IMG/VR virus record: IMGVR_UViG_3300028920_000022 | Location: 248,001-312,000 of that record | Direction: 5' to 3' (one strand) | DNA length: 64,000 nucleotides | Part shown: in pieces, positions 1 to 64,000 of the stretch | How the letters are laid out: every line of letters starts with the position of its first letter | Numbering within the stretch: the stretch's first letter is position 1 | Translations under genes and position numbers: made by a program | Notes under the pieces: generated by a model | Database searches by the model: none | What the model was told of the DNA's origin: nothing | The model's input: the letters and a program-made list of their open reading frames with translations, nothing else

Positions 1-1974
1 GATCAATACAAATATGAACAAGATAATCCTAATACGGCCAACCGTATTGTTCATGCATATAATGATTTACAAACAAATGTTCGTAGATTGTCTGATCATA
101 TTGAGAACTTGTTGAAAAAACCAACGGTGCAAGTAGCAGTAGGACCAGCTGAAGTTGACATGCCAATGGCTAAAACTGTTGGTAATGTCTGGACTACACC
201 ATCCACCAAATTAGCGTTGGTTGGTAGCTCTATGCCGAACAATCGTGGTCAGTGGTTGGCAAAACAGTTTGAACAATTGGCGGTTTTAGCCAGCAATAGT
301 AAGAAATGGAAACAAGGGGCTCCTATATTCAAACAAGCTGCAGTTTTTTGTCGCCAGTATGTTAATCAAAACCCAAAACATACATTATGGAACTTGTTAG
401 TTAATTTATCGAAAAACCCAAGTTTTAAATCATATTTTAGTGGTTGGGAAGTAAAAATTAAAAACCTTGAACAGTTGCGTAATATATTCACCAATGTTTT
501 GCCAGCTAAAATTAAATCAGCTAGCGTCAAATCAGTAGTAAAAACAGCCGGAATAGAAGATCCTGACTTCGTTCCCCCAGGAGCTACTCCAACTCCTAAA
601 AAACCAACAGCAAAACCAGGAAACCGACTGGTTCCCAAGAATAGACAAAAAGCTCAGTATGCTCGATATCAGGCGGCTATTGATAAATATCACGATGCAC
701 ACCCTGAGGCAGCTGATGCTGTTATTATAATGCAAAACCAATTGAATATGATTGCTAGTAAGCTTGGTGAAATCGCTAAGCAAACTAACAAGATTACGCA
801 AGAGGAGGTGGCATCGGCGGTAATTAAGTTATTAAGTACAGGTTTGAAGGGCGGAAGATCTGCTCAAGATTCGCTCGATGGATTATGGGCTACTTCTACT
901 AACACAGCTTTAGAAGCTTTACAAAACATAATTGATAAACTTTATCCAGACGATAATATTAAATTAAATAATAATATTAACTATAAATCTGCTAAGGATG
1001 CTGATATTGTGCAGGCAGCTCAGTCCAACAGTAGTATCATTGAAGACATTATTAAGAAAAAGTTTAAAGAAGATTTTGATGTAACGGTTCCAAATACACC
1101 CGACGAGCTAAAAGAAGAATCAACAACCAACCAACCAACCAACCAAATAAGACAAGGCGTTTGGGATCAATTAAACTATGCACGTATGCGTGCTGGCGGA
1201 GCTTGGACTGATATCTCAGAAAACCCTGATGTTTTTGTTCGTGATGATACATTTAATACATTAGATAAATTTGCAAACTTCTTAGAAAGCTATAGGTTGG
1301 CTTCTAGAAAAATGACCGGAGAACTTTGGGATAAATGGTTGGGCTGGTTTGCTATGCGAGCAAATTGGCTTAGAGATCATAACCAAGACACATCCAAAGG
1401 AAAGTACTTAACAGCGGTGCAGACTTTAAGATCTAAATTGCGTAAAGCTATTAGTAAATTAGGTGATAAAGCTGCTAATAATGCATTTTCTCCAGAAGAT
1501 TTAAAACACGCACTAGAAGCTGCAACTAAACCTCCAGGAATTACCCCACCAGCCCAGAGAAGCGACATGGCTTTACCTCTACAGGAAGGTACCGAGTTTG
1601 TTAATAATGTGCCAGATTTTCCTATCAGTAGCGGATCTATATCTTTGCGTAGACCATTTAACTTTCCAAGAACAAATGGAACCCAGTTGGGACGACAACT
1701 GTTGCAATATAACGGAGTTAACAAAAGCACTCTATACTTGAATGATGTGAATGAGTTTGTGATAAGTCAATTGGGTGGTCATAACACAAACCAACCACAT
1801 TTAGTTATTCAGGTTCTGCAGAATTTGAAACAGGACATTAATAACATTAAAAACAATTGGTCTGATCTGGCAGAACAACAAATGACTAGACCCCAAAGGG
1901 AAGCTAGAGTTGCTCCAGCTAGTACTTGGATTTATAATCTTAACGCTTTGATTCAAACAATAACCCATATGTAA
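1..1974 (+). CDS. Large hypothetical protein, 5'-truncated by the window; putative internal head protein
   Basis: Frame 1 is open from base 1 (DQYKYEQDNPNT...) into the ORF called at 88, so the true start lies upstream. It sits upstream of the capsid genes; no recognisable domain. Confidence 0.6.
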   Translation, partial: DQYKYEQDNPNTANRIVHAYNDLQTNVRRLSDHIENLLKKPTVQVAVGPAEVDMPMAKTVGNVWTTPSTKLALVGSSMPNNRGQWLAKQFEQLAVLASNSKKWKQGAPIFKQAAVFCRQYVNQNPKHTLWNLLVNLSKNPSFKSYFSGWEVKIKNLEQLRNIFTNVLPAKIKSASVKSVVKTAGIEDPDFVPPGATPTPKKPTAKPGNRLVPKNRQKAQYARYQAAIDKYHDAHPEAADAVIIMQNQLNMIASKLGEIAKQTNKITQEEVASAVIKLLSTGLKGGRSAQDSLDGLWATSTNTALEALQNIIDKLYPDDNIKLNNNINYKSAKDADIVQAAQSNSSIIEDIIKKKFKEDFDVTVPNTPDELKEESTTNQPTNQIRQGVWDQLNYARMRAGGAWTDISENPDVFVRDDTFNTLDKFANFLESYRLASRKMTGELWDKWLGWFAMRANWLRDHNQDTSKGKYLTAVQTLRSKLRKAISKLGDKAANNAFSPEDLKHALEAATKPPGITPPAQRSDMALPLQEGTEFVNNVPDFPISSGSISLRRPFNFPRTNGTQLGRQLLQYNGVNKSTLYLNDVNEFVISQLGGHNTNQPHLVIQVLQNLKQDINNIKNNWSDLAEQQMTRPQREARVAPASTWIYNLNALIQTITHM

Positions 1975-3104
1975 TGACTAAAACTATCTATAACGATGAT
2001 GATACCTTAATGAATGAGATTGCTCTGCTAGAAGCCGCATACTCCTTTGAGGATAGATCTGTTATTAAAAACGCCGGCATGCTCGATGATTTGAAAGGCG
2101 TCGGTCAGTATATCGTTGATGATGTTAAAGGTCAAATAGAACGTGAAGGTCCCTATGTCCTGTTAACTTACCTGGCTCCTTCCGCCTTGGGTTGGCTGTG
2201 GGGTCCACTGGGTTGGGGCGCTTGGTTTGCTACCTTTGTTGCCGACGCTTTGGGCGTCAGTATCGGTAGCGTTATGGCTCAAGCAGCTAAAGATACTAAA
2301 GCTAAATTAGATTCAGGTGAACCATTTACTATCGAAGATGCTGAGATAATTTCCGATAATGCAATTCGTGCCGGTGGAGGAGAAATAGTCCTAAGCTCCT
2401 TCCTGCCTCTCCGAACTATGATTAAAGATGGGAAATTGCTGAGCGAAGCTAGAGATGGGTTGGAAAAGTTTGGCGCCAGAATGCCTAAAGGTGTTCTTAG
2501 AGGCGTGTTTACTAAATTGATTGGCGCCGGCTCCCTGTCAAGAGCTAGAATGTTGTTCTTTGCCCTGCTTAAATGGGGTATCAAAAATGTGATTAAAGCC
2601 GCCGCCCTGCTGGGTGTGACAGGTTATGTTACCGGACAACCACCTACTGGACAACAAAAACCCTCAGAAGAAAAACGTGAGGCTCCTAGAATCTTGGAGA
2701 CCCCTAGATCAATTTCCTCTAAAAGAGCCCTCCCACCTAAACAAGTTAATAACCTTACCCCTAATCCAGGAGTCGGTGTTACACATAGAATTAATTCAGA
2801 TAATAGAGTCTGGATCGTTCCGCTGGTAGGAAATGGGACCGGTCTTAATAAAATCGCTAATACTATGTTCTTTTGGGCAAAACAGGTCTATCAGGAGGTT
2901 AATGAAACCCATAGAAGATTAATTATGACTTCTCCAGCATTTATCCAAATGGTCTCTGTCCTCGCTATGAACTATAGCCCTACCGCACCTATGGGTCTGG
3001 AAATGCCACATAATGAATATCTGAGCGCACCCATTCACTCCATTAAAGATGTGGTCGATTACTTTATCTGGCAAACCGCGCCCCAAATCAAAGGAAATTT
3101 ATGA
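1974..3104 (+). CDS. Hypothetical protein with two hydrophobic Gly/Trp-rich segments; putative internal virion/ejection protein
   Basis: 376 aa ORF whose start overlaps the previous stop. Hydrophobic stretches YVLLTYLAPSALGWLWGPLGWGAWFATFV and MLFFALLKWGIKNVIKAAALLGV. Role inferred from position only. Confidence 0.55.
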   Translation: MTKTIYNDDDTLMNEIALLEAAYSFEDRSVIKNAGMLDDLKGVGQYIVDDVKGQIEREGPYVLLTYLAPSALGWLWGPLGWGAWFATFVADALGVSIGSVMAQAAKDTKAKLDSGEPFTIEDAEIISDNAIRAGGGEIVLSSFLPLRTMIKDGKLLSEARDGLEKFGARMPKGVLRGVFTKLIGAGSLSRARMLFFALLKWGIKNVIKAAALLGVTGYVTGQPPTGQQKPSEEKREAPRILETPRSISSKRALPPKQVNNLTPNPGVGVTHRINSDNRVWIVPLVGNGTGLNKIANTMFFWAKQVYQEVNETHRRLIMTSPAFIQMVSVLAMNYSPTAPMGLEMPHNEYLSAPIHSIKDVVDYFIWQTAPQIKGNL

Positions 3105-3550
3105 GAAACGAAGTCTTTAATAACTATGTTAAAATTGCCCTCGAAAAAGGTTTGATTACTTCCGAAGCTCAGGAAACCCAAACCTCTAATAAAGATTACG
3201 CAGATACTATCAAAACCCTCTATAACCTGGATATCCCCCTTAACGATTCTAAAAAAGATATCATCGAACAGGCTCACCCAGACCCAGTAGTAATCGCTCC
3301 CTCCTATGATAAACTTAATGGTCTGGTCGAAAATGTCAGGGAACGCCAAAATGTTATGGTCGGTATCGCTAGAAAACCCACTAATGCTAACTTGACCATG
3401 CACCGTTACGCTGAGGCTTATCAAGATCTAGTCAATACTTTAGTCTCCCTCGGCTTTAAAATGAGTAATAGAAAACAAAAAGCCCTCCGCATCCTGGCTG
3501 ACGCTTGCTCATATAGACTTACTCAGAAACCTCCCTTTATTAAAAAATGA
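3101..3550 (+). CDS. Hypothetical protein (head region)
   Basis: 149 aa ORF, ATGA overlap with the upstream gene. Confidence 0.6.
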   Translation: MRNEVFNNYVKIALEKGLITSEAQETQTSNKDYADTIKTLYNLDIPLNDSKKDIIEQAHPDPVVIAPSYDKLNGLVENVRERQNVMVGIARKPTNANLTMHRYAEAYQDLVNTLVSLGFKMSNRKQKALRILADACSYRLTQKPPFIKK

Positions 3551-3846
3551 GCATTAACTCCGGTACCTCCCTGGATATGGAAACCGTCCGTGATGCCCCC
3601 TTTTCCGGCTCCGGTCAGGAAAATGGTCCCTACTACTTTGTCAAAAAACCCGACCTCCCCCTTAATGTTAATCCCGCTACCCCCCAACACCCCCACTTCC
3701 AAGAAGATGCCCTTACCCTCGATGATTCCCCAGAAAACTTATATAAAGACGTCCTGGAATTGCTGAATAAGGTCCGTAAACCTTCCCTCGCTTCCTGGAG
3801 TCGAGATGAACGTATTATAAAAATAACAAAAATTTTAATTTTCTAG
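3547..3846 (+). CDS. Hypothetical protein
   Basis: 99 aa ORF, ATGA overlap with the upstream gene; very C-rich sequence. Confidence 0.45.
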   Translation: MSINSGTSLDMETVRDAPFSGSGQENGPYYFVKKPDLPLNVNPATPQHPHFQEDALTLDDSPENLYKDVLELLNKVRKPSLASWSRDERIIKITKILIF

Positions 3847-3847
3847 G

Positions 3848-3860
3848 AATATGTTTGTAT
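3848..3860 (+). promoter_or_regulatory. Candidate phage late promoter motif AATA-N5-GTAT
   Basis: AATA TGTTT GTAT in the intergenic gap before the decoration/capsid operon; variant of the recurring AATA-N5-GCAT motif. Confidence 0.45.
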
Positions 3861-3931
3861 CCTTTTTGAATGTAAGTTTAAAGAGTAAGACAAGCGTAAA
3901 TTAACACACGCTTTTTATTTAAGGATTTGTT

Positions 3932-4633
3932 ATGGCACTTAAACCTTTACAAGCAGGTCGTGAGCCACTCGGTCAGTTCGATGGCTATGATGATGAAATT
4001 ACTCTTGCAGCTGGTGGCTTCAGGGGTGGCGAAGTTTGTACTCTACTCTATATCCCCGTCGGTGGAACAGATAGAGCTGCAAAGGATGCCGATGGCACAG
4101 ATGGTTATGTCGGAACTACAACTCAGTTGCGTCCCGTTGTAACTCGTACCCTGGCTGACGGTTCCCGTCCACTCTTCCTGTCTGATGATGGCTCCTCAGG
4201 TTACGGACAATTGTTCGGTGAACTGATTGGCGCTACCGTTGGTCAGATTGGTAATGCTCCCGGTACCGGTACAGCACTTGGTCCACACACTGCCGCAGGT
4301 AGTGGTAAGATCACTTGCTGGGATAAGCCCGGTCTGTATGCAGTAACCCTGGACGCAGTTGTCACTGGCGCTGCTGGTCTGAGTCCCGCCAACGGTACCC
4401 TCGCTGGTGGAGACCCTCTCTATGCTACCGCTACTGGTCTACTGACTCCAGTTGCAGCGAATGACTTCGATACCGTCGGTATCGTCGTGGCTCGTTTCAT
4501 TGAATTCCAGACTAATGGAAGCTTGGTTACGACTCCAAATACTTTGGTTTCGGCTCTGAACTCTCCATCAGGTACTGCCGCTGCGCGTGCAAACCTGACC
4601 CAGGCTGTGATTCATTTCAACCCAGAAACATAA
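3932..4633 (+). CDS. Putative capsid decoration/cement protein
   Basis: 233 aa, rich in Gly/Ala/Thr, immediately upstream of the major capsid gene with similar codon bias; 2 DGY motifs. Confidence 0.6.
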   Translation: MALKPLQAGREPLGQFDGYDDEITLAAGGFRGGEVCTLLYIPVGGTDRAAKDADGTDGYVGTTTQLRPVVTRTLADGSRPLFLSDDGSSGYGQLFGELIGATVGQIGNAPGTGTALGPHTAAGSGKITCWDKPGLYAVTLDAVVTGAAGLSPANGTLAGGDPLYATATGLLTPVAANDFDTVGIVVARFIEFQTNGSLVTTPNTLVSALNSPSGTAAARANLTQAVIHFNPET

Positions 4634-4645
4634 TAAATTAAATAT

Positions 4646-4704
4646 TGGGGCGGTCGCTGAGCGCCCGCCCCATTTAACAAATCTACCGGTTATATAACAG
4701 GTAG
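4646..4704 (+). promoter_or_regulatory. Two tandem RNA hairpins in the decoration-MCP intergenic region
   Basis: TGGGGCGG-T-CGC-TGA-GCG-C-CCGCCCCA (4646-4672) and CTACC-G-GTT-ATAT-AAC-A-GGTAG (4683-4704), directly upstream of the AGGAG RBS at 4711. Confidence 0.55.
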
Positions 4705-4720
4705 TAAATTAGGAGATAAA

Positions 4721-5740
4721 ATGGCAGGCGAGATTTTTAATAGTAAGGGCGAACTTAATGCAGCGAACCTGCAAGATGCCTTCACCCAAATGGCTAAATT
4801 CGCGTCTGTACTGGAAGAGAATACTCCGTCTAACCTGACCCTCGCAGGACAGCCCTCCATGAACGATGAGAAACGTGACTCCTTAATCGAGCGCGCTATC
4901 ATGAGCCAGGAAGGGAAGATTGCACTAGCTCAGGCGATGGCTAACCCTATCCGTCGGAACCTCGACTACCAGGGAATTGCTCGTAGAGCACTGGTAGTTG
5001 ATCCGCTGCCCCAGGGCGCACTTCCAGTATATGACCGAGATATTGATGTAGCAGCTGTTGTTGTTTCTAGCAATGGCACCGGTCCTGAAAGCCGTGTATT
5101 CGGCGACCGCGTTACGGTTCCTGAGTTTGAGATTTACTCAAACCCAACCGTGCGTATTGCCGAAGTTAAGCGGCGTCGGTTCAATGTGATCGACCGTGCA
5201 GTTCAGAAGAGTCGTCAAGAGATTATGGCACAGGAAGATGCCAACGTCTTCGCCGCGATTGATGCTGCCGCTGCGGTCGAAAACACTGTCTCGGATATCG
5301 CTGATAGCGGTATGCTTAAGGCTGACTTGGTCGACCTTAAAGTCCAGGTTGATCGCTGGGACCTCGTTACCACCAAGTTCTTCATGAATATTAATGAGTA
5401 CACTGATATTCTGAATTGGGCTTCCGGTGGCGGTCAGGGTGCCAACGGTGGCGAAATTGATCCCGTGACTCAGCGCGAAATCCTCCAGACTGGTCTCTAT
5501 GCCCATATCTGGGGCGCCGATATCATGGTGTCAAAGATCGTTCCTCCAGGTACCGTTTATTCCTGTGCAGACCCCGAATTTTTAGGAGTTATGCCGGTTC
5601 GGCAGGACATTGAGGTACTTCCAGCTGACGAGCCTAGGCGGCTAAGTCTAGGCTGGGTCATTAGTGAAATTATTGGCATTGGTATTGTCAACCCACGCGG
5701 TTGCGCCCGTGGCAATAAGAGCACTATCATTGGTGCGTAA
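4721..5740 (+). CDS. Major capsid protein (HK97-like fold)
   Basis: 339 aa with strong RBS and highly biased codon use, followed by a terminator. Segments such as IALAQAMANPIRRNLDYQGIARRALVVDPLPQG and GWVISEIIGIGIVNPRG resemble HK97-type capsid proteins of large uncultured phages (from memory). Confidence 0.85.
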   Translation: MAGEIFNSKGELNAANLQDAFTQMAKFASVLEENTPSNLTLAGQPSMNDEKRDSLIERAIMSQEGKIALAQAMANPIRRNLDYQGIARRALVVDPLPQGALPVYDRDIDVAAVVVSSNGTGPESRVFGDRVTVPEFEIYSNPTVRIAEVKRRRFNVIDRAVQKSRQEIMAQEDANVFAAIDAAAAVENTVSDIADSGMLKADLVDLKVQVDRWDLVTTKFFMNINEYTDILNWASGGGQGANGGEIDPVTQREILQTGLYAHIWGADIMVSKIVPPGTVYSCADPEFLGVMPVRQDIEVLPADEPRRLSLGWVISEIIGIGIVNPRGCARGNKSTIIGA

Positions 5741-5765
5741 TAACAGCAACTAGCTGAAAAAAATT

Positions 5766-5798
5766 AAAAAGGCGGTTTCTTAGGAGATCGCCTTTTTT
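5766..5798 (+). terminator. Rho-independent terminator after MCP
   Basis: AAAAA-GGCGGTTTC-TTAG-GAGATCGCC-TTTTTT: 9-bp stem, U-tract, and an A-tract on the other side (possibly bidirectional). Confidence 0.85.
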
Positions 5799-5829
5799 AT
5801 TTGGTAATTATGAACCTGCGCATCTAATT

Positions 5830-7695
5830 GTGGTAAATTTTATCGAGGGTAGAAACCGTACTAACATATTACACAATAATATGCACGATAAAATCAAATA
5901 TTACATTGAAAATGGGATGGCTAAATTTCGGCTGGCCACCAGATTAAAAATAGATAGCGAAGATCTGAATAAAATAATACAGAAACAAAACCTGCACATT
6001 GTAAAAGAAAAATTCGATAATAATAAAATAGATCATATTCTTAATTTATACGAAGACGGAATATCCGCTAAAGCTTTGGGTTTTAAATATAGTATAGATA
6101 AGAGACGAATAATGCGATGGGCTAAGGAGCGTGGTATTTTCAGAGATAAAAAAGAAGCAGGAAGAACGATTTATTTTGATGAGCACTTAATGGACGAAAT
6201 AATAACACCTGCAAAAGCATATTGGTTAGGTTTTTGTTATGCTGATGCTTATAATAGTGACGAAGCACTTAGACTTACTTTGGCAATTAAAGATATAGAT
6301 CATGTTAGAAAGTTTGCAAAATTTTTTGGTTTAGGTGAGGATAGAGTATTTTATGATGAAAAGTCGGCATGTTTACATTTGCATAGCAAATATTTGTGTG
6401 AAACAATGACAAAACATGGTTGTCCTAGAGCCAAATCGTTTATTATAAAATACCCTGAATGGTTGGATGAGTCTTTAACGGTTCATTTTATTCGTGGTAC
6501 TTTTGATGGTGATGGGTGTTTGACGTTTAGAAAAAGAAACCGAGAATGGAAATGGGACATTGCCGGCACTCATCATTTTTGCAATGGCGTTCGAGATGTT
6601 TTATTAAAAGAAGTGGGGATCAATACATATATTTATTGCATTTCTAAGACAAATAAAAATACATATGTTGTTAGCACATCTGGAAATGAAAAAATTGCCA
6701 CCATATGTGATTGGATGTACCAAGACGCTCATGATGAAATTATGCTTACCAGGAAATACGAAAAGTATTTGCAACTTAAAGAGCAACAAAGAAACCGCAA
6801 AATAGGTCGAGACAAGTACAACATCCCAGTAAAAGCCAAGAGAGACATTTTGACCCGATTAAAGAATGGGGAAGATCAGCAACAGATTGCCGAGGATCAT
6901 GGGATTCATCAGGTTTCAGTAAAGAAAATGGCAACCTACGTCAACAACTTCATCAACACCTATTCTGCTCCTTGTCTTTTGGGCAAGATGGCAAAGAATC
7001 CTACCTGGCATGGCAACATATTTTCCTGGACCGTTTCTAATAAAAACCATGCCGTTGTTGCCAACGATCACATTCTCACCAACACCGACATCGAATATTT
7101 AAAACAAATTCGCCCATTTTCTTTTCATTATATGTTTAAACCAAACATAGACATATTATCCCAGCATTTTGAAATAAGCAAAACCAAGATTAAATCTATT
7201 TTATTAAACGTATCTGAGATAGATGTTACAGGAAACAAGGGAAAGACATTTAGGAATTATATAAATCGATATTCGGGATATGATATTAAGGAAGAGTTAG
7301 GGAATATAGGGGACGCGAAGGATATGATAGATCGGTGGTCGGAGACTATGGGGGAGAAATACTTCAGGGATTTTTCTGGCAAGAATCTATATTTCTTTCA
7401 AAACAATTATCATCAAGATTGCGAATGTATTTTTGTATATGACAAAGACAAATTAATATCATTTGGGGTAGCATCCCCTGGAGCAAAGAGTGTATATGTA
7501 ATAGGGAAGGCATTAGCGCAGGAATATCCCGGGTTATCTGAGTTTACAGATATAAAGTTATATGAAAAGTTATTAAAGAAATATGGGGCATTTCAAATAA
7601 ATTTAGGGATGGCGACGAAGGGATTGATGGCGTACAAGAGCAAGTTTCCTGGGAGTATAGAGCAGGGGTCATACAATGGCAAAGTTATTGTTTGA
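5830..7695 (+). CDS. Fusion protein: HTH motifs + LAGLIDADG endonuclease domain + HTH + DUF2156 (LPG_synthase_C)-like GNAT-fold aminoacyl transferase domain
   Basis: LAGLIDADG helices AYWLGFCYADA and FIRGTFDGDGC. HTH ILTRLKNGEDQQQIAEDHGIHQVSVKKM. C-terminal GNKGKTFRNYINRY...GKALAQEYPGLSEF...INLG...KGLMAYKSKF parallels the DUF2156 pattern. ATG 5881 is an alternative start. Confidence 0.7.
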   Translation: MVNFIEGRNRTNILHNNMHDKIKYYIENGMAKFRLATRLKIDSEDLNKIIQKQNLHIVKEKFDNNKIDHILNLYEDGISAKALGFKYSIDKRRIMRWAKERGIFRDKKEAGRTIYFDEHLMDEIITPAKAYWLGFCYADAYNSDEALRLTLAIKDIDHVRKFAKFFGLGEDRVFYDEKSACLHLHSKYLCETMTKHGCPRAKSFIIKYPEWLDESLTVHFIRGTFDGDGCLTFRKRNREWKWDIAGTHHFCNGVRDVLLKEVGINTYIYCISKTNKNTYVVSTSGNEKIATICDWMYQDAHDEIMLTRKYEKYLQLKEQQRNRKIGRDKYNIPVKAKRDILTRLKNGEDQQQIAEDHGIHQVSVKKMATYVNNFINTYSAPCLLGKMAKNPTWHGNIFSWTVSNKNHAVVANDHILTNTDIEYLKQIRPFSFHYMFKPNIDILSQHFEISKTKIKSILLNVSEIDVTGNKGKTFRNYINRYSGYDIKEELGNIGDAKDMIDRWSETMGEKYFRDFSGKNLYFFQNNYHQDCECIFVYDKDKLISFGVASPGAKSVYVIGKALAQEYPGLSEFTDIKLYEKLLKKYGAFQINLGMATKGLMAYKSKFPGSIEQGSYNGKVIV

Positions 7696-8716
7696 TGCTC
7701 CGATTTATATTGGTGGAACAAAAATAACGAAACATTATATTCAATCATTAACCTATGAAGAGCGAGAAGAGCTAGTTGAGCCATTATTTTTATTATTTCG
7801 AGAGAATGGGTTTATTTATCCTGATGATGAGAGGAAGGTTAAATTAGAATATAAGAGGTTATTGGAGTATGAGCCAGATTTAAGTATAGACGAGGTATTT
7901 AATAATTCATCCTTAGCGACGAGGATATGCAAGCATTATTGTCATTCTTTTTATAAATCAACCGAACCTGGGAAGAAGACATTAATTGAGGTATTCAATG
8001 ATGACGAGTTATTGCGGAGGGTAATACGGAACCGATTAGGGATGGATTGGTATTATGCTGATGGGAAGGGGGATGGAGTAAACGAGGCATTTAATTTTAG
8101 TTTTAAGATGATGATACAGGGGATGAGGAGCATGCGATTGGTACCGAGTATTAGCATGTTCAAGCCCTCGATAGCGAAGTACATATGTTGTCGATATTCG
8201 AAGGAGGGGGATTTAGTGGGGGATTATTCGGCGGGATTTGGGGGAAGGATGTTAGGGGCGGTCAGTTGCGGTCGGAGGTATTTGGGGACGGATCCATTGA
8301 CGGCGGGGGAATTGGACATAATGGGGGAGGCATTGGAGCTGAGTGGGTATGAGGTAATGGGGGTAGGGTCTGAGTGTTTTCGAGGAGACAAAGGGAGCGT
8401 CGATTTATATTGGAGCAGCCCACCATATTACAATCAGGAGAAGTATTCTGACGATTTAAGTCAGGCGTACAATCGTGGGGAGGCATGGTTTTACGATGAG
8501 TACTGGTTGAGGACGTTAGAAAATGTGAGATATATGTTAAAGGCGGGTGGGTGGTTTGGGTTAAATGTGAGCAACAACCCAAAGATGTTGAGCATGGCAT
8601 CGGAAGTTTTTGGGGAGCCGGACGAAGTAATAAAGCTTCGGACGGTGAGGAGTCATTTAAACAAAACGGCGGGAATCACGAAGTTCGAGCCCATATACAT
8701 GTATAAAATCAAGTAG
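7676..8716 (+). CDS. Amino-type (N4-C or N6-A) DNA methyltransferase
   Basis: Motif X-like FKPSIAKYI, motif I DYSAGFGG, motif IV SSPPYY in the order X-I-IV after a long N-terminal region; overlaps the upstream gene by 20 nt. Confidence 0.85.
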   Translation: MAKLLFDAPIYIGGTKITKHYIQSLTYEEREELVEPLFLLFRENGFIYPDDERKVKLEYKRLLEYEPDLSIDEVFNNSSLATRICKHYCHSFYKSTEPGKKTLIEVFNDDELLRRVIRNRLGMDWYYADGKGDGVNEAFNFSFKMMIQGMRSMRLVPSISMFKPSIAKYICCRYSKEGDLVGDYSAGFGGRMLGAVSCGRRYLGTDPLTAGELDIMGEALELSGYEVMGVGSECFRGDKGSVDLYWSSPPYYNQEKYSDDLSQAYNRGEAWFYDEYWLRTLENVRYMLKAGGWFGLNVSNNPKMLSMASEVFGEPDEVIKLRTVRSHLNKTAGITKFEPIYMYKIK

Positions 8717-8717
8717 T

Positions 8718-8730
8718 AATATTGTCGCAT
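8718..8730 (+). promoter_or_regulatory. Candidate late promoter AATA-N5-GCAT
   Basis: AATA TTGTC GCAT right after the MTase stop, 9 nt before ATG 8740. Confidence 0.55.
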
Positions 8731-8739
8731 ATTTTCGAT

Positions 8740-9552
8740 ATGTCTATAAGCGATAAGAAACTACCATTAGATGGGAATGCTTGTCTTTTAAGCAAATTAG
8801 CTACAGATTATGAGACATTAGCGACAGACGAGGGATTATCTGTTGTAGAGGCATTATTACCTAAAACCAGGCGATACATTATACAGCACAAGCAGGAGCC
8901 GGGAGGGATAACGCGGGAGGCGCGGAAGGCGGTTTGGCGTTCGATGCAACCTGGGTTCAAGAAGGTTGCGTTTGACACTCGTAGAATTGATCAGGAGAAC
9001 GATCGGAATCCCCGCACTAATTTACAATATTGGCAACGGAGCCAGCAATTTTTGGATTCAGAGTTACAGGCAAAGATCAATATATTTGGTAAAGTATTGG
9101 GAGTATTAAAAGGAATCAAAGAATCATTTGGTACAGAGCCTGAATATTTTGAGAGTCACTCTCGTGTATTATATGATCAAATAGAGAGGGTATTAAGGAT
9201 CAAGCAAGGGGATCAAGAGATATTTCGACCGCAGGTAGCATATTTGGAGCAATTATTATATACACGTTATAGGTTGAGTACAGAAGAAATTGTACGCATG
9301 AGTGATGACATATTACGTCGTCGTATATTGGACAAGGACGAGGCATTATTAAAGCGAGGAGTTTACATTAACGAAACGGGCAGGGAGCAAGTCAAAATGT
9401 CGTCCAATCCTATTGTTATAGATGGGAACAAGCGCAACACGCAGCAGAACATAATTGAGGCGATATTTGGCAACACAGAATTTCGCAGGGTAGGGGAAAA
9501 GAAGGTAGAGAGGACGATAACCATTACCATATGTGATGAAGTAAAGGAATAG
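8740..9552 (+). CDS. Hypothetical protein
   Basis: In-frame ATG 8740 (MSISDKKL) preferred over TTG 8722 because it follows the promoter motif; helical, charged protein. Confidence 0.65.
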   Translation: MSISDKKLPLDGNACLLSKLATDYETLATDEGLSVVEALLPKTRRYIIQHKQEPGGITREARKAVWRSMQPGFKKVAFDTRRIDQENDRNPRTNLQYWQRSQQFLDSELQAKINIFGKVLGVLKGIKESFGTEPEYFESHSRVLYDQIERVLRIKQGDQEIFRPQVAYLEQLLYTRYRLSTEEIVRMSDDILRRRILDKDEALLKRGVYINETGREQVKMSSNPIVIDGNKRNTQQNIIEAIFGNTEFRRVGEKKVERTITITICDEVKE

Positions 9553-10164
9553 ATGTCGGTAGGGTTTCACACTATATTTCCCAAGATATGTCCTACAGTA
9601 TTCAAGGTAAGAAACACAGCACCTGGCAACAAGAGGATTCGCATATTTAATTATCCGATAGGGAACGGCAAAGTACGGGATTTATTAGCGATACCATTTG
9701 TATCCGAGGCTGACATTCGGCATGAATTACTGAAGGGAAATCTACGTATTAAGTTAGAGACGCGGGAAGCGACGGTAGTAGAGAGCAACATAGACTTATT
9801 ACAATTTGACGATTGTCAAAGGGCATTTTTGGAATCTGTTGGGGTAACAGATGGTCTTGAGGTTACGGCTGACATTCCGTATTTATTCCGTCAAGAGATA
9901 GAGCTAGTAGGTGACAAGAATAATAGCAACAGGATTTTCACGGTACCTGTAGGGGACAAGTTTATACAGGGCACGTTAGGAAACAACGAGTTTCGTATAT
10001 TAGTTAAGCATAATGGTAGAGATTTAGTAGAAGGCATTGATTACATCGTATCTGAATCTGGTGGATCTGGCACTGGTTATGATACTGTAGTATTTACGTC
10101 ATTTGTTCCTGAATCGGAGGAGGACGATGTTATTGTTGCCGATTATGTAATTAGCGCGGAATAA
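9553..10164 (+). CDS. Putative virion structural protein
   Basis: C-terminal GDKNNSNRIFTVP...NGRDLVEGIDYIVSE...VVFTSFVP...VIVADY pattern typical of beta-rich phage virion domains. Confidence 0.55.
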   Translation: MSVGFHTIFPKICPTVFKVRNTAPGNKRIRIFNYPIGNGKVRDLLAIPFVSEADIRHELLKGNLRIKLETREATVVESNIDLLQFDDCQRAFLESVGVTDGLEVTADIPYLFRQEIELVGDKNNSNRIFTVPVGDKFIQGTLGNNEFRILVKHNGRDLVEGIDYIVSESGGSGTGYDTVVFTSFVPESEEDDVIVADYVISAE

Positions 10165-10165
10165 C

Positions 10166-11668
10166 ATGCCCACACTGAGGAATTTATTAAGGCAGCATTT
10201 AGACATTGCCGGCTCTAAAAACCATGCAGCAAATCTATCTTTAACTGATGAGCCATCTTCTTTAGGAACGCCAGTTGCTGGGCAAACTGGTGTTGTTGCT
10301 TCCATTGTAGTTGGCGTGTCTGTGGTTGTGTCCGGATTAACTGGAATGACCACCAACAGTGTTGGGCGATTTCTAGAGATTTCTGGAGCCAACACTATTG
10401 GTAATAATGGTACGTTTCGTATTCTTAGTTTTATTAATGCCACATCTGTAACCATTGAAAATCTTTCTGGAGCTACGGATGCAAACAACGGAAGCATTCA
10501 TTGGGTAGAGAGATTACCTTATACACTGGAGACAGATTTAAACTACATACGAACTGATCGTGCTGCTATTAAGGGGGTTGGGTACAGTCAAGCTATTCCA
10601 ACGTACATTAGAGATTCTGACACTACGCAATTGATTCCAGCAAATTTGGCGAACATTGCTGGCAAGACCACTGATGCCACATCATTATTGTATTATATTA
10701 GGAGCATAGACATTCCGGTTACGACTGGAGATACATATATTTTGTACGAATCTCCTGGAAATTTACCATATGCATATGCGGTTGATTTAACTGGAATACC
10801 GGTATCTGATGGATATGATAGTGGTAATGACAACGCCACAGAGGCGGTTATTGTTGATGATAGTAATGGGGCGGCGTTACGGGTTTTAGCTGGCGCATAT
10901 GCTGGGCAATTAATTTATGGTCGTATACGTGGTGGAATATCTGGTGTTGATGGTGACAGTTTCGAGGTAGAGTTTAGGTCAGTAGATGACGGTTATGATT
11001 TGAGCACATCGGTAGCGTACACATGGGAAGCTACGCAAAGCGATTCTATTGGATTATTTTATCCATACCGAGAGAGAATTGATCGTTTACCCGAGTATGC
11101 ATTTAAGCCTCCAGTAAGCAGTGGTGGAACCAGCACTAGTGTAGTTGGTGGTGACTTATCGGGATCTTTACCGAATCCAAGTGTAGTTGATTTAACCATT
11201 ACGGGGCAGCAGTGGGGATCGGTATTATTTCATGATGGTCTTAGTTGGGTGGCGATGGGTCCTGGGACTGATGGTTATGTATTAACCACACATGATACAT
11301 TTGCAGATCCAACATGGACTGAGCCTCCTGGGGCATCTGGTGGGATAACAGCCAATCAGCACAGCGCATTGCGTCAATTGATACATTTAGCTGACGGGGT
11401 AGGCGGACCATTTGAGGGGTTTGTTTCTGGCACGTACAGGGAGATTTTACCAGCGGAGGATCCATTTCCTACGCAAGTTATTTGGTGGGATTCTGCAGCC
11501 AAAAATAAGAAGATTGTGGAGAAGGTTTTAACCAGGAACGGGCAACAGTTACCAACAACTACGCAGTGGAAGGTATATAATTCAGGAGGCGCGGTAGAAG
11601 CGACAGTTACGGATACAATTACCTATTCTGGGGTATTTGAAGTTAATAGAACAAGGACGGTTAGTTAA
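10166..11668 (+). CDS. Putative virion structural (collar/appendage) protein
   Basis: 500 aa, Gly/Thr/Ser-rich beta composition, coupled to neighbours; 3 DGY motifs. Confidence 0.55.
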   Translation: MPTLRNLLRQHLDIAGSKNHAANLSLTDEPSSLGTPVAGQTGVVASIVVGVSVVVSGLTGMTTNSVGRFLEISGANTIGNNGTFRILSFINATSVTIENLSGATDANNGSIHWVERLPYTLETDLNYIRTDRAAIKGVGYSQAIPTYIRDSDTTQLIPANLANIAGKTTDATSLLYYIRSIDIPVTTGDTYILYESPGNLPYAYAVDLTGIPVSDGYDSGNDNATEAVIVDDSNGAALRVLAGAYAGQLIYGRIRGGISGVDGDSFEVEFRSVDDGYDLSTSVAYTWEATQSDSIGLFYPYRERIDRLPEYAFKPPVSSGGTSTSVVGGDLSGSLPNPSVVDLTITGQQWGSVLFHDGLSWVAMGPGTDGYVLTTHDTFADPTWTEPPGASGGITANQHSALRQLIHLADGVGGPFEGFVSGTYREILPAEDPFPTQVIWWDSAAKNKKIVEKVLTRNGQQLPTTTQWKVYNSGGAVEATVTDTITYSGVFEVNRTRTVS

Positions 11669-12036
11669 TGAGTGATAGCCCTGCTGTAATTTTGTATGAT
11701 CCTAATGGTAACGAAGTAACCATACGGGACGGGTATGAGGTTACGGCATCTCAATCGGGTGTGCCTATAATTGGGGTAGACAGTGATGGGTATGCTAGAA
11801 TCTTACAATTAGATGGTACGGGAGCTATAGCTACGGTAAGTGCGCCGAAGACCAAGCGATTTGAGGTAGCGTCAACCACAGTGACATACATTGGATCTGC
11901 AGTAGTGGGTTCGTCGGAGGGTGATGCGGTATGGTCGATAACCAAGTTAATTACGACAGTAGACGGGGATCCGGTTTCCGCCAAAGTTGCATTAAATGCT
12001 GTATGGGATAATCGGGCAGCGGAGGTTTATCTGTAA
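11668..12036 (+). CDS. Small putative virion protein
   Basis: 122 aa; YIGSAVVGSSEGDAVWSITK...WDNRA resembles small phage structural proteins; 2 DGY. Confidence 0.55.
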   Translation: MSDSPAVILYDPNGNEVTIRDGYEVTASQSGVPIIGVDSDGYARILQLDGTGAIATVSAPKTKRFEVASTTVTYIGSAVVGSSEGDAVWSITKLITTVDGDPVSAKVALNAVWDNRAAEVYL

Positions 12037-13760
12037 TGGCATTTCCATCTGGATGGTCACGTAAGTGTCCGATTACAATTGATGCCAGCATGGTAACTGG
12101 CGATATTGTTTATGACCTTATTGTATTACTTGATCAAAGAGCTTTTCCTACAGAAATGATTACCGGTGGAGGTGGAAACGCTTGTCAAGAAGGAGGCGGT
12201 GATTTACGATTTTCAGCTGATGATGCCGGTGTGGAACAGTTGGCGTGTGAAATTACCCGGTGTGAATTGGATCCTACTCCGGACAACAGTAGAGTTATGT
12301 GTTATGTTCGTGTTCCGAATGTTTCTGATACTGTTGATACAACATTTTATGTTTGGTATTCAAACAGTGTTGCGACGATGCCAGACGCGGATGACCCATA
12401 TGGTATGCACAACGTGTGGAATTCTAGTGATTTAACCGCTCCAACATTTTATCATGTTTATCATTTTAACGACGATCCTACTGGTCCCCAACCGCCGTTT
12501 AGCGATTCAAGTACAAGTGGTGATGGTACGTACAGCAGCGCAACGTTAACTACATGTGAGGGGTCATCTGATGGAGTACCTGGCAGGGGAATTGATTTTG
12601 AATCTATAGAAAAGTACATTTATCTGGACGACGGCGTTACTACGGTGCCTGGGACAGGAGATTTTTCTGTACTTTATTTTACCAATTTCGACAACGCCGT
12701 AGATGCATTTTATGGGTGGCAAGAATATGATGACGATACTTTTTTTACTTATGGAAATATTTATTATTCCCCGTGGACCAACTTTCGTGTGTGTCTGGGC
12801 AACATAAATGCCCAAAATACCTTTATGATTGGTGATGATTTTAGTGGGAATAACACCATTGGATTCGCCAGAGATGGCGATGACGTTGATGTTTTTTTTC
12901 GAGGAGATTTAATCACTACTTATACTGGTTTTGCTGCTGCAAACGTAGGCGCATCATCCAGTCGAACGCGATGGTTGCAACAATACCACCCAATAAATGA
13001 TGCAAAATTTTATGAGATATGGTTTTTCGCAGTAGCGATCAATTCTTATTATAACCAAGTACTTTATAGAAACTTCACTGACCTTTCAACATATATATCG
13101 GCGGGAACGCCTGAAGCAGCAGCAATTGAAGCTGAAATATATTTTGACGGGCTTCATGCCGGCTCTGAAGTTAGAGTTTATGAAGTCCCGCATGCACAGA
13201 TTTGGACATGCGAATGTGTAGGTGATGTGTTAGGAAGTCTTGGCGGGACGTATATGACTTTTGAGGTACAGAATGCTTCTGATACTACATCTTATTATGC
13301 TTGGTTTGATGTCGATGATGGTTATGTGGATCCCGCGCCAGCAGGTAGGACAGGTATTGAAGTAGATATATCCATGAATGATTCTGCCGAAGATGTAGCG
13401 AGCGCCTTATCTTCCGCAATTGATGGGTATGGGAACATGACGGCAACTGTATCATCCGACATTGTTACGATTACTAACTTGATAAATGGGGAAACTTCGG
13501 AGCCGCTAGATGTTGATACGGGGTGCACAGTTACTGTAATTCAATTGGGAGGAACCAGTATTGCTGAAATAGATGGTATTGAAGTTAGTACGGGTTCTAG
13601 CTGGACCGCTACATACCAAGTACTTAGACCCAGGAGATGTTTAATAGTAATACATTCTATTTATTATAGCTACATTAGGTATCAAACAGTACTTTCTTTA
13701 GCCGGTTTATTGGTTCCGGCGGGAGTATTACAGCGGTATGATAGGAATTATAGTACCTAA
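12036..13760 (+). CDS. DUF2341-domain / LamG-like virion protein
   Basis: N-terminal GWSRKCPITID...GDLRFS...LACEI...YVRVP...FYVWYSN matches the DUF2341 pattern, followed by a lectin-like beta region; 2 DGY. Confidence 0.65.
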   Translation: MAFPSGWSRKCPITIDASMVTGDIVYDLIVLLDQRAFPTEMITGGGGNACQEGGGDLRFSADDAGVEQLACEITRCELDPTPDNSRVMCYVRVPNVSDTVDTTFYVWYSNSVATMPDADDPYGMHNVWNSSDLTAPTFYHVYHFNDDPTGPQPPFSDSSTSGDGTYSSATLTTCEGSSDGVPGRGIDFESIEKYIYLDDGVTTVPGTGDFSVLYFTNFDNAVDAFYGWQEYDDDTFFTYGNIYYSPWTNFRVCLGNINAQNTFMIGDDFSGNNTIGFARDGDDVDVFFRGDLITTYTGFAAANVGASSSRTRWLQQYHPINDAKFYEIWFFAVAINSYYNQVLYRNFTDLSTYISAGTPEAAAIEAEIYFDGLHAGSEVRVYEVPHAQIWTCECVGDVLGSLGGTYMTFEVQNASDTTSYYAWFDVDDGYVDPAPAGRTGIEVDISMNDSAEDVASALSSAIDGYGNMTATVSSDIVTITNLINGETSEPLDVDTGCTVTVIQLGGTSIAEIDGIEVSTGSSWTATYQVLRPRRCLIVIHSIYYSYIRYQTVLSLAGLLVPAGVLQRYDRNYST

Positions 13761-13792
13761 GCATAAAAAAACATATTTATTGGAGAAAACAT

Positions 13793-16201
13793 ATGGCAAT
13801 TGTAGTAGACCCAGACAACCTAGATAGACACCAAGTAATATTTGGTACCGAAAACCAGCTTATTTCTTTATATGACGTAGGTGATCCAGTATATGTGGAT
13901 GGATACGATGTAACGGACGGATATGCGGTAGCGGGCACGTTAACGTTTGAATCGGGACTTTCTACGTTTCAAACTGATGGCGTAGCTGCAGATGATATTT
14001 TATGTATATTAAATACTGTAGATGCCGGGCACTATATAATAGCTTCTGTTGATTCTGAGACGCAACTAACCGTTTCTACGGATGGTTATTTTGTATCTTT
14101 TACTGGTTCAGATGGTTATTGTATTTTTGATATTCGTGAACCTACTGGGGGATCCATTGCGGATGGCGTAACGGAACAAGCAATTTATTCATTTTCCAAA
14201 GAAGAGTGGAAGACCGATACACGATCTACTGTTTTAGGTGATGATTTGATCAGACACCCAATTCCACTGGAATCAATTACTCGTGAACAGATGGAAATTG
14301 GTGGTGGTGAAACACATGAAGATTGGAACTGGTTTAACGACTATACAGTAAAGAAGATTCGTACAGGTGGATGGGCAGCCAAGAATACCGCAGGTACCAC
14401 ATTAGAAGAATGGGCTGGTATTATTACTTTAGGTGATTTGGATACTGATACGCAGGTGTACTATCAAACCACTAGCGCCACCACTAACCCTAATGATTTT
14501 TCCTTTACTGGAGCAGTGAACGAAGCTATTCAGACTTACGATAATACTGGCGGAATTGATTATCGTAGTTATTTGAAACTTTTTGCTCGCAAAAAGGGAA
14601 AGACATATGCCACATCAGAAATTTCTGATATTGGTGTAACAACTATCGAAACGATGGTAAACCGGTTCCCATTGGCGCATTCAACTGACGCAGCTATTGA
14701 TGATACTGATGCCGAGATATTAGGAACAACGCCTTATAGAAATACAGCCAGTGTTGCTTCTGGGGCGGATGGCGCAAAAACTATTAATGGTGTTACATTT
14801 ACTTCAGCGACAAACTTTGCTGCCGCCGGGGTTGCGATAGGAGACACTTTAAGGATTACGTCGGGTAATGAACAGGGGTACTATACAATATCTAACGTAG
14901 TTACTACAACATTAACCATTGGCACTGATTATGAATTTTCTGATTGGTCATATACGGAAAACTCTTTAGCGTGGACTGTATATTCAACCAATCTATTAAC
15001 TGGTAGCACCGATGGACAACTAGATAATGTCGACACCAATACAGGAACATTAAGCTCTGTAACTGGTGGATTTACTGCGGCAGCTATTGCTGAGGACGAT
15101 CTTGTTATAATTACAGAAGCTGGTAGTAATTATCGCGGTGTATACAAAGTTATTTCTAATGATTCTGATAATCAATTAACTATAAACACTGTTGATAGAC
15201 CAATACTAGCGCAGCAAACCAATGTTAATTTTTATGTTGTCAATCCGGGAATGTATTTACAATATAAGGCTGATTCTGTAGTTTCGGGACCTGCGACAGG
15301 AAATCTTACTTTTACTAACGCCAACCCAGATACAATTGGTAGGGCGTCGGGCAGCTGGGTAGGAGATGGTGTTACTGCTGGTGATATTATTACTATCAGC
15401 GGTTCTACTAGCAATGATGGAAGTTATACTATTGCTACTGTAGCAGCTCTTACATTAACCCTTGTTGCCACTGACACTTTAACTAACGAAACTGTGACAG
15501 GAGGGTTGGGTTCTGGAGTTACTGTAATTAGTCCATTTAAGAGAGATATTAATAGTGTTACATACGGGTTTAGGTGGAGATTGCTTGGTAATGATGCTAC
15601 TTTAAGTTACGCTTACCAATTTGTGCAGCATCAGTTGCGACAATCCACGGATATAGATTGGGGTCCAGGCACAGCACGGGGCGATGTTACGAATGCCCTT
15701 TTGACATATGCTAGTCCAACCGGTACCACTTTAGACATGTATATTGACGATTTGTCAGCTACAGATTTAAACAATGTTACTTGGACTGATGCTACTGGAG
15801 AAACAAGAACTGAACCTTATGTGGCAGCTGGCACTATTTCATTCAACGTTAATTTACAGAATGATGCTGACGCTGAATATACTATGTTCTTTACCAATGA
15901 TAATGCTGGAGATGATACTGGCAGGGATTTTGGTACTCCAGAGGCTATTATCGTACAAGATGCTAGCAGCGTAGATATTTCTGGTAATGTGTCTGGTGCC
16001 ACCAGTGTATCTTTTACGTACGATTATGATGGAAATGTTCAACGCGGCGCAGCCAGTGCCGGGGTAGATGCTCCAGTGACTATTGTGGCAATTGGGTTAG
16101 AGACTGCACAATATGTATTGCTTACGGGGACCATTACTAGAAGTAAATCTAACAACTTCTCATTGGTTGCCAGTTTAGAGAGAAACTATAATAATCCATA
16201 A
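13793..16201 (+). CDS. Large virion structural protein
   Basis: 802 aa, Thr/Gly/Asp-rich, with repeated GD(I/L/T)xxIxxxxNxGxY beta-barrel-like units; GGAG RBS; 4 DGY. Confidence 0.65.
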   Translation: MAIVVDPDNLDRHQVIFGTENQLISLYDVGDPVYVDGYDVTDGYAVAGTLTFESGLSTFQTDGVAADDILCILNTVDAGHYIIASVDSETQLTVSTDGYFVSFTGSDGYCIFDIREPTGGSIADGVTEQAIYSFSKEEWKTDTRSTVLGDDLIRHPIPLESITREQMEIGGGETHEDWNWFNDYTVKKIRTGGWAAKNTAGTTLEEWAGIITLGDLDTDTQVYYQTTSATTNPNDFSFTGAVNEAIQTYDNTGGIDYRSYLKLFARKKGKTYATSEISDIGVTTIETMVNRFPLAHSTDAAIDDTDAEILGTTPYRNTASVASGADGAKTINGVTFTSATNFAAAGVAIGDTLRITSGNEQGYYTISNVVTTTLTIGTDYEFSDWSYTENSLAWTVYSTNLLTGSTDGQLDNVDTNTGTLSSVTGGFTAAAIAEDDLVIITEAGSNYRGVYKVISNDSDNQLTINTVDRPILAQQTNVNFYVVNPGMYLQYKADSVVSGPATGNLTFTNANPDTIGRASGSWVGDGVTAGDIITISGSTSNDGSYTIATVAALTLTLVATDTLTNETVTGGLGSGVTVISPFKRDINSVTYGFRWRLLGNDATLSYAYQFVQHQLRQSTDIDWGPGTARGDVTNALLTYASPTGTTLDMYIDDLSATDLNNVTWTDATGETRTEPYVAAGTISFNVNLQNDADAEYTMFFTNDNAGDDTGRDFGTPEAIIVQDASSVDISGNVSGATSVSFTYDYDGNVQRGAASAGVDAPVTIVAIGLETAQYVLLTGTITRSKSNNFSLVASLERNYNNP

Positions 16202-16212
16202 AGGTAAGACAA

Positions 16213-16707
16213 ATGGAAGATAAAAAAACACATGCCACACCGGAAATGTCGGCTTTGATTTTAGAAATAGAAGAGGCGCGAAAAAAAGACACCGAAATGA
16301 TCCAAAAACACCAGGCTCATAGAAATCGTGAAAAAAGAGAATGGAAGGCTAAAACCACTCAGGAACAAAATGAGCTGATAAGAAAAGGTATGGGATATAA
16401 ACCGAATGATGGTAAAATATCAAGCAAATGGGTAAGAGCAATACGTAGAAAAATACGATATAGAATATTTAGAATTAGAGAAGGCAAAGAACAATATGAT
16501 AAAGGATTAAAAGCTTGGTTTGAGTTGCAATTTACGGAGGATATGAATTGGGGAAATTTTACTTTTGATTGGGATGTTTCCCCTAGTGATCCTCTTAAAG
16601 TAATTACTCCAATGGAATGGGTGAGTTCTGGCGGAGATTTGGTGACATTGCCGGGCAGCAAAGTGAGAAACTGTGATCCTCCGGCTTTTACTCGGCAAGA
16701 AATATAA
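16213..16707 (+). CDS. Hypothetical protein
   Basis: 164 aa ORF with AAGG RBS. Confidence 0.6.
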   Translation: MEDKKTHATPEMSALILEIEEARKKDTEMIQKHQAHRNREKREWKAKTTQEQNELIRKGMGYKPNDGKISSKWVRAIRRKIRYRIFRIREGKEQYDKGLKAWFELQFTEDMNWGNFTFDWDVSPSDPLKVITPMEWVSSGGDLVTLPGSKVRNCDPPAFTRQEI

Positions 16708-16716
16708 TGGTTCGGT

Positions 16717-17175
16717 ATGAAGGTAACATTTGATGGATATGAGAAAATTATTCATGTTGTGGATGGATATACCGAATTAGATTTTGATGAAGATATTTAT
16801 TCTGAATGGAAACGTTGGGTATTAACCGCCCATAATGATGGATATTATCAAGCTTTAAGGGTGGTTGGCGGAGACCCTATTACAGGTACCCAAAATCTGG
16901 GGTCCACCTTTTTCTTAATGAATGGATGGGTGATTCAAAGCTGGGAGGGGGATCATGAATTGGTAATAGATGGAAACTTCTATCATGATGATGGAATTGC
17001 TCCCGTTATTCCTGTAGATGGACCCTATACGGTTTTGGTTACTAGAAAAGTTTCAAACTTGATTGATCAGATTATTACGGAAACCGGCGGATTAACCGAA
17101 GAACAGGCAGACCAATTAGAAGCCACTTGGAAGAGAAGTAGCTTAATTATTCCCATTTTTAGTAATACCAGTTAA
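16717..17175 (+). CDS. Hypothetical protein, probably virion-associated
   Basis: 152 aa; 3 DGY in the first 43 residues. Confidence 0.6.
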   Translation: MKVTFDGYEKIIHVVDGYTELDFDEDIYSEWKRWVLTAHNDGYYQALRVVGGDPITGTQNLGSTFFLMNGWVIQSWEGDHELVIDGNFYHDDGIAPVIPVDGPYTVLVTRKVSNLIDQIITETGGLTEEQADQLEATWKRSSLIIPIFSNTS

Positions 17176-17186
17176 TATTCGAGCAT
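17174..17186 (+). promoter_or_regulatory. Candidate late promoter AATA-N5-GCAT
   Basis: AATA TTCGA GCAT overlapping the upstream stop, followed by a hairpin-rich 150-nt leader. Confidence 0.5.
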
Positions 17187-17343
17187 TGTTGTCGAGAAGC
17201 CCTTGAGGATTTTCTATTAGATTTTCTAATTAGTTTTTCAGCTCCGACTGAGGTAGCGTAGCCCGGAGCGCCCATTTTAATTAAATGGGTTTAAAAATAA
17301 TAAAAAAATACACAAATACTGTAATCGCTACATTGGAAAAATA

Positions 17344-18456
17344 ATGGATCCGATATATCTTGATGCGAATGCGCATGTTCCTTTAAGCAAAAAGGCACAA
17401 AAAGCATATATAGATTTCCAAAACTCTGTTGCCGGGCATGGACATCCTTCTTCACCTTCCCGGGCAGGACAGTTGGCAGCCGGGGAACTGGAAACCTCAA
17501 GAAGCAAAATAGCTACCCTTTTGGGAGCCAAAACATCCCAAATCGTCTTTACCTCCACCTGCTCCCAAGCCTGTGAATGGGGTATGCATATTTTAACGAA
17601 TCAATTAATTAAAAACCCATCACCCAGATTATTATTTTATTCTCCAATTGAACATTCTTCAATTAAATCAGCAATAGATTATTTTAAAATAAAACATTCT
17701 TCTTCGAACCCTATACATTTTAGTCAGCTTGGGGTTAATAAAAGTGGGATAGTTTCCGTTTCTTCTGCTCAAGGGGCGGTAGTTTGTATTCATGTTCAGA
17801 ACGAATTGGGAACGATTCAACCGATCGAACAGTTCGGAAAATGTATGTTACTTACCGATATGTGCCAAAGTATCGGAAAAGTTTCAATTAATCTAAATGA
17901 ATCTAATATAGATATTGCTGTATTTGGTGGGCATAAATTCGGGGGATCTGCGGGGTTGGGTTTTATTTATTTGAAAGATATAAAATGGTGGACAGAGTTT
18001 GGTACCGGTAGCAGATATTATAACGATCGTGCTGGCACTCCTGATGTTGGAGCTGCAGTTTCAACCGCAGTAGCATTAGAAGATGTTTTGATGAATATGC
18101 CAGAACGTTTATCAAAAGCCAAACAATTTCAAAATAGTTTGGAGCCCCGTTTAGAATCAATGGGGATAGAAATAATCGGTAAAAATGTACCTAGAGTTCC
18201 CACTACTACGTTTATTAGAGTACCAGATGTGGCAATGCAAATTTTGTTAGATCTATCTAGTCAAGGAATTTTGGTTGGGTTGGGTTCGGCTTGTGGATCA
18301 ATGCATACCGGACCTTCGCCTTTAATGCAAGCTTTGGGACGCCCAGGTGGGGCACACGACTTCATTCGTATCAGTCAACATGGGGAATATGGTCAAAAAG
18401 AAGCTCTCATGGTAGCTGATGCTTTTTACAAATCATGGCAAAAATACAGGAGATAA
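17344..18456 (+). CDS. iscS: Cysteine desulfurase (IscS/NifS-like, PLP class V)
   Basis: IYLDANA, HPSS, IVFTS, IEHSSI, QNELGTIQP, DMCQ, GGHK (PLP lysine), GTPDV, GSACGS (catalytic Cys) and FIRIS motifs all present in order. Confidence 0.88.
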   Translation: MDPIYLDANAHVPLSKKAQKAYIDFQNSVAGHGHPSSPSRAGQLAAGELETSRSKIATLLGAKTSQIVFTSTCSQACEWGMHILTNQLIKNPSPRLLFYSPIEHSSIKSAIDYFKIKHSSSNPIHFSQLGVNKSGIVSVSSAQGAVVCIHVQNELGTIQPIEQFGKCMLLTDMCQSIGKVSINLNESNIDIAVFGGHKFGGSAGLGFIYLKDIKWWTEFGTGSRYYNDRAGTPDVGAAVSTAVALEDVLMNMPERLSKAKQFQNSLEPRLESMGIEIIGKNVPRVPTTTFIRVPDVAMQILLDLSSQGILVGLGSACGSMHTGPSPLMQALGRPGGAHDFIRISQHGEYGQKEALMVADAFYKSWQKYRR

Positions 18457-18459
18457 TAC

Positions 18460-19329
18460 ATGAAAGATTACGAGTTAGAGATTATTAGCAGAGAGAGAAC
18501 TAATAAGAAATTAAAGAAATATAGAATAAATGGAAATGACACGGTAGGGGTTTATGAGAATGAGCCTTTCTCTGTACGTTTTAAAAACAACACTTGTCAT
18601 AAAGTACAGGTTAGGTTATCTGTTGATGGAACCGATGTATTAACTGGAAAACCAGCTCATACTGACGCTACTGGACAAATGTGGGTTGTAAGCCCTTATT
18701 CAGATCTGGAATTGAAGGCTTGGCCAGAAACTACACGGGGTGGGGCTGAGTTTTTATTTGGTAAAACATCTGATAGTGTAGCAGCAAACACTCACGGCAT
18801 TATGAATGGTCAAGGTATTATTGCAGCTGCCGTTTTTGTTGAAAATAATCAATTTGTTTTTGATGGTGGCGATTTAATAATTCGTACTACTGATGTTACC
18901 TATCCTAAACCTATTCTTACTTGGGAAACCACCACCTGTAGAGGAATGGGAAACACAGCTAATAAGTTTACTTTTTCGGATAGTTCTCTTTATTGTAGCA
19001 CACAAAGTTGCGATTATATAGATCCAGTTATAGAGAGTAAGCCGGCTGTTGGAGCTGGTGGTTTTGTAGACCAGGAAATTACTAAAACTGCTGGTTTATA
19101 TACTCCGGTTTTAGATAAAATCGTGCAAGTAAAATATGAATGGTGGACAAGTCTTAAATCTAAATTAAGAAAACATCCAGTTTCTTATAATACAGCATTT
19201 CCCGGGGATTCTGAAAAAATAATGAGTTTGGGAGCAACCCCAAGAAAACAAAGAAATCGTCGTCGTCGAGGGTCAAAACGCATTTCTCCAGAAAAGAAAT
19301 ATAAAGAGTTTAATCGTTTTATGGCATGA
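18460..19329 (+). CDS. Conserved hypothetical protein
   Basis: ENEPFSVRFKNN...VRLSVDGTDVLTG...GIIAAAVFVE resembles a widespread uncharacterised bacterial family (from memory). Confidence 0.55.
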   Translation: MKDYELEIISRERTNKKLKKYRINGNDTVGVYENEPFSVRFKNNTCHKVQVRLSVDGTDVLTGKPAHTDATGQMWVVSPYSDLELKAWPETTRGGAEFLFGKTSDSVAANTHGIMNGQGIIAAAVFVENNQFVFDGGDLIIRTTDVTYPKPILTWETTTCRGMGNTANKFTFSDSSLYCSTQSCDYIDPVIESKPAVGAGGFVDQEITKTAGLYTPVLDKIVQVKYEWWTSLKSKLRKHPVSYNTAFPGDSEKIMSLGATPRKQRNRRRRGSKRISPEKKYKEFNRFMA

Positions 19330-19749
19330 ATGCGCAAAAAGACAGGAATATTTACACCTAAAAGACCTAAGATTCAATGTGAAGTATGCGGAGAATCAGA
19401 TTCTTCCATATTAGAACGTCATCATATTATTGAGCGTACAGATCTCAACTGTACCAATGATGATTTTAACATAGCTATTTTGTGCCCTTCGTGTCACACC
19501 AAGCTGCACACAGGAAGGCTCAAGATAATAGGCGTATATCCAGGAACCCGTCCACCTACTGGGCGGGTTTTGGTATATGAACTAGATGGGGTGAAAAACC
19601 TTGATTTAGATGAGGCTTATTTTATCCCAAAACCAACTTTTATGAAAGTACCGGAAAATGACAGACCTACACAAGATGATCAACGAAATGGCGGAGAGGG
19701 AGAAGGATCCCAGAGCAACGGCAGCTTCCGAAGCAAAGTCAAGAGCTAG
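19330..19749 (+). CDS. HNH endonuclease
   Basis: CEVCG...ERHHIIE...NIAILCPSCHTKLH: CxxC, HH, N, CxxCH. Confidence 0.85.
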   Translation: MRKKTGIFTPKRPKIQCEVCGESDSSILERHHIIERTDLNCTNDDFNIAILCPSCHTKLHTGRLKIIGVYPGTRPPTGRVLVYELDGVKNLDLDEAYFIPKPTFMKVPENDRPTQDDQRNGGEGEGSQSNGSFRSKVKS

Positions 19750-19969
19750 TTTATTAGCGGTTGCCAAAACCATGGGGTGTGAGGGAGAATTGCGTCAAAT
19801 AATGACTAAATATGATGAGAAACTAAAGCGTTGTACTAACCCTTGGGAACGTAAACATATTGCTGTTGCCGGCATTATGGAGGTTAATAAACTGTTGGGC
19901 TGCCCTGGAGGGGTGGCAGTAAATGGGGTTACGGTTGTTCCTGCCGATCCAGGATTTAAAGAAGAATAG
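19658..19969 (+). CDS. Hypothetical protein
   Basis: 103 aa ORF overlapping the HNH 3' end by 92 nt. Confidence 0.55.
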   Translation: MTDLHKMINEMAEREKDPRATAASEAKSRASLLAVAKTMGCEGELRQIMTKYDEKLKRCTNPWERKHIAVAGIMEVNKLLGCPGGVAVNGVTVVPADPGFKEE

Positions 19970-20011
19970 TACCTATCTATTAAATCGTATTATCCTGGAA
20001 AGAAAGGAAAT

Positions 20012-20251
20012 ATGGTTATGGATAGTTCAAGTAAGTTTAATGGCGTGGTAATATGGTTCAATCCATCGCGTGGTTATGGCTTTATTAAGCGAGAAGGTGA
20101 AGAAGATTTATTTGTTCATTTTTCCGATATAGTTTGTGACGGCTTTAAAACCTTGAAAAAAGGACAGGTCGTAGAATATGGCTTGGGTACCAATAATAAA
20201 GGTGATCCCAAAGCGATTGAGGTTGAAGTAATTGGCGACCAAAACGAATAG
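20012..20251 (+). CDS. cspA: Cold-shock domain protein (CspA family)
   Basis: GVVIWFNPSRGYGFI (RNP1), DLFVHFSDI (RNP2), GFKTLKKGQVVEY. Confidence 0.92.
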   Translation: MVMDSSSKFNGVVIWFNPSRGYGFIKREGEEDLFVHFSDIVCDGFKTLKKGQVVEYGLGTNNKGDPKAIEVEVIGDQNE

Positions 20252-20609
20252 AGAATTTTGGGTTACTAATATCTCTAAAAAGAATGTAAGCTTAAGAGAT
20301 TTGAGATTAACAATCCCCGCTCTTACTCATATGAATCTTTTGGATTCTAGACATTTTCATTATAATCTAGAACAATTAGAAAACTCTAAAAAATCTGGCT
20401 CTTTATATAAAAAAAGCCATATGATAAAGGTGCGTGAAGTGCCTCCAGGTTTGCCTCCCGTAAAACCGGGAATTTATGTAAGTAAAACACCTTTGTATAT
20501 GGCAGAAAACCCTGATCTATCTAGAATAGTAATCAAGGAAGAATATTATAAAGAGTTGGATGTTTCAGATGAAGAGTTTGCGGAAGAAATGACCACAGAT
20601 GAGGAATAA
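20232..20609 (+). CDS. Hypothetical protein, similar to the N-terminal part of the 9553 ORF
   Basis: FWVTNISKKN...I...NLL...SGSL compared with FKVRNTAPGN...I...DLL...KGNL. Confidence 0.55.
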   Translation: MATKTNREFWVTNISKKNVSLRDLRLTIPALTHMNLLDSRHFHYNLEQLENSKKSGSLYKKSHMIKVREVPPGLPPVKPGIYVSKTPLYMAENPDLSRIVIKEEYYKELDVSDEEFAEEMTTDEE

Positions 20610-20617
20610 CCCGGCAT
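20605..20617 (+). promoter_or_regulatory. Candidate late promoter AATA-N5-GCAT
   Basis: AATA ACCCG GCAT, 6 nt before ATG 20624; no SD sequence in between. Confidence 0.5.
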
Positions 20618-20623
20618 TGTTGT

Positions 20624-20974
20624 ATGGCAACCTCTTTATTCGCAAATCCCGGACAAACCATTAAATTAGTTATTGAAACCTTAAATGCTAATGGTTCTAG
20701 GGCGGATGGTTATGCTGATGGCTATGCTACCCCCATTATAAGTACATTCTATCTGGTTTCTGGTGCTGCCGCTTCCGGATTCCCCCAGACTATGACTCAG
20801 CTGGAGACGGGAGTATATTACCATTCTGTCACCTTGCCTTCTGGCACTAATGGGATCGGTACCTTTATTGCCAACGCAGCATGGAATCAGCCCGGTACAG
20901 GCTTGTCTAGAAATGAGTTGTTTATCATTAATTCAGCGTTACCCTTTGGTAATACTACAGTGAATTTAGGATGA
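20624..20974 (+). CDS. Small Ig-like putative virion protein
   Basis: 116 aa, resembles the N-terminal domain of the 22934 ORF; DGYADGY. Confidence 0.55.
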   Translation: MATSLFANPGQTIKLVIETLNANGSRADGYADGYATPIISTFYLVSGAAASGFPQTMTQLETGVYYHSVTLPSGTNGIGTFIANAAWNQPGTGLSRNELFIINSALPFGNTTVNLG

Positions 20975-21708
20975 TTAATTGTTTGGATAAGTTAGTTCGT
21001 TTAGCCTCTGTTTTTCACAAATACGCCACCGAACGTACCCTATATCACGGTACTTCTATTAATCGTGCTCGTAAAATTGCCAAACAAGGACTGATCCCTC
21101 AAGTAGGATCGTGGGTCTCAGATTCGTATGGAATGGATTATGATCTCGATCCAGAAGGTGAAGATTATGAGGGCATGTACGAAAAACCTACCTTTGATAT
21201 AGTCTTTGCCGCCGATAAACAAGAACTTAGCAAAGCTTTGGGCGGCATGATCGCTACTATTGCTGCCGACTCTGGAAAATCGTTCCATGAGGTTACTGAC
21301 GAGGAAATTAGACAACAAGGTGCCCTTTTGATAATGCGTGAAGCTACCGGGTATGATGATTGGAAACATGTCCCAAAATCTGAAAAAGGACGTGAACAGT
21401 GGGAACGTGAACAGTGGGAAGAAGGTAAAACCTACCCTACCGCTGAACCAGGAGATTGGATTAGCGAAGAACAACAAGACGTGGATATCGTTTTAACCGG
21501 TGAATCCATGATTCGTAAATTGCGTCAAGCTGGCGCTTGGCCTAGAGATTGGGGACCAAATCAAACAAAAAATCGCCGTGAAATCTTAATAAAATTGTTA
21601 AAACAACATCACCCAAATGCCTCCATAAATCAAATAATTCAACGTGTCGATTCTTTGTCCCCTAAAGAACGTGAGTACTATTATTTGCAAGCTAGAAAAA
21701 ACAATTAG
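20971..21708 (+). CDS. ADP-ribosyltransferase-fold protein (putative)
   Basis: TLYHGTS...KIAKQGLIP matches the first strand/helix pattern of ART-superfamily (PARP-like / Tpt1-KptA-like) domains. Confidence 0.55.
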   Translation: MINCLDKLVRLASVFHKYATERTLYHGTSINRARKIAKQGLIPQVGSWVSDSYGMDYDLDPEGEDYEGMYEKPTFDIVFAADKQELSKALGGMIATIAADSGKSFHEVTDEEIRQQGALLIMREATGYDDWKHVPKSEKGREQWEREQWEEGKTYPTAEPGDWISEEQQDVDIVLTGESMIRKLRQAGAWPRDWGPNQTKNRREILIKLLKQHHPNASINQIIQRVDSLSPKEREYYYLQARKNN

Positions 21709-21824
21709 TTCCTTAACTCTCTTCCTATCTAAATAAATCGTAGCATCCTTATATAAAAATTGCTTTATAGATTATATAAATGCTAGAATTAAAAAGCGTT
21801 GAGTGAATATTATTTTCGAATGGT

Positions 21825-22820
21825 CTAGTATACGTCTTCCTGATTTTCTTGCTCATCGCTAATGTATACGGGGGTGTGATAAACGATTTGTGAATACAGA
21901 AATCTTTTCGGATCATGCTCTATTGTATATTGTATCACGTTATGAATTTGCTTTTCTGTGGGTTTTCTATTTTTAATTTTCTCTATATAATTTAAAGGAA
22001 CGGTAATAAGGTTTGGATATAATTCTTGTCCAGTGGATAAAGCCTTGGCGACAAATACATCATTAGCATCAGTTTCTCTACCATCGGGCCAATGAACTAG
22101 CCAGTTTCCCCAGTCCTCATTTCCAAGTTTTCGCACCCACTCGCCATGATATTTTTGCAGGTATTTTTCGGCAGAATATAGCGTGGTCCCATTTGGAAGC
22201 TGAGATGGGTTTGTTCCCTTTGGAATGGCGCTCCGTATCTTCGTTCTTCCAGCTTCGTATTCGTTTTTGTTTTTAATTTGTTTAATCGCATTCTCTCTTA
22301 AAGAACTGAGAAAACGATCCTCCCCAAAACCAAACTGACCAAAAAGCAATGAATAGTTATGTTTCCAGCTATTAAATTCAACGAACCTTATCCAACCTCT
22401 TTTCGCATCTTCAATAAAGCGTTGCGTTTGTTCTTTGGTTTTTTCTTTTTTTTCTTTGTCGGCTTCTTCTCTATTCGATAGCCGCTCTATACTTAGCATA
22501 AATCTTTCATATTCTGCTTTTCGTTTTTTAGGGTCTTTTTCATCTATTATTTCAATAGTGGCATGAACCCAAGATGGAGCTTCTTTATCAACCGGAGGAA
22601 ATCCAATGGTCTTCCTGGCTTGGTGCATATCATCAACGGTTAGACCGCCGCTCCCAAAAGCATCACCTATCGTCTTGCGGTCCATTTGTTCAAAAAGCCA
22701 CAAGACCGCCTTCTTATCAGATTGCTCTTTTTGTTTTTTTTTCTTAAATTCTGATAAATCGACCACTGCCAGTTTGTCAAAGCGTGAGGCTAGAGTTAAT
22801 ATTTTGCTATAAACACGCAT
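21825..22820 (-). CDS. Hypothetical protein with N-terminal LASxFxKxA peptide
   Basis: 331 aa, the only long ORF over this interval; has its own copy of the promoter motif 9 nt upstream. Confidence 0.7.
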   Translation of the reverse strand: MRVYSKILTLASRFDKLAVVDLSEFKKKKQKEQSDKKAVLWLFEQMDRKTIGDAFGSGGLTVDDMHQARKTIGFPPVDKEAPSWVHATIEIIDEKDPKKRKAEYERFMLSIERLSNREEADKEKKEKTKEQTQRFIEDAKRGWIRFVEFNSWKHNYSLLFGQFGFGEDRFLSSLRENAIKQIKNKNEYEAGRTKIRSAIPKGTNPSQLPNGTTLYSAEKYLQKYHGEWVRKLGNEDWGNWLVHWPDGRETDANDVFVAKALSTGQELYPNLITVPLNYIEKIKNRKPTEKQIHNVIQYTIEHDPKRFLYSQIVYHTPVYISDEQENQEDVY

Positions 22821-22841
22821 CTTTCAAAGATGCGTGTTTAT
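22809..22841. repeat. Perfect palindrome (16-bp arms) forming a face-to-face pair of promoter motifs
   Basis: ATAAACACGCATCTTT-C-AAAGATGCGTGTTTAT; contains TATA-AACAC-GCAT on + (22808-22820) and AATA-AACAC-GCAT on - (22842-22830). Confidence 0.8.
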
Positions 22842-22842
22842 T
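22830..22842 (-). promoter_or_regulatory. Candidate late promoter AATA-N5-GCAT (minus strand)
   Basis: Exact motif, 9 nt before the minus-strand ATG at 22820. Confidence 0.55.
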
Positions 22843-22933
22843 GGTTATTTACATTCGTATAATGTGTGCCTTATAAGCTTTATATCGTTATTGCTTCTCA
22901 TGCGCTTATATATCACTTAAAACGCATTTTAGC

Positions 22934-23830
22934 ATGGTGTTACGATCTAGAGGCGAATTCGCCAACCAAACCGATACAATTCAGCTGCGAGCAGAGTTTC
23001 GTGGACCTGATGGCACCCGAACAGATCTCGATAGTTATCCGCAATTTAGTGTAATGCAACCTTCAGGAAACGTAGCTCTGGAGCCTACTACCGCTGGAGT
23101 CTATCGAATCAGTGAGGGACTGTATGGGTTTGATTATGAGATTTGTTACAACTGTCCAATCGGCGTATATACAGATGTTTGGAGCGGTACTTTAACCGGT
23201 CTTACGGTCTATCAGACAGGTAACTTTGTGGTCCAGAATACTCAGTTGCCGGCGATTCCTACAGATGGCTATCGGCACCTTGGGGATGATGTACCATTTA
23301 ATTATTCGCAAAATGCCCTTTTAAATGTGAATAAAGTTATCAAAGTCATGAGGGCACGGTTAAATAGTCAGGGGAAAGCGAGGGTGAAAGATGAGTATGG
23401 CAATGTTAAATACATCGATTGTGATATTTATACTGTTCCTCAATTGGCTACTTTTGCGGGTACTGCGATAACTGCTTTTAATGAAATTCCACACTTTACT
23501 TGGTTTAATTGGGAAGATACAGAATTCGTGGATGAGTTCTTAGAGGTTTTGGCTCAGTACGCGGTGATCATGGCGCTGGCTTCGAAGGTGATGTTGGAGA
23601 GAGGGCGTGAGTTTGATATTACCGATAATGGTACCTCTTTTCGTCCTCCGGGTGTTTCGGATGTGCTGCAAACTCAGTATACGACGGAGTTGAATAATTG
23701 GTTTGAGAAGATAAAACTTATCAAAGCTAACACTAAACCGATGGGGCTAGGGTTAGGAACACTACGCCCCATGCAAACGCACCCTAGCTTCATGCGGCTT
23801 AGGCATCTCAGAGCGCGCAGGATATTCTAA
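22934..23830 (+). CDS. Head-tail adaptor / neck protein (putative)
   Basis: N-terminal Ig-like domain plus helical C-terminal domain (VIMALASKVMLERGREFDITDNGTSF...KP.GLG) typical of head completion proteins; position between head and tail modules. Confidence 0.6.
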   Translation: MVLRSRGEFANQTDTIQLRAEFRGPDGTRTDLDSYPQFSVMQPSGNVALEPTTAGVYRISEGLYGFDYEICYNCPIGVYTDVWSGTLTGLTVYQTGNFVVQNTQLPAIPTDGYRHLGDDVPFNYSQNALLNVNKVIKVMRARLNSQGKARVKDEYGNVKYIDCDIYTVPQLATFAGTAITAFNEIPHFTWFNWEDTEFVDEFLEVLAQYAVIMALASKVMLERGREFDITDNGTSFRPPGVSDVLQTQYTTELNNWFEKIKLIKANTKPMGLGLGTLRPMQTHPSFMRLRHLRARRIF

Positions 23831-23831
23831 T

Positions 23832-24095
23832 ATGGACAAAAAGCAATTAAAAGCCCAGCGCAAGAAAGAGCGCAACGACAGAATTCGGGAAATTGATCGT
23901 ATGAAATGGACCCATGAATGGGTATCCACACAAGTGTACAGTCTAAACGGAACCCGAATGCAAAATACCAATATACATTGCAAAAAGTGTGGGATGGGTT
24001 TATATAATTTCAGAGTAAGACCAATGTCATGTTCAGATGTAGCCGTGCATGACGTAATATCTTCAGAACCGGATTTGGGACACATAGGAATTTAA
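23832..24095 (+). CDS. Small putative zinc-binding protein
   Basis: HCKKCG and a later Cys/His; basic N-terminus. Confidence 0.5.
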   Translation: MDKKQLKAQRKKERNDRIREIDRMKWTHEWVSTQVYSLNGTRMQNTNIHCKKCGMGLYNFRVRPMSCSDVAVHDVISSEPDLGHIGI

Positions 24096-24601
24096 TGGTT
24101 GATCGTAAAACACAACTAAAAATCATCCAAGCATTGAAGGATAAGATCCGAGATCATGAGACTGTAAAGGACATGTTTAAAGAACATGGTGTGGACTTGT
24201 CAGAGATTGATTTAATTCCAATGGCGTTTGATGAAGATTTGGATGTTTCTGCGAGAACCGATCATGGCATAATCTATCTCAATGCAAAGCTATTAAAGGA
24301 CGATAAGATTTCTACGGACGATCATTATTTGGTGCATGAGATAACGCATTTTCTTCAACAGACCTGTGGTGACAAGCCTACTACTGGCGGCGGCAGTGGG
24401 GAAGATTATGTAACGAACAAGTATGAGGTAGAGGGGTTTCAGAATCAAACCGAGTATATTTCTGACGAATATGGGGATGAAGCTGCTGAAAAGTATGTAG
24501 ATCGGGTATTAGATCATCATAATTTAAGAGGGAAGAAGCGGGAAGACAGGAAAGATGTTTTGCTTCAATTAGCTTCGCGACTGGACAAGAATGCCTTGTA
24601 A
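24095..24601 (+). CDS. Zinc metallopeptidase-like protein (HExxH)
   Basis: IIYLN...YLVHEITHFLQQ...YVTNKYEVEGF, a zincin HExxH plus downstream Glu pattern. Confidence 0.7.
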   Translation: MVDRKTQLKIIQALKDKIRDHETVKDMFKEHGVDLSEIDLIPMAFDEDLDVSARTDHGIIYLNAKLLKDDKISTDDHYLVHEITHFLQQTCGDKPTTGGGSGEDYVTNKYEVEGFQNQTEYISDEYGDEAAEKYVDRVLDHHNLRGKKREDRKDVLLQLASRLDKNAL

Positions 24602-26195
24602 CATTACTCAGCCAACCTATGTACCTCCTTACAAAAGAGGATTACGTGTGGTCAACTCTGAGGGAGATGGCTATTCTATAAATGTATTTTGGTACAAGGC
24701 ATATGCGTCGGTAAATGGTTATTCAATTGCTTATAACATTTATTATTCTACCGAACCGGACGAGAATGTATTTGAAGAAGGTCCAAAATACGTTTCCACT
24801 AACACTTCTGGATTGACGGCATTATTGAAGGATTTTACACCTGGAGATGTGTATTACTTTGCTGTACGGGCGATGCAATATGACACATCCTGGTTTGATA
24901 TTTCCGAGTTAGCCAGTGGTGGAGACGGATATTTACACACATATCCTGAGGCATTATTATCGGCTGATATTACTGATAGCAGCGCAATTATACCCATAAC
25001 CGATATTCAATTATTTCCTGAATATGGGGCAATTCAAGTAGGGGCGGAATGGATTCGTTATACTGGGCGGAATGTCACTGACGGATATTTATCTGGGGTT
25101 ACACGGGGGTGGTTAGGAACGGATGCCAGGTTACACACCACTGATGGATATGACGGATATATTCAGAGGGATCCTATAATTAGGTTTTTCAAAGGATTAG
25201 AGGACAATAATCATTTTATAAACCAGGAAACCAGCACATTTCAAAATTACAACATATTCACGGCAACTGACGGATATATGACAAAAGATCGGGTGGGGAT
25301 ATTAACCACTGATTTATCTGCCAGTGATGAGGATCGGGTAGATTTTCGGAGTTATGATTATGCTGGTTGGCACAGGACAAACCCGACGCTTTTATTTCAG
25401 GGACAATGTTTAGACACCTACATTGGTGGTGAACATTTCTGTGCGGATGGATATGAAGGAGTTGGCAGAACGGTGCGCAATTTGTCTTTCTCGGAGCAAG
25501 CTGACAGGCGAGAGGAGATGTTAATTGAGCAAACGGGTGTTCCGGTGGTATTGGTACAACGGTTGTGGGATGGTATTGTTTGTAGTTGTTACGAGCCGGG
25601 GCGCGAGTCTCCCGAGCACCGGTGCCCAATTTGTTTAGGGAGCGGCTATATAGGGGGCTATCAGCAATACTTTAATCCACGGCGAAGCGATGGTAGGATT
25701 TTTGTTAGTTTAAATCCATACAACGAAGATTTAAAGGTAGAGGATGGCGGATTAGAGTCTTATGTAATTTACGATGCTTGGACTTTAACGGTTCCCACGG
25801 TACGGGATCGGGATTTTATTATTCGATTTAATTTGGATGGAACCGAAGAATTTCGATATGAGTTATTGGATGTAACTCGGAACACACTATTGTACGGAGA
25901 ATCTGGGAAGCAGAATTTCAAAGCACAACGTGTACGGAAGACTGATCCGATTTACATGTGGCGGGCGATTCGTAACACTGCCACCTTCCCTAGCGATTTA
26001 ACTACTACTGTGGGGTTATTGAGGGGACCGAATGGGGCAGTTATACCGCATACTCATCATGTGGTGATTAATGAGAATATTACATCTGTGGTACAAATAA
26101 ATCAAACTACCAGTCAAGATTCTGACCATTCGCATCCAGTAATTAACGGAGTTGTGCAGGTAGTGTTGGGACACACGCATGGTTTGACATTGTAA
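24591..26195 (+). CDS. Neck / head-closure protein with FN3-like N-terminus, Cys finger and HxH tail
   Basis: INVFW...YNIYYS...YYFAVRA (FN3-like); CSC...CPICLGSGYIGGY; C-terminal HTHH/HSH/HTH; 7 DGY. Confidence 0.6.
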   Translation: MPCNITQPTYVPPYKRGLRVVNSEGDGYSINVFWYKAYASVNGYSIAYNIYYSTEPDENVFEEGPKYVSTNTSGLTALLKDFTPGDVYYFAVRAMQYDTSWFDISELASGGDGYLHTYPEALLSADITDSSAIIPITDIQLFPEYGAIQVGAEWIRYTGRNVTDGYLSGVTRGWLGTDARLHTTDGYDGYIQRDPIIRFFKGLEDNNHFINQETSTFQNYNIFTATDGYMTKDRVGILTTDLSASDEDRVDFRSYDYAGWHRTNPTLLFQGQCLDTYIGGEHFCADGYEGVGRTVRNLSFSEQADRREEMLIEQTGVPVVLVQRLWDGIVCSCYEPGRESPEHRCPICLGSGYIGGYQQYFNPRRSDGRIFVSLNPYNEDLKVEDGGLESYVIYDAWTLTVPTVRDRDFIIRFNLDGTEEFRYELLDVTRNTLLYGESGKQNFKAQRVRKTDPIYMWRAIRNTATFPSDLTTTVGLLRGPNGAVIPHTHHVVINENITSVVQINQTTSQDSDHSHPVINGVVQVVLGHTHGLTL

Positions 26196-26198
26196 TGT

Positions 26199-26807
26199 AT
26201 GTGTAGTGTTTTATTAAAATGTGCTAGATTGTATGTAAAATCGATTTGGCAAGGTCGCAAAGATTACCGGTGGGCGCCTGGTCATTTTACTGATCAACCC
26301 TGGTGGGAGAAATATGTATCCCACATTCCGCAGAAGCGTTATTGGGGAAAAAAAGCTTCTGGTATGTTATTTTTATGTAGAGAAGATGGCACTTTGTTAT
26401 TACTTAAGCGTTCTAGAAATGTAGAGGATCCCGGAACATGGGGTGTTCCGGGTGGAGCAATAGGTGAAGGTTTTTCACATATTGAGCATGGAGAGAAGGA
26501 TCCTGAGAACAAGACATTTTTAGAATCTGCTCTTAAAGAGACTCAGGAAGAGTTGGGCACCATACCCAGAGTGGGCACTTTATTGGGTACAACCAATTTT
26601 AGGGATGGTGATTTTACATATCGCACATATATATACGACATTCCATTACAGGAAAAAGAAAGGTTTAGCAAGCAGATTGTATTGAATTGGGAGAATGATT
26701 ATTGGACATGGTTTAAGTTTGAGGATTTACCCACCAATTTGCACAAAGGTGTTATTTTTGCTCTCAATCAGATGATCAAAAAAACGGACATGGATGAAGA
26801 AAGCTAA
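26199..26807 (+). CDS. NUDIX hydrolase
   Basis: LLLLKRS...GTWGVPGG...ESALKETQEELG...WFKFEDLP, a Nudix box with an internal insertion. Confidence 0.85.
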   Translation: MCSVLLKCARLYVKSIWQGRKDYRWAPGHFTDQPWWEKYVSHIPQKRYWGKKASGMLFLCREDGTLLLLKRSRNVEDPGTWGVPGGAIGEGFSHIEHGEKDPENKTFLESALKETQEELGTIPRVGTLLGTTNFRDGDFTYRTYIYDIPLQEKERFSKQIVLNWENDYWTWFKFEDLPTNLHKGVIFALNQMIKKTDMDEES

Positions 26808-26833
26808 TATTTAGCTATATTTGTAGGTTAATT

Positions 26834-29800
26834 ATGGCAAACAAAAGCCCGAACAGGAACGCATATATAGGAAGTGGACGAGTCAAAGAAGGTGGAGCTT
26901 TAGCTACCAGAATGCAAGACTTTAATGCTCATGGTAGTGGGAATGCTTTTCGCCATGATGCAGATCATATTGATATGGATCCTAGATTAACCGGATCTTT
27001 AGCCGATCCTACTGTCCAAGGCACATTGGAGAAGATGGCAGCGTTTCTTTCTGGATCTGGGCAGGGGTATATTTCCATTGGTGACGGGTATAGTTCTGGT
27101 GATTATAACGTAGGAGATCTTTCCACCCCAACATTATATGATGCATTTGTGGCGGCTTTTGCGAATACACGATTACAAAACGGCGGTGTAGTTTTAGTTA
27201 AATCTGGAACTTATAGATTATTCAACAAGGTTACGGTACCTACAGGTATAACCATTATGGGTGAACCTATGGGTACAATTATTACCAGTGCTATTACTGG
27301 CAACCAACCTATGTTTGAAGTCAGCGAAATGCCAGCACAACATAATCTTGGTTATAATGGACAGGAAACTATTACCTCAGAGGTTTCGCCACAATTTACC
27401 CGTTTTTATAATATTATTTTAGCTGATAATATGGATGGTTATGTGACATCTGGCGGTTATCGCATTCCTACAATAAACGGCGGAGTTTTGCGGGTTCCGT
27501 TTATTGATTGCAAATTAGGGTCTCATACTATTATTGAGCGAGTTTCTTTTCTTGGAATGTCTACTCAAGGTAACGATCGTGAAGTTTCTAATCGTGCCAT
27601 CTCTACTTCAGGTAGTTCATCTAAACCAACCACATTAAGAGTAGAAAATTGTTATGCGGATGGAATTGGGTCTATAATTGAGTTCAAGCCAACGTCTGGT
27701 GCACCGAACCAATTAACTGTAATTAACAATCGTTTTCGTTGGACTGGGTATGGGGTAGGAGCAGTTGTTACTACTACAGAGGACGGATCATGTATATCCA
27801 TGAACATGTGTAATGCTCATATTGAAGGTAATTACATGATGGGAATGAGCGGATCGTCTTCTAAGGAATTTACGGGGAGATATGGAATTTATGTTACATC
27901 CAACGCTGTTACCGATAGTGATGTTGTCATTAATCGTATTGGTAACTATGGCGGAATAGATATTATTGCAGGGTCTCCTAGCTCTGCTTTTGTCAGACAA
28001 TTTTTCTGGGCGCCATCTCCGCCTGCTGCTATTCGTGGGGCGGATGTGGGAAATAACTGGGCTTATGGCACCAACAATAATTGGAGTATTAGCATAGGTG
28101 ACGGAACCATTTCTACTGGAGATATAACCGGACCCACCGCACTCGATCTAGCTTTACAATATGCTGATTATACTAGTTATTGGGATCCGAATACCACAAC
28201 TACATTTAGTATTTTAATTAATTATGGTACGTATTCATTAACACGTGGTGGCACTGTTCGTCAGCGGGCTCGTTTAATTGGAGCTATGGTAGGCAACACC
28301 AGCACTTCGGACACATTGCCCGTCATTAATGTTGACATTTCTAGTGGTGGATATACTACAGTTTTTAGTCATCCTGCAGCTTATTTAGGGTGGGAGTTGA
28401 GAAACCTTAGGTTCCAAGCGGATGGTGCTGCTCAATTTCAATACTTAGCACCTGCTCCTAAATTTATCGTGGGGGATGAGGTTGGTTTAGTGGTTGAAAA
28501 CTGTGTATTTGAAGATGTGGGCATGGATTTAATTAATTTTGATAACACATCTACTTCTGCAGCTAGAACTACCAGGACAACACTTACTTTAGATCATTGT
28601 CATTTTTATCAGACATCTACATTTTCGGACGAATTATCCTTACATATAACCTCTGGACCTGATTTAATAAACATTACAAATTCTACTTTTAACAATTATG
28701 GGTATCCAATTTGGGTTGGTAATTCGGCGTCTTATAGTGATACCGATCCGCCTAATGGGCAGGTTTTATTGGATAATTGTTTGTTTAGTATGTTTAATGA
28801 GCGCCAAGCTGGTATTTCTGTGCCCAGAGTTACAGATGTTGGTCCATTTGGTACAATTTTTGGATCCAACGCTTGGGTGACGATTAGCGCGGATTCGGAG
28901 AGATATTCAGTTACTTTACGTAATTGTAAATTTGATGGAGTTACTTTAAACAGTGGTAGTACTACTACGTTCGATAGTTTTAGCCCCATAGATTCTGGAA
29001 TTCTAGATTCAGGAGATTTTAGATATCTTTTGTATGTACAAGGCAGAGATATTCGTGTGGAAGGCTGTGAGATAAACGGACCTTATCAGCGTTGGTCTTC
29101 TGATGGTGGCGTCACTTATCACCCAGTTACAGCCTTGTATACTGTGCCTGGGCAAGCTTTGTATGTAGATAATTGTACAATTAGAGGGGCATTACCCTTT
29201 GGTATTGGCGGAAGCGCTTTTACGGCACCTACTGGTGCATCTGAAAAATGGGTTTCTGGAGCCACATGTTCGTTGGCTAATTCTTATTTCGGAGCATATA
29301 ACGTATTGGCTCCGAATGTGGCTATAACTCATACTTGTCTTGATTTTGATTTAGCGGCAATATCCACAACAGGATTTGAAGAGCCAAAAGTGTCTGTTAC
29401 CAATTGTAATATAAACAACTGTGCCCCATCTACGGTTTTATCTGTTCCTTATCATCAGAATAATACCGGCTCGGCGTATAATGCTATAGGCGTTGTACAG
29501 TTTTATGGACAAGAGTGGAATTTTAATTTCTGTAATAATACGGTAGATGGAAGATTACCTGATACAGGTATGACATTTGATACTTATACTGTAGTGGTTG
29601 ATGAAGTTGAGGGGGTATCCAGCAGGCACAAGTCTATTGTTATTTCTGGAAACCATATTTCTACTAGGTGTGAGTCTTCGGCGGGATCGCGATACTATGG
29701 TGGATTAAAAGTGTATGGAACTGGCACGAGTATTTGTGGCAACTGTTTTTCTTACCATACCGGCGGATCTTCGTTAGCTTTCACTCAAAAATTATACATT

Positions 29801-30604
29801 TACTTAGTAAACAGCGCGACAGGAATTGGATCTGTTTCATCGGCAGTAGTAAGTGGTAATAATTTCTTGAGAACCGGCGATATGTATACGGGAATTTATG
29901 CCGATGCGGGAAGCGGTATTATTACGGGCAATTCTTTTGATGAAATTGGACCAAGAAGTGCAGATGAAAATTGGTTTAGCTATGCTGATTTAAATAATTT
30001 TACCATTAACAATAATCGCAACCAAATTGTTACGGCGCGTGTAAGACCCTGGGATGGTGAAGTAAGAGATTATGAGGCAACAGCCGGGGCTAGTTTTCAA
30101 ATTTGGAATAAAAGTTTACATACATCTAGCAACTTTCCTTATACTGCTATTGAGCTTTTGGAGACAAGTTATAGGGGGAATAACGCATCTGTGTCAAATG
30201 CAACTTTGGAAGGCACCACAACTGTAGCTGCTGGTATTGTTAGGCTGGATCTTGTATTGCCTTTGTATGAAATTTTGCCTTATGGTGCCAGGTTTGTAAG
30301 ATTAGTGTCATTAACCAGCCGAGTAAGTAGTACAACTTGGACCGCAGGTACCAACACTATTGTGGTTGGGTTATATGAGCGGGTGGCTTCATCGCTCGAT
30401 ACGTTAGTGGCAAAAGATGGTGGTGGCAATTGTGAAACCACACATACTGCTACTAGCACTCTTAGCCTGTTGCACCAATTCACTGCTGCTGATCCGACAG
30501 ACGTACACAGCAATTTGTTATATCTAAGAGTTAGGATTACGCTACAATCTCCAACCACACGACAATTTAGTTTAAGTCAGGCGGCAATCCAGTATATATG
30601 GTAA
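26834..30604 (+). CDS. Tail fibre/tailspike with right-handed beta-helix (pectate-lyase-like)
   Basis: GGVVLVKSGTYRL...VPTGITIMGE beta-helix start, many Asn/Cys-ladder repeats (VENCYAD, IEGNYM, ISGNHI, VSGNNF); N-terminal HDADHI...TVQGTLEKM fibre motif. Confidence 0.75.
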   Translation: MANKSPNRNAYIGSGRVKEGGALATRMQDFNAHGSGNAFRHDADHIDMDPRLTGSLADPTVQGTLEKMAAFLSGSGQGYISIGDGYSSGDYNVGDLSTPTLYDAFVAAFANTRLQNGGVVLVKSGTYRLFNKVTVPTGITIMGEPMGTIITSAITGNQPMFEVSEMPAQHNLGYNGQETITSEVSPQFTRFYNIILADNMDGYVTSGGYRIPTINGGVLRVPFIDCKLGSHTIIERVSFLGMSTQGNDREVSNRAISTSGSSSKPTTLRVENCYADGIGSIIEFKPTSGAPNQLTVINNRFRWTGYGVGAVVTTTEDGSCISMNMCNAHIEGNYMMGMSGSSSKEFTGRYGIYVTSNAVTDSDVVINRIGNYGGIDIIAGSPSSAFVRQFFWAPSPPAAIRGADVGNNWAYGTNNNWSISIGDGTISTGDITGPTALDLALQYADYTSYWDPNTTTTFSILINYGTYSLTRGGTVRQRARLIGAMVGNTSTSDTLPVINVDISSGGYTTVFSHPAAYLGWELRNLRFQADGAAQFQYLAPAPKFIVGDEVGLVVENCVFEDVGMDLINFDNTSTSAARTTRTTLTLDHCHFYQTSTFSDELSLHITSGPDLINITNSTFNNYGYPIWVGNSASYSDTDPPNGQVLLDNCLFSMFNERQAGISVPRVTDVGPFGTIFGSNAWVTISADSERYSVTLRNCKFDGVTLNSGSTTTFDSFSPIDSGILDSGDFRYLLYVQGRDIRVEGCEINGPYQRWSSDGGVTYHPVTALYTVPGQALYVDNCTIRGALPFGIGGSAFTAPTGASEKWVSGATCSLANSYFGAYNVLAPNVAITHTCLDFDLAAISTTGFEEPKVSVTNCNINNCAPSTVLSVPYHQNNTGSAYNAIGVVQFYGQEWNFNFCNNTVDGRLPDTGMTFDTYTVVVDEVEGVSSRHKSIVISGNHISTRCESSAGSRYYGGLKVYGTGTSICGNCFSYHTGGSSLAFTQKLYIYLVNSATGIGSVSSAVVSGNNFLRTGDMYTGIYADAGSGIITGNSFDEIGPRSADENWFSYADLNNFTINNNRNQIVTARVRPWDGEVRDYEATAGASFQIWNKSLHTSSNFPYTAIELLETSYRGNNASVSNATLEGTTTVAAGIVRLDLVLPLYEILPYGARFVRLVSLTSRVSSTTWTAGTNTIVVGLYERVASSLDTLVAKDGGGNCETTHTATSTLSLLHQFTAADPTDVHSNLLYLRVRITLQSPTTRQFSLSQAAIQYIW

Positions 30605-30640
30605 TCCCGCATAATCTCATATTTCTTCAGGAGAACAAGT

Positions 30641-31048
30641 ATGTTTGATCAAGTTTTAGATGGCTTTTTTAGCATCCAAGCGGTAATTTTTGCCATTGTA
30701 ATATGGCTCGAAGTATTGGTAGTACGTAAGATAGTTGAAACCTCAGCCAAGAAAATTGCACCAGTGTTTCCAGACAAATGGGAACCATGGTGGGTAGAAT
30801 CCTGGCGAGAATGGTTGTTGCCCGGCGCCCCAATAGTTTTTGGCGGTTTAACCGCTTATTTGGTACCACAATATCCTTTACCGGAAGTATTTACAACTAG
30901 TGATGCTGGTAGGGTATTTTGTGGCTTGGCTTTAGGTTTGGCTTCTGGTTATGTGTACCCGCGTGTGTTGTATTACTACCGTAAGTTTTTACCCAAAAAA
31001 GTTGACGAAAAAGTAGAAGAAATTACTGATGCGACAAAGGAAGAGTAA
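30641..31048 (+). CDS. Membrane protein, putative holin
   Basis: 135 aa, three hydrophobic segments, charged C-terminus (RKFLPKKVDEKVEE), AGGAG RBS. Confidence 0.5.
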   Translation: MFDQVLDGFFSIQAVIFAIVIWLEVLVVRKIVETSAKKIAPVFPDKWEPWWVESWREWLLPGAPIVFGGLTAYLVPQYPLPEVFTTSDAGRVFCGLALGLASGYVYPRVLYYYRKFLPKKVDEKVEEITDATKEE

Positions 31049-34000
31049 TGAGCGTATATCCTAGTGACTTGGACGATGATAGTACCATCATCAGAATTGA
31101 TGATAATATCACCGAACAGGGCGGAGAAACCATCAATCAACTCCGTGATGCTGTTTTTAAAATACAGGCGGAGTTGGGGATAAACCCCTCTGGCTCTCAA
31201 AGTTCTGTTCTTAATCGTTTAAATGTGTCATTAGATTCTGTCGGTAATATCAAACAGTCTGCACTGACAGCTGTTGGATTAGTTACTCTCCCAATCGATA
31301 ATGCACAAGTGGGCACAAATGCAGGCATACAAGAAAGCAAACTTGCTTTGGATTTTTCTACCTCCAGTTTGCGGGCATTAATCTCAGGAAACGCTACATT
31401 ATTAAATACTGTTGCTACTACTGTTGCAACCAGTGGTTCTGATTTTAGTAAACATTTGGTTGGCGGTCCAGCTGCTAATTTGAGACATGTTGCTAGCCAC
31501 ATTGATATTAATGATGTTCCTACGGATAGTCGAGATACGTCGTTTACTTGGTCGGGCATTGTAGACAAAGATGGAGCACAATACGCAGCAGATAACGTAG
31601 CAGAAGCGCTGGTTGAAATTGCAGGCAACCTTGGAGATCACCAAAATGAAACCACAGCAGCTCATGCTGCCTCGGCAATATCGGTTGATACCTCTAGCTT
31701 TACCACTTTAGAAACCACATCTGATACTGTTCAAAAAGCTCTGGATAATATTGACGACAACGAAACCCTAAATCTCGGCATGCACAGAACCACCATGCAT
31801 TCTAACGGTGTTCCTAGAGACGCCAGGTCTCAGCTGTTGTTGGTGGATGGATATGCTGAGAATGTTGTTCCGGTAACTTCGGTTAACACTTATTTGGCAC
31901 ATAATCCACCCGGAACCGTTCCTGTAGATGACGTGTATTTAGGTGATAATGTAGTTAAGTTTAATCCAGGTGCAGGTGCCGCTCAATATTTGTTTGAATC
32001 TAAGTTCAGCCAAGTAAAGCCTGGAGATATAATTACCATCAATTATGGTAATGGTTTGGAGGCATCATATGAGATTGATTCCACCAGATTTGTGTTGGGT
32101 TCCGAGTGGTATGTGCGGCTAAATGGTACCAATTTAGATGAAGCTACTGGATATGCCCGTATTGACCGACCATTGTTTGATGATCAAACTCATGGCATTT
32201 TGGCGGTAGCTAGCGCAAATGCCACTCCTGCGGTGACGTTTCCAAATATTCGTGGTAGCCTAATTGTTGCGGATCCAAAAGGAGCTTGTGCATTAGGTTT
32301 AGGTTTTGATCCTAACCAAATTGATGATGAACATTACAAACTCTATCTTCAATTTTATCCTACTGGTACACCATCTGAAAAAACTCTCACATTGCCCTAC
32401 ATTGATGTTACCGGTAATGCTGGCGCTACTCCTGGAGCATATACATTAGAAAATATAGTTCAAGCTACGAATGATAAATTTAGAGAAGCTGGGTATAATT
32501 ATCGTTTTATTGCTTACGCTTCAAACGGTAATTTTGGGATTATGTTGGCAGACTCTATTGATGGAGCTAGTTTCTCTATTATTAGCGGTGACAACAGTTC
32601 TGGCACTTTGGCGGAAGGTGTCTATACAGAAAACGTAGTTGGTGATACCAACCCAGATTTGGCTGAATTAGATGGTCTTGGTTTAGGAGCTAATAACGCA
32701 AATGTAGCTAGCCCAGCGTATCAGTCTTCGTTTGTGGATTCTACAGCAGCTTTATTGCCAACGAAAATATTTGTACCAAAACGTAGACGTGATTATATTG
32801 TCAATGGTATTCGTTATGATGAGTTGGCGCCAGCCGCCAACAGCAATGCTAACAGATATTGGGTAGCAGAGATTACTAACCGTAATGCTACCGCTTCTAC
32901 TGTGGAAGTTACATACACCGTTGAGGCTGATTTACGGGACTCTGAGCTATTACCAGGAAAAACCATTGTAGTTGCTCCTACGGTTGCTTTTACCTCGCCA
33001 TCATATTACGATGTGGATTATGGTCGGTTTATTATTAAGACCGTAAATTTTTCTGTTTGTCCTGGCGCACAGACTACTGAGATTACAGTTATAAATGGCT
33101 TAGCACATGCAGGAACACCGGTAGCGTTTTCTTCTCCTGCCGGTTTAGCCGTAAGGTTGTATTTCTCCGAGGATTCTACTGCGGTTGATGAATACAACTT
33201 GATTGATACAGCACCTGCTGGTACATATTTGCGTCATCATGAGATTTTTGTAACAGATACAAAGAAAACTTTTACTCATGAGCGGGCACGCCTAGACGCC
33301 ACACAGGTGGAAAGTTCTAGACAGTTGGCAGCAGCTAATTGGAATATTACGGATGTTGCACCTAAACTGCGGGGATTTAGGGATTCAGATACAACATTTA
33401 ATAAATATGTTCGTTTTTATGTTTTAAACTATAACAGCACAACTGGTGAATATGACGGATACATTGGTCGTCGTAATCCATTAAATTATACTATTAGCGA
33501 ATATGGTGAAATAGTTAGGGCACGAAAGAATATTCCCACTCGGTTTTATGACGCCACCAACGTTGATTATATAGAGCTGTTGTATGATGAGCCGGGCACA
33601 GCCGCTTCATGGATAATGAGTGCAAACAGTGCTAGGTATATTGATATAGAGCTATTTCCATCATTAGCCCTTGATGATGAATTATTGTTATTGGCATCAT
33701 GTGAAATTAATGCAAACACCGTTAGCCAGGTTATAAGCAGAAAACAGACTGGTTCTATTAGTGAACTAGAGTTTACTGATTCAGCGATAGATTTTATTGA
33801 GTCTGGGGATCGGCTCTTACACGCGAATGGAGTTTTGCGAGGGTTGAGTTATCGCGGACCAGATCCCAACGATTCTTCGGTATTGATTTTCAACGGAGGA
33901 ACTGCATTAGTTAACGGACACATTTCTACAATTAACGATGGAACAATTAGAATTCCAGAGGTACGATCTACTGCCAGTGATACAGTAGAGTGGGCAATTT

Positions 34001-36291
34001 GTGTAAATGATGAGGATCAGTTTGAAGCTATAATAGTTACCAGCAGCAAGACACACTTTTTTGTTTCTAACATAGCTCCGGCATATTATCTTCCTAGTGT
34101 ATCTTATACCGAGCTAATAAATCAGAGAAAAGATTTAACACCTATTGCGATAGTTAGTGTAAATATTAGCTCATTTACATTAAACTCTGTTACCGATATA
34201 AGGAAATTTATTGGGGCAAATACGATTAATTTGCCGTTGACTTTGGTACGTCCGGATACTCGACCCAACACGGGAAGTGCTGATGAAGATTTTATTGGAA
34301 ATTTTGAATCGTTGGGTCCATTGATGTGGTGGTTGGATCATGTTGACAGTACTCGAAAAGTTAGAGTGCAGGGAGCTGTAGAAGTTAATTCGTCAGTAGA
34401 TTTTAACGGATTAGGTACAATTATTTTTGATGGAGAAGGAGAGGGATCACTTACATTTAATGATGATTTGGCTATTGGAAATGCCGATCTTTATTTTAAA
34501 GATATAGATGTTGCAGTTAGTTCTGGTACTACTGTTACCGCTTCATCCGGAGCTTACATTTATGGAGAGCGAAGTGTGTTTGTTCTTTATAGTTCATTTG
34601 TAATGGGTAATTCCGCACATTTCAAAAATTGTGAGTTTTATTATTATCCCACGACTGTTGGACCATCATCTACTAATAATATTATTAATGCGGATTTGGG
34701 AGGATGTTTATCATTTACATATTCTGGCACACAAAATGTGGCTATAGAAAATTGCAACTTTATTAGCTCTACAGCACATCGTCCACCATTTATTTGTGTG
34801 TATGTAACTGATAGCTCACTTCCTGCGGTATCCAATTTTGCCGTTAAAAATTGTTATTTTTATGATAGCTCAGCAACCGATCATTGTGCTATAGTAATTG
34901 GTGGAAGAGACAATGAACAACCGTGGTTTTATAATGTAAACATTGAGGGTAATAAATGTTCTGATTATCAATCCATTGTTATTGCGTCTGAAGATACGGA
35001 CGGGGTATCGTGTAGTGATTGTAATATTCGTAATAATATGTGTGGTATAATAGGTGTTTGGGTTTATACAGAAGTAATTAACATTGAAGGTAACGAGGCA
35101 AATGGCATTTTGCAGCCGGTAGTATTAGACCCAACAAACTCAAGCAATTCACGACATTGGCACGGAAGTTCGTCAGCTACGTTGGCGTCAGGAACTGGCG
35201 CCATTAACATCAGTAATAATTATTTAAATGGTGTTATTGGTTTGGGAATTGCTAGTGATTCTGTATATCACACCAATATTCACATAATTGGCAACACTGT
35301 TACTGCGAATACAGGGGCTATTCTTACTACGTGGGGGTATGATGGTGGAGCTGGGGTTACTACTACTACGCGCATAGGTATTGCAATTTATAGTATGGAT
35401 GGTTCTTCTGCAAACTTTGATAAATCGTTTGTAACTATTGCTGATAACTCTATAAATGGTGTAGGTTCTTGGACATTTAGTGCCGGCATTTATAATACTG
35501 CCAACGCTAACATTGTAAATAATACAATTTGTGGGTTTACTAGTTTTGGGCTTTTGGTTTATGCTAAATATGCCGGCAGTTTAATTAATATTCGTGGTAA
35601 TATTCTTGATCGGGAAGGCGACACGGTCACTGCATATATTTATGTAGATGGTGTAGGTACCCAGGGAGGGGGAATTGTTGCGGATAACATAATTGACTCC
35701 TGGGATGTTGGGTCAGGAGACATGACTGATGCCATTCAGACTGGTGAAGAATGGGTGGTTGAGAGGAACAAGAATCATCGCCAGACTATGACAATGAGAG
35801 CGAAGGATATTGGTAGGTTTAATGATGGTAACGCCGCATTTGTAGATGAATTTTTACCAGGCGCCACTCCAACGTCAGAACTTGCCTCATTTGTGTTGCA
35901 AGACCAAGATGTTTCTGAAGCACTTTTTGTGGTTAACAGTGGCGATTCTGCGTCAGTAATATTGTATGATCTTGTGTGGAACTTACTACCATTTGGAACA
36001 ACTCTTATTAACGTTTCGGTGAACTATAGTGGAATCAATACTGGATATTGGGTTTCTACCTCACCAATTACATTGAAGGTTTATGAACCTGGGGGAATAA
36101 TAGATACCCAGGTTGGATCAACAGCATCAGGTGAACTAACAGTATCAGCTACTGGTACATTAACTTTGTCGCCAGCAATCGCTAGTTTACGTAGTTCACG
36201 ACCTTATGTTAAGATTGAGTTTGATGCCGAAGCGCAAGGTGGCGATCGTTCTCTTGCGATTTCAGCACTAATAGCCACTTATCAATGGTGA
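31048..36291 (+). CDS. Long tail fibre / receptor-binding protein with C-terminal beta-helix
   Basis: 1747 aa; N-terminal YPSDLD...INQLRDAVFKIQAELG anchor, HxAxxI...VQxAL repeats, beta-helix repeats (IENCNF, IEGNKC, ISNNYL, IIGNTV). Confidence 0.75.
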   Translation: MSVYPSDLDDDSTIIRIDDNITEQGGETINQLRDAVFKIQAELGINPSGSQSSVLNRLNVSLDSVGNIKQSALTAVGLVTLPIDNAQVGTNAGIQESKLALDFSTSSLRALISGNATLLNTVATTVATSGSDFSKHLVGGPAANLRHVASHIDINDVPTDSRDTSFTWSGIVDKDGAQYAADNVAEALVEIAGNLGDHQNETTAAHAASAISVDTSSFTTLETTSDTVQKALDNIDDNETLNLGMHRTTMHSNGVPRDARSQLLLVDGYAENVVPVTSVNTYLAHNPPGTVPVDDVYLGDNVVKFNPGAGAAQYLFESKFSQVKPGDIITINYGNGLEASYEIDSTRFVLGSEWYVRLNGTNLDEATGYARIDRPLFDDQTHGILAVASANATPAVTFPNIRGSLIVADPKGACALGLGFDPNQIDDEHYKLYLQFYPTGTPSEKTLTLPYIDVTGNAGATPGAYTLENIVQATNDKFREAGYNYRFIAYASNGNFGIMLADSIDGASFSIISGDNSSGTLAEGVYTENVVGDTNPDLAELDGLGLGANNANVASPAYQSSFVDSTAALLPTKIFVPKRRRDYIVNGIRYDELAPAANSNANRYWVAEITNRNATASTVEVTYTVEADLRDSELLPGKTIVVAPTVAFTSPSYYDVDYGRFIIKTVNFSVCPGAQTTEITVINGLAHAGTPVAFSSPAGLAVRLYFSEDSTAVDEYNLIDTAPAGTYLRHHEIFVTDTKKTFTHERARLDATQVESSRQLAAANWNITDVAPKLRGFRDSDTTFNKYVRFYVLNYNSTTGEYDGYIGRRNPLNYTISEYGEIVRARKNIPTRFYDATNVDYIELLYDEPGTAASWIMSANSARYIDIELFPSLALDDELLLLASCEINANTVSQVISRKQTGSISELEFTDSAIDFIESGDRLLHANGVLRGLSYRGPDPNDSSVLIFNGGTALVNGHISTINDGTIRIPEVRSTASDTVEWAICVNDEDQFEAIIVTSSKTHFFVSNIAPAYYLPSVSYTELINQRKDLTPIAIVSVNISSFTLNSVTDIRKFIGANTINLPLTLVRPDTRPNTGSADEDFIGNFESLGPLMWWLDHVDSTRKVRVQGAVEVNSSVDFNGLGTIIFDGEGEGSLTFNDDLAIGNADLYFKDIDVAVSSGTTVTASSGAYIYGERSVFVLYSSFVMGNSAHFKNCEFYYYPTTVGPSSTNNIINADLGGCLSFTYSGTQNVAIENCNFISSTAHRPPFICVYVTDSSLPAVSNFAVKNCYFYDSSATDHCAIVIGGRDNEQPWFYNVNIEGNKCSDYQSIVIASEDTDGVSCSDCNIRNNMCGIIGVWVYTEVINIEGNEANGILQPVVLDPTNSSNSRHWHGSSSATLASGTGAINISNNYLNGVIGLGIASDSVYHTNIHIIGNTVTANTGAILTTWGYDGGAGVTTTTRIGIAIYSMDGSSANFDKSFVTIADNSINGVGSWTFSAGIYNTANANIVNNTICGFTSFGLLVYAKYAGSLINIRGNILDREGDTVTAYIYVDGVGTQGGGIVADNIIDSWDVGSGDMTDAIQTGEEWVVERNKNHRQTMTMRAKDIGRFNDGNAAFVDEFLPGATPTSELASFVLQDQDVSEALFVVNSGDSASVILYDLVWNLLPFGTTLINVSVNYSGINTGYWVSTSPITLKVYEPGGIIDTQVGSTASGELTVSATGTLTLSPAIASLRSSRPYVKIEFDAEAQGGDRSLAISALIATYQW

Positions 36292-36292
36292 T

Positions 36293-37009
36293 TTAGTTTG
36301 ACGCGCAACACAAGTAATATCCAGTGCCATCAATACAACCTTCCGGCAGAATTTCGTTAGAAGTGCATACGGCTAGGTTTAAAAACCCTTCTGGACATCC
36401 CGGAAAACTACCAAGGTCTATTTCGCCATACTGATGACACACTGGTTTGCAGACGTTAGGGGTTGCGTCTTCTGCGGAATCTCTAACTGCCCCGCCGCCA
36501 GGATACCAGTTTGGATCGGGAATAATTGAGTTAGCCCCACATTCGCTCCAACCATCACACCCTCCACAGTCCATATACTGTCCAGTACACGGATCCTGAA
36601 CCAATCCGCATGCTTCGGGAATAGGTTCTCCACTTTCAGGAGTCCAACCAGATAGACTGATTGCAATGTTGGTGCAATCCCAAGGTTCACAATTACCACC
36701 AGTGTTTCCAGTTCCTCCTGAGCCTTCGCCACCCGTGGACGTGTCCCCACCAGTACCTAAATCGGTACCACCAGTACCTAAATCGTTACCTCCGACCTCA
36801 GTACCACCAGTACCCAAATCAGTACCTCCGGTTCCAGATTCGGTTCCTCCGGTAGCGTCGGCACCACCAGTTTCGCTGAGTCCTCCGGTTTCCACGGATT
36901 CAATTCCGCCCTCTCCTCCCGCTTCGTAATCCACTGTGCGGGTGGAATTGGAAGAGCCACATCCAATAGCTAATAGAACTAAACCAATTGCGGTGAGATT
37001 TTCTTTCAT
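36293..37009 (-). CDS. Lipoprotein with Gly/Thr-rich linker and Cys-rich domain (myxobacterial style)
   Basis: MKENLTAIGLVLLAIGC lipobox; GTGGTDL repeats; CEPWDC, ACGLVQDPCTGQYMDCGGC; AGGAG RBS. Confidence 0.75.
   Translation of the reverse strand: MKENLTAIGLVLLAIGCGSSNSTRTVDYEAGGEGGIESVETGGLSETGGADATGGTESGTGGTDLGTGGTEVGGNDLGTGGTDLGTGGDTSTGGEGSGGTGNTGGNCEPWDCTNIAISLSGWTPESGEPIPEACGLVQDPCTGQYMDCGGCDGWSECGANSIIPDPNWYPGGGAVRDSAEDATPNVCKPVCHQYGEIDLGSFPGCPEGFLNLAVCTSNEILPEGCIDGTGYYLCCASN
36747..36835 (-). repeat. Imperfect 21-nt coding tandem repeat (GTGGTDL)
   Basis: CCACCAGTACCTAAATCG(G/T)TA units on the + strand, inside the lipoprotein linker. Confidence 0.8.
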
Positions 37010-37032
37010 TTTTCCTGTCTCCTTTGTTCCAT

Positions 37033-37061
37033 CTTATATCATTCCAACAGCTTTCTGTCAA
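37033..37061 (-). promoter_or_regulatory. Host sigma70-type promoter for the lipoprotein gene
   Basis: Minus strand TTGACA (37061-37056), 17-nt spacer ending TGn, TATAAG (37038-37033). Confidence 0.7.
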
Positions 37062-37133
37062 CAAGATTTTTCGATCCACATATATTTAACCAAAACTGCC
37101 GATTTCTTTCTTATAATGCGTGCCTGCCATAGC

Positions 37134-37146
37134 AATAATTTGGCAG
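37134..37146 (+). promoter_or_regulatory. Candidate late promoter AATA-N5-GCAG
   Basis: AATA ATTTG GCAG, one mismatch to the motif, 9 nt before ATG 37156. Confidence 0.45.
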
Positions 37147-37155
37147 TCTAGATGT

Positions 37156-37950
37156 ATGGCAGTCGGATTTAATCATGTTACGGATCTGTACGATATTTAC
37201 AATGTTGTTCAGAATACAATAATTCGCTATCCCAAGGAAGTAATTATATTTACGCTGCGCGAAGTTTTCGAAAAAGATAGCTACTATCATTACGTAAGAA
37301 ATGCCTGGGGCTTCCCAGAAACTCCAGATCATACAGATTTAGATCCTTATGCGGGCATGTTCGATGATGGGACTACCAGGATCTATATAGGAGAGCAGAA
37401 TCGGGGAGACCAGATTTATTATCCCGCTCTGATAGTCAAGTCAGGCGGAGCCAGATCTAAACCATTATCACTTAATCGTGACCAGTATGTGGTCGGATAT
37501 AAATCTGTGTTGTTTACAGATACTGATGGGCATGAGCGATTAGTTCAGCGTCCGGAGAAATTCATACTTTCCGGAGCATGGGAAAGCTCTATGAACATAG
37601 AGGTACTCGCTCGTGGAATTCATGCCCGAGATGATTTAGTAGAGATAGTCGCTTTATTATTTAAAGACTGGAAATGGAACGAGTTGAACAGAGCTGGGAT
37701 ATCGGTAAAGCCAAATATTTCTATTGGTTCACCCAGCGAAAGCGAAGATAGGAATGATAAGTTGTATCGGCAAACTGTAACTTTGGAACTTTGGACAGAA
37801 TGGAGGAGAGAAATACCCGTAGAAAGCATTTTGGATGCTATCAATTTCTGCGTAGATTTGGGTCATACAGAAGACGATGTTTTTATTCCCGCACCCAATA
37901 TATCAATCAGTACTAAAGTGGAGCTTTTGGACGCTTTTCAGCCAGCTTAG
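37156..37950 (+). CDS. Tail terminator / tail completion protein (putative)
   Basis: Directly upstream of the sheath gene; YPALIVK...MNIEVLAR...RDDLVE...LYRQTVTLELWTEW pattern. ATG 37156 preferred over 37120. Confidence 0.6.
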   Translation: MAVGFNHVTDLYDIYNVVQNTIIRYPKEVIIFTLREVFEKDSYYHYVRNAWGFPETPDHTDLDPYAGMFDDGTTRIYIGEQNRGDQIYYPALIVKSGGARSKPLSLNRDQYVVGYKSVLFTDTDGHERLVQRPEKFILSGAWESSMNIEVLARGIHARDDLVEIVALLFKDWKWNELNRAGISVKPNISIGSPSESEDRNDKLYRQTVTLELWTEWRREIPVESILDAINFCVDLGHTEDDVFIPAPNISISTKVELLDAFQPA

Positions 37951-37977
37951 GCTTTAAAAAAGCTGAATGGTGCTGGG

Positions 37978-37990
37978 AATAATATAGTAT
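37978..37990 (+). promoter_or_regulatory. Candidate late promoter AATA-N5-GTAT
   Basis: AATA ATATA GTAT in the gap before the sheath gene. Confidence 0.45.
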
Positions 37991-38034
37991 CTTAAGAGAA
38001 TGGACTAACTTAATTAACGTTAGAGGAATAATCG

Positions 38035-40500
38035 ATGCCAAACTTTCCAGGCTCAAACCAAGCACTTCCTGGCGTATATACCCAGGTAACTACATTATCA
38101 AAAGGCGTTTCCATTCCCGGTGGACAGCGATCTGCTGTGTTGATGGGAGAAGGCTCCAGAATAGAAACAATAGTTGCTTCAGCGAATGGTGGTGGCAATG
38201 ATGGTCTGGATTCAACTTTTACTACCACTACAGGGCAGGACGGAAGGCATTTTCAGTTAAGTAATGCTCCTATTATCAGTAATCGCACAACTTTGTATAA
38301 AAACGGGGTAACGCTGGCAGGTACGGAAGGAACTAATAACGAGTCATCGTTTAGTTCCGCTTATGATTATAGAATAGATATCACTGATGGAACGATTGAA
38401 CTGCAAGCGGCAGCACTCGTAGATCAGGGTGGCGCATATTACTCAGCTAGTGCCCTAAATGTGGGAACTGGAGAAATCTCCAATTTAACACTAGTAGATG
38501 AAAATGCCCCTTCTGAAACTTGGACTGTTCGTTGCACTTCAGTGCGGCGAGACGGTTATGGCGATCCTATTGATGGATATGCCAAATTTGTGGTTCAGGG
38601 GTCAGTAAGCGGCACCATACTGGACGGTTATGGGAATCAAATATTCTGGCAGTCTAACGGTGTATTGGTAAGTAATGGTATCCTTAGTTTCTCTATCTCG
38701 GAAGGAGCTACGGCATTCCAGGAAGGCGATCGTTTTACCATTGAAGTGGAAGGCGGAGTACTCCTAGCTGGAGACAGCTTAACTGCAACTTATATAGCCA
38801 CCACAGACATCAATACTCCAGAGTATTTTACAGACATTAACGCACTCACCACAAAACATGGTTCACCAAGTTTGACGAACCGTCTTTCTCTGGGTGCCCA
38901 GTTAACTTTTGCTAATACTCCTCCTGGTGTTTGGGCACTGCAAGCTGCTCCATCAATTCCAAGACGTGTTTCTTATGTGTTGGAAGAGTCGGCTTCTGGC
39001 GGAACAGCGGTAGATGATTTGACATTTGCTTTGCCCCTTGGGGTTGTTCCGGACGCTGATACAAATATTAATTTCTTTATTACCGATCCAGTAACAGAAG
39101 TAGAATCACAGATAATCCCTAATAAAGTGGATTTTTATGATGCCGCTATAACAGCGAGTCCTACTTCATTCATCAATGGTGCTGGGTATGTATTCTCATA
39201 TACGGTAATTTTAGATGAGACTACTGGTGTAGTTAAAGAAGACAATGATGGCGTTTTGGTTTCCTTGGGCGGAAGTCAAGCAACGATCAGTAGCGCAACA
39301 GTAAACTTTAACATTGATGATTTAAGTGCAACTCGTTCATTGAAGATCTTCAACGCCGCTTCGGCGAACAATGGAACTCATACGATCGTGTCGATTTCTG
39401 ATGGAGTAATGACTATTCAGCATGAGACCGGTGGTACATTTGTGGGAGAAACTTCGGTAGAATTCCAGGTTCTTGATTCTTCAATTGAGGATGCAAAGAT
39501 TCTTTGGACTGATGATCTGGCAATGACTTTGGGACAGTCACTTCGTGCAACCATTGTTGATACCAGGGACGCTGATTTCTTTGATGTTGGATGGATTTCT
39601 GCTTATGAAGCGCTGGAAACTATTGAAACGGATATAATTGTTCCATTACCTTCACAAACGATTTCTGCCATTTTCCAGAACGGCAAGTCACATGTTGAAT
39701 ATATGAGCAATATCAAGAATCGTAAAGAACGGGTGTTGTTCATTGGTGCAATTCAAGGATTAGAGCCAGCCAACGTAATTGGAACCACTAATGCTGCGGT
39801 GGAGGACATAGGTATTCTTGAAGGAATTCAAGGTGACGATGTTTCCGAGGTTCTAGCTGGAAACATTGAGGATCTGGCGAACTACGGTGTACAGAACGCT
39901 TATTCTGATACTTATCGGGTTTGTTACTTCTACCCTGATGAGATTGTGGTTCAGATTGGCGCTGATAGAACATTGGTGGATGGGTTCTTTATTTCCGCAG
40001 CAGCGGCAGGGTTCTTATCTGCAATGACGAATATTGCGGTACCATTGACCAATAAGACGCTCAGCGGGTTCACCATTTTGAGTGATAAGCAGTATCGTCC
40101 AATTACTCTGGAGCAACTAACTGCCAGCGGTATTACGGTATTGCAGCCTATAACTGGTGGTGGACGAGTTATTCGTGGTCAGACTACTACTAATAGCGGA
40201 TATCTTGAAGAGCTTGAACTTAGCATTGTCTTCATACGAGACCGTATTGCTAAGAATATGCGGCAAGCATTCCAGGGATTCATTGGTACGGCTGAGTCCA
40301 GCATACTCAAAGGGTCTTTGATTTCGCGTGCCACAGGTATGTTAAACGGCTTTATAACGCAAGGATACATTACTTCGTGGACGGATTTGAAAGTTGATAG
40401 AGATGAAGTTGATCCAACACAGTGGAATGTGAAAGTACATGTACAACCCACTTATCCGGTTAACTTTGTTTATATTGAGTTTACAGTTGGTATTCTGTAA
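38035..40500 (+). CDS. Contractile tail sheath protein
   Basis: N-terminal PGVY motif; C-terminal ELSIVFIRDRI...VKVHVQPTYPVNFVYIEF; long internal insertion domains; 3 DGY. Confidence 0.9.
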   Translation: MPNFPGSNQALPGVYTQVTTLSKGVSIPGGQRSAVLMGEGSRIETIVASANGGGNDGLDSTFTTTTGQDGRHFQLSNAPIISNRTTLYKNGVTLAGTEGTNNESSFSSAYDYRIDITDGTIELQAAALVDQGGAYYSASALNVGTGEISNLTLVDENAPSETWTVRCTSVRRDGYGDPIDGYAKFVVQGSVSGTILDGYGNQIFWQSNGVLVSNGILSFSISEGATAFQEGDRFTIEVEGGVLLAGDSLTATYIATTDINTPEYFTDINALTTKHGSPSLTNRLSLGAQLTFANTPPGVWALQAAPSIPRRVSYVLEESASGGTAVDDLTFALPLGVVPDADTNINFFITDPVTEVESQIIPNKVDFYDAAITASPTSFINGAGYVFSYTVILDETTGVVKEDNDGVLVSLGGSQATISSATVNFNIDDLSATRSLKIFNAASANNGTHTIVSISDGVMTIQHETGGTFVGETSVEFQVLDSSIEDAKILWTDDLAMTLGQSLRATIVDTRDADFFDVGWISAYEALETIETDIIVPLPSQTISAIFQNGKSHVEYMSNIKNRKERVLFIGAIQGLEPANVIGTTNAAVEDIGILEGIQGDDVSEVLAGNIEDLANYGVQNAYSDTYRVCYFYPDEIVVQIGADRTLVDGFFISAAAAGFLSAMTNIAVPLTNKTLSGFTILSDKQYRPITLEQLTASGITVLQPITGGGRVIRGQTTTNSGYLEELELSIVFIRDRIAKNMRQAFQGFIGTAESSILKGSLISRATGMLNGFITQGYITSWTDLKVDRDEVDPTQWNVKVHVQPTYPVNFVYIEFTVGIL

Positions 40501-40521
40501 TAAACTAATAAGGATAAATAA

Positions 40522-41181
40522 ATGCCAGTTAGAATTAATAATGCGGGTAGTACCAGGATAACTTCACCTGAGGGCGATGCAGCAAGGACCGCAACCCATC
40601 TGTCAACCAACATTTATCTTGCAGTTAATGGCATTCAGTTAGCTGCGGTACAATCTCTTCAGGTTAACGAAGAGCGTGGATTAAAGATGATTGATGAGGT
40701 TGGTACAGACGGTCACATTGATAGCGCTCCAAATGTTTCTACCAATATCACTGGCACATGTAATCGTGTAAGGTTTGATGGTCAAAGAATTGCTGAAGCA
40801 TTTCAACGTGGATTTGTGCATGTCCATGCACAGCGTATTCCTTTTGATATTGAGGTACATGATAATTTCCAGGGAGCAGATGACGATTCAATCATTGTTA
40901 CCACTATCCGCAACGTATGGATCCAGAGTATTAGATATACCTATCAAGTATCTGACTTTGTTATTGTTGAAGATATGATTTGGCAAGCTGAAAGCATTGA
41001 AAGTGTGCGACAGTCTGGTGCGGCTGTTGTGGGTCCAGTTAATAATCGTGGTATTCCAATGTCTGGCGCCAGTACACTTAACCCATATGAGACATCAGCA
41101 GATGTGGGTAAGTATCGTGGTGCCCTGGATGCTCCTGGTTTATTGGATGCTTTTAATGCTGCGGCAGGCAGAGTCCGCTAA
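40522..41181 (+). CDS. Tail tube protein
   Basis: Follows the sheath; 219 aa beta-rich (AVQSLQVNEERGLKMIDEVG...PFDIEVHD). Confidence 0.8.
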   Translation: MPVRINNAGSTRITSPEGDAARTATHLSTNIYLAVNGIQLAAVQSLQVNEERGLKMIDEVGTDGHIDSAPNVSTNITGTCNRVRFDGQRIAEAFQRGFVHVHAQRIPFDIEVHDNFQGADDDSIIVTTIRNVWIQSIRYTYQVSDFVIVEDMIWQAESIESVRQSGAAVVGPVNNRGIPMSGASTLNPYETSADVGKYRGALDAPGLLDAFNAAAGRVR

Positions 41182-41252
41182 TCTTTTGGGTATTTCGTTA
41201 TATACCTAAAGTGGCTAAAAACCATTAGTCACATAAAAACAGGAGTGTAAGT

Positions 41253-41852
41253 ATGAGTAATGGGAAGAAAGTTCGTGGTATTTCCAGTCCCATGGGTAGA
41301 TTAGCATTTGCTAAACAACAGGAAAAAAAGGTATTAACCGTTGACGATCCTACCGTAGAAGATGAGGTAGAAGATTCGGAAGAACAATATAGGAAAGAGC
41401 TTGAAGCAGCCCGCAAAGCTAAACAAGAAGCTCAGGTAAAAGCTACTCCGCAAGCTATCAACAGATTAGAAATCTTAGCTGGAATTGGCAGATTAGGTAC
41501 AGAAATAACTATAGATAATATTACATTTTCCCTTAAATCTCTCAAAGCTAGGGAAATGCGGGAGATAATGGTTGCAGCATCTAAGGTTGAAAACGCCGTA
41601 GAACAAGCCTTTGAGATGCGAGCAAATACTATAGCTAGAGCTATCGATAAGGTCAACGGGCAACCATTTGATATTATATTAGGATCTGATGATTTGGATT
41701 TTAAAATTGCTTTTGTACAAGAATTAGATGAAAAAGTATTGGTAAAATTGCATAATGAATATACGGCAATGGTAAGTGATTCTAATTCTAAAATAGAAGA
41801 GGATTTAGGCAAAACCGCCGAGGAGGTGTCTGAGACAGTAAAAAAATCGTAA
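41253..41852 (+). CDS. Tail assembly chaperone (gpG-like)
   Basis: Between tube and tape measure; ends at the slippery run GTA AAA AAA TCG TAA. Confidence 0.75.
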   Translation: MSNGKKVRGISSPMGRLAFAKQQEKKVLTVDDPTVEDEVEDSEEQYRKELEAARKAKQEAQVKATPQAINRLEILAGIGRLGTEITIDNITFSLKSLKAREMREIMVAASKVENAVEQAFEMRANTIARAIDKVNGQPFDIILGSDDLDFKIAFVQELDEKVLVKLHNEYTAMVSDSNSKIEEDLGKTAEEVSETVKKS

Positions 41853-42202
41853 ATGACATAGAACATAGGTTTATTTGGTTTTTATGTAAGAAATATACAA
41901 AACTACCAGATGATCCGTGGTTCGAGGAAATTGATGATTTCCAATGGATGTGGATGTTTTATTCCTGGATTGCGGATCAAAAAGAACAACATGAAATGTT
42001 CCATGATTACGGTACTTTTGTTGGATCATTCTTTAATCAAGAAATGGCTAAGCAGATTTGGAATTCCAAGAATCCACAGTTTACATCTACTGATGAAGAA
42101 TATGAGCAATCAGCTAAGAACGTTTTGGAAGTGGGAAAACAAGTGTCTCAAACATCAAAGCATAGAAGGCATCGAAGAAATATGAAAGTACTTAATAAAT
42201 AG
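41253..42202 (+). CDS. Tail assembly chaperone gpGT-like product of a -1 programmed frameshift (316 aa)
   Basis: A AAA AAA at 41840-41846; the -1 frame is open from 41840 (KKIVNDIEHRFIWFLC...) through the ORF called at 41948 to 42202. Confidence 0.75.
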
Positions 42203-42210
42203 GTTTTTAA

Positions 42211-44388
42211 ATGGCAGAGGACACACCCATTACGATAGCCAAAGATTATATAGAGTCTTTAACGAAAGGTCTTACCAATATTAATGAGAGCTTTGATAGA
42301 ATGACAGATAAGCTCTCTGAGGTTATGGGTGGATTTAATGGTATCGTTAACACTGCTGGTACAGTTGTAGAAAGAACAAAAGAAGCATCTCAGAACATAA
42401 GTTTCTTTGCTAACGAAGCAAAAAAAGCATTTTATGATTCGGTGTCAGGGCAAGATACCCCACTAATGCGTGCTTTGGTGGGGGTTGCCGGAGCAGCATT
42501 TAAACCCACCGAGTCGATGAAAGTTTTGGGACAAGAAGCGGCTAAAAGCACCGGCTCATTAGAAGCTTCTAGGCAAGCAATTGAGGATTATACAAAATAT
42601 ATACCAGGATTTGGTAGCACAATTGCTAGGTTGGGTGAAAATTTCATTGAACAATGGGAAGCCATTTCTAATGCTGAAGATGGTTTTCGTAGAATGTTAG
42701 GAACGTCTGGCGATCTATTTCAGGTATTTAGTAAAGGAGTGCCAATAGCCGCCAACTTGAGTAAAGAGTTAATGGCTTATCAGACACATTTATATAATGT
42801 TGCACAAACTACTGATGAAACAATGTCTCAGGTTGCAACTTATTATGGACAGCTAGGGCAAATCAGTGGTGCCTATAAGACCATGATTGGTGAAGGGGTA
42901 CAGAAGATAAGCCTAATGGAAGCTGCAATAAAGACAGCCAAGGGTACTGGACAGGATTTTGGTGAAATATTTAAAGTAATGAATAATCAGTTTAGGCGAT
43001 TTGGTGATGTAGGAGAGAAACCGTTGGGATTGTTTGCTCAAATGAACCAAACCGCTCAACATCTTGGAATTAGGCTTGAGTTTTTGACTCAGAATGTTGA
43101 TGCCATTTCTCAGAGTTTTAGAGTCTATGGTGATTCTACCGAAGGTGCTTTAAAGATTACCAAAGGGTTTTTTGAAGCATTTCGTGGCGAAGAGGGGGTG
43201 GGACCTGAGATTATTCAAAGCATAACCAAAGGTGTTACCGAGTCTATTGCTCAAATGGACATTGCCCAAAAGGGGTTTTTATCTGGTCAAACTGGCGGAG
43301 CTGGCGGATTGCGTGGCGCATATGAGGTTGAACTCAAATTGCGTGAAGGTAACATTGATGAAGTTTATCAAATGATGGAAACTGCCTTACGCAAACAGTT
43401 TGGTGGAAGAATACGAACTCTTGAAGAAGGATCGCAAAGTGATACTGCAGCTGCCGAACTCACTCGCCAAGTTGCGTTTTTGAGACAGGGTCCATTTGGT
43501 CAGGTAGCAAAGACTGATGCGGATGCATATCGTTTATTGGAGGCTTTTAGGAAAGGCACCCGTCCCTCTGAAACTTTAGCCACCAACAGGGAGGCATACC
43601 AACAAGCGCTAACTGAGAGTGTAAACATACAAAAGCTTCATACAAATATATTTAGAGATATACAGAATAAAGTTGGAATTATGAAAGACAGAGCCGCCCG
43701 GGTAGCGGTAGAAGGAGGTCGTTATTTGGTTGGCGCTGGTGGCGGAAAAACCTTAAAACCTGAAGGTTTATATTCTGGCATTCGTGGAGAAACCATGAAA
43801 AACGCCGCAGCCGAGGAAGCAATTAGGATTGGGGCGCTTGAAACACGTAAAAAAACACCTGGGGGAAGCGATATAAAAACAGCATACAACCAAGCAAGTG
43901 AGATCATAAGTCGGTCGGTTAATGAATATAAACAAGGTTTTGCTGGGATAACAGACAAATTCTTACCTAACATGGCAGAGATATTCAACATACATATCGA
44001 TGATATGAGGAAGCGTTTTGAACAGTTTGCTTCTCGCGAAGATATGGCAAAGAAAGATTTAAGTGAAGTTCAGACTTTGTTTTTTACTAAATTTCCCCAG
44101 ATGTTAAAACCTTCTAAAGAATCACGAGAAATTAGGGGTCAAGAAACTTTGCCTATGGCACCTCGTACACTTCCTCAACGTGAAATGACTGAGGAAATAT
44201 CCGTTCCAGGCGTTGGAACAATTACCGCGCAACCTATAGAAAATAATAATCACTTTAAGATTAACATTGTTATTGATCCAAATAAACAATCACAAAATTT
44301 TGAATTTACTATTCCAGATACAGGAACTCCGAGCGATGTCAATAAAGTTCAAGCAACGCCACCTACAGACATAGATATAGGATATTAA
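42211..44388 (+). CDS. Tape measure protein
   Basis: 725 aa, helical Ala/Gly/Gln-rich, after the chaperones. Confidence 0.75.
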   Translation: MAEDTPITIAKDYIESLTKGLTNINESFDRMTDKLSEVMGGFNGIVNTAGTVVERTKEASQNISFFANEAKKAFYDSVSGQDTPLMRALVGVAGAAFKPTESMKVLGQEAAKSTGSLEASRQAIEDYTKYIPGFGSTIARLGENFIEQWEAISNAEDGFRRMLGTSGDLFQVFSKGVPIAANLSKELMAYQTHLYNVAQTTDETMSQVATYYGQLGQISGAYKTMIGEGVQKISLMEAAIKTAKGTGQDFGEIFKVMNNQFRRFGDVGEKPLGLFAQMNQTAQHLGIRLEFLTQNVDAISQSFRVYGDSTEGALKITKGFFEAFRGEEGVGPEIIQSITKGVTESIAQMDIAQKGFLSGQTGGAGGLRGAYEVELKLREGNIDEVYQMMETALRKQFGGRIRTLEEGSQSDTAAAELTRQVAFLRQGPFGQVAKTDADAYRLLEAFRKGTRPSETLATNREAYQQALTESVNIQKLHTNIFRDIQNKVGIMKDRAARVAVEGGRYLVGAGGGKTLKPEGLYSGIRGETMKNAAAEEAIRIGALETRKKTPGGSDIKTAYNQASEIISRSVNEYKQGFAGITDKFLPNMAEIFNIHIDDMRKRFEQFASREDMAKKDLSEVQTLFFTKFPQMLKPSKESREIRGQETLPMAPRTLPQREMTEEISVPGVGTITAQPIENNNHFKINIVIDPNKQSQNFEFTIPDTGTPSDVNKVQATPPTDIDIGY

Positions 44389-44390
44389 TT

Positions 44391-45344
44391 ATGCCATTTC
44401 CATTTTCACCCAAAGACGTTTTCGAAACCGGCGCTCTGTTGGGAACTGGTAAAGCCCAAGAACAAATTAATACCGGATTTGATGCCAATGTACCACCAAC
44501 TCCGAGTGGATTAGGCACCAGACAGAGCAGGGTTAGAAATAATAGGGTGGGCGTTTCTAAACGTAAACTTATGCGTTGGCTGGTTCCTGAACAACCTATT
44601 GTGCAGATGTATCTGAACCCTCAACAAGTTCAGTATCAATATAGGAAACAGGTTACAGAGGCTAGAACCAAAGGCGGTTATGTTCTGCAGTATTGGGGAG
44701 AGGAAATTACGGGATTGAGCATTAACGGTACAACAGGCACTTCTGGTATTGAAGGTATAAATGTTTTATATGACATTTATCGAAATGAACAATTAATGTT
44801 TGATCCTTTTGCTTTATTTTTGCAAGCAGAACAGGAGAAAGCGGAAGATCAAGATTTTACAGATTTCTTAGGTTTAGGTTTTGTGAATGATTTGGCAAAC
44901 TTAGTTAACCCTGATGAACAAGCTTCGGTACCAGCAACACGAAATAAACCTACTTTAGCTTCAATGGCTTTTACAGTTGAGTTATATTGGTCTGGTGAGG
45001 TGTATAGAGGGTACTTTAAAGATTTTACAGTAACAGAAAGTGCTCAAAATCTTGGCATGTTTGATTATACTATTTCTTTTAGAGCCACTCAGAAACGTGG
45101 TTTCCGTGCTAATTTCCAGCCCTGGCATCGTAGCGCCACTTCTGGTCCTAGTGATTCTGGTATTAATGGTCCTCCACATAGCTTTGCTATTCAGGCGGTT
45201 AACCAGGCTAGACCGCAACGTAATGCCGTTGATCAACCATCTTTGAACAGCTCGTTTGTAGATGCCTTTAATCAAACCGGTAGGAGATTAAATAGCGGTG
45301 CTCAGAATGTACAGCGTGCCATAATAGATGCATTTGAGGTATAA
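44391..45344 (+). CDS. Baseplate tube-initiator protein (putative)
   Basis: MYLNPQQVQYQY...YWGEE...INGTTG...YRGYFKDFTVTES...FDYTISF, a tube-like fold after the TMP. Confidence 0.6.
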   Translation: MPFPFSPKDVFETGALLGTGKAQEQINTGFDANVPPTPSGLGTRQSRVRNNRVGVSKRKLMRWLVPEQPIVQMYLNPQQVQYQYRKQVTEARTKGGYVLQYWGEEITGLSINGTTGTSGIEGINVLYDIYRNEQLMFDPFALFLQAEQEKAEDQDFTDFLGLGFVNDLANLVNPDEQASVPATRNKPTLASMAFTVELYWSGEVYRGYFKDFTVTESAQNLGMFDYTISFRATQKRGFRANFQPWHRSATSGPSDSGINGPPHSFAIQAVNQARPQRNAVDQPSLNSSFVDAFNQTGRRLNSGAQNVQRAIIDAFEV

Positions 45345-45346
45345 GA

Positions 45347-48300
45347 GTGGGAAATTTCCTTTCTACATTAGGGAGCATGATAGACCAGCAGTTTGCACCT
45401 GGGGAGAATACTACTCGAACCTTGGACACAACAGCCCCTGGCGGTTCTAAAAATGGAGTTTCTGATCCAGATAAAGTTTCTGCTTTTGGACAATTAGGGG
45501 AATTTGCTAAGCGTATAGATCTGACCGCCCAACGCTCTTATGTAGAAAGTGGCTATATTCGTAATGTTCGTCCTAGAACAATGGAGATAATGCACCAGCA
45601 GCCGGATGTTACTGTTGTTGTAAAAAAACGCATGTTTTCTTCATTAATAGATAATTATAAATTTGAATTAATGGACGGATCTGAAAAGTTGTTTTTAAGA
45701 GCATCTAAAAGATTATTTAAAAATAAATGTCAAGCAATCGCTACGTATGAAAAATTATCAAAAATAGAAAAAGCGGTTAGAAATAAAGGTGTAATAGATG
45801 AATATATGTTACCAATTATTTCTAATTTGGTAGATTTGTTGGATGCTTCTGTTTCCGGAATTGTTAGTGAAAAAACCAAATTAACTATTGAAACATTGCA
45901 AAAGCTTTATGCCTTTTCTGAGCCATCTCAATTGACCACTTGGATTACAGAAAGAGGCACATCTTTTGAACCTGAAACCGGAGAAGGTACGGGAGTATTT
46001 GAGATTACATTAGCCTCTCAAGTTACTACAAATACTTCGGTGATATTCAGTCAGGGAAACTCTAGTCTTAATTTTGAAGACCCATATCGTTTGATGGTCA
46101 TTACCGAGGATGATATCGATAAGGCTATTGCTGATGCCGCTAACATAACCCAACAGGGCTTTTTTGATTTTACTCGTAGAGAGCTGGAGCGCCTCAATGG
46201 AGAGTTACATGGGTTGTTGAGTACCGCCAGAATGCGTCGGGGAGCTTCTCAAATAAAATTCTTAACTAATGATGATACTCTTTTGTATAAGCGTTTGAGG
46301 GCTATTGTTGAGGAAGAGGGGAAAGAAATTTTCTTTAATTATCAGCCCCCGTCTCCGTCATTATCGTTATTTAAAGCCACAGAGGCTCTTACTGACTTTG
46401 CTACCGATCCCCGCCAGATTATTGGATTAACAGATCCCAGAGAAGTAACAAGAGCTTTGTCGGATTCGATGGAGGGATTACAAAGTAATGCTGATATTGA
46501 CCAAAATAGTATTAGCGAACATAATCAATTACAAGGACAAGAAATAGAATTATTTAAACAAATTGTCGATAATACGTTTAAATTAATGAATCTAAGGCGT
46601 ACTCAAGATCGGGAAATTCAGGAGTATATGAGGACGCCTGAATTAGAGTATGCTCGGGAGAAGATGCGGCTGCATTTTGCCAACAAGCCTATGATTCAGC
46701 CGATGGATTCGGTACATGTATATGCCAGCTCAAAAACCAGGATGGATGACCAAGTATTGGGGGTGAGTAAAAAACTATTGACTGGCAATTGGGTCATGAG
46801 TTCTATTAATTCCACCATAGACGGAATAGGCTCTGCTTGGGATGATATTCGTTCATTATTTGGTGCTACTACATCTGGGGTAGAAATAGAGAAGAATTCT
46901 ATTGTAGGACCTGATTTTCCCACATGGTTATGGACTATATTAAGAAACGATTTTACTCGTCAGGCAGCTGGAGTTCATATTTTTGGTGGAATTGTTTCGC
47001 AGTCTGATAGCCAATATACGGCTTCTGATGGAAAACATACGGTTTCTGTTTCTGTTCAGGATAATACGTATTATTTCAAGATGGGACAGATTAACCTCAA
47101 GCCTTCTGTTGAAGTGTATAACACTCCTCTATATGATCCATTAACTCCTTACAAACTGGAGTTTGATGGGTCTTCTGGGTTTTTAACTGGAGAAATTCCT
47201 GACTTATTGGATGAGAACATTGCGTTATTGCAAAACGGATGTGTGCGCAGTAAAAACGGAAAATATAGAAATGTTACTTTAACTCCAACAATTTATGCCT
47301 CAGCAGACGGGGAGATAGTTAGAGGTTATAATAATAGTTATACTTTTAGACGCATTTTTTATGATCCTGATGGGTTCGTTTATAGGTGGAAATCTGGTAT
47401 TGGTGCTCTCACTCTGTTTGGAGACCCGCACCCCTCTAGTAGCTTGGAACAAGAACGTTCCATTGCCTTGACCAAAAACCCCTTCGCCGGTCAGGACGCA
47501 ATGAACGTATTATCATTATTAATTACAGCACAGCCGTATAATTTTAATACATTTGTAAATGGTGCATTAAAGTCTGGGAATCTAACGAGGGATGATTTAA
47601 GGAACGAGCCAGGATCTGTATCATATTATCGGGGATTATTATCTGATTTAACAAAAGCCAACCTAGCTTGGGGCAATTTTATTCCTTTCAAGCAGCTAGT
47701 TGTAAGCGAAAAGTCGTATAATATACTGGTTAGTGCCCAATTTGATGTAACAGAAGCCCATGCCAAATTAAATAAATTAATAGAGGAAAGAGCACGGGAA
47801 TTTGATACTTTGGCACAAACCGGAGAAGGATCTCAGTTTGCCGGCAATCCTCAGGTTTTTAATGTAGATTCTAATGGTCGTTTAATTAATCTCTCAGGCT
47901 TTTCTAAAGACACGGCGGTACTCACGTCCAGACCTACCCAGAAAGCCGCTCAGACAATTGCACAGAAAGACCTAGAGATACTCAGGCTCAAGGAGGAGCT
48001 TTACGATAAGATTGCTAATCCAAATGTAGGTGATGGTAGTATAAAGATATTTGGGGACGACATTTCATTTGAGCCGGAAGCAATGTCAGAAGGGGAGCCA
48101 TTGACAGAAGAAAGCCGGCTCCGGCAGCGAAAAGAGCTTAGGGATAAGCTAAATACCCTTACTTTACGGCGTTTATGGAAGGTAAAAGCTAACGAAGACC
48201 CCAATTTATTTATTGTAGATGACCAATATGATAAAAATTATGATATACAGGCATTTGAAAAAACATTAGCTAAAGGCATGGAATTGCTTAAAAGCGATTA

Positions 48301-50557
48301 TAAAAATGTCTGGGACCAAATTAATACTGTCAAAAACCTATTGGGATTAGAGGTATTTGCAGATTCCCAGGGGCACATAAGGGCACGACCACCTGGGTTC
48401 AACAAGGTACCAAGTTCTGTATTTTACAAGATGGTAAGGGAGAAGGAGAAGACTGGAAAGCGTATTTTCCCTAAGATTTTGGAAGATTTGTTTTTGAACC
48501 AGATAGAAGGATTAACTGATCAGATTGAGATTATTGAAGACGAGATTCGTTTAAGGACAGCCAAGTTAGGTTATACTTCGGATACGAAAGCTGAGACATT
48601 TTTAGCTGGTTCAAACTGGTTACGTTCTGGACCACAGGGTTCATTTAGGTTCAAATTTGTAAGTGGTGAAAGTAACGGTAGAATTGGTGGTTATACGCAT
48701 CGTTCTGGGAAAATGTATGTTTCTCAATATCGGAGTATTGTCCAACAATCCCTACCAGATTTGCAACAGTCCATTAACAACGGAGCATTAGAACCATTTG
48801 ATCAGATCGCAGATTCTATTAATGAACAATTAAGACAAAATGCATTATTTGATGCAGATACCCAAATTAAGGCTTTAAATAACCCTGAGCTGTTTTTGAA
48901 TATCGGGCGAAATGAGCAAGCCAATACATCCAAATTACAAGAAATTAGAGAAAGATTAGAACTTAAAAAAGGCATGACTGTTTCTGAGCCCGAAGTTGGA
49001 TCTAAACAAGTAGATTTATTGCGAATTGTTAATGATATTGCTGGACTTATTTCTGAGCGCCAATCATTATTAAAGATATATTCTTCAGCTTTAAAGAATG
49101 TAAAACAAAGCATTAATATAAACGCTGATACTAACACATCTCGGGCATTATTATTTCCCAACGTTTATAATAAAACAACTATTCCATCTCTTATTGAACA
49201 TATGATTGAAAATGAAGAGATTGATGATATAGGTGAGAATTCTGGTAAAAGATATGTTATTAGGGACAGTCAAATAATAAGTTTAAAGATTGAAGAAAAA
49301 CCTCCAGATTTTACTGTAGTAGAAGCTACCGGGTTATACGGAGAAGGCTGGGTGGCACCTCCAAACAGTTTATCCATTGGCAGCCAAGGAAATGCTGTTA
49401 CTACCGCTTATGCAACCGATTATGACATGTGGAAGATGTATGGGTTCAAGCCTATGCAGTCCAAAATGTTTCCTTTTCTGAGTGATCCTGATGCTCAATT
49501 GGCGCCAATGGCAGTCTGGTTATTGAATAATGAGAGAAGGAAGATTTTCCAAGGTAATTTAACCATTGCTGGAAACGAATATATGCAACCTGGGGAGGTT
49601 ATTTATATTGAAGATAGGGACATGTTATTTTACGTAGAAACAGTAACTCACTCTATCTCTTATGGTGGAACTTTTACCACCAATCTTAAGCTTTCTTATG
49701 GACACAACCCGGGCGAATATATCCCAACAATGTTAGACATTGTGGGTAAGGCGTTATATTCCAAGAAGCATCAAGCTAATTTAGTTCGTCATTCACGGCA
49801 TGGTAATTCAGATGGAAGCACAGCATTGAACGTATTAATAGGAAATGATACCGGCAAGCCTTTTAATACAGATATAGAAAACTTAGTTAGTGGTGTTTAT
49901 GGGGAAGATAATAGAAAGAGTTTAACTAATTTATTATTCCAAGTAGATAAAGTAATTACTCCCGGATTAAACGAAAAATTAATATTAGAATTTAGGGTTT
50001 ACTATAATAGCCAAAGGGGAGTTCCGGCTGTAAACTCAAATTTGCAAGCCATTGCTGGTGCAGCTATAGCGTGGTTAAAGAACCCTCAGCGTTTTAGTGG
50101 TTATAGCAATAGTGTGATGGCAGACAATACACCAGTGGGGGTTGGGTTAGCTGATAACAGCAATGTAGAATTGAGGGTGGAATTGGTAGATTTAGGAGCA
50201 GCAGATTCTACTGGAGAATCTGAGAGAGAGATTCCGGTCAGATCCCCTTCTTCACATGCTTGGCATATGGCTCGGGCATTAAATGAGAGGTTGTCTATAC
50301 CTGTATCTGATCAGAGTGCTGGCACAAATTTAACAGGAGAAGCGAGAGTTTTATTACATAACATAATTGATATTTGGGCAAGATTTGAAAAGGTTGAGGA
50401 GAGTATTGAGCTTAGGGATTTGGTGGGCAAAGATCAAGCAGCATATGAAGTTCAGCAGGAAGTTGAACAAACCTTCTATGTAGAGGGGGCGCGTAGTATT
50501 GGGACCGAGGAAGAAAGGGCTGATATTGCTTCGCTAACAAATACGGTGGGTAGCTAA
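45347..50557 (+). CDS. Baseplate hub protein (gp27-like, with large insertions)
   Basis: 1736 aa; GNLTIAGNEYMQPGEVIYI...FYVETVTHSISYGGTFTTNLKLSYG hub signature. Confidence 0.65.
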   Translation: MGNFLSTLGSMIDQQFAPGENTTRTLDTTAPGGSKNGVSDPDKVSAFGQLGEFAKRIDLTAQRSYVESGYIRNVRPRTMEIMHQQPDVTVVVKKRMFSSLIDNYKFELMDGSEKLFLRASKRLFKNKCQAIATYEKLSKIEKAVRNKGVIDEYMLPIISNLVDLLDASVSGIVSEKTKLTIETLQKLYAFSEPSQLTTWITERGTSFEPETGEGTGVFEITLASQVTTNTSVIFSQGNSSLNFEDPYRLMVITEDDIDKAIADAANITQQGFFDFTRRELERLNGELHGLLSTARMRRGASQIKFLTNDDTLLYKRLRAIVEEEGKEIFFNYQPPSPSLSLFKATEALTDFATDPRQIIGLTDPREVTRALSDSMEGLQSNADIDQNSISEHNQLQGQEIELFKQIVDNTFKLMNLRRTQDREIQEYMRTPELEYAREKMRLHFANKPMIQPMDSVHVYASSKTRMDDQVLGVSKKLLTGNWVMSSINSTIDGIGSAWDDIRSLFGATTSGVEIEKNSIVGPDFPTWLWTILRNDFTRQAAGVHIFGGIVSQSDSQYTASDGKHTVSVSVQDNTYYFKMGQINLKPSVEVYNTPLYDPLTPYKLEFDGSSGFLTGEIPDLLDENIALLQNGCVRSKNGKYRNVTLTPTIYASADGEIVRGYNNSYTFRRIFYDPDGFVYRWKSGIGALTLFGDPHPSSSLEQERSIALTKNPFAGQDAMNVLSLLITAQPYNFNTFVNGALKSGNLTRDDLRNEPGSVSYYRGLLSDLTKANLAWGNFIPFKQLVVSEKSYNILVSAQFDVTEAHAKLNKLIEERAREFDTLAQTGEGSQFAGNPQVFNVDSNGRLINLSGFSKDTAVLTSRPTQKAAQTIAQKDLEILRLKEELYDKIANPNVGDGSIKIFGDDISFEPEAMSEGEPLTEESRLRQRKELRDKLNTLTLRRLWKVKANEDPNLFIVDDQYDKNYDIQAFEKTLAKGMELLKSDYKNVWDQINTVKNLLGLEVFADSQGHIRARPPGFNKVPSSVFYKMVREKEKTGKRIFPKILEDLFLNQIEGLTDQIEIIEDEIRLRTAKLGYTSDTKAETFLAGSNWLRSGPQGSFRFKFVSGESNGRIGGYTHRSGKMYVSQYRSIVQQSLPDLQQSINNGALEPFDQIADSINEQLRQNALFDADTQIKALNNPELFLNIGRNEQANTSKLQEIRERLELKKGMTVSEPEVGSKQVDLLRIVNDIAGLISERQSLLKIYSSALKNVKQSININADTNTSRALLFPNVYNKTTIPSLIEHMIENEEIDDIGENSGKRYVIRDSQIISLKIEEKPPDFTVVEATGLYGEGWVAPPNSLSIGSQGNAVTTAYATDYDMWKMYGFKPMQSKMFPFLSDPDAQLAPMAVWLLNNERRKIFQGNLTIAGNEYMQPGEVIYIEDRDMLFYVETVTHSISYGGTFTTNLKLSYGHNPGEYIPTMLDIVGKALYSKKHQANLVRHSRHGNSDGSTALNVLIGNDTGKPFNTDIENLVSGVYGEDNRKSLTNLLFQVDKVITPGLNEKLILEFRVYYNSQRGVPAVNSNLQAIAGAAIAWLKNPQRFSGYSNSVMADNTPVGVGLADNSNVELRVELVDLGAADSTGESEREIPVRSPSSHAWHMARALNERLSIPVSDQSAGTNLTGEARVLLHNIIDIWARFEKVEESIELRDLVGKDQAAYEVQQEVEQTFYVEGARSIGTEEERADIASLTNTVGS

Positions 50558-52704
50558 TGGAACATTATTTACCCAGGAGAGCCCACATATTAGGACCAGA
50601 TCATGCGCGCCCCGGGCATGTTTTGGTTGCTTTAGATCGACAAACGGCAACAGGACAGGAAACTGTATATTCAGCCTCCATACCTTTGGCATATTCTGGA
50701 CCCAATGGGGAAATTATTAGCGGCTACCCTGCACGTAATACGCCAGTCATGTTACAGCGAGCCCCAGGAGAGTGGGTAATTGAAAGTATTATTAAATCCG
50801 ACAATACCTATACCAACACCAATGATTTCGGTTTTGACAGTATAGAGGGTAATTTAATGGGTGAATTGCGCCCAGGGCGTTTATTGCTTCAAACTGCCGG
50901 CGCCGCGAACCGCATGTATTTGCATCCCACTCAGGGTATTAATATAGGAAGTCAAACCAGCGCTTTACATGTTGATACCAAAAGGGATACGATTACGCAT
51001 GATTTTTCCCGAGAAATGGCATTTACGGAAGCTAACCGAAAAGTCACCGGCAGGATTAAGCGTGATGTAGAAGCGAATTCTTTGAGAGGAATTTCATATT
51101 CTATGCTTAACAGCAGTGAATATGACGATTCCCTTCGCGATATTCCCATGAACCCTTCACGGTGGGCTAGTTTTACCCACACCGAAACTGACATTCGCAA
51201 CTTACCTTTGGTTGAAAATCGCGAAATTGTTTATGAGTTTTCAAGCGTCAGTAATGTGGTTGATTTTAGAACAGATCAAGAGGAAGCCGATCTATACGAA
51301 ACAAAAGACAACATAAAGCCACCGAATGAGTTATTGAAGACAGATAGCCGGGCTTATGCGTTTGGTTTGAGTTTATTTGCACCCAACCATTTAATTGAAA
51401 CAATTGCGGGAACAGGAGTTGATGCTTTAGGGAACATCATTGATTTGAATCGTTCTGTATTACCTATCGGGCAAACCGAAGAATTATCTTTTGCTCAAAA
51501 CAATGATAACAAGGAGGTTTTTCGTAAAACCAGAGCATTACACCGTAAAGCATTAGCCTATCATTTTGAATTAAACGCCAGGAAAGCTGCCAGCGCAGAT
51601 GATGAGATATTTGAGGTTCCAAGTATAGATTCCAGAGCAGATCATGCGCGGGCACGAAGCAGGTTTTTTGTTGATATAGACAAAGAGGGGCAATTCAAAA
51701 TTAATGTCCCAGCTTCCAGCGAAACTGGAAATATTCCATTATTAACCAGATACGAAACCGCTTCCTCCATGTTGGCAGCGAAAGGTGACATAGACAATCC
51801 AAACAAGTTTGTTATTGAAGATACCAACAATGTTGACATTTATTTAGACAGCCATGCAACATATCAGCCTATTGCTTTAAGAAACGTTTCTACTGGAGAG
51901 TCAGTTGGACCCCAAGATCGCATTAGTGAAAGTTTAATCCAATATGGCACGGCTTATCATGATGTTTCTAAGAGTGGGTATCAATTTACTCAAAAAAGGT
52001 TGGAGGATGATGAGGTTGGTCTTTTAGTTAGGTACATGGAAAAAACCGGTGCTACTCCTAGTACTGCCGAATTTGATCTTAACAAGAGACAAAGCGCTAT
52101 TCAATACGAAAAGATAGTAGAGCCATTTATTTTTACCGAAGGAGAGTCTATTTCTGAATCTGAGGCACAACCAGGCATTTCTCCTGATTCTCAACCTTTA
52201 GATGGGCAGCAGCATCCCAACGCTGGTGGCAGAAGTGGAATGATTAATTTGGATGGTTTTGTATCATTAAACGTTGGGGCTAATACGATTGATCGACAAT
52301 CGATGTGGTGCGATTTTGCTGGAGGAATTGTAAGTAATATTGGCAGAGACAGGCGTGGTGTTAGCTATTGTGCAAGTTTAGATGGTGACATGTTGATTCA
52401 GATTGGCGGAACCGGAATTGCAGATGATAGCAGATTTATTAACGAGACCAATACTTTTCGGGCTGGAGCTTTAGATATTCGGGTATTGAACGGTGGAGGA
52501 ATGACGATAGTACGAATAGACAATGAAGGAACCACTGTGTCTAGCATGGGTACGTTACGGCTAGCTGCCCAGCAAGATTTAGAAATACGTTCTAATACAA
52601 AAATACTTTTTGAAGCGCCATACATTGCATTTTTCCCTGACGGGGCAGACAGCACCAAGAAGGGTGTAATACGGCAAGTTAAGAGAAGCGGAACAGATAT
52701 TTGA
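50557..52704 (+). CDS. Baseplate central spike (gp5/gpV-like, putative)
   Basis: Follows the hub; OB-like N-terminus (IPLAYSGPNGEIISGYP), C-terminal beta-strand repeats. Confidence 0.5.
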   Translation: MEHYLPRRAHILGPDHARPGHVLVALDRQTATGQETVYSASIPLAYSGPNGEIISGYPARNTPVMLQRAPGEWVIESIIKSDNTYTNTNDFGFDSIEGNLMGELRPGRLLLQTAGAANRMYLHPTQGINIGSQTSALHVDTKRDTITHDFSREMAFTEANRKVTGRIKRDVEANSLRGISYSMLNSSEYDDSLRDIPMNPSRWASFTHTETDIRNLPLVENREIVYEFSSVSNVVDFRTDQEEADLYETKDNIKPPNELLKTDSRAYAFGLSLFAPNHLIETIAGTGVDALGNIIDLNRSVLPIGQTEELSFAQNNDNKEVFRKTRALHRKALAYHFELNARKAASADDEIFEVPSIDSRADHARARSRFFVDIDKEGQFKINVPASSETGNIPLLTRYETASSMLAAKGDIDNPNKFVIEDTNNVDIYLDSHATYQPIALRNVSTGESVGPQDRISESLIQYGTAYHDVSKSGYQFTQKRLEDDEVGLLVRYMEKTGATPSTAEFDLNKRQSAIQYEKIVEPFIFTEGESISESEAQPGISPDSQPLDGQQHPNAGGRSGMINLDGFVSLNVGANTIDRQSMWCDFAGGIVSNIGRDRRGVSYCASLDGDMLIQIGGTGIADDSRFINETNTFRAGALDIRVLNGGGMTIVRIDNEGTTVSSMGTLRLAAQQDLEIRSNTKILFEAPYIAFFPDGADSTKKGVIRQVKRSGTDI

Positions 52705-52716
52705 TGGAGAAAGTTT

Positions 52717-54795
52717 ATGCCCTGTAATCCACATGATAACACATTAAATCCTATAGTGAGTCCAGGAATTGCTATTCCGGGATTACCAGGGCTACCCACA
52801 TCTCCTGTACAACTACCAGATTTTGAGTTTCCAGAAGGGTTTCCGGAGGATCTTTTAGATCTTATCAATCGGCTGCAAGCGCTGTTTCCCAGCGGTATTT
52901 TTAAACCTAATCTGGATGACGCCATACATACTGTACTGACAGCCTTAGCCAGCTTATTTAACCAAATAGCCCCCTATCTTTCTTTCTATCATTTCATCAT
53001 GGCGCTGTTAAATATGGTGTTATGTATTATTGAAGTATTATGTTCATTTTATAATGTAAGGAAAACATTACGGGCATTAAAGAGATTATTTAAAGTATGT
53101 TTGCCAAACTTTTTAGCTATGTTCCCCTGGGCAGCGCTATTAGCAATGATATTAGCTTTGTTGCTGCTAATCTTGGCTTTAATTCAATATATAATTGAAA
53201 AGCTTCTTGCTTTGATAGAGGATTTATTGCGTAACATTAGGGCGCTGGGGTCCGCTATTACGTTAAATGACGATGACGCCCAAGAGGCTATTGCTATCAA
53301 GATTGCCTCACTATTGTGTTTAATCGAGGGGTTATTTTCCGTTTTTGCAGCATTGGCGGCTATTTTTGCTATAATTAACTCTTTAGCGGCAATGGCAGGG
53401 TTTGATGTTTGTGGCGATGACAACAGTATTTTGGGCAATATTACTTGTTGTGATGATGAAGTTTGCCCACCATTTGTAGACGATCATCCTGATGCGGTCA
53501 TTTCCGACACAAATGGTATGTTAATATATTACAATCACATTTCGCCAGGATTTGATGCTACTGATAATTTTAGTAGAGCAGAGTCATGGCAATTTGTAAA
53601 CAATAATAATTCTAGTTACCCACTTAAGGACATTATTACAAGTTATGGGGCGGACGATTTTTGGCCAGAAGGCAAGACATATAATGGACAATCATCATTA
53701 ACCAAGGTTCCATATACTGTTGATTTTACCATTCCCAACTTTGACCCCTCTTTCTTCCACCCTTCGGATCATGGCGGAGCAAGAAACTTTATTGTACAGA
53801 ATGCAGTAGTTTCGATTCGTCCATATATTGGAACCTATGATGAGTTAAATGATATTGAGTATGGAAATTCGGATGGAACTTTTAAACTTCTTGGCGGCAT
53901 AGTTTATGATGGTGAGGTCGGAAATACATATTATGTCAATAACAAAGCTGCCACATTAGAAACATTCATACACAAAGCTGGCACTTATGATGGAGAAGCC
54001 CCCGATCATGATGATGGATATTATTTCCAAGGATTACATTTCGATTGGAAATTTAGTCACGAAGTGTTAGCAGACAACCGACTAATTACTATAGGTTGCA
54101 TTCCAGATTTGAAATACGAGAGAGCAGCTTTAGCTGCCAGGTATGCTGATAAACGTCCGGTTCTTGAACAAGTGCCAGCATTAGCGGACGGAAACATCAT
54201 TCCGGATTATTCTAAATTGCAGGCGTGTGCTGATGCAGCCATGGCTACTTTGAGACAAGATGTTTCTGAGGATAATATAGAAGCCTATAGAACCGCTGTG
54301 TTGGCGTGTTTGGATGATGCGCAAACGCAAACCGAACAGTCATATAAAAACATTTTAACTGTAGCGGTAAATGTTTTTGAAAGCACCGTTGCGATAGATC
54401 CCGAAGTACAATTTGTAACTCGCCCTATTACGGTAACAGTTGTACTTAAGGACGTAAATGGTGGTTCAGTAGCAGCAAATGTTCCTGCTAGTGTACAAAG
54501 TGACATTGCCGACTTGATAGAGGGAAGTGTTACTTTCGGAGAAATAAGCGATTTTACATATGATGGCTATGTGAATTTTACTGCAGAAATTACTAGCGAA
54601 GTAGGTGGGGACGGCGTATTGACTGTATCCTTCAATAACAATGAATTTCAGAACGTATTAAATTTGAACAATGATAATCCAACTTCGTTTGAAACGAATT
54701 CATTGAGCTATACGTTTGTTGGAATTGGAACGGTGGGTCAGGAAGATCAGAAGGAGCGTCGTGATGCGACTGATATTGCGAGGAACGAGTCATGA
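52717..54795 (+). CDS. Baseplate-region protein with long hydrophobic helices and a C-terminal Ig-like domain
   Basis: PWAALLAMILALLLLILALIQYII and two further hydrophobic helices; 2 DGY. Confidence 0.55.
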   Translation: MPCNPHDNTLNPIVSPGIAIPGLPGLPTSPVQLPDFEFPEGFPEDLLDLINRLQALFPSGIFKPNLDDAIHTVLTALASLFNQIAPYLSFYHFIMALLNMVLCIIEVLCSFYNVRKTLRALKRLFKVCLPNFLAMFPWAALLAMILALLLLILALIQYIIEKLLALIEDLLRNIRALGSAITLNDDDAQEAIAIKIASLLCLIEGLFSVFAALAAIFAIINSLAAMAGFDVCGDDNSILGNITCCDDEVCPPFVDDHPDAVISDTNGMLIYYNHISPGFDATDNFSRAESWQFVNNNNSSYPLKDIITSYGADDFWPEGKTYNGQSSLTKVPYTVDFTIPNFDPSFFHPSDHGGARNFIVQNAVVSIRPYIGTYDELNDIEYGNSDGTFKLLGGIVYDGEVGNTYYVNNKAATLETFIHKAGTYDGEAPDHDDGYYFQGLHFDWKFSHEVLADNRLITIGCIPDLKYERAALAARYADKRPVLEQVPALADGNIIPDYSKLQACADAAMATLRQDVSEDNIEAYRTAVLACLDDAQTQTEQSYKNILTVAVNVFESTVAIDPEVQFVTRPITVTVVLKDVNGGSVAANVPASVQSDIADLIEGSVTFGEISDFTYDGYVNFTAEITSEVGGDGVLTVSFNNNEFQNVLNLNNDNPTSFETNSLSYTFVGIGTVGQEDQKERRDATDIARNES

Positions 54796-56480
54796 CAATT
54801 GTGGTAAGTGAATATAATCCGGAAACTACTGACGACATATATGCGGTTAATACGGATATCAATGAGCTTTATATTAAAATAATAAAGAAAATTGATATGG
54901 TTAGGAGTTCAACCAATATTGCGGCAGGGTTAGGAATTACTGCTAACCAAATAAGAACGGGACAAAATGATGTAGAAACTTCTGTAAAGCGATTTGATAC
55001 GGATCAGCGGGCAAACCCAATTCGTTTTATGGAGAGCCGAGCCCATGCTTTTTTTAGGGTTATGGGTTTTCCAACAGCCGCCAATGATGGCTCCTTTTAT
55101 TCTTCTGGACATAATCCCAGAAGCTCTAGAAGTCTGGTTCTAAATAGTGTTGATGAAAAGCTACTCGCCAATGATGCGTTAATAAGGCTTTTATTAAAGC
55201 GAGAGACAGATCCAAACGATCGCCGCAAGATTTTTGCAAATCAAGATATTAATGCAACAGCTTATGCGCTCGCAATGGTATATCCGATACCATTTGATTT
55301 GATAGATCCGGATAGCGACGATCCGTTTTTTGCGGACCCTCAAGCAATTGATCTTCAGTCAAGAGGCTTTGCGATGACAAAGTATGCTAGCAATGTGGCG
55401 AAGCAGTCCATTTCTTTGCCAGGATCTTTGGATATAGCGGCTTTTCCTAGCCATATTTTAAAACCATTTATTGTTAGTCCGGTAGAAAAAGCTTTACCAT
55501 CAGATAAACGTGTGGCAGCGCCGTTTATGCCATCAGATAACGATCTGGTAGTTGATGGTGCCAAGCCGCCCATTCTGAGACCAGCAATAGAGTATATTAT
55601 CAGGCGACGTTTACTGGCAGCCACAGCAGTAGATAATAATTTTATTGGCAATGTGCAGTTGTTATTACTGAACCCAGATACCACTCAAACTACAGAAGAG
55701 ATTAAGAATGCCGTATTAGCGCTTTCCGGGGCAGAGAATATTGGTTCCGTATCTCCCGAGTTTATTGATTTGATTAGGAATGTGACCAAAGATCAGGTTG
55801 ACACTATTAACAAGTTTGTCAGAGAGATCAAAGGATTAGTTGCGCGGCTAAACAGTGCTGTAAATGATATTAATAAGGTTACGCAGACAATAGTATGGCA
55901 ACCTATACCAAACCAAGAAGGACCGGAATTTGGTGGTGTTTCACGGTATGGTGGAGACGGATCTGCCACTTCTGTCATTACTCAACAAATAGCGATGTTA
56001 AAATTATTTCAGATGGCACAGCAATCAAATGATCTAGGTTCTGATGATTATGCCTTGGTTTGGTCTGTGGATACGGAAGAAAATTATGATGAACAAATAG
56101 CTAATTTGGAAAGACAACGTGAGGCTCTAGGGTCCAGAGCTATGGGTAAATTAAAGGAAATAGAGGTTATAACCGGAGAGGTGAGTGGACTGGGGCTAAT
56201 AGACGTTTTGGCTGTTCACACTGCATTATGGGCCATAGATATAGATACTTTACTAGGCTTTTTGGACGCTGATGCTTTTGATCGGCTTTATAATTTCAAC
56301 AAAGAGCTTAGAGCTTCTGAAGCAGTCAGCCGAAGAAAAACGAGCAGGAGCACACCTTCAATGATAGATACGCTTAAGGTTTTTGAGCGACAGGTTGTAA
56401 ATGTATTGTCATTTGCGCAGAATGAGCGTGAAAGGAATAAGAAGAATCCCCGCCAGCTTCCCAGCAGCGACATTAGGTAA
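54792..56480 (+). CDS. Hypothetical baseplate-region protein
   Basis: 562 aa, ATGA overlap, coiled-coil C-terminal half. Confidence 0.55.
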   Translation: MTIVVSEYNPETTDDIYAVNTDINELYIKIIKKIDMVRSSTNIAAGLGITANQIRTGQNDVETSVKRFDTDQRANPIRFMESRAHAFFRVMGFPTAANDGSFYSSGHNPRSSRSLVLNSVDEKLLANDALIRLLLKRETDPNDRRKIFANQDINATAYALAMVYPIPFDLIDPDSDDPFFADPQAIDLQSRGFAMTKYASNVAKQSISLPGSLDIAAFPSHILKPFIVSPVEKALPSDKRVAAPFMPSDNDLVVDGAKPPILRPAIEYIIRRRLLAATAVDNNFIGNVQLLLLNPDTTQTTEEIKNAVLALSGAENIGSVSPEFIDLIRNVTKDQVDTINKFVREIKGLVARLNSAVNDINKVTQTIVWQPIPNQEGPEFGGVSRYGGDGSATSVITQQIAMLKLFQMAQQSNDLGSDDYALVWSVDTEENYDEQIANLERQREALGSRAMGKLKEIEVITGEVSGLGLIDVLAVHTALWAIDIDTLLGFLDADAFDRLYNFNKELRASEAVSRRKTSRSTPSMIDTLKVFERQVVNVLSFAQNERERNKKNPRQLPSSDIR

Positions 56481-56483
56481 ATT

Positions 56484-56915
56484 ATGTCTTTTGATTTTAA
56501 ATTAATTGAGGGAGATTTAGTAATAGGCACTAATGGAGATCTTGATACTGTAGAAAATACAGACAAACTAATCCAAGATATTTTAAAAATGTTATTAACC
56601 CCAACCGGGGCAAATATCTTTTTCCCTTGGTATGGATCTTTGCTTTCTTCAGCGATAATTGGTTCTCCTATGGAAGATGAGTTTATCGAAACAGCAGCAA
56701 CCATACAAATCACCACCGCATTGCAAACTTTACAGACCCTACAAAGGGAGCAAATGGCTTCTTTTCAAAAGGTTACTCCCAGCGAACTGTTAGCCGCTAT
56801 CAAGGAAGTTGCGGTTGAGAGATCTCAGGTGGATCCAACCTATTATGCTATTTCTGTAAGAATACTAACTAAGGATTTGAAAACTGCTGTTGCAAGCTTT
56901 AATGTTACTTTATAA
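56484..56915 (+). CDS. Baseplate wedge subunit (gp25-like)
   Basis: DFKLIEGDLVI...LIQDILKMLLTPTG...PWYGS; 143 aa, directly before baseplate J. Confidence 0.8.
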   Translation: MSFDFKLIEGDLVIGTNGDLDTVENTDKLIQDILKMLLTPTGANIFFPWYGSLLSSAIIGSPMEDEFIETAATIQITTALQTLQTLQREQMASFQKVTPSELLAAIKEVAVERSQVDPTYYAISVRILTKDLKTAVASFNVTL

Positions 56916-56924
56916 AGGTTATAA

Positions 56925-59900
56925 ATGGCAACCATTAGAACACAAAATGAGATAGTTTTAAGCTTGTTGGAATTTTTCAACAATGCACAACCATCTCTGG
57001 ACACAAAGCCGGGGCAGGTATCCCGTGATGTTTTGGTAGATGGTTTGGCGGTTCAGCTATCTCGATTATATGAGGAATTACAGAGAAACGCAGCATTATC
57101 TTCGTTACGTTTAGCTTTGGGGTCCGATTTAGATCGATTAGCTTCAAACTATGGTGCTGTTAGGCAGCGTGGCACCAAATCTTCTGGTCCTGTTTTATTA
57201 ACGTTTGATGAAATTGTTGCAGATATTGGAATCAATGCTGGGGACATAGTAACTGCCAGAAACGGTGCTACTTTTGTGGTTCTTTCTAATACAGTAGTTA
57301 ATCCTGTGTTTCTTAATTCTTATAGAGCGACTGCTACCAGAAATAGGGCAGATTTAGACTTAGCCGGGATTACTGATGAATTTGCTGTACAGGTACAAGT
57401 AGAAGCTTCTGCTACTGGCGTTCAAGGGAACGTTTCCAAATATTCTATCGCATCTACCGAAATAGCCGGAGTTTCACACGTGGTTAACGTTTCTCCTTTT
57501 GGTGGAGGATCTGCACCAGAAGATGATGCCACATTTAGAAGTCGTGTTTTGGCAATATTTAGTGGGGCGAACACAGGAACGGCTCTTGGTTATCGCAATG
57601 CTGTTTTGTCCGATCCTGCGGTTTTGGATGCAATTGTAATACAGCCTGGCGATACACTTATGACCCGCGATGGCACCCAAGTAAGCACAGATAGTAATGG
57701 TGATTATATTATCATTTCCGAGGGAACCGGAGGCAAAGTTGATGTGTATGTGTATGGAACTAGGTTGCTGGAGGTTTTTGATAGTTTTGTATATAACGAT
57801 TTAAGCAACACAGATGATCCAACCAATACCGCTAATGATTTTGTGTTGGGGCAAATCGATGGCGATGAAACGAAAACCGTTACTCAGCGCCGATTAGACA
57901 ACTTGGAGACTGGTATTTTACCTGCCCAACCCGCTAACAACATTGTTTCTGTAACCGGATCTATTAGTGGTGGCAATTTTGCCGCAAAAACCGTGGATAG
58001 TTTGGGGCGAGTTTCTGGGAACTACGAATTAGTGGTGGATACTGGGGTATATGGCGGAAGCCCCTGGGGTTTTGATAAATTACATTGGGTTTCTGCTTAC
58101 ATTGCAGATTATCCAGAAGATATTACTAAAGGGTCTTTTAATGGACAGGACTCTTTATCTTTTCCTGATACTTTAGAAATTACCTCAATTACCCAAAATA
58201 TCAGCGTAGTTAATGAGAACAGCACAGTATCACGATCAGATCGCTCCAGTATTCAATTAAAACATTATCCAATTACCAACGTTACCAGGGTTTTTAACTC
58301 TACTACTGGCGAACGTTATGTTATTCAATCTCAGAATCCAGATGGCACCGGATCTATTAACACTAATGGTCGTATTGTAATAAGTGGCAGCAGTTTGCCG
58401 GCAGTAAGTGACACATTACAGGTTGATTATACTTGGATATTTGATTATGATCCTTGGTGGGATTATGATAATCATTTAACCATTCGTAACCCAAGAAGTG
58501 TTAATGATAGTATAGATTGGGGTTATTCGAACGCAGTAAGAAGGGAGCAGGCTACACTTACAGCTTCCGGTTCTTCGTTGGTAGCTACGGTTACGCATCC
58601 AATTTCTACGGTTATTAGTGTAAATGTTTTTGAGGAAGAAAACTCTACAGTAACACTTTCTTCGGGAAGTTTGGCAGTAGTTGTTAGTCAGACGGTTAGC
58701 AACGTAGTAAGTATAGTTAAAACAGCAAATGGTGCTGAAATTTGGAACACCAGCGATGACGACGGGTCTTTTAGCGGTTATACCATATTTTTACCAACAG
58801 ACACATCAGCGGCATATAGCAATGCGGTTACTGTGGTTTATAACGCAGTAGATGTCTATAATGTTGATGGATATGAGGGAAGTTTTAATAGTAACCAAAT
58901 CAACATTGTACCATCAACTACCGCTGTAGCGGGAGAATTGGTCGAAGTAAATTATTTAGCTAATATCAGCACTTTGTTACCCGCCACCACTCTTTCTTCA
59001 TTACCAGCCATTAGAAACGGTAATGGCTTTGATACCACCACTTCTACAGGCGTTGGGAATCAACCAACTTCTCATTTGTTTAGTTCAGGTAGTATTATCC
59101 AAAATTTGCGACAGGCACCTAGCCGTTTAACCTTGTCGGTTGCTGGCAACATTTCTGCCGGTATATTTACGATTACTGGCACGACAATGGTGGGTGTATT
59201 TGATGCTGTATATACTGTTGGGTTAGCTGGGCTGAAACTGGATTTGAGTGCAGCCATACGTTCTGCGTTAGGGCTGACTTCATCTGGATCTATTCCTAGT
59301 AATTTGAAACTTGCTAGAGTAACCAGCGTAGAAAAGGTGGAGGCGACGGTTAATCTTGATGTTTTGAGCGTTTTGGCTACATATGATACGCTTGGATGTG
59401 CATTGAAGGATAATAGTTTTGTTAAGGACGAGGCTATTCTTGATACCAGCTTGACAGTTACTGAATTTACGTTACCTAGTACAGCAGATAACATTACCAA
59501 CACGCCAGCTGTTGGAGACCGTTTGAGGGTAACTTTCTATTATGTTCTAACCTCAGATACTGAAAATGTTTCATTTAGTCGTAGCGGCACCCAGAGCACC
59601 GAGAAGATATTTGCGATTGTAGATACCTTGGCAATTTCCAGCGGGTTTACTTCCACCATATCTCAAAGCGCTACCTTAACTGTTACCAACAAGAACCAAC
59701 CTACTCAAGGATCTCGTTATAAAGCGTATTATAATTATACTGCACCAAAACCTAATGAAAGAATTACTATTAGGTATAACTATAATAAACTAATTGGCGA
59801 TTCTACATTAAATATAGAAAACACCAGACCAATTACTGCAGATGTATTAGCAAAGGCAGCATTCCAGGTGTTGGTTGATGTTACGATGAATATTGTAGTT

Positions 59901-60164
59901 ACTTCTGAATTTTCCAATAACTCTGAAATAGTCAGGCAAAACGTTCAAGATGCGGTGACAGCAGCGCTTACTGCCAGTGAATTAGGAACTACGGTAGATT
60001 CTTCAGACTTGGTAGTTGTTGCCCAGCAGGTGGAGGGCGTAGATAGAGCGAGGATTTTATTCTTTAATTTAGCTGATGAGGCGGGCACGGTATTGAGTAT
60101 TACCGCCAGAAGTAATGAATTTTTGGTAGCAAACACTGTGACAATAGCGTTGGAAACTAGATAA
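56925..60164 (+). CDS. Baseplate J-like wedge protein
   Basis: DTKPGQVSRD, ALGSDLDRLASNYG, GVQGNV, GGSAPEDDATFRSR, GGKVDVYV motifs. Confidence 0.85.
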   Translation: MATIRTQNEIVLSLLEFFNNAQPSLDTKPGQVSRDVLVDGLAVQLSRLYEELQRNAALSSLRLALGSDLDRLASNYGAVRQRGTKSSGPVLLTFDEIVADIGINAGDIVTARNGATFVVLSNTVVNPVFLNSYRATATRNRADLDLAGITDEFAVQVQVEASATGVQGNVSKYSIASTEIAGVSHVVNVSPFGGGSAPEDDATFRSRVLAIFSGANTGTALGYRNAVLSDPAVLDAIVIQPGDTLMTRDGTQVSTDSNGDYIIISEGTGGKVDVYVYGTRLLEVFDSFVYNDLSNTDDPTNTANDFVLGQIDGDETKTVTQRRLDNLETGILPAQPANNIVSVTGSISGGNFAAKTVDSLGRVSGNYELVVDTGVYGGSPWGFDKLHWVSAYIADYPEDITKGSFNGQDSLSFPDTLEITSITQNISVVNENSTVSRSDRSSIQLKHYPITNVTRVFNSTTGERYVIQSQNPDGTGSINTNGRIVISGSSLPAVSDTLQVDYTWIFDYDPWWDYDNHLTIRNPRSVNDSIDWGYSNAVRREQATLTASGSSLVATVTHPISTVISVNVFEEENSTVTLSSGSLAVVVSQTVSNVVSIVKTANGAEIWNTSDDDGSFSGYTIFLPTDTSAAYSNAVTVVYNAVDVYNVDGYEGSFNSNQINIVPSTTAVAGELVEVNYLANISTLLPATTLSSLPAIRNGNGFDTTTSTGVGNQPTSHLFSSGSIIQNLRQAPSRLTLSVAGNISAGIFTITGTTMVGVFDAVYTVGLAGLKLDLSAAIRSALGLTSSGSIPSNLKLARVTSVEKVEATVNLDVLSVLATYDTLGCALKDNSFVKDEAILDTSLTVTEFTLPSTADNITNTPAVGDRLRVTFYYVLTSDTENVSFSRSGTQSTEKIFAIVDTLAISSGFTSTISQSATLTVTNKNQPTQGSRYKAYYNYTAPKPNERITIRYNYNKLIGDSTLNIENTRPITADVLAKAAFQVLVDVTMNIVVTSEFSNNSEIVRQNVQDAVTAALTASELGTTVDSSDLVVVAQQVEGVDRARILFFNLADEAGTVLSITARSNEFLVANTVTIALETR

Positions 60165-63100
60165 TGGCAAATCTGCGTATAACTAGAATTCGGGTAGTTG
60201 ATAGCACGTCAATACGGGCGCAATTTACTCACAATTTGGACACGACATTAAACGAATCCAATGTTAGTATTACTGCAGTTACACCAGGAATTCCAGCATT
60301 ACAGGTAGCGGAGGCATCGGTTGCCGGTGATATCATGTACATTCAAACGTATCCCATGACACCGTATGCCCAATATGATGTGGAATTTCAATCTACTAGC
60401 ACAAAACGGTTTAAATCTGAAGATGGACAAAATTATTTATTTGAAGATGGACGTACTAACGTTAAACGAGTAATTGGAGCCGAAGATCCAGCTAATCCAA
60501 TTACTAAGACTTTAAAGAAATATTTAGATAGCAGCGTTTATAACATTAACAATGGAACTTTAATTAATGATATTATCAACTCACAAGGCAATAATGTTAG
60601 CCGGGCGTTGTATGATGTTCGTCAAGCCAGTAGTGACAACTATTTAGAAGTTACAGTTACTGACGAAAGGAAAGTAAGGGGATCTGGTCCTTGGGATCGT
60701 TTAAACGAAGAAGGCGCTTTTGAAATTCTTCGGGTTGGCAAGACCACAACTAACGCAACTTTGGAAGGTAGCATTACATATACTTCGTTTCCATCGGATC
60801 CGATTTCGTTGCAACAAACCAACATAACTAATGAGCGTTTAACAGCCGGAACTGGTGATTCAACCTTTAACGATCTTATATTAACAGTTGCTTATTCTCC
60901 AATAATAAAACTGGACAGTTTACGAGTGTTGTATCAAGCTGGTGGCTCAGACACTTATGATATACGTACTTACGGATATCAGATAAAGACGCCTCGTTAT
61001 GATGCAAGTTACGCTTCAACACTCGCAACATTAGCCAACAACCAAATAAAGTTAAGCGATAGAATTTTGGAGAGCGATTCTACTTTTGTTCCACCAGCAG
61101 CTGGGGACACTATAGTTATTAGTTATAAATATAAGAGTTTGGGTAAAATCATTGATCCAGACAGTGTTACTGTTACTCAGGTATTAACTTCCACCAGAGA
61201 GGTCACTCCTCCAATTATTACAGATTTTTATTTAGATTACGCACCAATAGTAACTGCTGACGATCAAACTCCAACCAGTGGTGGGGTGACGTTTTTGGAT
61301 CCACTTTCTAATCCACCATTTTCTGATACACCTGCGGCATTTAATAGGGAAATTCCTTATCGTACTGATGGGTTGCCCCAATCTACTGGAGAATATAGTA
61401 TCGATTATACATCGGGCAGGGTGGTGGTTTATGGTGAAACGACCAATGATGGTACCGGAAACTTCCCTCCCGTTGCCACCTACAACTATCGAAAAACATA
61501 TAGTTCCCGACTAGACTATACCTATAATCCTGAAACGTATGAATTAGTTGCTTCTCCGTTGCGTGATTTAGCTACAGAAAACGCCAGCATTTCGTTTGAT
61601 TATGAATATACTTTGGTGCCAGATCAAGATTTCGTTGCCCAGGTTCATACAGAATCTATAGATGAAAGAATAGATAATAGACTTTCTACTTTAGGATCTC
61701 TATACGTAGAACACACACCTATAACGAACGTATTTCGTGTATATAACGAAACTAGTGCTGAACTGTATACGGTAGTTAGGTTTAATGATAATACGGTATT
61801 TTTCTCATATAGAACCCCTCCTAGAATAAACTCAGTAACGCGAGAAAGAGCATCATTTACCGATGTTTTGCATGAAGTTCTTTTGGTTAATACTGAATTT
61901 ACCAATGCATTGAGTACTCGGGTTTTTAAATTAAACTTAGAAAACGATAACATCATTGCCAACACCGAAGACGCAATTGGGTCAAGTTATAATTCTAGCG
62001 TTTCGTTCAGCCGCACAGATATTTTTGGAACTGAGCTATATTACGACAGTCAAATTTTGACAGCAACAGCTAACACAAATAGATTATTGGTTGGGCAATA
62101 TCAGATAGATTATCGCAATGGAATAGTTTATGTTGGTGTAAGTGCTAGCCAAGATTTGGATTTGGGAACCATTAATTATAAAAACGGTGTAATAAGACCG
62201 GAAAACCAGCACGTCACTGCTGTTTCTGAAGTTTATTATAGTATTAGCAACATTACCGGTATAGCAGAACGTTTAGAATATGACAGTTTTGCAGATCAAG
62301 CTATTACACCTAGTGACTATGATGTTACTGATGAGCGATTTTTGAATGAAGACACTACATTACCATATATTAACAGTGCTGGTCAAATCACAGTTTCTGA
62401 TGATATCAAAGCTGTGCGCGGAGTATATGACGCTTATGACTTGAATAATCATGCTGAGGTAACTAATTTTGCTGTTGGAGCTACGGTTTCTTCAAACGTT
62501 ATTACGCTGGACTCTGCCGGCGTAGAAAAAACAGAAAATTATACAATTAGTGCTGGCGGAACCGTGGTTGTTGATACTATTACTGCTGGCGCAGCTATTG
62601 TGGGTGTGACGAGCGTTCTAAGACTTGCTGATAATGTAGAGTTGTGGGACAATGGCGGAGTATTTAACTCATACACGATTACCTTGTCTGGCGCCGGCAC
62701 TCCTGTTGTCGGGCAAGCAGTAAGAGTTATTTATAATGTACAATTAAATGGTGGTGCAACCCCGGTGGTTGATTACAACCGTGGGGATTATTTTATTGAT
62801 TATGAATATTTGGCGGATGAAATACTGGTAAGTTACGAATATGGTGATAATAAGATAGATTTTCGTAGTAGCTTAGCAATAGATGAAGGAGAAACTTACT
62901 ACGTTACTTATAGTATCGGGGCGTTGCGTAATTCTTTATTGAGCAATTTTGGTAGTTTGGTGGATGTTCCTATTCTGAATACATTTGATGTTTCTTTGGA
63001 TAGAGAAATTTATCGTGATGCATTACAAGCGGCTTTACAGTCGTTTACCAAAGGTCCCACACTACCCGCCATTAGCCTGTTGGTTTCTCAGATTACCAAA

Positions 63101-64000
63101 ATTGATCCTCGTATTACCGAGTCTGTGTTTGATATTTGGTCTTTAGGGGTAAGTAATCTGTATTGGAATGCGGTAGATTATACCGGAACTCCCACCTTAA
63201 TGGCAGGAAAATTTGATAATGGCGTATTGTTGGATACATCCGGTCAGACCATCACTTTTCCTGTGTCCAGCAATTTGCGATTAGAAGAAGGCACGTTGGA
63301 GTGTTGGGTAATTCCAGAGTGGGACGGTTTAGATAATGATGCCACTTTGACCTTTTCTGATTTGACTCGGGATGGGTATCGTCTTTCTACTTCTAATATT
63401 TTTATTGGAGCCGATAGCCATAATCCAACTTATTCAGATACTTATACGTTTTCTGTTAACAGGACAGACACTAACAGCCCAATTGGCTTGCCTTCTGCTG
63501 TATATACTCAGGCTGGCTTATTTGTTTATTATGATGATGTGTTGAAGCGATGGTATATGTTAGTAAAGGATCGTCCAGACGGTTACACATATCAAGGAAC
63601 CATCCAATCATCTGGTGAAGTTTACGACGTAAATTATATTACCGATTTAGGTGAAATTACCGATTCTACTCGTAGTTTTACAGATAAAATAGAATTTTCT
63701 TTAAAGTTAGATACACACGATGCGTTAAGTCCTGACGGATATACTACCGGGGATGGTTATGTACCCGGCTATTCTTTTGATGGGATTACGTTTATGGCAG
63801 ATGATCAGCATTATATTTTTGATGCTGGTGGCACCACAAGTACCAACCGTTTTTCCATTTATAAGGATGGGCGCGGGTATTTGAATTTTGCTGTATGTGA
63901 CAATGGTCGTAGTGCTAGCGGTAAACATACTTATAAAGTAAGTGCGGATATATCGGATTGGTTAGCTGGACAAGCTCATCATTTGGCTATTTCTTGGAAA
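60164..64000 (+). CDS. Large baseplate/wedge protein with LamG-like domain, 3'-truncated (not in the ORF track)
   Basis: ATG 60164 overlaps the previous TAA (MANLRITRIRVVD...). The frame was open wherever I translated it, including the last codons (WLAGQAHHLAISWK). GKFDNGVLL...EEGTLECWVIPEW is a LamG-like pattern; 4 DGY. Confidence 0.75.
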   Translation, partial: MANLRITRIRVVDSTSIRAQFTHNLDTTLNESNVSITAVTPGIPALQVAEASVAGDIMYIQTYPMTPYAQYDVEFQSTSTKRFKSEDGQNYLFEDGRTNVKRVIGAEDPANPITKTLKKYLDSSVYNINNGTLINDIINSQGNNVSRALYDVRQASSDNYLEVTVTDERKVRGSGPWDRLNEEGAFEILRVGKTTTNATLEGSITYTSFPSDPISLQQTNITNERLTAGTGDSTFNDLILTVAYSPIIKLDSLRVLYQAGGSDTYDIRTYGYQIKTPRYDASYASTLATLANNQIKLSDRILESDSTFVPPAAGDTIVISYKYKSLGKIIDPDSVTVTQVLTSTREVTPPIITDFYLDYAPIVTADDQTPTSGGVTFLDPLSNPPFSDTPAAFNREIPYRTDGLPQSTGEYSIDYTSGRVVVYGETTNDGTGNFPPVATYNYRKTYSSRLDYTYNPETYELVASPLRDLATENASISFDYEYTLVPDQDFVAQVHTESIDERIDNRLSTLGSLYVEHTPITNVFRVYNETSAELYTVVRFNDNTVFFSYRTPPRINSVTRERASFTDVLHEVLLVNTEFTNALSTRVFKLNLENDNIIANTEDAIGSSYNSSVSFSRTDIFGTELYYDSQILTATANTNRLLVGQYQIDYRNGIVYVGVSASQDLDLGTINYKNGVIRPENQHVTAVSEVYYSISNITGIAERLEYDSFADQAITPSDYDVTDERFLNEDTTLPYINSAGQITVSDDIKAVRGVYDAYDLNNHAEVTNFAVGATVSSNVITLDSAGVEKTENYTISAGGTVVVDTITAGAAIVGVTSVLRLADNVELWDNGGVFNSYTITLSGAGTPVVGQAVRVIYNVQLNGGATPVVDYNRGDYFIDYEYLADEILVSYEYGDNKIDFRSSLAIDEGETYYVTYSIGALRNSLLSNFGSLVDVPILNTFDVSLDREIYRDALQAALQSFTKGPTLPAISLLVSQITKIDPRITESVFDIWSLGVSNLYWNAVDYTGTPTLMAGKFDNGVLLDTSGQTITFPVSSNLRLEEGTLECWVIPEWDGLDNDATLTFSDLTRDGYRLSTSNIFIGADSHNPTYSDTYTFSVNRTDTNSPIGLPSAVYTQAGLFVYYDDVLKRWYMLVKDRPDGYTYQGTIQSSGEVYDVNYITDLGEITDSTRSFTDKIEFSLKLDTHDALSPDGYTTGDGYVPGYSFDGITFMADDQHYIFDAGGTTSTNRFSIYKDGRGYLNFAVCDNGRSASGKHTYKVSADISDWLAGQAHHLAISWK

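Follow-up and report, generated by a model that had tools for sequence, protein, structure and literature searches.

Why would a phage write the same three residues, Asp-Gly-Tyr (DGY), again and again into proteins that are unrelated to each other? This is the question raised by a 64,000-nucleotide stretch (hereafter the window) of IMG/VR record IMGVR_UViG_3300028920_000022, a 458.7 kb phage contig. The first-pass annotation of the window, made from sequence alone, counted 40 in-frame DGY in 15 ORFs and proposed that they might be a virion-wide sequon for a Tyr modification, or a cross-linking or metal-binding motif on the particle surface. The observation stands exactly as it was made, while its interpretation is only partly supported.

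An ordered tripeptide selected at the protein level

In a rebuilt set of 47 ORFs (20,821 aa), we found 40 DGY, in exactly the 15 ORFs and with the per-ORF counts previously listed, and every nucleotide position given was correct. DGF occurs 5 times (about 6 had been announced), DGW once, NGY once and EGY never. The expected number of DGY is 4.3 from residue frequencies, 7.8 from a first-order Markov model, 4.3 +/- 2.1 (maximum 13) in 2000 within-protein shuffles, and 6.7 given the 152 DG dipeptides and the Tyr content of each protein (Poisson P about 2e-18). The motif is therefore about nine times more frequent than chance and is by far the most over-represented tripeptide. Dipeptide bias does not explain this excess since, once DGY is removed, DG is found 112 times (110 expected) and GY 44 times (65 expected), that is, DGY creates the bias rather than the opposite. 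Order matters as well, as the other arrangements of the three residues are at background against 4.3 expected (DYG 1, GDY 4, YGD 4, GYD 9, YDG 7). At the DNA level, GAYGGNTAY occurs 40 times, always on the + strand and always in frame 0, with a codon usage that follows that of the genome, while in relatives the in-frame count is 528 against 56 from codon shuffles and the off-frame or antisense count is 44 against 64. Selection thus acts on the protein, as had been claimed.

An artefact of composition, dipeptide bias, a DNA-level signal or duplication of one domain can be considered refuted. Although some relatives inflate their counts through internal repeats, and counts across orthologues are not independent, the 40 sites in the window lie in unique contexts, which showed no homology to each other in an all-against-all comparison, and the motif has no extended logo. 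The two computational outcomes set beforehand as fatal to the idea, loss of the enrichment upon correction and confinement of the sites to the core of one repeated fold, were therefore not observed.

A motif restricted to a subset of virion proteins in one clade

The distribution of DGY is bimodal, with 3-20 DGY per 1000 aa in peripheral virion proteins and background levels in the major capsid protein (MCP), the hub, enzymes and glycan-pathway genes. The 32 ORFs without DGY (10,616 aa) would hold about 20 at a uniform rate (P about 1e-9). The MCP itself (4721..5740, phrog_2522 at 1e-78), which is a convenient reference, has 0 DGY here and 0 in 79 relatives (26,926 aa), and there are none in the 3.3k aa encoded in the 10 kb upstream of the window. 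The first-pass labels MCP, sheath and baseplate J were confirmed, whereas tube, tape measure, hub and spike are plausible from position and size but only weakly supported by family hits.

The DGY-bearing ORFs, which like the MCP gene are on the + strand, start directly upstream of the major capsid gene with a 233-aa protein (3932..4633) that has 2 DGY, at aa 17 and 57. In this family of 74 members, D57-G58-Y59 is invariant in 71 of 71 members, and in an alignment of 49 sequences with a mean identity of 44%, although its flanks vary. An AF2 model (pLDDT 77), which has no fold match in the PDB, places site 57 in a long loop and site 17 at a strand end. A 500-aa virion-module protein with no known family follows (10166..11668), with 3 DGY at aa 215, 275 and 369. 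Its family averages 2.9 DGY per 1000 aa, but the sites are lineage-specific since relatives carry DGF, DAA or DGA there. Next come a 122-aa protein (11668..12036) with 2 DGY at aa 21 and 40, whose family averages 11.6 DGY per 1000 aa, a 574-aa protein (12036..13760) with 2 DGY at aa 428 and 463 and no Pfam or PHROG family, an 802-aa protein (13793..16201) with 4 DGY in two close pairs at aa 36/42 and 97/107 and a weak match to phrog_1236 ('head protein'), a 152-aa protein with no known family (16717..17175) with 3 DGY at aa 6, 16 and 41, a 116-aa protein (20624..20974) carrying the tandem DGYADGY at aa 28 and 32, whose family averages 13 DGY per 1000 aa, and a 298-aa protein (22934..23830) with 1 DGY at aa 111, which is kept in 9 of 10 orthologues.

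The next is a 534-aa neck protein (24591..26195), which has more than 615 homologues and 7 DGY, at aa 26, 112, 164, 185, 188, 227 and 286. It combines an N-terminal FN3 domain, a neck-protein fold that matches phage 812, Pam3, SaPI1 and phiKZ, a Cys4 cluster and three invariant C-terminal HxH motifs. In an alignment of this protein, 11 of the 12 residues of the DGY at 185/188, 227 and 286 are invariant or at least 90% conserved (D185 is the exception), as are D26 and G27. In its AF2 model (pLDDT 79), sites 26, 112 and 164 lie in turns between strands, with Tyr starting the next strand, but some invariant sites (for example, C-A-D-G-Y at aa 284-288) sit in segments that the model cannot place and could be buried.

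Further downstream are a 1256-aa virion protein (26834..30604) with 2 DGY at aa 84 and 201, which are kept in 4 of 5 and 3 of 5 orthologues, and a 1747-aa virion protein (31048..36291) with 2 DGY at aa 267 and 803, the former being kept in 7 of 8 orthologues, while the 2184-aa orthologue in the DGY-poor lineage has none. The 821-aa tail sheath (38035..40500) has 3 DGY, at aa 173, 180 and 197, which are not conserved in relatives and are outside the conserved C-terminal core, since sheath matches cover only residues 523-820 in one search and 645-819 in another. A 692-aa baseplate-region protein (52717..54795) has 2 DGY at aa 433 and 616, where the orthologue in the DGY-poor lineage carries DEI and DPY, and the 1079-aa baseplate J-like wedge protein (56925..60164; Pfam Baseplate_J at 1e-18, phrog_6 at 9e-31) has 1 DGY at aa 648. 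Finally, the N-terminal 1279 aa of a 2218-aa fibre protein that runs off the window (60164..64000) hold 4 DGY, at aa 1070, 1139, 1191 and 1197, with 1 more beyond the window, and orthologous fibres in seven genomes carry 3-7. Where these proteins can be read, the DGY-bearing parts are peripheral, namely the FN3 domain of the neck protein, the non-conserved N-terminal part of the sheath, fibres, and a dockerin-like fibre protein encoded just outside the window.

The enrichment is clade-wide in these uncultivated phages of 300-460 kb, with 542 DGY against 64 expected in 89 related loci, and many sites are invariant across orthologues that are 43-65% identical while their flanks vary, which indicates purifying selection on the tripeptide itself. 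Side-chain chemistry matters, since DGY:DGF is 542:65 and DGY:NGY is 542:51, although Y and F, and D and N, are about equally frequent overall, and NG is not avoided in general. In contrast, sister lineages with orthologous neck, sheath, hub, baseplate and fibre proteins (26-42% identity), and one with an MCP that is 67.5% identical, show little or no enrichment, that is, 2-3 DGY per locus against 1.0-1.5 expected, and by our own tally about 7 against about 3 over roughly 15.5k aa of one contig. At the orthologous positions, these lineages carry DGT, NGY, DHY, DPY, DDE or GGA. The folds evidently do not need the Tyr, which argues for a lineage-specific reader of the motif.

Possible readers of the motif

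A possible source for such a reader is found 5.8 kb past the window, where a search of the flanking sequence for modification genes revealed a 27 kb glycan-biosynthesis island directly after the two DGY-richest fibre genes. It holds at least 6 glycosyltransferases (GTs) plus NDP-sugar, CMP-ulosonic-acid, acetyl-, formyl- and methyl-transferase genes, and its 37 ORFs are at background for DGY (2 against 1.6 expected). Its core (GT4-like, GT2, two unknowns and a Polysacc_synt_2 dehydratase) keeps its position next to the DGY-richest fibre gene in at least 11 genomes, although the size of the island varies. Our leading reading, which is tentative, is that DGY is a clade-specific and order-specific short linear motif, installed at exposed turns and loops of peripheral virion proteins (neck FN3, outer sheath, baseplate periphery, fibres and capsid-associated proteins), mostly at pre-existing D-G or D-x turns, and recognised by a trans-acting factor encoded by this phage clade. 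The most likely factor would be a cytoplasmic protein-modifying enzyme that uses the Tyr hydroxyl, with the preceding Asp and the Gly turn as specificity determinants, and the most plausible chemistry would be O-glycosylation fed by the island, which would give the particle a sugar-decorated periphery. What the analysis establishes is the enrichment, its order specificity, the conservation of sites, the restriction to a subset of virion proteins and to one clade, the placement in turns or loops in two models, and the adjacent GT genes, whereas it is only inferred that a factor reads the motif, that this factor is an enzyme and that its product is a Tyr-linked glycan.

This reading has precedents, but it also faces difficulties. 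Phage-encoded GTs glycosylate capsid and tail-tube subunits in mycobacteriophages (Freeman et al., 2023, as summarised in PMC12619734), and Tyr O-glycosylation exists in bacterial S-layers (PMC2943079). However, the link between the island and the virion proteins is only positional, no enzyme is tied to DGY, and the GTs could equally glycosylate DNA (bioRxiv 10.1101/2023.12.21.572611) or host surface polymers. The DGY-poor sister contig also carries at least the last sugar gene of the island (the terminal dehydratase) and its helicase, so presence of the island has not been shown to co-vary with the motif. In addition, no acceptor tripeptide is known for Tyr glycosylation and, at the sites that vary, D and G are kept more often than Y, which is replaced by L, F, A or T, a pattern that also fits a turn whose third residue is only loosely constrained.

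This last point leads to the first rival, a live one even if doubtful and slightly less likely in our view, which is that DGY is purely structural. Asp-Gly would make a tight turn or Asx-turn that the following Tyr caps (through a hydroxyl hydrogen bond and packing over the turn), a device used repeatedly to stabilise the many beta-rich accessory domains and fibres of a very large particle. The sites that can be modelled lie in turns between strands, the motif is flanked by hydrophobic, strand-like residues and is absent from helical, enzymatic and core proteins, sites in sister lineages are often D-G-x or D-x-x, and T4 virion proteins show a mild excess (6 DGY outside the Seg endonucleases). 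However, structural preference explains neither the 8:1 excess over DGF nor the 10:1 excess over NGY (NG is the classic type I' turn), nor the background levels in beta-rich virion modules of phage G and Eggerthella phage LE2-3. Above all, orthologous folds in sister lineages manage without the Tyr, while 15 or more unrelated proteins of one clade acquired it together.

A second live rival, which we regard as unlikely, is a non-covalent docking motif displayed many times on the particle surface and read either by a phage partner (a cement or decoration protein, an assembly chaperone, or sorting to an assembly site) or by an external ligand such as host or matrix polysaccharide, with Tyr stacking and Asp hydrogen bonding giving weak multivalent adhesion. 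The bare ordered motif, its clade specificity and its restriction to peripheral proteins fit this view too, motifs cluster in pairs 3-10 residues apart as expected for avidity, and they occur on FN3, dockerin-like and fibre modules that commonly mediate binding. Against it, no partner has been identified, an adhesion patch would be expected to tolerate other orderings or Trp/Phe, which are at background, and several invariant sites lie in proteins unlikely to meet external ligands, namely the neck protein and the small protein encoded next to the capsid gene.

Other chemistry at the same site is less likely still, and the cross-linking and metal binding suggested by the first-pass annotation are neither supported nor excluded. 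The options include (i) metal coordination by Asp and Tyr side chains at i and i+2 on the symmetry axes of trimeric fibres, analogous to HxH iron sites, (ii) Ca-binding loops, (iii) Tyr-based or succinimide-based cross-links and (iv) Tyr sulfation or phosphorylation. Fibre-like proteins of relatives carry up to 15 DGY punctuating coiled-coil-like repeats, the neck protein has its HxH pairs, and one island ORF has a weak Sulfotransfer_3 match (E = 0.0015), but this hint is below threshold and has no backing from PDB or NCBIfam. Many DGY proteins are not obviously fibrous or trimeric, and no kinase, Fic, peroxidase or PIMT gene was seen in the about 110 kb inspected.

Comparison with known systems

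The mycobacteriophage system resembles the one proposed here in that phage genomes encode the GTs themselves and that the glycans are on exposed virion proteins. There, however, they are reported at the C-termini of the capsid and tail-tube subunits, with no tripeptide motif (PMC12619734), whereas here the capsid and tube proteins lack the motif and the candidate acceptor is a Tyr in an ordered tripeptide spread over 15 or more proteins, on which a glycan is purely inferred. The Tyr-linked glycans of S-layer proteins in Paenibacillus alvei and Thermoanaerobacter (PMC2943079) show that such linkages are stable on prokaryotic surface arrays, but these proteins have only a few sites each, no consensus motif is reported, and transfer is made by a membrane oligosaccharyltransferase during secretion. 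In Bacteroidota, the motif D-(S/T)-(A/I/L/V/M/T) is likewise a minimal Asp-initiated tripeptide that marks many unrelated proteins for one O-glycosylation system (the general system is discussed in PMC8698959), and a 172 kb contig carrying a capsid-gene relative sits in a MAG labelled Bacteroidia. In that system, however, the acceptor is the Ser or Thr immediately after Asp and the reaction takes place outside the cytoplasm on exported proteins, whereas virion proteins are cytoplasmic and DGY has an intervening Gly, with Tyr as the only hydroxyl residue.

Giant viruses (chlorovirus capsid glycans and Mimivirus fibril glycans) have an autonomous glycosylation machinery in which a large virus-encoded cluster of sugar-nucleotide, aminosugar-modifying and GT genes serves the decoration of virion surface proteins and uses non-canonical acceptor motifs, although these are eukaryotic viruses and the chlorovirus sites are Asn-linked. 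The HxH motifs of T4 fibre proteins gp37 and gp12 are also short i/i+2 motifs repeated along phage fibres, with both side chains on one face of a strand, but their His ligands bind iron or zinc on the trimer axis and they are confined to fibres, whereas DGY also occurs in neck, sheath and baseplate proteins and no metal is implied by our data. As for the calcium loops of EF-hands and dockerins (DxDxDG), only 2 DGY, both in the dockerin-like protein, occupy positions 5-7 of canonical DxNxDGxIDxxD loops, in which Tyr is at position 7 which, by established EF-hand geometry, binds Ca through its backbone carbonyl while its side chain faces solvent. The 40 sites in the window lack the D/N residues at positions 1 and 3 and the acidic residue at position 12, and the logo, which shows no D or N at -2 and only 1.6-fold D at -4, indicates that most sites are not EF-hand-like.

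The DGY excess in the virion module

The window, positions 248,001-312,000 of a 458,729 bp contig (JGI Ga0272441_10000008, also IMGVR_UViG_3300028920_000022), is the virion module of an uncultivated huge myovirus. Family searches identify the major capsid protein (MCP; 4721-5740, phrog_2522 at 1e-78), the tail sheath (38035-40500), baseplate proteins (56484-56915 and 56925-60164) and a neck protein with an N-terminal FN3 domain (24591-26195), while nearly all other ORFs have no Pfam or PHROG family. No cultured phage is close, the best sheath match being 27% identical, to Eggerthella phage LE2-3. The capsid protein has more than 230 relatives in IMG/VR, the best 80 of which are 72-86% identical, with several lying on 320-452 kb contigs. 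One relative of the capsid gene (77% identity) is on a contig (JBMOGB010000001.1, 171,750 bp) binned in a MAG labelled 'Bacteroidia bacterium', which is a weak hint at the host phylum or a binning artefact.

Mobile-element-like genes interrupt the structural module, namely an endonuclease (phrog_4645), a DNA-methylase-like ORF and an HNH endonuclease (5830-7695, 7676-8716 and 19330-19749), and a LAGLIDADG endonuclease lies just upstream of the window (4867-5574 of L096, the stretch that precedes it). A NifS/IscS/DndA-like cysteine desulfurase (17344-18456; Pfam Aminotran_5 at 7e-34, TIGR03402 at 1e-44), which might act in Fe-S metabolism, thio-modification or DNA phosphorothioation, sits in the middle of the module and is followed by a 289-aa ORF of unknown function and an HNH endonuclease. 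A NUDIX hydrolase gene (26199-26807, phrog_1198 at 2e-12) lies immediately downstream of the neck protein, but was found next to the neck gene in only one related locus. Two minus-strand ORFs of 331 and 238 aa (21825-22820 and 36293-37009), with no detectable family, lie inside this otherwise plus-strand module. The ORF at 88-1974 is only the C-terminal part of a 1130-aa gene that starts upstream of the window (L096:6609-10001), and the TTG start called for it mechanically is not the real one.

The first-pass annotation had reported 40 in-frame Asp-Gly-Tyr (DGY) tripeptides in 15 ORFs, and this observation holds in full: using 47 ORFs (20,821 aa), we count 40 DGY in exactly those 15 ORFs, at the positions listed there. 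The expected number is 4.3 from composition, 7.8 from a first-order Markov model, 4.3 +/- 2.1 (maximum 13) in 2000 within-protein shuffles, and 6.7 given the DG dipeptides and the Tyr content of each protein (P about 2e-18), which rules out composition, overall or per protein, and DG/GY dipeptide bias as explanations. Without DGY, DG is 112 (110 expected), GY is 44 (65 expected) and NG is 98 (96 expected). DGY therefore causes the dipeptide excess, not the reverse. DGF occurs 5 times, DGW once, NGY once and EGY never, while the five other orderings of D, G and Y range from 1 to 9 against 4.3 expected. A compositional "sticky" Tyr/Gly/Asp loop is rejected because only one ordering is enriched. 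A signal at the DNA level (restriction, Chi-like or packaging) is rejected as well, since GAYGGNTAY occurs 40 times, always in frame 0 on the coding strand and with codon use like the rest of the genome. In relatives, the in-frame count is 528 against 56 from codon shuffles, whereas off-frame and antisense counts are 44 against 64. Selection is on the peptide, as the first-pass annotation had proposed from the varying codons, and an artefact is all but excluded.

Distribution across the clade and anatomy of the sites

The enrichment is a property of the clade. In 89 related loci (395,813 aa) DGY occurs 542 times against 64 expected, and it is the top tripeptide by Markov z-score. It is not a general property of phage virion proteins, since the same ORF caller gives 3 against 2.5 expected for phage G, 4 against 4.0 for Eggerthella phage LE2-3, and 10 against 2.8 for T4, with three of these ten in Seg endonucleases. 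The distribution is also bimodal. Upon clustering of 1237 ORFs into families (ORFs being named by their position in the window), two classes appear: (i) families at background, about 0.16 per 1000 aa, which include the capsid protein (0 in 26.9k aa), the families of ORFs 3101, 1974, 8722 and 24095, the cysteine desulfurase and the endonucleases, and (ii) families at 3-20 per 1000 aa, which are those of ORFs 3932, 10166, 11668, 20624, 22934, 24591 and 31048. A proteome-wide quirk of this genome is rejected, since 37 ORFs of the neighbouring glycan island (9,930 aa) hold 2 DGY against 1.6 expected and the 10 kb upstream of the window (3,273 aa) hold none. Within the window, the DGY-free ORFs would hold about 20 at a uniform rate. 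In the pooled related loci (L013-L091), GPQ, PQG, TGP and PTG are enriched as well, 5-10-fold, which indicates collagen-like Gly-X-Y repeats in some virion proteins of the clade.

No sequence logo extends beyond the three residues, and the motif does not mark one repeated domain, a possibility set out beforehand as one that would undo the reading. In an all-against-all BLASTP of the +/-40 aa contexts of the 40 sites, the best E-value is 0.003 in a database of 40 sequences, many of the alignments being short and including the shared DGY, and Pfam and PHROG find no shared family. Many sites are fixed while their neighbours vary. D57-G58-Y59 of ORF 3932 is kept in 71 of 71 orthologues of 43-65% identity, 11 of the 12 residues of the DGY at 185/188, 227 and 286 of the neck protein (all but D185) are invariant or at least 90% conserved in an alignment with 52% mean identity, site 111 of ORF 22934 is kept in 9 of 10 orthologues, and site 267 of ORF 31048 in 7 of 8. 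Other sites are lineage-specific gains and, where a site varies, D and G persist more often than Y (DGL, DGF, DGA, DAA). Sites cluster in pairs 3-10 residues apart.

As for structure, the secondary structure of the AF2 model of the neck protein (pLDDT 79) places sites 26, 112 and 164 in turns between strands, with Tyr opening the next strand, while the remaining sites fall in loops or low-confidence segments. In the model of ORF 3932 (pLDDT 77), which has no fold match in the PDB, the invariant site lies in a long loop. The three sheath sites lie outside the conserved C-terminal core. The three modelled neck sites are placed as in a generic Asp-Gly turn, but the exchangeability of turn-forming residues (N for D, F for Y) is not observed, with NGY at 51 and DGF at 65 against 542 DGY in the clade. 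Canonical Ca-binding loops (DxDxDG, with D/N at positions 1, 3 and 5, Gly at 6 and an acidic residue at 12) are rejected for most sites, since neither the 40 sites of the window nor the clade logo fit, there being no D/N enrichment at -2 and only 1.6-fold enrichment of D at -4. The exception comes from a 975-aa dockerin-like fibre protein encoded just beyond the window, where two of the 10 DGY are positions 5-7 of EF-hand-like loops (GDVNGDGYIDxxD and ADVDGDGYITxxD) and two others were created next to residues typical of dockerins. DGY thus appears both by adding Tyr after an existing DG and by adding DG before an existing Tyr. In L050, a related locus, fibre-like proteins (12228-13421 and 15551-17416) carry 12 and 15 DGY, which punctuate repeats of the form ETNRAxAAExxIxxAL-DGY, often as DGY-x6-DGY, and the N-terminus has the tail-fibre-like motif MSSxDKNKLNG. 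The neck protein has in addition a conserved Cys cluster (C331 and C333 in a CSC triplet, C345 and C348 in a CxxC pair, within aa 331-348) and three invariant C-terminal HxH pairs (H487/H489, H513/H515 and H528/H530), which recall the metal-binding HxH motifs of T4 fibre tips.

Relatives without the enrichment

The contrast that matters most comes from a profile search of 1.84 billion representative proteins, which shows that the neck family is large. DGY is about 20-fold enriched both in the 34 best-scoring representatives (142 against 6.5 expected) and in the next 45 (132 against 7.0), yet some full-length members have none. Among the genomes of these DGY-free members, a 169.7 kb contig carries orthologues of the neck, ORF 31048, sheath, hub, ORFs 50557 and 52717, baseplate J and the 2200-aa fibre at 26-42% identity, but by our tally over the non-overlapping ORFs it has about 7 DGY in about 15,500 aa, against about 3 expected. 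A second lineage, whose capsid protein is 67.5% identical to that of the window, is likewise not enriched, and its ORF 3932 orthologue has GGA where the DGY-rich clade has an invariant DGY. At the positions of the window's DGY, these lineages carry DGT, DTT, NGY, DDE, DHY, DPY, DST and similar. The DGY-poor relatives include Ga0486075_000049, and the DGY-rich clade includes IMG/VR contigs of 435, 452, 406 and 392 kb. So the same folds exist without the Tyr, and one clade changed more than fifteen unrelated proteins in the same way, which a lineage-specific factor that reads the motif explains more easily than fold stability does.

The glycan island and candidate readers of the motif

Downstream of the window, the gene order is baseplate J, a 2218-aa fibre (5 DGY), the 975-aa dockerin-like protein (10 DGY) and then a glycan-biosynthesis island of about 27 kb, which lies 5.8-33 kb past the window end (contig positions about 317,800-345,000; 13014-22928, 1103-20666 and 10884-17881 of the downstream stretches L098, L099 and L101). 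The island holds at least 6 glycosyltransferases (GT4-like, three GT2, Glyco_trans_1_2 and a GT29 of the sialyltransferase family), acetyl- (GNAT), formyl- and several methyl-transferases, ulosonic-acid genes (DHDPS-like, KdsA-like and CMP-transferase) and sugar-nucleotide genes (DegT, three epimerase/dehydratases and a Polysacc_synt_2 dehydratase). A 248-aa island ORF matches Sulfotransfer_3 at E = 0.0015, but this lead was dropped because neither PDB nor NCBIfam supports it. Although the size of the island varies between relatives, a small GT core, made up of the GT4-like and GT2 genes, two unknowns of 284 and 318 aa and the Polysacc_synt_2 dehydratase, is conserved. The order fibre, dockerin-like protein, GT4-like, GT2 is kept in seven genomes, down to 42% identity of the first GT, and in four further contigs a short core (GT4-like, usually GT2, one or two unknowns, the dehydratase) lies between the DGY-rich fibre gene and the tubulin gene TubZ, so that the core abuts the DGY-rich fibre gene in at least 11 genomes. 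This proximity is necessary for a glycosylation system, but not specific. It fits glycosylation of virion proteins, as known for mycobacteriophages (Freeman et al., 2023, PMC10527164, cited in PMC12619734), but equally fits DNA glycosylation (bioRxiv 10.1101/2023.12.21.572611) or host-surface remodelling. In the part of it that was read, the DGY-poor contig also has the island's terminal dehydratase and helicase, inverted.

Our tentative preference, which falls short of an even chance, is that DGY is a recognition site for a clade-specific modifying enzyme acting on Tyr, with glycosylation as the most plausible chemistry. A purely structural staple, made of a turn and a Tyr, is possible and follows closely, a non-covalent docking or adhesion motif is unlikely, and other chemistry at the site (metal, Ca, cross-link, sulfate or phosphate) is less likely still. 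The enzyme and docking readings share the inference of a trans-acting reader, which rests on order specificity, on side-chain specificity (Tyr over Phe 8:1, Asp over Asn 10:1), on restriction to peripheral virion proteins and on the clade contrast. What the analysis shows is the motif, selection on it and its distribution, whereas the existence of a reader and any function, including covalent attachment of a glycan, are inferred. The proposal of the first-pass annotation, that of a virion-wide sequon for a Tyr modification, is supported only in part, and its alternative, a cross-linking or metal-binding motif on the particle surface, is neither supported nor excluded.

A bolder and rather doubtful possibility is that DGY is the acceptor sequon of a phage-encoded, cytoplasmic tyrosine O-glycosylation system, in which the conserved GT core next to the fibre genes, with accessory sugar pathways that vary between genomes, would attach glycans to Tyr residues presented on Asp-Gly turns and thereby coat the neck, the sheath surface, the baseplate periphery and the fibres of 300-460 kb phages. 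This would be the first defined sequon for virion glycosylation in phages and the first consensus motif for Tyr glycosylation in any system. Full-text literature searches on a DGY motif in phages or in tail fibres returned no papers. Short acceptor or recognition motifs and virion glycosylation are known, whereas a Tyr-centred tripeptide spread over a whole virion periphery, in environmental huge phages, is not. If DGY is a modification or recognition site, it would be a rule readable from sequence alone that says which proteins of an uncultivated huge phage lie on the particle surface, and it would tie a large and otherwise unexplained glycan gene island to its substrates. It would extend virion glycosylation from a few mycobacteriophages to environmental megaphages, and could give glycobiology a Tyr-directed acceptor motif and a small peptide tag that a defined enzyme set might modify. 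Even if the motif proves purely structural, coordinated convergent installation of one tripeptide in 15 or more unrelated proteins of a single clade is an unusual evolutionary pattern, which the DGY-poor sister lineages make directly testable by comparative genomics.

A TubZ/PhuZ-type tubulin gene and a superfamily-2 helicase (L101:18512-19882) follow the glycan genes, and the order dehydratase, TubZ, helicase is conserved in many relatives.

What the first reader, a model, noticed from the sequence alone, without database searches (positions are those of the whole stretch)
5830..7695. LAGLIDADG endonuclease fused in frame to a DUF2156/MprF-type aminoacyl-transferase domain
Seen: one 621-aa ORF with HTH motifs, a two-motif LAGLIDADG domain, another HTH and a DUF2156-like GNAT domain. 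The LAGLIDADG part (about 5880-6780) is AT-rich and G>C, while 6900-7200 is C>G, suggesting a recent fusion. Established: DUF2156/LPG_synthase_C domains transfer amino acids from aminoacyl-tRNA in MprF-type enzymes, and LAGLIDADG domains can be domesticated as DNA-binding modules (WhiA). Inference: either a homing endonuclease hitch-hiking on a transferase gene, or a DNA-targeted tRNA-dependent aminoacylating enzyme. I have not seen this architecture described.
Basis: partly seen in the sequence, partly recalled or inferred. Interest (0 to 1): 0.65.

Follow-up and report, generated by a model that had tools for sequence, protein, structure and literature searches.

The report
Homing endonuclease run-on into phage transferase
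A selfish DNA-cutting gene that sits behind the capsid gene of a giant marine-sediment phage has lost its stop codon and now reads straight into the phage's own MprF-like (DUF2156) transferase gene. The fusion is real, but it is best read as a mobile element riding on a host gene, not as a new DNA-targeted enzyme.

Summary
ORF 5830-7695 (+) is real: HTH-HTH, a two-motif LAGLIDADG core, HTH, then a DUF2156-type tandem-GNAT domain. Both halves give confident models. The C-half is closest to stand-alone DUF2156 and MprF synthase domains, the N-half to LAGLIDADG homing endonucleases.

In related phage-G-like jumbo phages the usual order is capsid gene, terminator, 0-4 varied homing-endonuclease genes, a separate ~250-aa DUF2156-like gene, then an overlapping DNA-methylase-like gene. 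The same endonuclease family occurs alone (55 clusters), fused to the methylase-like gene (57) or fused to the DUF2156-like gene (8). These states switch repeatedly on its tree. Both catalytic Asp are kept in essentially all of them. In unfused relatives the endonuclease stop overlaps the transferase start (ATGA). The window keeps the whole endonuclease C-terminal HTH and the transferase's own ATG (6928) in one frame.

The best explanation is therefore a free-standing, probably active homing endonuclease fused by run-on to a resident gene. A domesticated DNA-targeting transferase is not excluded. The substrate of the phage DUF2156 family is unknown, and that is the more interesting open question after the finding that phage Mu Mom modifies DNA with charged tRNA. 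No group I intron RNA or intein (Hint) match was found, and an independent assembly argues against an artefact.

The parts
4721..5740 (+). Major capsid protein gene (339 aa), the conserved left neighbour of the endonuclease slot
   Evidence: phrog_2522 major head protein, E 9.9e-79. 52% identity to Bacillus phage G gp27. 70-90% identity to the capsid genes of the related loci.
5766..5805 (+). Terminator-like hairpin (14 pairs) plus T-run after the capsid gene
   Evidence: A hairpin followed by a T-run is visible after the capsid stop codon in the 13 related loci printed.
5830..7695 (+). The 621-aa fused ORF (GTG 5830; likely real start ATG 5881; stop TGA 7693-7695)
   Evidence: No Shine-Dalgarno-like motif lies before 5830, 5881 or 5917.
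5881..6927 (+). Homing-endonuclease module: two N-terminal HTH-like modules (5923-5985, 6019-6132), LAGLIDADG core (6208-6720), C-terminal HTH (6829-6924)
   Evidence: AF2 pLDDT 90.5. Foldseek top matches are LAGLIDADG endonucleases: TliVMA intein endonuclease domain, I-Tsp061I, I-AniI, I-GzeII, I-OnuI. PHROG 4645.
6220..6252 (+). LAGLIDADG motif 1 (aa 131-141) with catalytic Asp139
   Evidence: Asp139 is invariant in 101/101 aligned relatives of all three architectures.
6487..6519 (+). LAGLIDADG motif 2 (aa 220-230) with catalytic Asp228
   Evidence: Asp228 is kept in 100/101 relatives.
6925..6969 (+). Fusion junction. The end of the endonuclease C-terminal HTH runs directly into ATG 6928 (Met367), which aligns with the start codon of stand-alone DUF2156-like genes
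   Evidence: Junction alignment. Unfused relatives L015 and L031 have an ATGA stop/start overlap at this point. No SD-like motif lies before 6928.
6928..7695 (+). DUF2156-type tandem-GNAT domain (aa 367-621), orthologue of stand-alone ~250-aa phage proteins
   Evidence: 39 stand-alone relatives at 38-61% identity over ~100% of the domain. AF2 pLDDT 92.4. Foldseek and VIA matches to DUF2156/MprF, then Sbb17, then FemX.
7231..7269 (+). Conserved basic helix (aa 468-480; Gly468, Arg475 and Asn479 invariant), candidate tRNA acceptor-stem binding helix
   Evidence: Conservation. The role is inferred from the description of aa-tRNA transferases in PMC6103681. It has not been superposed residue by residue.
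7676..8716 (+). DNA N4/N6-methylase-like gene (346 aa; motif I 8219-8245, SPPY 8417-8428). It overlaps the fused ORF by 20 nt and is the conserved partner of the DUF2156-like gene
   Evidence: Pfam N6_N4_Mtase, 21.8 bits, below cut-off. Atlas neighbours are viral N6_N4_Mtase / N4-cytosine methylase clusters. It directly follows the DUF2156-like gene in most loci. It is fused to the same endonuclease family in 57 clusters.

Best explanation
The window is part of a complete 459-kb jumbo phage from marine sediment, distantly related to Bacillus phage G. Behind its capsid gene lies a slot that homing-endonuclease genes invade again and again in this phage clade.

In this genome the slot holds one free-standing LAGLIDADG endonuclease gene with three HTH modules. 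Its active site is intact, so it probably still cuts endonuclease-free alleles of co-infecting relatives and is copied in by repair (inferred). In relatives this gene ends with a stop codon that overlaps the ATG of the next resident gene, a stand-alone DUF2156-type tandem-GNAT protein. That protein is in turn translationally coupled to a DNA-methylase-like gene.

In this genome a small change at the endonuclease's 3' end removed the stop and set both genes in one frame. The result is a single polypeptide with the endonuclease in front and the transferase behind. The transferase part has no ribosome-binding site of its own, so it is most likely made as this fusion and does whatever the stand-alone protein does (inferred). 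The methylase-like gene follows through a 20-nt overlap.

By fold, the transferase is an aminoacyl-tRNA-dependent transferase of the DUF2156/MprF/Fem kind without a membrane domain. Its acceptor substrate is unknown.
For: The fusion is real. An independent Logan contig (94.8 kb, depth 24) spans 5700-7800 with 0 differences. Seven other proteins from other assemblies have the same architecture at 44-50% identity.

The transferase is normally separate. There are 39 stand-alone clusters. Loci L001, L010-L023 and L031 show it as its own gene.

The endonuclease is an optional insert in a hot spot.
- The slot between the capsid gene and the transferase holds 0-4 ORFs of the LAGLIDADG_2, LAGLIDADG_3, HNH and HNH_3 families in different loci.
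- L021 holds a frameshifted remnant of this endonuclease family.
- Clustering of endonuclease genes next to capsid genes is known (PMC10448857).

The same endonuclease family occurs alone (55 clusters), fused to the methylase-like gene (57) or fused to the DUF2156-like gene (8). On its tree, well-supported branches force at least 3 switches for the DUF2156 fusion and at least 6 for the methylase fusion. P0006 (fused to DUF2156) is sister to P0063 (fused to methylase) with support 99.

The active site is kept: Asp139 in 101/101 and Asp228 in 100/101 relatives, in all three classes. The fold is that of LAGLIDADG endonucleases.

Junction. The window keeps the full C-terminal HTH and the transferase's ATG. 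The other fused relatives have lost about 35 aa of that HTH, so the window's fusion arose independently. Unfused L015 and L031 show the ATGA overlap.

No group I intron RNA match was found and there is no intein domain hit. The transferase fold is DUF2156: Z 17.6 to 2HQY, 15-16 to MprF, 15 to Sbb17/Sba18, 12-13 to FemX.
Against: Fusions to the methylase-like gene are as common as stand-alone endonucleases, and one clade of 36 tree rows is almost entirely fused (33 fused, 3 alone). That stability could mean the fused state is selected, not accidental.

Neither nuclease activity nor homing has been shown. No endonuclease-free allele with a simple capsid-transferase junction was found, so no target site could be proposed.

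No RNA or protein data exist, so it is unknown whether the fusion protein, an internally initiated transferase, or both are made.

Only contigs, not raw reads, could be laid on the junction, and the contig comes from what may be the source sample.
Confidence: 0.68

Rival explanations
1. Domesticated targeting module. The LAGLIDADG/HTH part serves mainly as a sequence-specific DNA-binding domain. It brings the DUF2156 transferase (and, in relatives, the methylase) to DNA, giving a DNA-directed aminoacyl-tRNA-dependent modifying enzyme.
For: Fusions of this module to a DNA-methylase-like enzyme are frequent and stable. Viral methylases of this family also carry other N-terminal DNA-binding domains, namely ParB_N and LAGLIDADG_2. 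Phage Mu Mom shows that a viral GNAT can use Gly-tRNA to modify adenine in dsDNA (PMC13219725). The transferase is basic (pI ~9), has a conserved basic helix, and is coupled to a DNA-methylase-like gene.
Against: Both catalytic Asp are invariant, unlike WhiA-type domesticated LAGLIDADG proteins. The transferase stands alone in 39 of about 47 clusters, so it does not need the module. The partner and the fused state switch repeatedly. Unrelated endonuclease families occupy the same slot. The window's junction looks like a simple loss of a stop codon. Mom is a single GNAT with an HTH-like insertion, not a DUF2156 tandem GNAT.
Confidence: 0.14
2. Fused in the DNA only. The run-on ORF has little consequence because the transferase is still made on its own from the retained ATG 6928, or the fusion protein is cleaved or inactive. 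The two activities then stay physically separate, as in relatives.
For: The ancestral initiator ATG is kept exactly at the junction. Endonuclease genes are often poorly translated, and no SD-like motif precedes 5830, 5881 or 5917.
Against: ATG 6928 has no SD-like motif either, whereas many genes in the window have one. In unfused relatives the gene seems to depend on ATGA coupling to the endonuclease ORF. Other lineages keep fused forms that have no Met at the aligned junction position (P0003-P0008), so fused proteins are evidently tolerated.
Confidence: 0.13
3. Assembly or sequencing artefact. A one-base error near 6900-6930 merges two separate genes.
For: The junction lies in an A-rich run, with a TAA in the +1 frame 6 nt before ATG 6928. 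Only one contig carries this exact protein. No raw reads were available.
Against: A second assembler's contig at depth 24 is identical over 5700-7800. Fused forms exist in seven other proteins from independent samples.
Confidence: 0.03

Closest known systems
Free-standing phage homing endonuclease genes clustered next to essential genes ('HEG islands'; PMC10448857)
   Same: An optional nuclease gene in a fixed slot beside the capsid gene. Several nuclease families share the slot. Decayed remnants are present. No group I intron RNA or intein domain was detected.
   Different: Here the LAGLIDADG gene abuts the start codon of the next gene and is repeatedly fused in frame to it, giving two-function polypeptides.
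In-frame, non-splicing homing insertions in phage genes (ShiLan element with a hidden HNH in a phage methylase; PMC11855218)
   Same: A homing element tolerated inside or at a host reading frame without intron or intein splicing, and also associated with a phage DNA methylase.
   Different: ShiLan is an internal insertion and its nuclease is read in another frame. Here the nuclease is N-terminal, in the same frame as the host protein, and also occurs as a separate gene.
DUF2156 / LPG_synthase_C aminoacyl-tRNA transferases (MprF synthase domain; stand-alone DUF2156 2HQY; Sbb17/Sba18; more distantly FemX)
   Same: Tandem-GNAT fold over the whole 246 aa: Z 17.6 to 2HQY, 15-16 to MprF, 15 to Sbb17/Sba18. 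Pfam PF09924 hit. A conserved basic helix is present.
   Different: No membrane or flippase domain and no TM segment. Sequence identity is only 8-17%. It is a phage family coupled to a DNA-methylase-like gene. Substrate and tRNA dependence are untested.
Phage Mu Mom (tRNA-dependent DNA adenine modification; PMC13219725)
   Same: A viral GNAT-superfamily enzyme. It sets the precedent that charged tRNA can donate an amino acid to DNA.
   Different: Mom is a dimer of single GNAT domains with an HTH-like insertion. No sequence or family link to the window's domain was found, and nothing here shows DNA as the acceptor.
WhiA (domesticated LAGLIDADG plus C-terminal HTH)
   Same: A LAGLIDADG core followed by a C-terminal HTH. 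WhiA (3HYI) appears among the fold matches at rank 35.
   Different: By established knowledge, WhiA has lost the catalytic acidic residues. This family keeps both Asp almost invariantly.

Membership tests
LAGLIDADG homing endonuclease (monomeric, two-motif) | Two LAGLIDADG motifs in one chain, each ending in a catalytic acidic residue | tested here: met
   Motifs at aa 131-141 and 220-230. Asp139 is kept in 101/101 and Asp228 in 100/101 relatives.
LAGLIDADG homing endonuclease (monomeric, two-motif) | Duplicated alpha-beta-beta-alpha-beta-beta-alpha fold | tested here: met
   AF2 pLDDT 90.5. Foldseek E 6e-8 to 1e-5 to the TliVMA endonuclease domain, I-Tsp061I, I-AniI, I-GzeII and I-OnuI.
LAGLIDADG homing endonuclease (monomeric, two-motif) | Profile match above the curated threshold | tested here: met
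   PF14528 at 22.8 bits against a 22.5 cut-off, which is marginal. PHROG 4645 at E 2e-43. The genome search gave 25.8 bits, over the cut-off.
LAGLIDADG homing endonuclease (monomeric, two-motif) | Mobile: present or absent at a fixed genomic site among relatives | tested here: met
   The slot behind the capsid gene is occupied by this family, by other families, or by a decayed remnant in different loci.
LAGLIDADG homing endonuclease (monomeric, two-motif) | Site-specific double-strand cleavage of the endonuclease-free allele | not testable with these tools
   Needs an enzyme assay. No simple endonuclease-free junction was found from which to predict a target.
Intron- or intein-encoded homing endonuclease | Embedded in a group I/II intron RNA or flanked by Hint splicing blocks | tested here: not met
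   No Rfam intron match in 3500-9500, even at E<=1. No Hint or intein Pfam hit at E<=1. The ORF lies between complete genes.
DUF2156 / LPG_synthase_C (PF09924) | Pfam profile at or above the gathering score | tested here: met
   The C-half alone scores 29.2 bits against a 27.5 cut-off. The whole ORF scores 26.5 bits, just under. Many stand-alone relatives carry a precomputed PF09924 hit.
DUF2156 / LPG_synthase_C (PF09924) | Tandem-GNAT fold closest to solved DUF2156 domains | tested here: met
   VIA Z 17.6 to 2HQY (239 aligned), 15-16.3 to MprF/L-PGS/A-PGS, 12-13 to FemX, about 11-12.5 to other GNATs. Foldseek E 2e-10, TM 0.65-0.71.
DUF2156 / LPG_synthase_C (PF09924) | Basic helix that binds the tRNA acceptor stem (common to aa-tRNA transferases; PMC6103681) | tested here: inconclusive
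   A conserved basic helix exists at aa 468-480. Its equivalence to the MprF/FemX helix was not checked by residue-level superposition.
DUF2156 / LPG_synthase_C (PF09924) | Aminoacyl-tRNA-dependent transfer | not testable with these tools
   Needs biochemistry.
MprF (bifunctional aminoacyl-phosphatidylglycerol synthase/flippase) | N-terminal integral-membrane flippase domain | tested here: not met
   No LPG_synthase_TM hit. The maximum 19-residue hydropathy is 0.92, so there is no TM segment. Stand-alone relatives are about 250 aa.
WhiA-type domesticated LAGLIDADG DNA-binding protein | Loss of the catalytic acidic residues | tested here: not met
   Both Asp are retained almost invariantly in stand-alone and fused forms.
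Mom-type tRNA-dependent DNA-modifying GNAT | Single GNAT domain with HTH-like insertion; essential R111/S124 (PMC13219725) | tested here: not met
   The model is a tandem GNAT of the DUF2156 type. No Mom-related family appeared in the Pfam or PHROG scans. Residue equivalents were not examined.

The most novel reading that the evidence does not exclude
The conserved DUF2156-like plus methylase-like gene pair behind the capsid gene may be a tRNA-dependent nucleic-acid (or virion) modification module of jumbo phages, a second Mom-like chemistry built on a DUF2156 scaffold. On this reading, the recurrent in-frame fusions of an intact LAGLIDADG nuclease to either enzyme are functional. The fusion would tether the modifying enzyme to DNA, or would couple 'modify self, cut unmodified rival' in one polypeptide during phage-phage competition.
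Probability: 0.1. Interest if true: 0.85.

Novelty: new variant of a known kind. Interest (0 to 1): 0.45.

Why it matters
The result turns an apparent exotic enzyme into a clear, well-replicated example of how selfish nucleases settle against the start codon of resident phage genes and repeatedly fuse with them. That is one route by which new multi-domain proteins arise.

It also brings out two things I found in no paper of the searched library:
- A sizeable viral family of membrane-free DUF2156 (aminoacyl-tRNA-transferase-fold) proteins that is tightly coupled to a DNA-methylase-like gene.
- A large set of LAGLIDADG-methylase fusions whose nuclease site is intact.

Phage Mu Mom is now known to use charged tRNA to modify DNA. 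This makes the acceptor substrate of the viral DUF2156 family a concrete, testable question.

Tried and rejected
- Megablast of 5000-9000 against GenBank phages found no match.
- tblastn of the C-half against phages found no match even at E<=1. Cultured phages in that collection, phage G included, seem to lack it.
- A PDB sequence-profile search with the C-half alignment gave only chance hits at E~0.7. The link to DUF2156 is visible only through Pfam and through the fold.
- The Rfam scan gave no intron or other RNA. One L20-leader hit is far below threshold and lies over the terminator.
- The sigma-70 promoter scan found no more sites than in shuffled sequence.
- Sequencing runs: no RNA run and no raw reads were available, only Logan contigs. 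X2-X4 hold 151-nt pieces that do not bridge the junction.
- Base composition as evidence for a recent fusion was rejected, because the skew dip recurs in unfused relatives.
- Residue-level mapping onto the MprF/FemX catalytic and tRNA-binding residues was not done. No solved-chain sequences or structural alignments were available to me.
- The large exhaustive protein search and the complex prediction were not used. The word search and the family scans settled the architecture question, and I make no claim of binding.
- No alternative genetic code was applied, although the genome carries a TAA-reading tRNA, because the window reads cleanly under table 11.
Full report
**What is there.** The window is bases 248,001-312,000 of a 458,729-bp virus record that CheckV rates 100% complete. 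It comes from a marine sediment metagenome. Nearly all long ORFs are on the + strand. The gene at 4721-5740 is the major capsid protein (phrog_2522, E 1e-78; 52% identity to Bacillus phage G gp27). The element is therefore a jumbo phage distantly related to phage G.

After the capsid gene comes a strong terminator-like hairpin at 5766-5797. The ORF in question follows at 5830-7695, with a GTG start, a TGA stop and 621 aa. Homologues begin at the position of aa 16-20, and aa 1-13 are modelled with pLDDT <50. ATG 5881 is therefore the more likely start. The next gene (7676-8716) overlaps the ORF by 20 nt.

**Domain check.**
- PHROG 4645 'endonuclease' covers aa 35-317 (E 2e-43).
- Pfam LAGLIDADG_3 covers aa 219-291, just above threshold, and there are weak HTH hits at aa 59-82 and 335-364.
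- LPG_synthase_C (DUF2156) covers aa 458-596. It scores 26.5 bits in the whole ORF and 29.2 bits (cut-off 27.5) when the C-half is scanned alone.
- An AlphaFold model of aa 1-366, built on 49 relatives, has pLDDT 90.5. It shows helical HTH-like modules at aa 32-52, 64-101 and 334-365 around a duplicated alpha/beta core. Its best PDB matches are LAGLIDADG endonucleases: the TliVMA intein endonuclease domain, I-Tsp061I, I-AniI, I-GzeII and I-OnuI. WhiA is at rank 35.
- A model of aa 376-621, built on 38 sequences, has pLDDT 92.4 and pTM 0.87. It matches MprF synthase domains, stand-alone DUF2156 proteins, the aa-tRNA-dependent peptide synthases Sbb17/Sba18 and FemX by Foldseek (E 2e-10 to 1e-6).
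- By VIA-align the order is 2HQY (Z 17.6, 239 residues aligned), then MprF/L-PGS/A-PGS (15-16.3), Sbb17/Sba18 (15), FemX (12-13) and generic GNATs (about 11-12.5).

**Composition.** The endonuclease part has GC 0.34 and skew +0.22. Positions 6900-7199 have skew -0.279, in the lowest 0.6% of windows. But the whole ORF and the start of the next gene are AT-rich. In addition, the first 270 nt of the DUF2156-like gene has low or negative skew in several unfused relatives as well. Composition therefore does not date the fusion.

**Is the fusion real?** A Logan contig of 94.8 kb at depth 24, made by a different assembler, matches 5700-7800 without a single difference or gap. It may come from the same sample, and only contigs were available, so this is not read-level proof. 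Independently, seven other proteins from other samples have the same endonuclease-DUF2156 architecture at 44-50% identity over 97% of the query. One of them (P0003, 908 aa) carries two endonuclease modules in tandem. An artefact is unlikely.

**What the relatives show.**
- The C-half has 39 stand-alone relatives of about 250 aa, at 38-61% identity over the full length. The Atlas places them in viral clusters of about 90-140 members. The nearest cellular neighbours are soluble PF09924 proteins of archaea and candidate-phyla bacteria.
- Among 120 relatives of the N-half, 55 are endonuclease alone, 57 are fused to a homologue of the window's next gene (the methylase-like protein; 53% identity in P0015), and 8 are fused to the DUF2156-like protein.
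- In 23 related loci the order is capsid gene, terminator, a variable stretch, the DUF2156-like gene, then the methylase-like gene. The last two usually overlap by a few bases.
- The variable stretch holds nothing, one ORF or up to four ORFs of the LAGLIDADG_2, LAGLIDADG_3, HNH or HNH_3 families. L021 holds a frameshifted remnant of this very endonuclease family. In L005-7 and L010 the capsid gene itself is interrupted by LAGLIDADG ORFs.

This is the pattern of a homing-endonuclease hot spot next to an essential gene, as described for other phages (PMC10448857).

**The endonuclease is not a relic.** The Asp that ends each LAGLIDADG motif (Asp139, Asp228) is kept in 101/101 and 100/101 aligned relatives, equally in stand-alone and fused forms. 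A quick maximum-likelihood tree of the modules shows that the architecture is clustered but switches often. Well-supported branches force at least 3 changes for the DUF2156 fusion, at least 6 for the methylase fusion and at least 5 for the stand-alone state. P0006 (fused to DUF2156) is sister to P0063 (fused to methylase) with support 99. The window's module is sister (support 93) to the stand-alone P0059. The careful tree search did not finish, so these figures come from the quick tree.

**Junction anatomy.** Stand-alone endonucleases end with a C-terminal HTH and a short tail. In L015/L016 and L031 their TGA overlaps the ATG of the DUF2156-like gene as ATGA. The window keeps the complete C-terminal HTH (aa 334-365). 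Directly after it, in the same frame, comes an ATG (6928, Met367) that aligns with the initiator of the stand-alone proteins. The other fused proteins (P0003-P0008) have lost about 35 aa of that HTH. Together with the tree, this means the window's fusion arose separately and is structurally 'fresh'. Neither the ORF start nor ATG 6928 is preceded by a Shine-Dalgarno-like motif, whereas many genes of the window have one. The transferase part therefore most likely depends on translation of the fused frame. This is an inference.

**How it most likely works.**
- Shown: the domain identities, the intact catalytic residues, the mobility of the endonuclease at this slot, the separate existence of the transferase, and the anatomy of the junction.
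- Inferred: the endonuclease cuts endonuclease-free alleles of related phages in mixed infection and is copied in by repair. Loss of its stop made one polypeptide. The transferase part works as in relatives, and the methylase-like gene is translated by coupling.
- On the transferase: it has the fold of aminoacyl-tRNA-dependent transferases and a conserved basic helix at aa 468-480. Such a helix binds the tRNA acceptor stem in MprF, Fem and L/F transferases (PMC6103681). I could not verify the equivalence residue by residue.
- It has no membrane domain, so it is not an MprF. Its acceptor could be lipid, cell-wall precursor, protein or nucleic acid. This remains open.

**Rivals.**
- The domestication reading (a DNA-targeted transferase) draws some support from three things: the abundance and stability of the methylase fusions, other DNA-binding domains on related viral methylases, and the Mom precedent for tRNA-dependent DNA modification (PMC13219725).
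- Against it stand the intact nuclease site, the predominance of stand-alone transferases, the switching of partners, and the presence of unrelated nucleases in the same slot.
- Internal initiation at 6928 and a sequencing artefact are the other alternatives. Neither is favoured.

**Comparison and novelty.**
- The endonuclease is a member of the LAGLIDADG family and is free-standing: no intron RNA and no intein domain.
- The C-half is a member of the DUF2156 superfamily, but it is neither an MprF nor a Mom.
- The nearest precedent for a homing element tolerated in frame with a phage gene is the ShiLan/HNH insertion in a phage methylase (PMC11855218). That is an internal insertion, read in a different frame.
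- I found no paper on phage DUF2156 proteins, or on LAGLIDADG fusions to DUF2156 or to methylases in jumbo phages. The Atlas does hold an automatically named cluster of LAGLIDADG_2-methylase fusions.

I rate the finding a new variant of a known kind and of moderate interest. The fusion itself is explained. The unexplained parts are the viral DUF2156 family coupled to a methylase-like gene, and the long-lived nuclease-methylase fusions.

Noticed in passing
window 7676-8716 (+): A DNA N4/N6-methylase-like gene (motif I at aa 182-190, SPPY at aa 248-251) overlaps the fused ORF by 20 nt. In 57 relative clusters this gene, not the DUF2156-like one, is fused behind the same LAGLIDADG module. One tree clade of 36 rows is almost entirely fused (33 fused, 3 alone).
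   Followed up: partly
G000 outside the window: c[451588-451662]: ARAGORN finds 16 tRNA genes in the phage genome and none in the window. One has anticodon TTA, which would read the TAA stop codon. The window's genes read cleanly under table 11, so no recoding was assumed.
   Followed up: no
L005/L006/L007 about 1498-3519; L010 63-3027: In these relatives the capsid gene itself is split into pieces by inserted LAGLIDADG ORFs (LAGLIDADG_2 in L005-7). This suggests introns or other insertions inside the capsid gene. Splicing was not examined.
   Followed up: no
L021 about 5467-5752 (gap between capsid and DUF2156-like genes): A frameshifted remnant of the N-terminal HTH region of this endonuclease family, consistent with decay after invasion.
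   Followed up: partly
L001/L003 (3056-5008 in L001) and L005 3721-5007: A second, divergent methylase-like paralogue (35-37% identity) lies in the same slot, fused behind a distant LAGLIDADG or HTH module. L001 also has a class-V aminotransferase gene just downstream of the pair.
   Followed up: no
L010 3067-6002: Four nuclease ORFs in a row sit between the capsid and DUF2156-like genes: LAGLIDADG 381 aa, HNH 198 aa, LAGLIDADG_2 244 aa and LAGLIDADG_3 167 aa. This is an extreme endonuclease island.
   Followed up: partly
G000:244981-245193 and G000:353528-353812 (outside the window): There are two more LAGLIDADG_3 matches in the genome. One lies in a 273-aa frame about 3 kb before the window. 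The other (75.8 bits) lies inside a 1047-aa open frame and may be an intein.
   Followed up: no
window 5898-6182 and 6927-7324: 151-nt contig pieces, 96-100% identical, occur in wetland, marsh and salt-marsh metagenomes from other studies. This phage or close kin is therefore not confined to the source sample.
   Followed up: no
window 3932-5740: The capsid gene and the gene before it have GC 0.51-0.52, against 0.41 for the window and 0.35 for the fused ORF. This is a local high-GC patch in the head genes.
   Followed up: no

Follow-up and report, generated by a model that had tools for sequence, protein, structure and literature searches.

The window analysed here, the whole of IMGVR_UViG_3300028920_000022:248001-312000 (64,000 nt), belongs to the genome (458,729 bp) of an uncultivated phage, assembled from a marine-sediment metagenome. 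Four genes in it, encoding an ART-like protein (ART1), a 331-aa protein (P331), an HExxH protein and a NUDIX hydrolase, carry a similar peptide near one terminus (Table 1), referred to below as the tag. The locus is part of a conserved block that lies before the tail sheath gene, in the upstream direction; the sheath itself displayed only distant kinship to its counterparts in Eggerthella, Gordonia and Bacillus G phages. The phages bearing the tag appear to form one clade of uncultivated huge myovirus-like phages. No match to cultured phages in GenBank was obtained by BLASTN or TBLASTN with the region and the ART1, P331 and HExxH proteins as queries, and nothing was retrieved when related loci were sought with single proteins (ART1, ART2 and a 149-aa protein). 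Neither Peptidase_S77, with which a gp21-type protease was sought, nor Gp23 was matched in the genome, but the control genomes gave no match either, which makes this outcome uninformative. The counts of a promoter and terminator scan were not above those of shuffled controls. The 534-aa protein encoded after the HExxH gene displayed an FN3 match (E 8e-5) and weak matches to PHROG families annotated as "virion structural protein"; a PDB search with its profile returned nothing beyond the FN3 domain. It is probably a virion protein coupled to the HExxH gene.

Table 1 Features of the locus (positions counted from the first letter of the window)
Feature	Position	Strand	Remarks
ART-like gene (ART1), 245 aa	20971..21708	+	start codon shares ATGA with the stop codon of a conserved 116-aa gene upstream
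ART1 N-terminal tag LVRLASVFHKYA, residues 8-19	20992..21027	+	start reads MINCLDK-LVRLASVFHKYA-TERTL-YHGT
P331 gene, 331 aa	21825..22820	-	family elsewhere adjoins the HExxH gene or is fused to HExxH
P331 N-terminal tag ILTLASRFDKLA, residues 7-18	22767..22802	-	start reads MRVYSK-ILTLASRFDKLA
Perfect palindrome, 15-bp stem	22809..22841		spans the P331 start codon, within the divergent intergenic region; flagged by the terminator scan
Conserved core gene, 298 aa	22934..23830	+	bounds the variable slot; homolog in 71/80 related loci
HExxH protein, 168 aa	24095..24601	+	last 11 nt lie within the next gene
HExxH C-terminal tag-like peptide LLQLASRLDKNA, residues 156-167	24560..24595	+	end reads DV-LLQLASRLDKNA-L*
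Conserved 534-aa protein, FN3-like N-terminal domain	24591..26195	+	homolog in 74/80 loci
NUDIX hydrolase gene	26199..26807	+	Pfam NUDIX 2.8e-12; start reads MCSV-LLKCARLYVKSI
NUDIX weak N-terminal variant LLKCARLYVKSI	26211-26246	+	profile score 13.8-14.0

The four peptides lie in these proteins exactly as the preliminary description had them. It had also called the proteins otherwise unrelated, and BLASTP against all ORFs of the genome indeed revealed no mutual similarity outside the peptide. At the DNA level, the tags share 18-21 of 36 nucleotides, with only 2-7 of the 12 third positions identical. A DNA repeat or recombination site as the source of the peptide was ruled out, since synonymous positions differ. 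Where overall identity is down to 30-50%, the peptide is still kept while its coding DNA diverges, which points to selection on the peptide.

Within this genome, the statistical case for the motif was moderate. In a scan with a profile built from three of the peptides, these score 35-38, and the next best 26, but the test is circular because the same peptides built the profile. When each peptide was left out in turn, that of P331 ranked first and none of 200 shuffles reached its score, while that of HExxH tied for the first rank (4/200 shuffles). The ART1 peptide failed, with rank 3 and p 0.72. An all-against-all comparison of protein termini detected no general excess of common termini and none for N-termini, many pairs scoring 34 or more. 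Of the peptides in this genome, those of P331 and HExxH resembled each other most (score 34). Taken by themselves, the failure of ART1 and the many high-scoring pairs are what a chance resemblance among ordinary amphipathic helices would give.

The comparison across genomes gave a far stronger signal. When 1029 ORFs of 80 related IMG/VR loci lacking an ART homolog were scanned with a profile built from 13 ART-type and P331 tags, it found 11 N-terminal, 13 C-terminal and 2 internal matches at a score of at least 14, while its column-permuted versions found a mean of 1.1-2.1. Reciprocally, a profile trained on 17 foreign tags alone was run on the proteome of this phage (about 140,000 positions). 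Here 9 of 494 N-terminal windows scored at least 14, against 1 internal one and a permuted mean of 0.1. The ART1 tag ranked third in the proteome (19.7), and ART2 and P331 also stood within the top five positions. With a profile for which sequences of other genomes alone were used, the P331 tag was the top match of the proteome (25.4). A Dam-like methyltransferase (genome 185850-186668) scores in the profile as well; RYPGGK and EPFFGGGS can be read in its N-terminus, and the match was set aside as probably a segment of the methyltransferase domain.

Conservation in orthologs, whose absence the preliminary description had named as a refutation, was observed for the ART-like, P331 and NUDIX proteins. 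The ART1 helix is retained as [IL]xKLAxLFEKLA in orthologs, including that of L003; eight orthologs of 45-68% identity keep it, and it occurs in decayed form in relatives at 31-35%. For P331, the best profile window fell at residues 3-7 in five of six homologs. Even the weak NUDIX variant persists in the orthologs of L005 (IIKCAELFLSAA) and L014 (LLKCAKIYTEAA), both of which keep hhKCAxhF/Y. The motif also passed the second of the refutation tests set there, that on frequency, since it is far more frequent at termini than in scrambled or internal controls. Judged by these profiles and their controls, the evidence across genomes is decisive and the motif clearly non-random. The tests across genomes, whose training sets were independent and whose controls were scrambled, the conservation in orthologs and the hot spot beside the HExxH gene described below refute a chance resemblance as far as sequence statistics can, and we consider it extremely improbable.

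The consensus of the 12-residue helix is [LI][LVI]-K-L-A-x-[LIV]-F-E-K-[LK]-[AL]. Among 30 tags, F8 was found in 28, K10 in 23 and A5 in 22, and position 9 was acidic (E or D) in 17. The N-terminal tags (23) begin 2-10 residues from the N-terminus and the C-terminal ones lie within about 20 residues of the C-terminus. Several are followed by Pro- and Glu-rich stretches, and no conserved cleavage motif was seen when the residues after the tags were compared. The carriers comprise two ART-like families, kinase-like proteins, Acb1-like 2H phosphoesterases, NUDIX proteins and DUF5661 proteins. In the 2H phosphoesterases the tag is placed after the domain. In two proteins the helix is internal, namely between a HAD domain and an ART2 domain in P0132 and at a domain junction in P0134. 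As aligned here, the motif is a real, conserved and transferable terminal module on unrelated enzymes. The preliminary description regarded its carriers as an effector set, and the ART-like, kinase-like, Acb1-like and NUDIX carriers do look like one.

The helix shows a mean hydrophobic moment of 0.55, a mean hydrophobicity of 0.12 and a mean net charge of +1.2, with a wide hydrophobic face. Terminal amphipathic helices anchor MinD, FtsA and MreB in-plane at the membrane. These values, together with the occurrence of the tag at either terminus, would suit an analogous in-plane anchor to the host inner membrane. However, position-specific conservation in known membrane-targeting helices is much looser than that seen here across unrelated proteins, and profiles of equal composition but scrambled order yield hardly any match. 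Nor would an anchor explain why the tag is linked and fused to HExxH. This explanation is considered improbable.

In the ART1 alignment YHGT, Y53 and E159 are invariant. The family profile displayed a weak match to Tpt1/KptA at the YHGT region (E 0.01), and ART2 and P0132 gave weak PARP matches (E 0.005-0.017). The AF2 model of ART1 reached a pLDDT of merely 59, too weak to judge the packing of the helix on the domain. The helix stands a mere five residues before the YHGT strand; this short spacer, along with the internal helix of P0132, suggests that in the ART families the helix could be a fixed part of the fold. An ART1 homolog is absent from all 80 related HExxH loci, which indicates that the gene is an insertion here. 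As for P331, a word-based search finds the protein itself only, while phmmer finds seven remote homologs, which could be aligned. One relative, P0137, combines a P331-like part with a VanY/M15 cell-wall peptidase, and no usable match to P331 was obtained in the ESM Atlas.

The HExxH protein has more than 180 homologs and is present in 79 of the 80 related loci, that is, it is a core gene of the clade. H81, E82, H85, E111 and E113 are invariant in the family. In its AF2 model (pLDDT 86) the domain begins at residue 4 with a confident helix. The top Foldseek matches of the model were all zincins, the best being minigluzincins and the effector metallopeptidase VgrG2b, every one with an E of at least 0.1 and with TM-scores of 0.23-0.52. 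A PDB search with the HExxH profile found nothing. The eCIS_core (PF13699) match of this protein scored 15.3 bits, under the curated cut-off of 22; such a match, below the threshold, was obtained in 20 of 32 family members (best E 1e-3). Fold model and profile matches suggest a small zincin-like fold, distantly related to DUF4157/eCIS_core, in a putative zinc peptidase. Minigluzincins (proabylysin, projannalysin and selecase) are small HExxH zincins whose zymogens are blocked by their own C-terminal tails, whereas the tail of the HExxH model is undocked, residues 163-168 having a pLDDT below 50 and the last ten-residue block a mean of 46.

Tagged genes are concentrated beside this gene. Across 68 non-identical loci, 17 of 129 genes in the two slots upstream of HExxH were tagged, whereas the other positions had 10 of 977 (Fisher p 6e-7). 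Fusions of the zincin domain to variable C-terminal domains were also seen. In P0134, whose gene lies in the HExxH slot, HExxH (54% identity, E 6e-52) and a P331-like domain are joined, and just one tag marks the place where they meet. The 884-aa protein of L028 consists of HExxH, PcfJ and LRV repeats; a strong tag, VLKMASIYEKFA, stands 20 residues before its C-terminus. In L091, HExxH is fused with a HAD hydrolase. At the sequence level, the motif exists, is conserved and terminus-specific, has a gene linkage to HExxH and is found where HExxH fusions are joined.

Its place at these junctions could also be attributed to a leftover linker that joins variable C-terminal domains to the HExxH carrier, comparable to the junction motifs of polymorphic toxins, and that persisted after modules had separated; it would have no targeting role, the helix of the ART families being simply the first of the domain. 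The internal helix of P0132, the closeness of the P331 and HExxH peptides and the decayed versions in remote ART1 relatives agree with this. Nevertheless, the peptide is kept although third positions differ, which argues for selection on the peptide, and neither the C-terminal tags (2H phosphoesterases and L028) nor the tagged genes far from HExxH are predicted. We regard a mere linker as rather unlikely.

Within the virion gene block, tagged genes crowd beside the HExxH gene and are sometimes fused to it, which makes docking or loading the probable role of the helix. More specifically, it may tie cargo enzymes to one common virion-assembly partner, so that they are delivered with the particle, a reading to which we give slightly less than even confidence. 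The tag would bind this partner in the assembly pathway; the partner could be the HExxH protein or a part of the virion, the small DUF4157-like HExxH protein being the best candidate and carrier. The cargo would be packaged in the head or tail lumen and then co-injected. The interpretation offered in the preliminary description was borne out in part: the transferable terminal module and the effector-like carriers support it, and so does the clustering of the genes in a slot of the virion block whose content varies. Other observations count against a loading tag. In the HExxH C-terminus L156 is invariant and L157 nearly so, but the family conserves the LLxLA half alone, the full motif occurring in 4 of 120 homologs. 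In addition, several tagged genes of this genome are scattered away from the locus, and in relatives the ART1 orthologs lie outside the structural block, that of L003 within an NAD-metabolism cluster.

Alternatively, the helix may dock the enzymes onto a hub outside the virion, either a host complex that all of them modify or a phage scaffold on which a multi-enzyme takeover complex assembles in the infected cell, with HExxH as a client or processing enzyme. The same motif, terminal-enrichment and carrier evidence fits such a hub, as do the scattered genes and the non-structural contexts of ART1. This proposal leaves unexplained, however, the concentration of tagged genes beside HExxH within a conserved virion block and the fusion of HExxH to tagged domains in the same slot, and it is considered unlikely.

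If the helix is a loading tag, it would provide a genome-only sequence rule for the enzymes delivered with the DNA by a large clade of uncultivated huge phages. The predicted set includes candidate anti-CBASS, ADP-ribosylating and kinase effectors. Foreign proteins could also be loaded into phage particles by means of the tag, a portable handle of 12 residues, and a role for the DUF4157/eCIS_core domain would be suggested. Even with another partner, the motif defines a network of hub and clients. More tentatively still, these genes may represent a previously unrecognised, sequence-defined cargo-loading system of huge phages. In it, the DUF4157-like zincin would serve as carrier or processing factor, while the portable helix of 12 residues, placed at either terminus, would mark rapidly exchanged takeover and anti-defence enzymes (ART-like, kinase-like, Acb1-like phosphodiesterase and NUDIX) for packaging and co-injection.

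The closest precedent named in the preliminary description is phage T4, whose internal proteins IPI-III and Alt are unrelated, fast-changing proteins, an ADP-ribosyltransferase included, with only a terminal capsid targeting sequence (CTS) in common. Here too, a short terminal peptide is the sole common part of unrelated accessory proteins, including ART-like ones, and in 23 tags it lies at the extreme N-terminus (offsets 2-10). The locus content varies among relatives, and the tagged genes in a variable slot of the virion block resemble the T4 internal-protein locus. By analogy, T4-like head targeting by the tag is plausible. In contrast to the CTS, with which there is no sequence likeness, the tag also occurs at C-termini and internal junctions and shows no cleavage motif. 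A cleaved T4-type N-terminal signal does not predict the internal helix of P0132 and P0134, and that part of the earlier proposal was not upheld. Furthermore, the tags are tied to a zincin-like gene instead of a serine prohead protease.

Short terminal peptides also load unrelated enzymes into protein shells in the case of HK97-type protease tails, encapsulin cargo-loading peptides and microcompartment encapsulation peptides. Such peptides stand at either end, with flexible spacers, and those of microcompartments are amphipathic helices. A further possible likeness is a protease-like protein that bears the signal at its own C-terminus.

DUF4157 marks the cargo of contractile injection systems, in which a loading sequence, DUF4157 and a variable effector domain follow one another; the loading sequences of eCIS are N-terminal, disordered, system-specific and common to the cargoes of one system, DUF4157 being dispensable for loading (bioRxiv 10.64898/2026.05.27.728243). 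The locus shares with these systems the setting of a contractile tail, variable domains next to or fused with a DUF4157-like zincin, and a sequence common to the putative cargoes. It differs in that the common sequence is a helix of 12 residues, found at either end, that the Pfam match stays under the threshold and that the particle is a complete phage instead of a tail only; in the model no disordered N-terminal loading sequence precedes the HExxH domain. Of the new links, that to the HExxH protein by gene adjacency and fusions is the strongest, and it points to an eCIS-like carrier or tail-cargo logic at least as much as to a T4-type capsid signal. If the carrier reading is true, it would provide a mechanistic link between phage virions and the cargo logic of contractile injection systems.

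The phage record is a single IMG/VR sequence of 458,729 bp (39.5% GC, rated 100% complete by CheckV) from a marine sediment metagenome assembly, of which the window covers bases 248001-312000, and the presence of a tail sheath gene identifies the phage as a huge myovirus-like one. No close cultured relative was found when the region and the ART1, P331 and HExxH proteins described below were searched against GenBank phages. On re-reading the sequence, four open reading frames were found to carry terminal peptides exactly as the preliminary description had reported: those of ART1 (an ADP-ribosyltransferase-like protein, 245 aa), P331 (331 aa), HExxH (a zincin-like protein, 168 aa) and a NUDIX protein. 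Sequence comparison bore out that the four are mutually unrelated beyond the peptide. Between peptides, just 18-21 of the 36 coding bases are identical, as are 2-7 of the 12 third codon positions, so the likeness lies at the protein level; a DNA repeat as its source was ruled out by the same divergence. The 113-bp divergent intergenic region of P331 holds a perfect palindrome, which covers the P331 start codon and could mask it or serve as an operator.

Positions of tagged genes and other features (window coordinates unless a genome or locus is named)
Feature	Position	Strand	Terminal peptide or remark
ART1	20971-21708		LVRLASVFHKYA, residues 8-19; YHGT five residues after
P331	21825-22820	minus	ILTLASRFDKLA, residues 7-18
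HExxH	24095-24601		C-terminal end LLQLASRLDKNA-L
NUDIX	26199-26807		N-terminal MCSV-LLKCARLYVKSI
Palindrome	22809-22841		15-pair stem, 3-nt loop
HNH, LAGLIDADG or GIY-YIG gene	19330-19749		
Class-V aminotransferase gene	17344-18456		Pfam 7e-34
Tail sheath gene	38035-40500		
ART2	genome 184902-185864		N-terminal MWKN-LLKDADLFEKFA-KAQPIYMYHGT
GDSL/SLT protein, 493 aa	genome 449396-450877	minus	N-terminal MLRYSS-LEKACSNFHKIA
MKIRTGFVSNSSSSSF gene	genome 425150-427113	minus	
MKIRTGFVSNSSSSSF gene	genome 442104-442400	minus	
MKIRTGFVSNSSSSSF gene	genome 102407-102799	plus	
MKIRTGFVSNSSSSSF gene	genome 166904-168391	plus	
Neighbourhood of closest ART1 ortholog	L003:5755-19441		77-kb JGI contig
Remote ART1 relative	L095:5998-7467		N-terminal MIKLKSLLVEK-TLYHGT
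175-aa protein	L105:4055-4582		ends with EVILKLANDYLQNHKQNK

Within this genome the statistics were moderate only. A three-peptide profile scored its own peptides at 35-38 and the next best in the proteome at 26, a circular test. The P331 peptide scored 34 against that of HExxH, where the best of a shuffled proteome averaged 26.5 and peaked at 33-36 (200 shuffles), and 24, the noise level, against that of ART1. When each peptide was left out in turn, P331 ranked first (reached in 0/200 shuffles), HExxH tied for first (4/200) and ART1 was third (p 0.72). An all-against-all comparison of the terminal 26-mers of the proteome gave no general excess of shared termini, the many pairs scoring at least 34 coming from low-complexity or Cys motifs. 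From this genome alone, the finding is suggestive at best. Beyond the window, a second N-terminal peptide, MKIRTGFVSNSSSSSF, is shared by seven otherwise different genes; one product (495 aa) contains a radical SAM domain (Pfam 2.7e-17), and three others tested had no Pfam match.

The motif was found to be kept in orthologs of the ART1, NUDIX and P331 families. ART1 has eight homologs, and every complete one retains the helix immediately N-terminal to TLYHGT (for example ILKLSYIFEKLA, IIKLAQLFEKLA and LYKLASLFEKLA, and IVRLASAFYRCA in the L003 contig); in remote relatives (31-35% identity) the N-terminus MIKLKSLLVEK-TLYHGT represents a decayed tag. ART2, a paralogous family, carries the helix N-terminally, and its ortholog P0132 in a 435-kb relative has it (VEKLACLFEKLA) internally, at the junction of a HAD_SAK_2 and a YHGT domain. 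NUDIX orthologs retain IIKCAELFLSAA and LLKCAKIYTEAA. A word-based search returned no P331 homologs, hence its seeming orphan status; phmmer against 1.84 billion representatives detected seven remote ones; among the six whose N-terminus is intact, five have their best motif window at residues 3-7. For HExxH, more than 180 homologs were found, on contigs up to 435 kb. Conservation at their C-termini is limited to LLxLA (L156 invariant, L157 nearly so), and 4 of 120 carry the full motif.

Around the L003 ortholog lie genes for PARP (WGR/PARP_reg/PARP), Cpn10, a poly(A) polymerase-like protein, NAPRTase, ADP-ribosylglycohydrolase and NAD synthase, a NAD/ADP-ribose metabolism cluster of a related phage. 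The remote relative on L095, an open frame of 489 codons from stop to stop, shows a HELNH motif region and Cys-rich segments downstream, an ART-plus-HExxH-type combination; in Pfam it matched only the BSP peptidase family, weakly.

Tag frequency was evaluated across genomes in both directions. The HExxH-family profile brought in 80 IMG/VR loci, which total 1.44 Mb and come from contigs as long as 480 kb; ART1 and P331 homologs were absent from all 80. The 1029 ORFs in these loci that encode 120 aa or more were scored with a profile made from 13 tags of the ART and P331 types. At thresholds of at least 14, 16, 18 and 20, there were 11, 8, 5 and 2 matches in the N-terminal 30 residues and 13, 8, 8 and 5 in the C-terminal 30, versus 2, 1, 0 and 0 internally (residues 31-60); the means of 30 column-permuted profiles ranged over the three windows from 1.1 to 2.1, 0.4 to 0.9, 0.07 to 0.3 and 0 to 0.13. 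The matches were spread over about 10 unrelated families. Conversely, with a profile built from only 17 foreign tags, the five highest-ranking members of this proteome were ART2, an ORF at genome 10590, ART1, an ORF at genome 129220 and P331; at least 14 was reached by 9 of 494 N-terminal windows, versus one internal and no C-terminal window (permuted mean 0.1). The tag is thus more frequent at termini than expected by chance, and at the sequence level these tests can be regarded as decisive. The consensus of 30 tags was [LI][LVI]-K-L-A-x-[LIV]-F-E-K-[LK]-[AL], with F at position 8 in 28, K at position 10 in 23 and A at position 5 in 22; N-terminal tags start at an offset of 2-10 residues, several being followed by a Pro/Glu-rich stretch.

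The carriers are varied. In a 2H phosphoesterase family of 187-205 aa (Pfam 2_5_RNA_ligase2, 1e-12 to 1e-15; anti-CBASS family Acb1, 1e-7), the tag lies C-terminal of the catalytic domain (LLQSANLFYKFA-TK, LLQKATVFEKLA). Kinase-like carriers are P0131 and one on L092, which matches Pkinase and a PHROG annotated as a host-transcription-inhibiting protein kinase. The others are DUF5661 proteins, NUDIX, several uncharacterised small proteins and both ART-like families, whose profile matches (PARP, E 0.005-0.017; Tpt1, E 0.01) make the ART assignment a lead. The foreign tagged proteins have no homologs in this genome, indicating that the tagged set turns over quickly among relatives. The GDSL lipase/SLT lytic transglycosylase protein, a likely cell-wall enzyme, is a weak candidate (scores 14.4-15.8), with the putative tag immediately N-terminal to the GDSL block.

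The HExxH gene belongs to a conserved block encoding proteins of 125, 116 and 298 aa, HExxH and 534 aa, and farther on 135 and 1747 aa. Over 68 non-identical loci, the two slots immediately upstream of HExxH held tagged genes in 17 of 129 cases, versus 10 of 977 elsewhere (Fisher p 6e-7). Here ART1 and P331 form an insertion between the 116-aa and 298-aa genes, and the gene of the P331 homolog P0133 lies immediately 5' of an HExxH homolog; together these observations tie the tags to the HExxH gene. In the 435-kb relative, ART1 is located elsewhere. Fusions were also found. P0134 (584 aa), whose gene fills the HExxH slot 5' of a 533-aa gene, combines an HExxH domain (residues 11-163, 54% identity, E 6e-52) with a P331-like part (residues 155-445, E 4.5e-37), and both alignments overlap at a single tag copy, ELLQLNKKVQAAKVIDFNKFK (equivalents DVLLQLASRLDKNAL in HExxH and KILTLASRFDKLAVVDLSEFK in P331). 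In an 884-aa protein, HExxH is joined to PcfJ and LRV/HEAT repeats, and a strong tag, VLKMASIYEKFA, lies 20 residues before the C-terminus; a further HExxH gene is fused to a HAD hydrolase, and one P331 relative bears a VanY/M15 cell-wall peptidase.

The gene immediately 3' of the P331-like/VanY fusion on L105 encodes the 175-aa protein, whose terminal peptide matches the first eight tag positions at a low score (6.7). HNH, LAGLIDADG and GIY-YIG domains are typical of homing endonucleases; such genes are dispersed in the clade's structural block (here and in L004, L005, L104 and L105) and may partly account for the insertion of accessory genes. The class-V aminotransferase gene lies within the head/tail gene block, with homologs in 17 of 80 related loci and in the 435-kb relative (L004).

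The AF2 model of HExxH was confident (pLDDT 86), with residues 146-157 helical and the conserved LL at the helix end; the last ten-residue block averaged 46, and residues 163-168 fell below 50. The top fold matches were all zincins (VgrG2b effector domain, abylysin, jannalysin, selecase, IrrE), every one at E of at least 0.1. Pfam eCIS_core (DUF4157) gave a sub-threshold match in 20 of 32 members (best E 1e-3).

The tag is therefore a genuine peptide module, conserved and specific to termini, and it is carried by accessory enzymes that change fast; the observation in the preliminary description holds and extends clade-wide. The module is tied genetically, and physically through fusions, to the DUF4157-like zincin of the virion block, and this coupling to a carrier gene is new and better supported than capsid targeting. 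The helix would dock enzymes onto one common partner, for which HExxH and a virion component that also binds HExxH are the candidates, and the docked enzymes would travel with the particle. Against docking and cargo, no cleavage motif was seen near the tags compared, some carrier genes lie far from the block, and in the ART families the helix directly adjoins the catalytic core and may occupy an internal position. On physicochemical grounds, the helix may instead be a membrane binder. Under docking, the capsid-targeting signal for co-injected effectors proposed earlier would be one plausible form of a cargo tag; candidate sites for the cargo are the head, following the T4 precedent, and the tail lumen, following that of eCIS. 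In contractile injection systems, DUF4157 occurs in cargo proteins, with a loading sequence on one side and a variable effector domain on the other, and is itself dispensable for loading (bioRxiv 10.64898/2026.05.27.728243).
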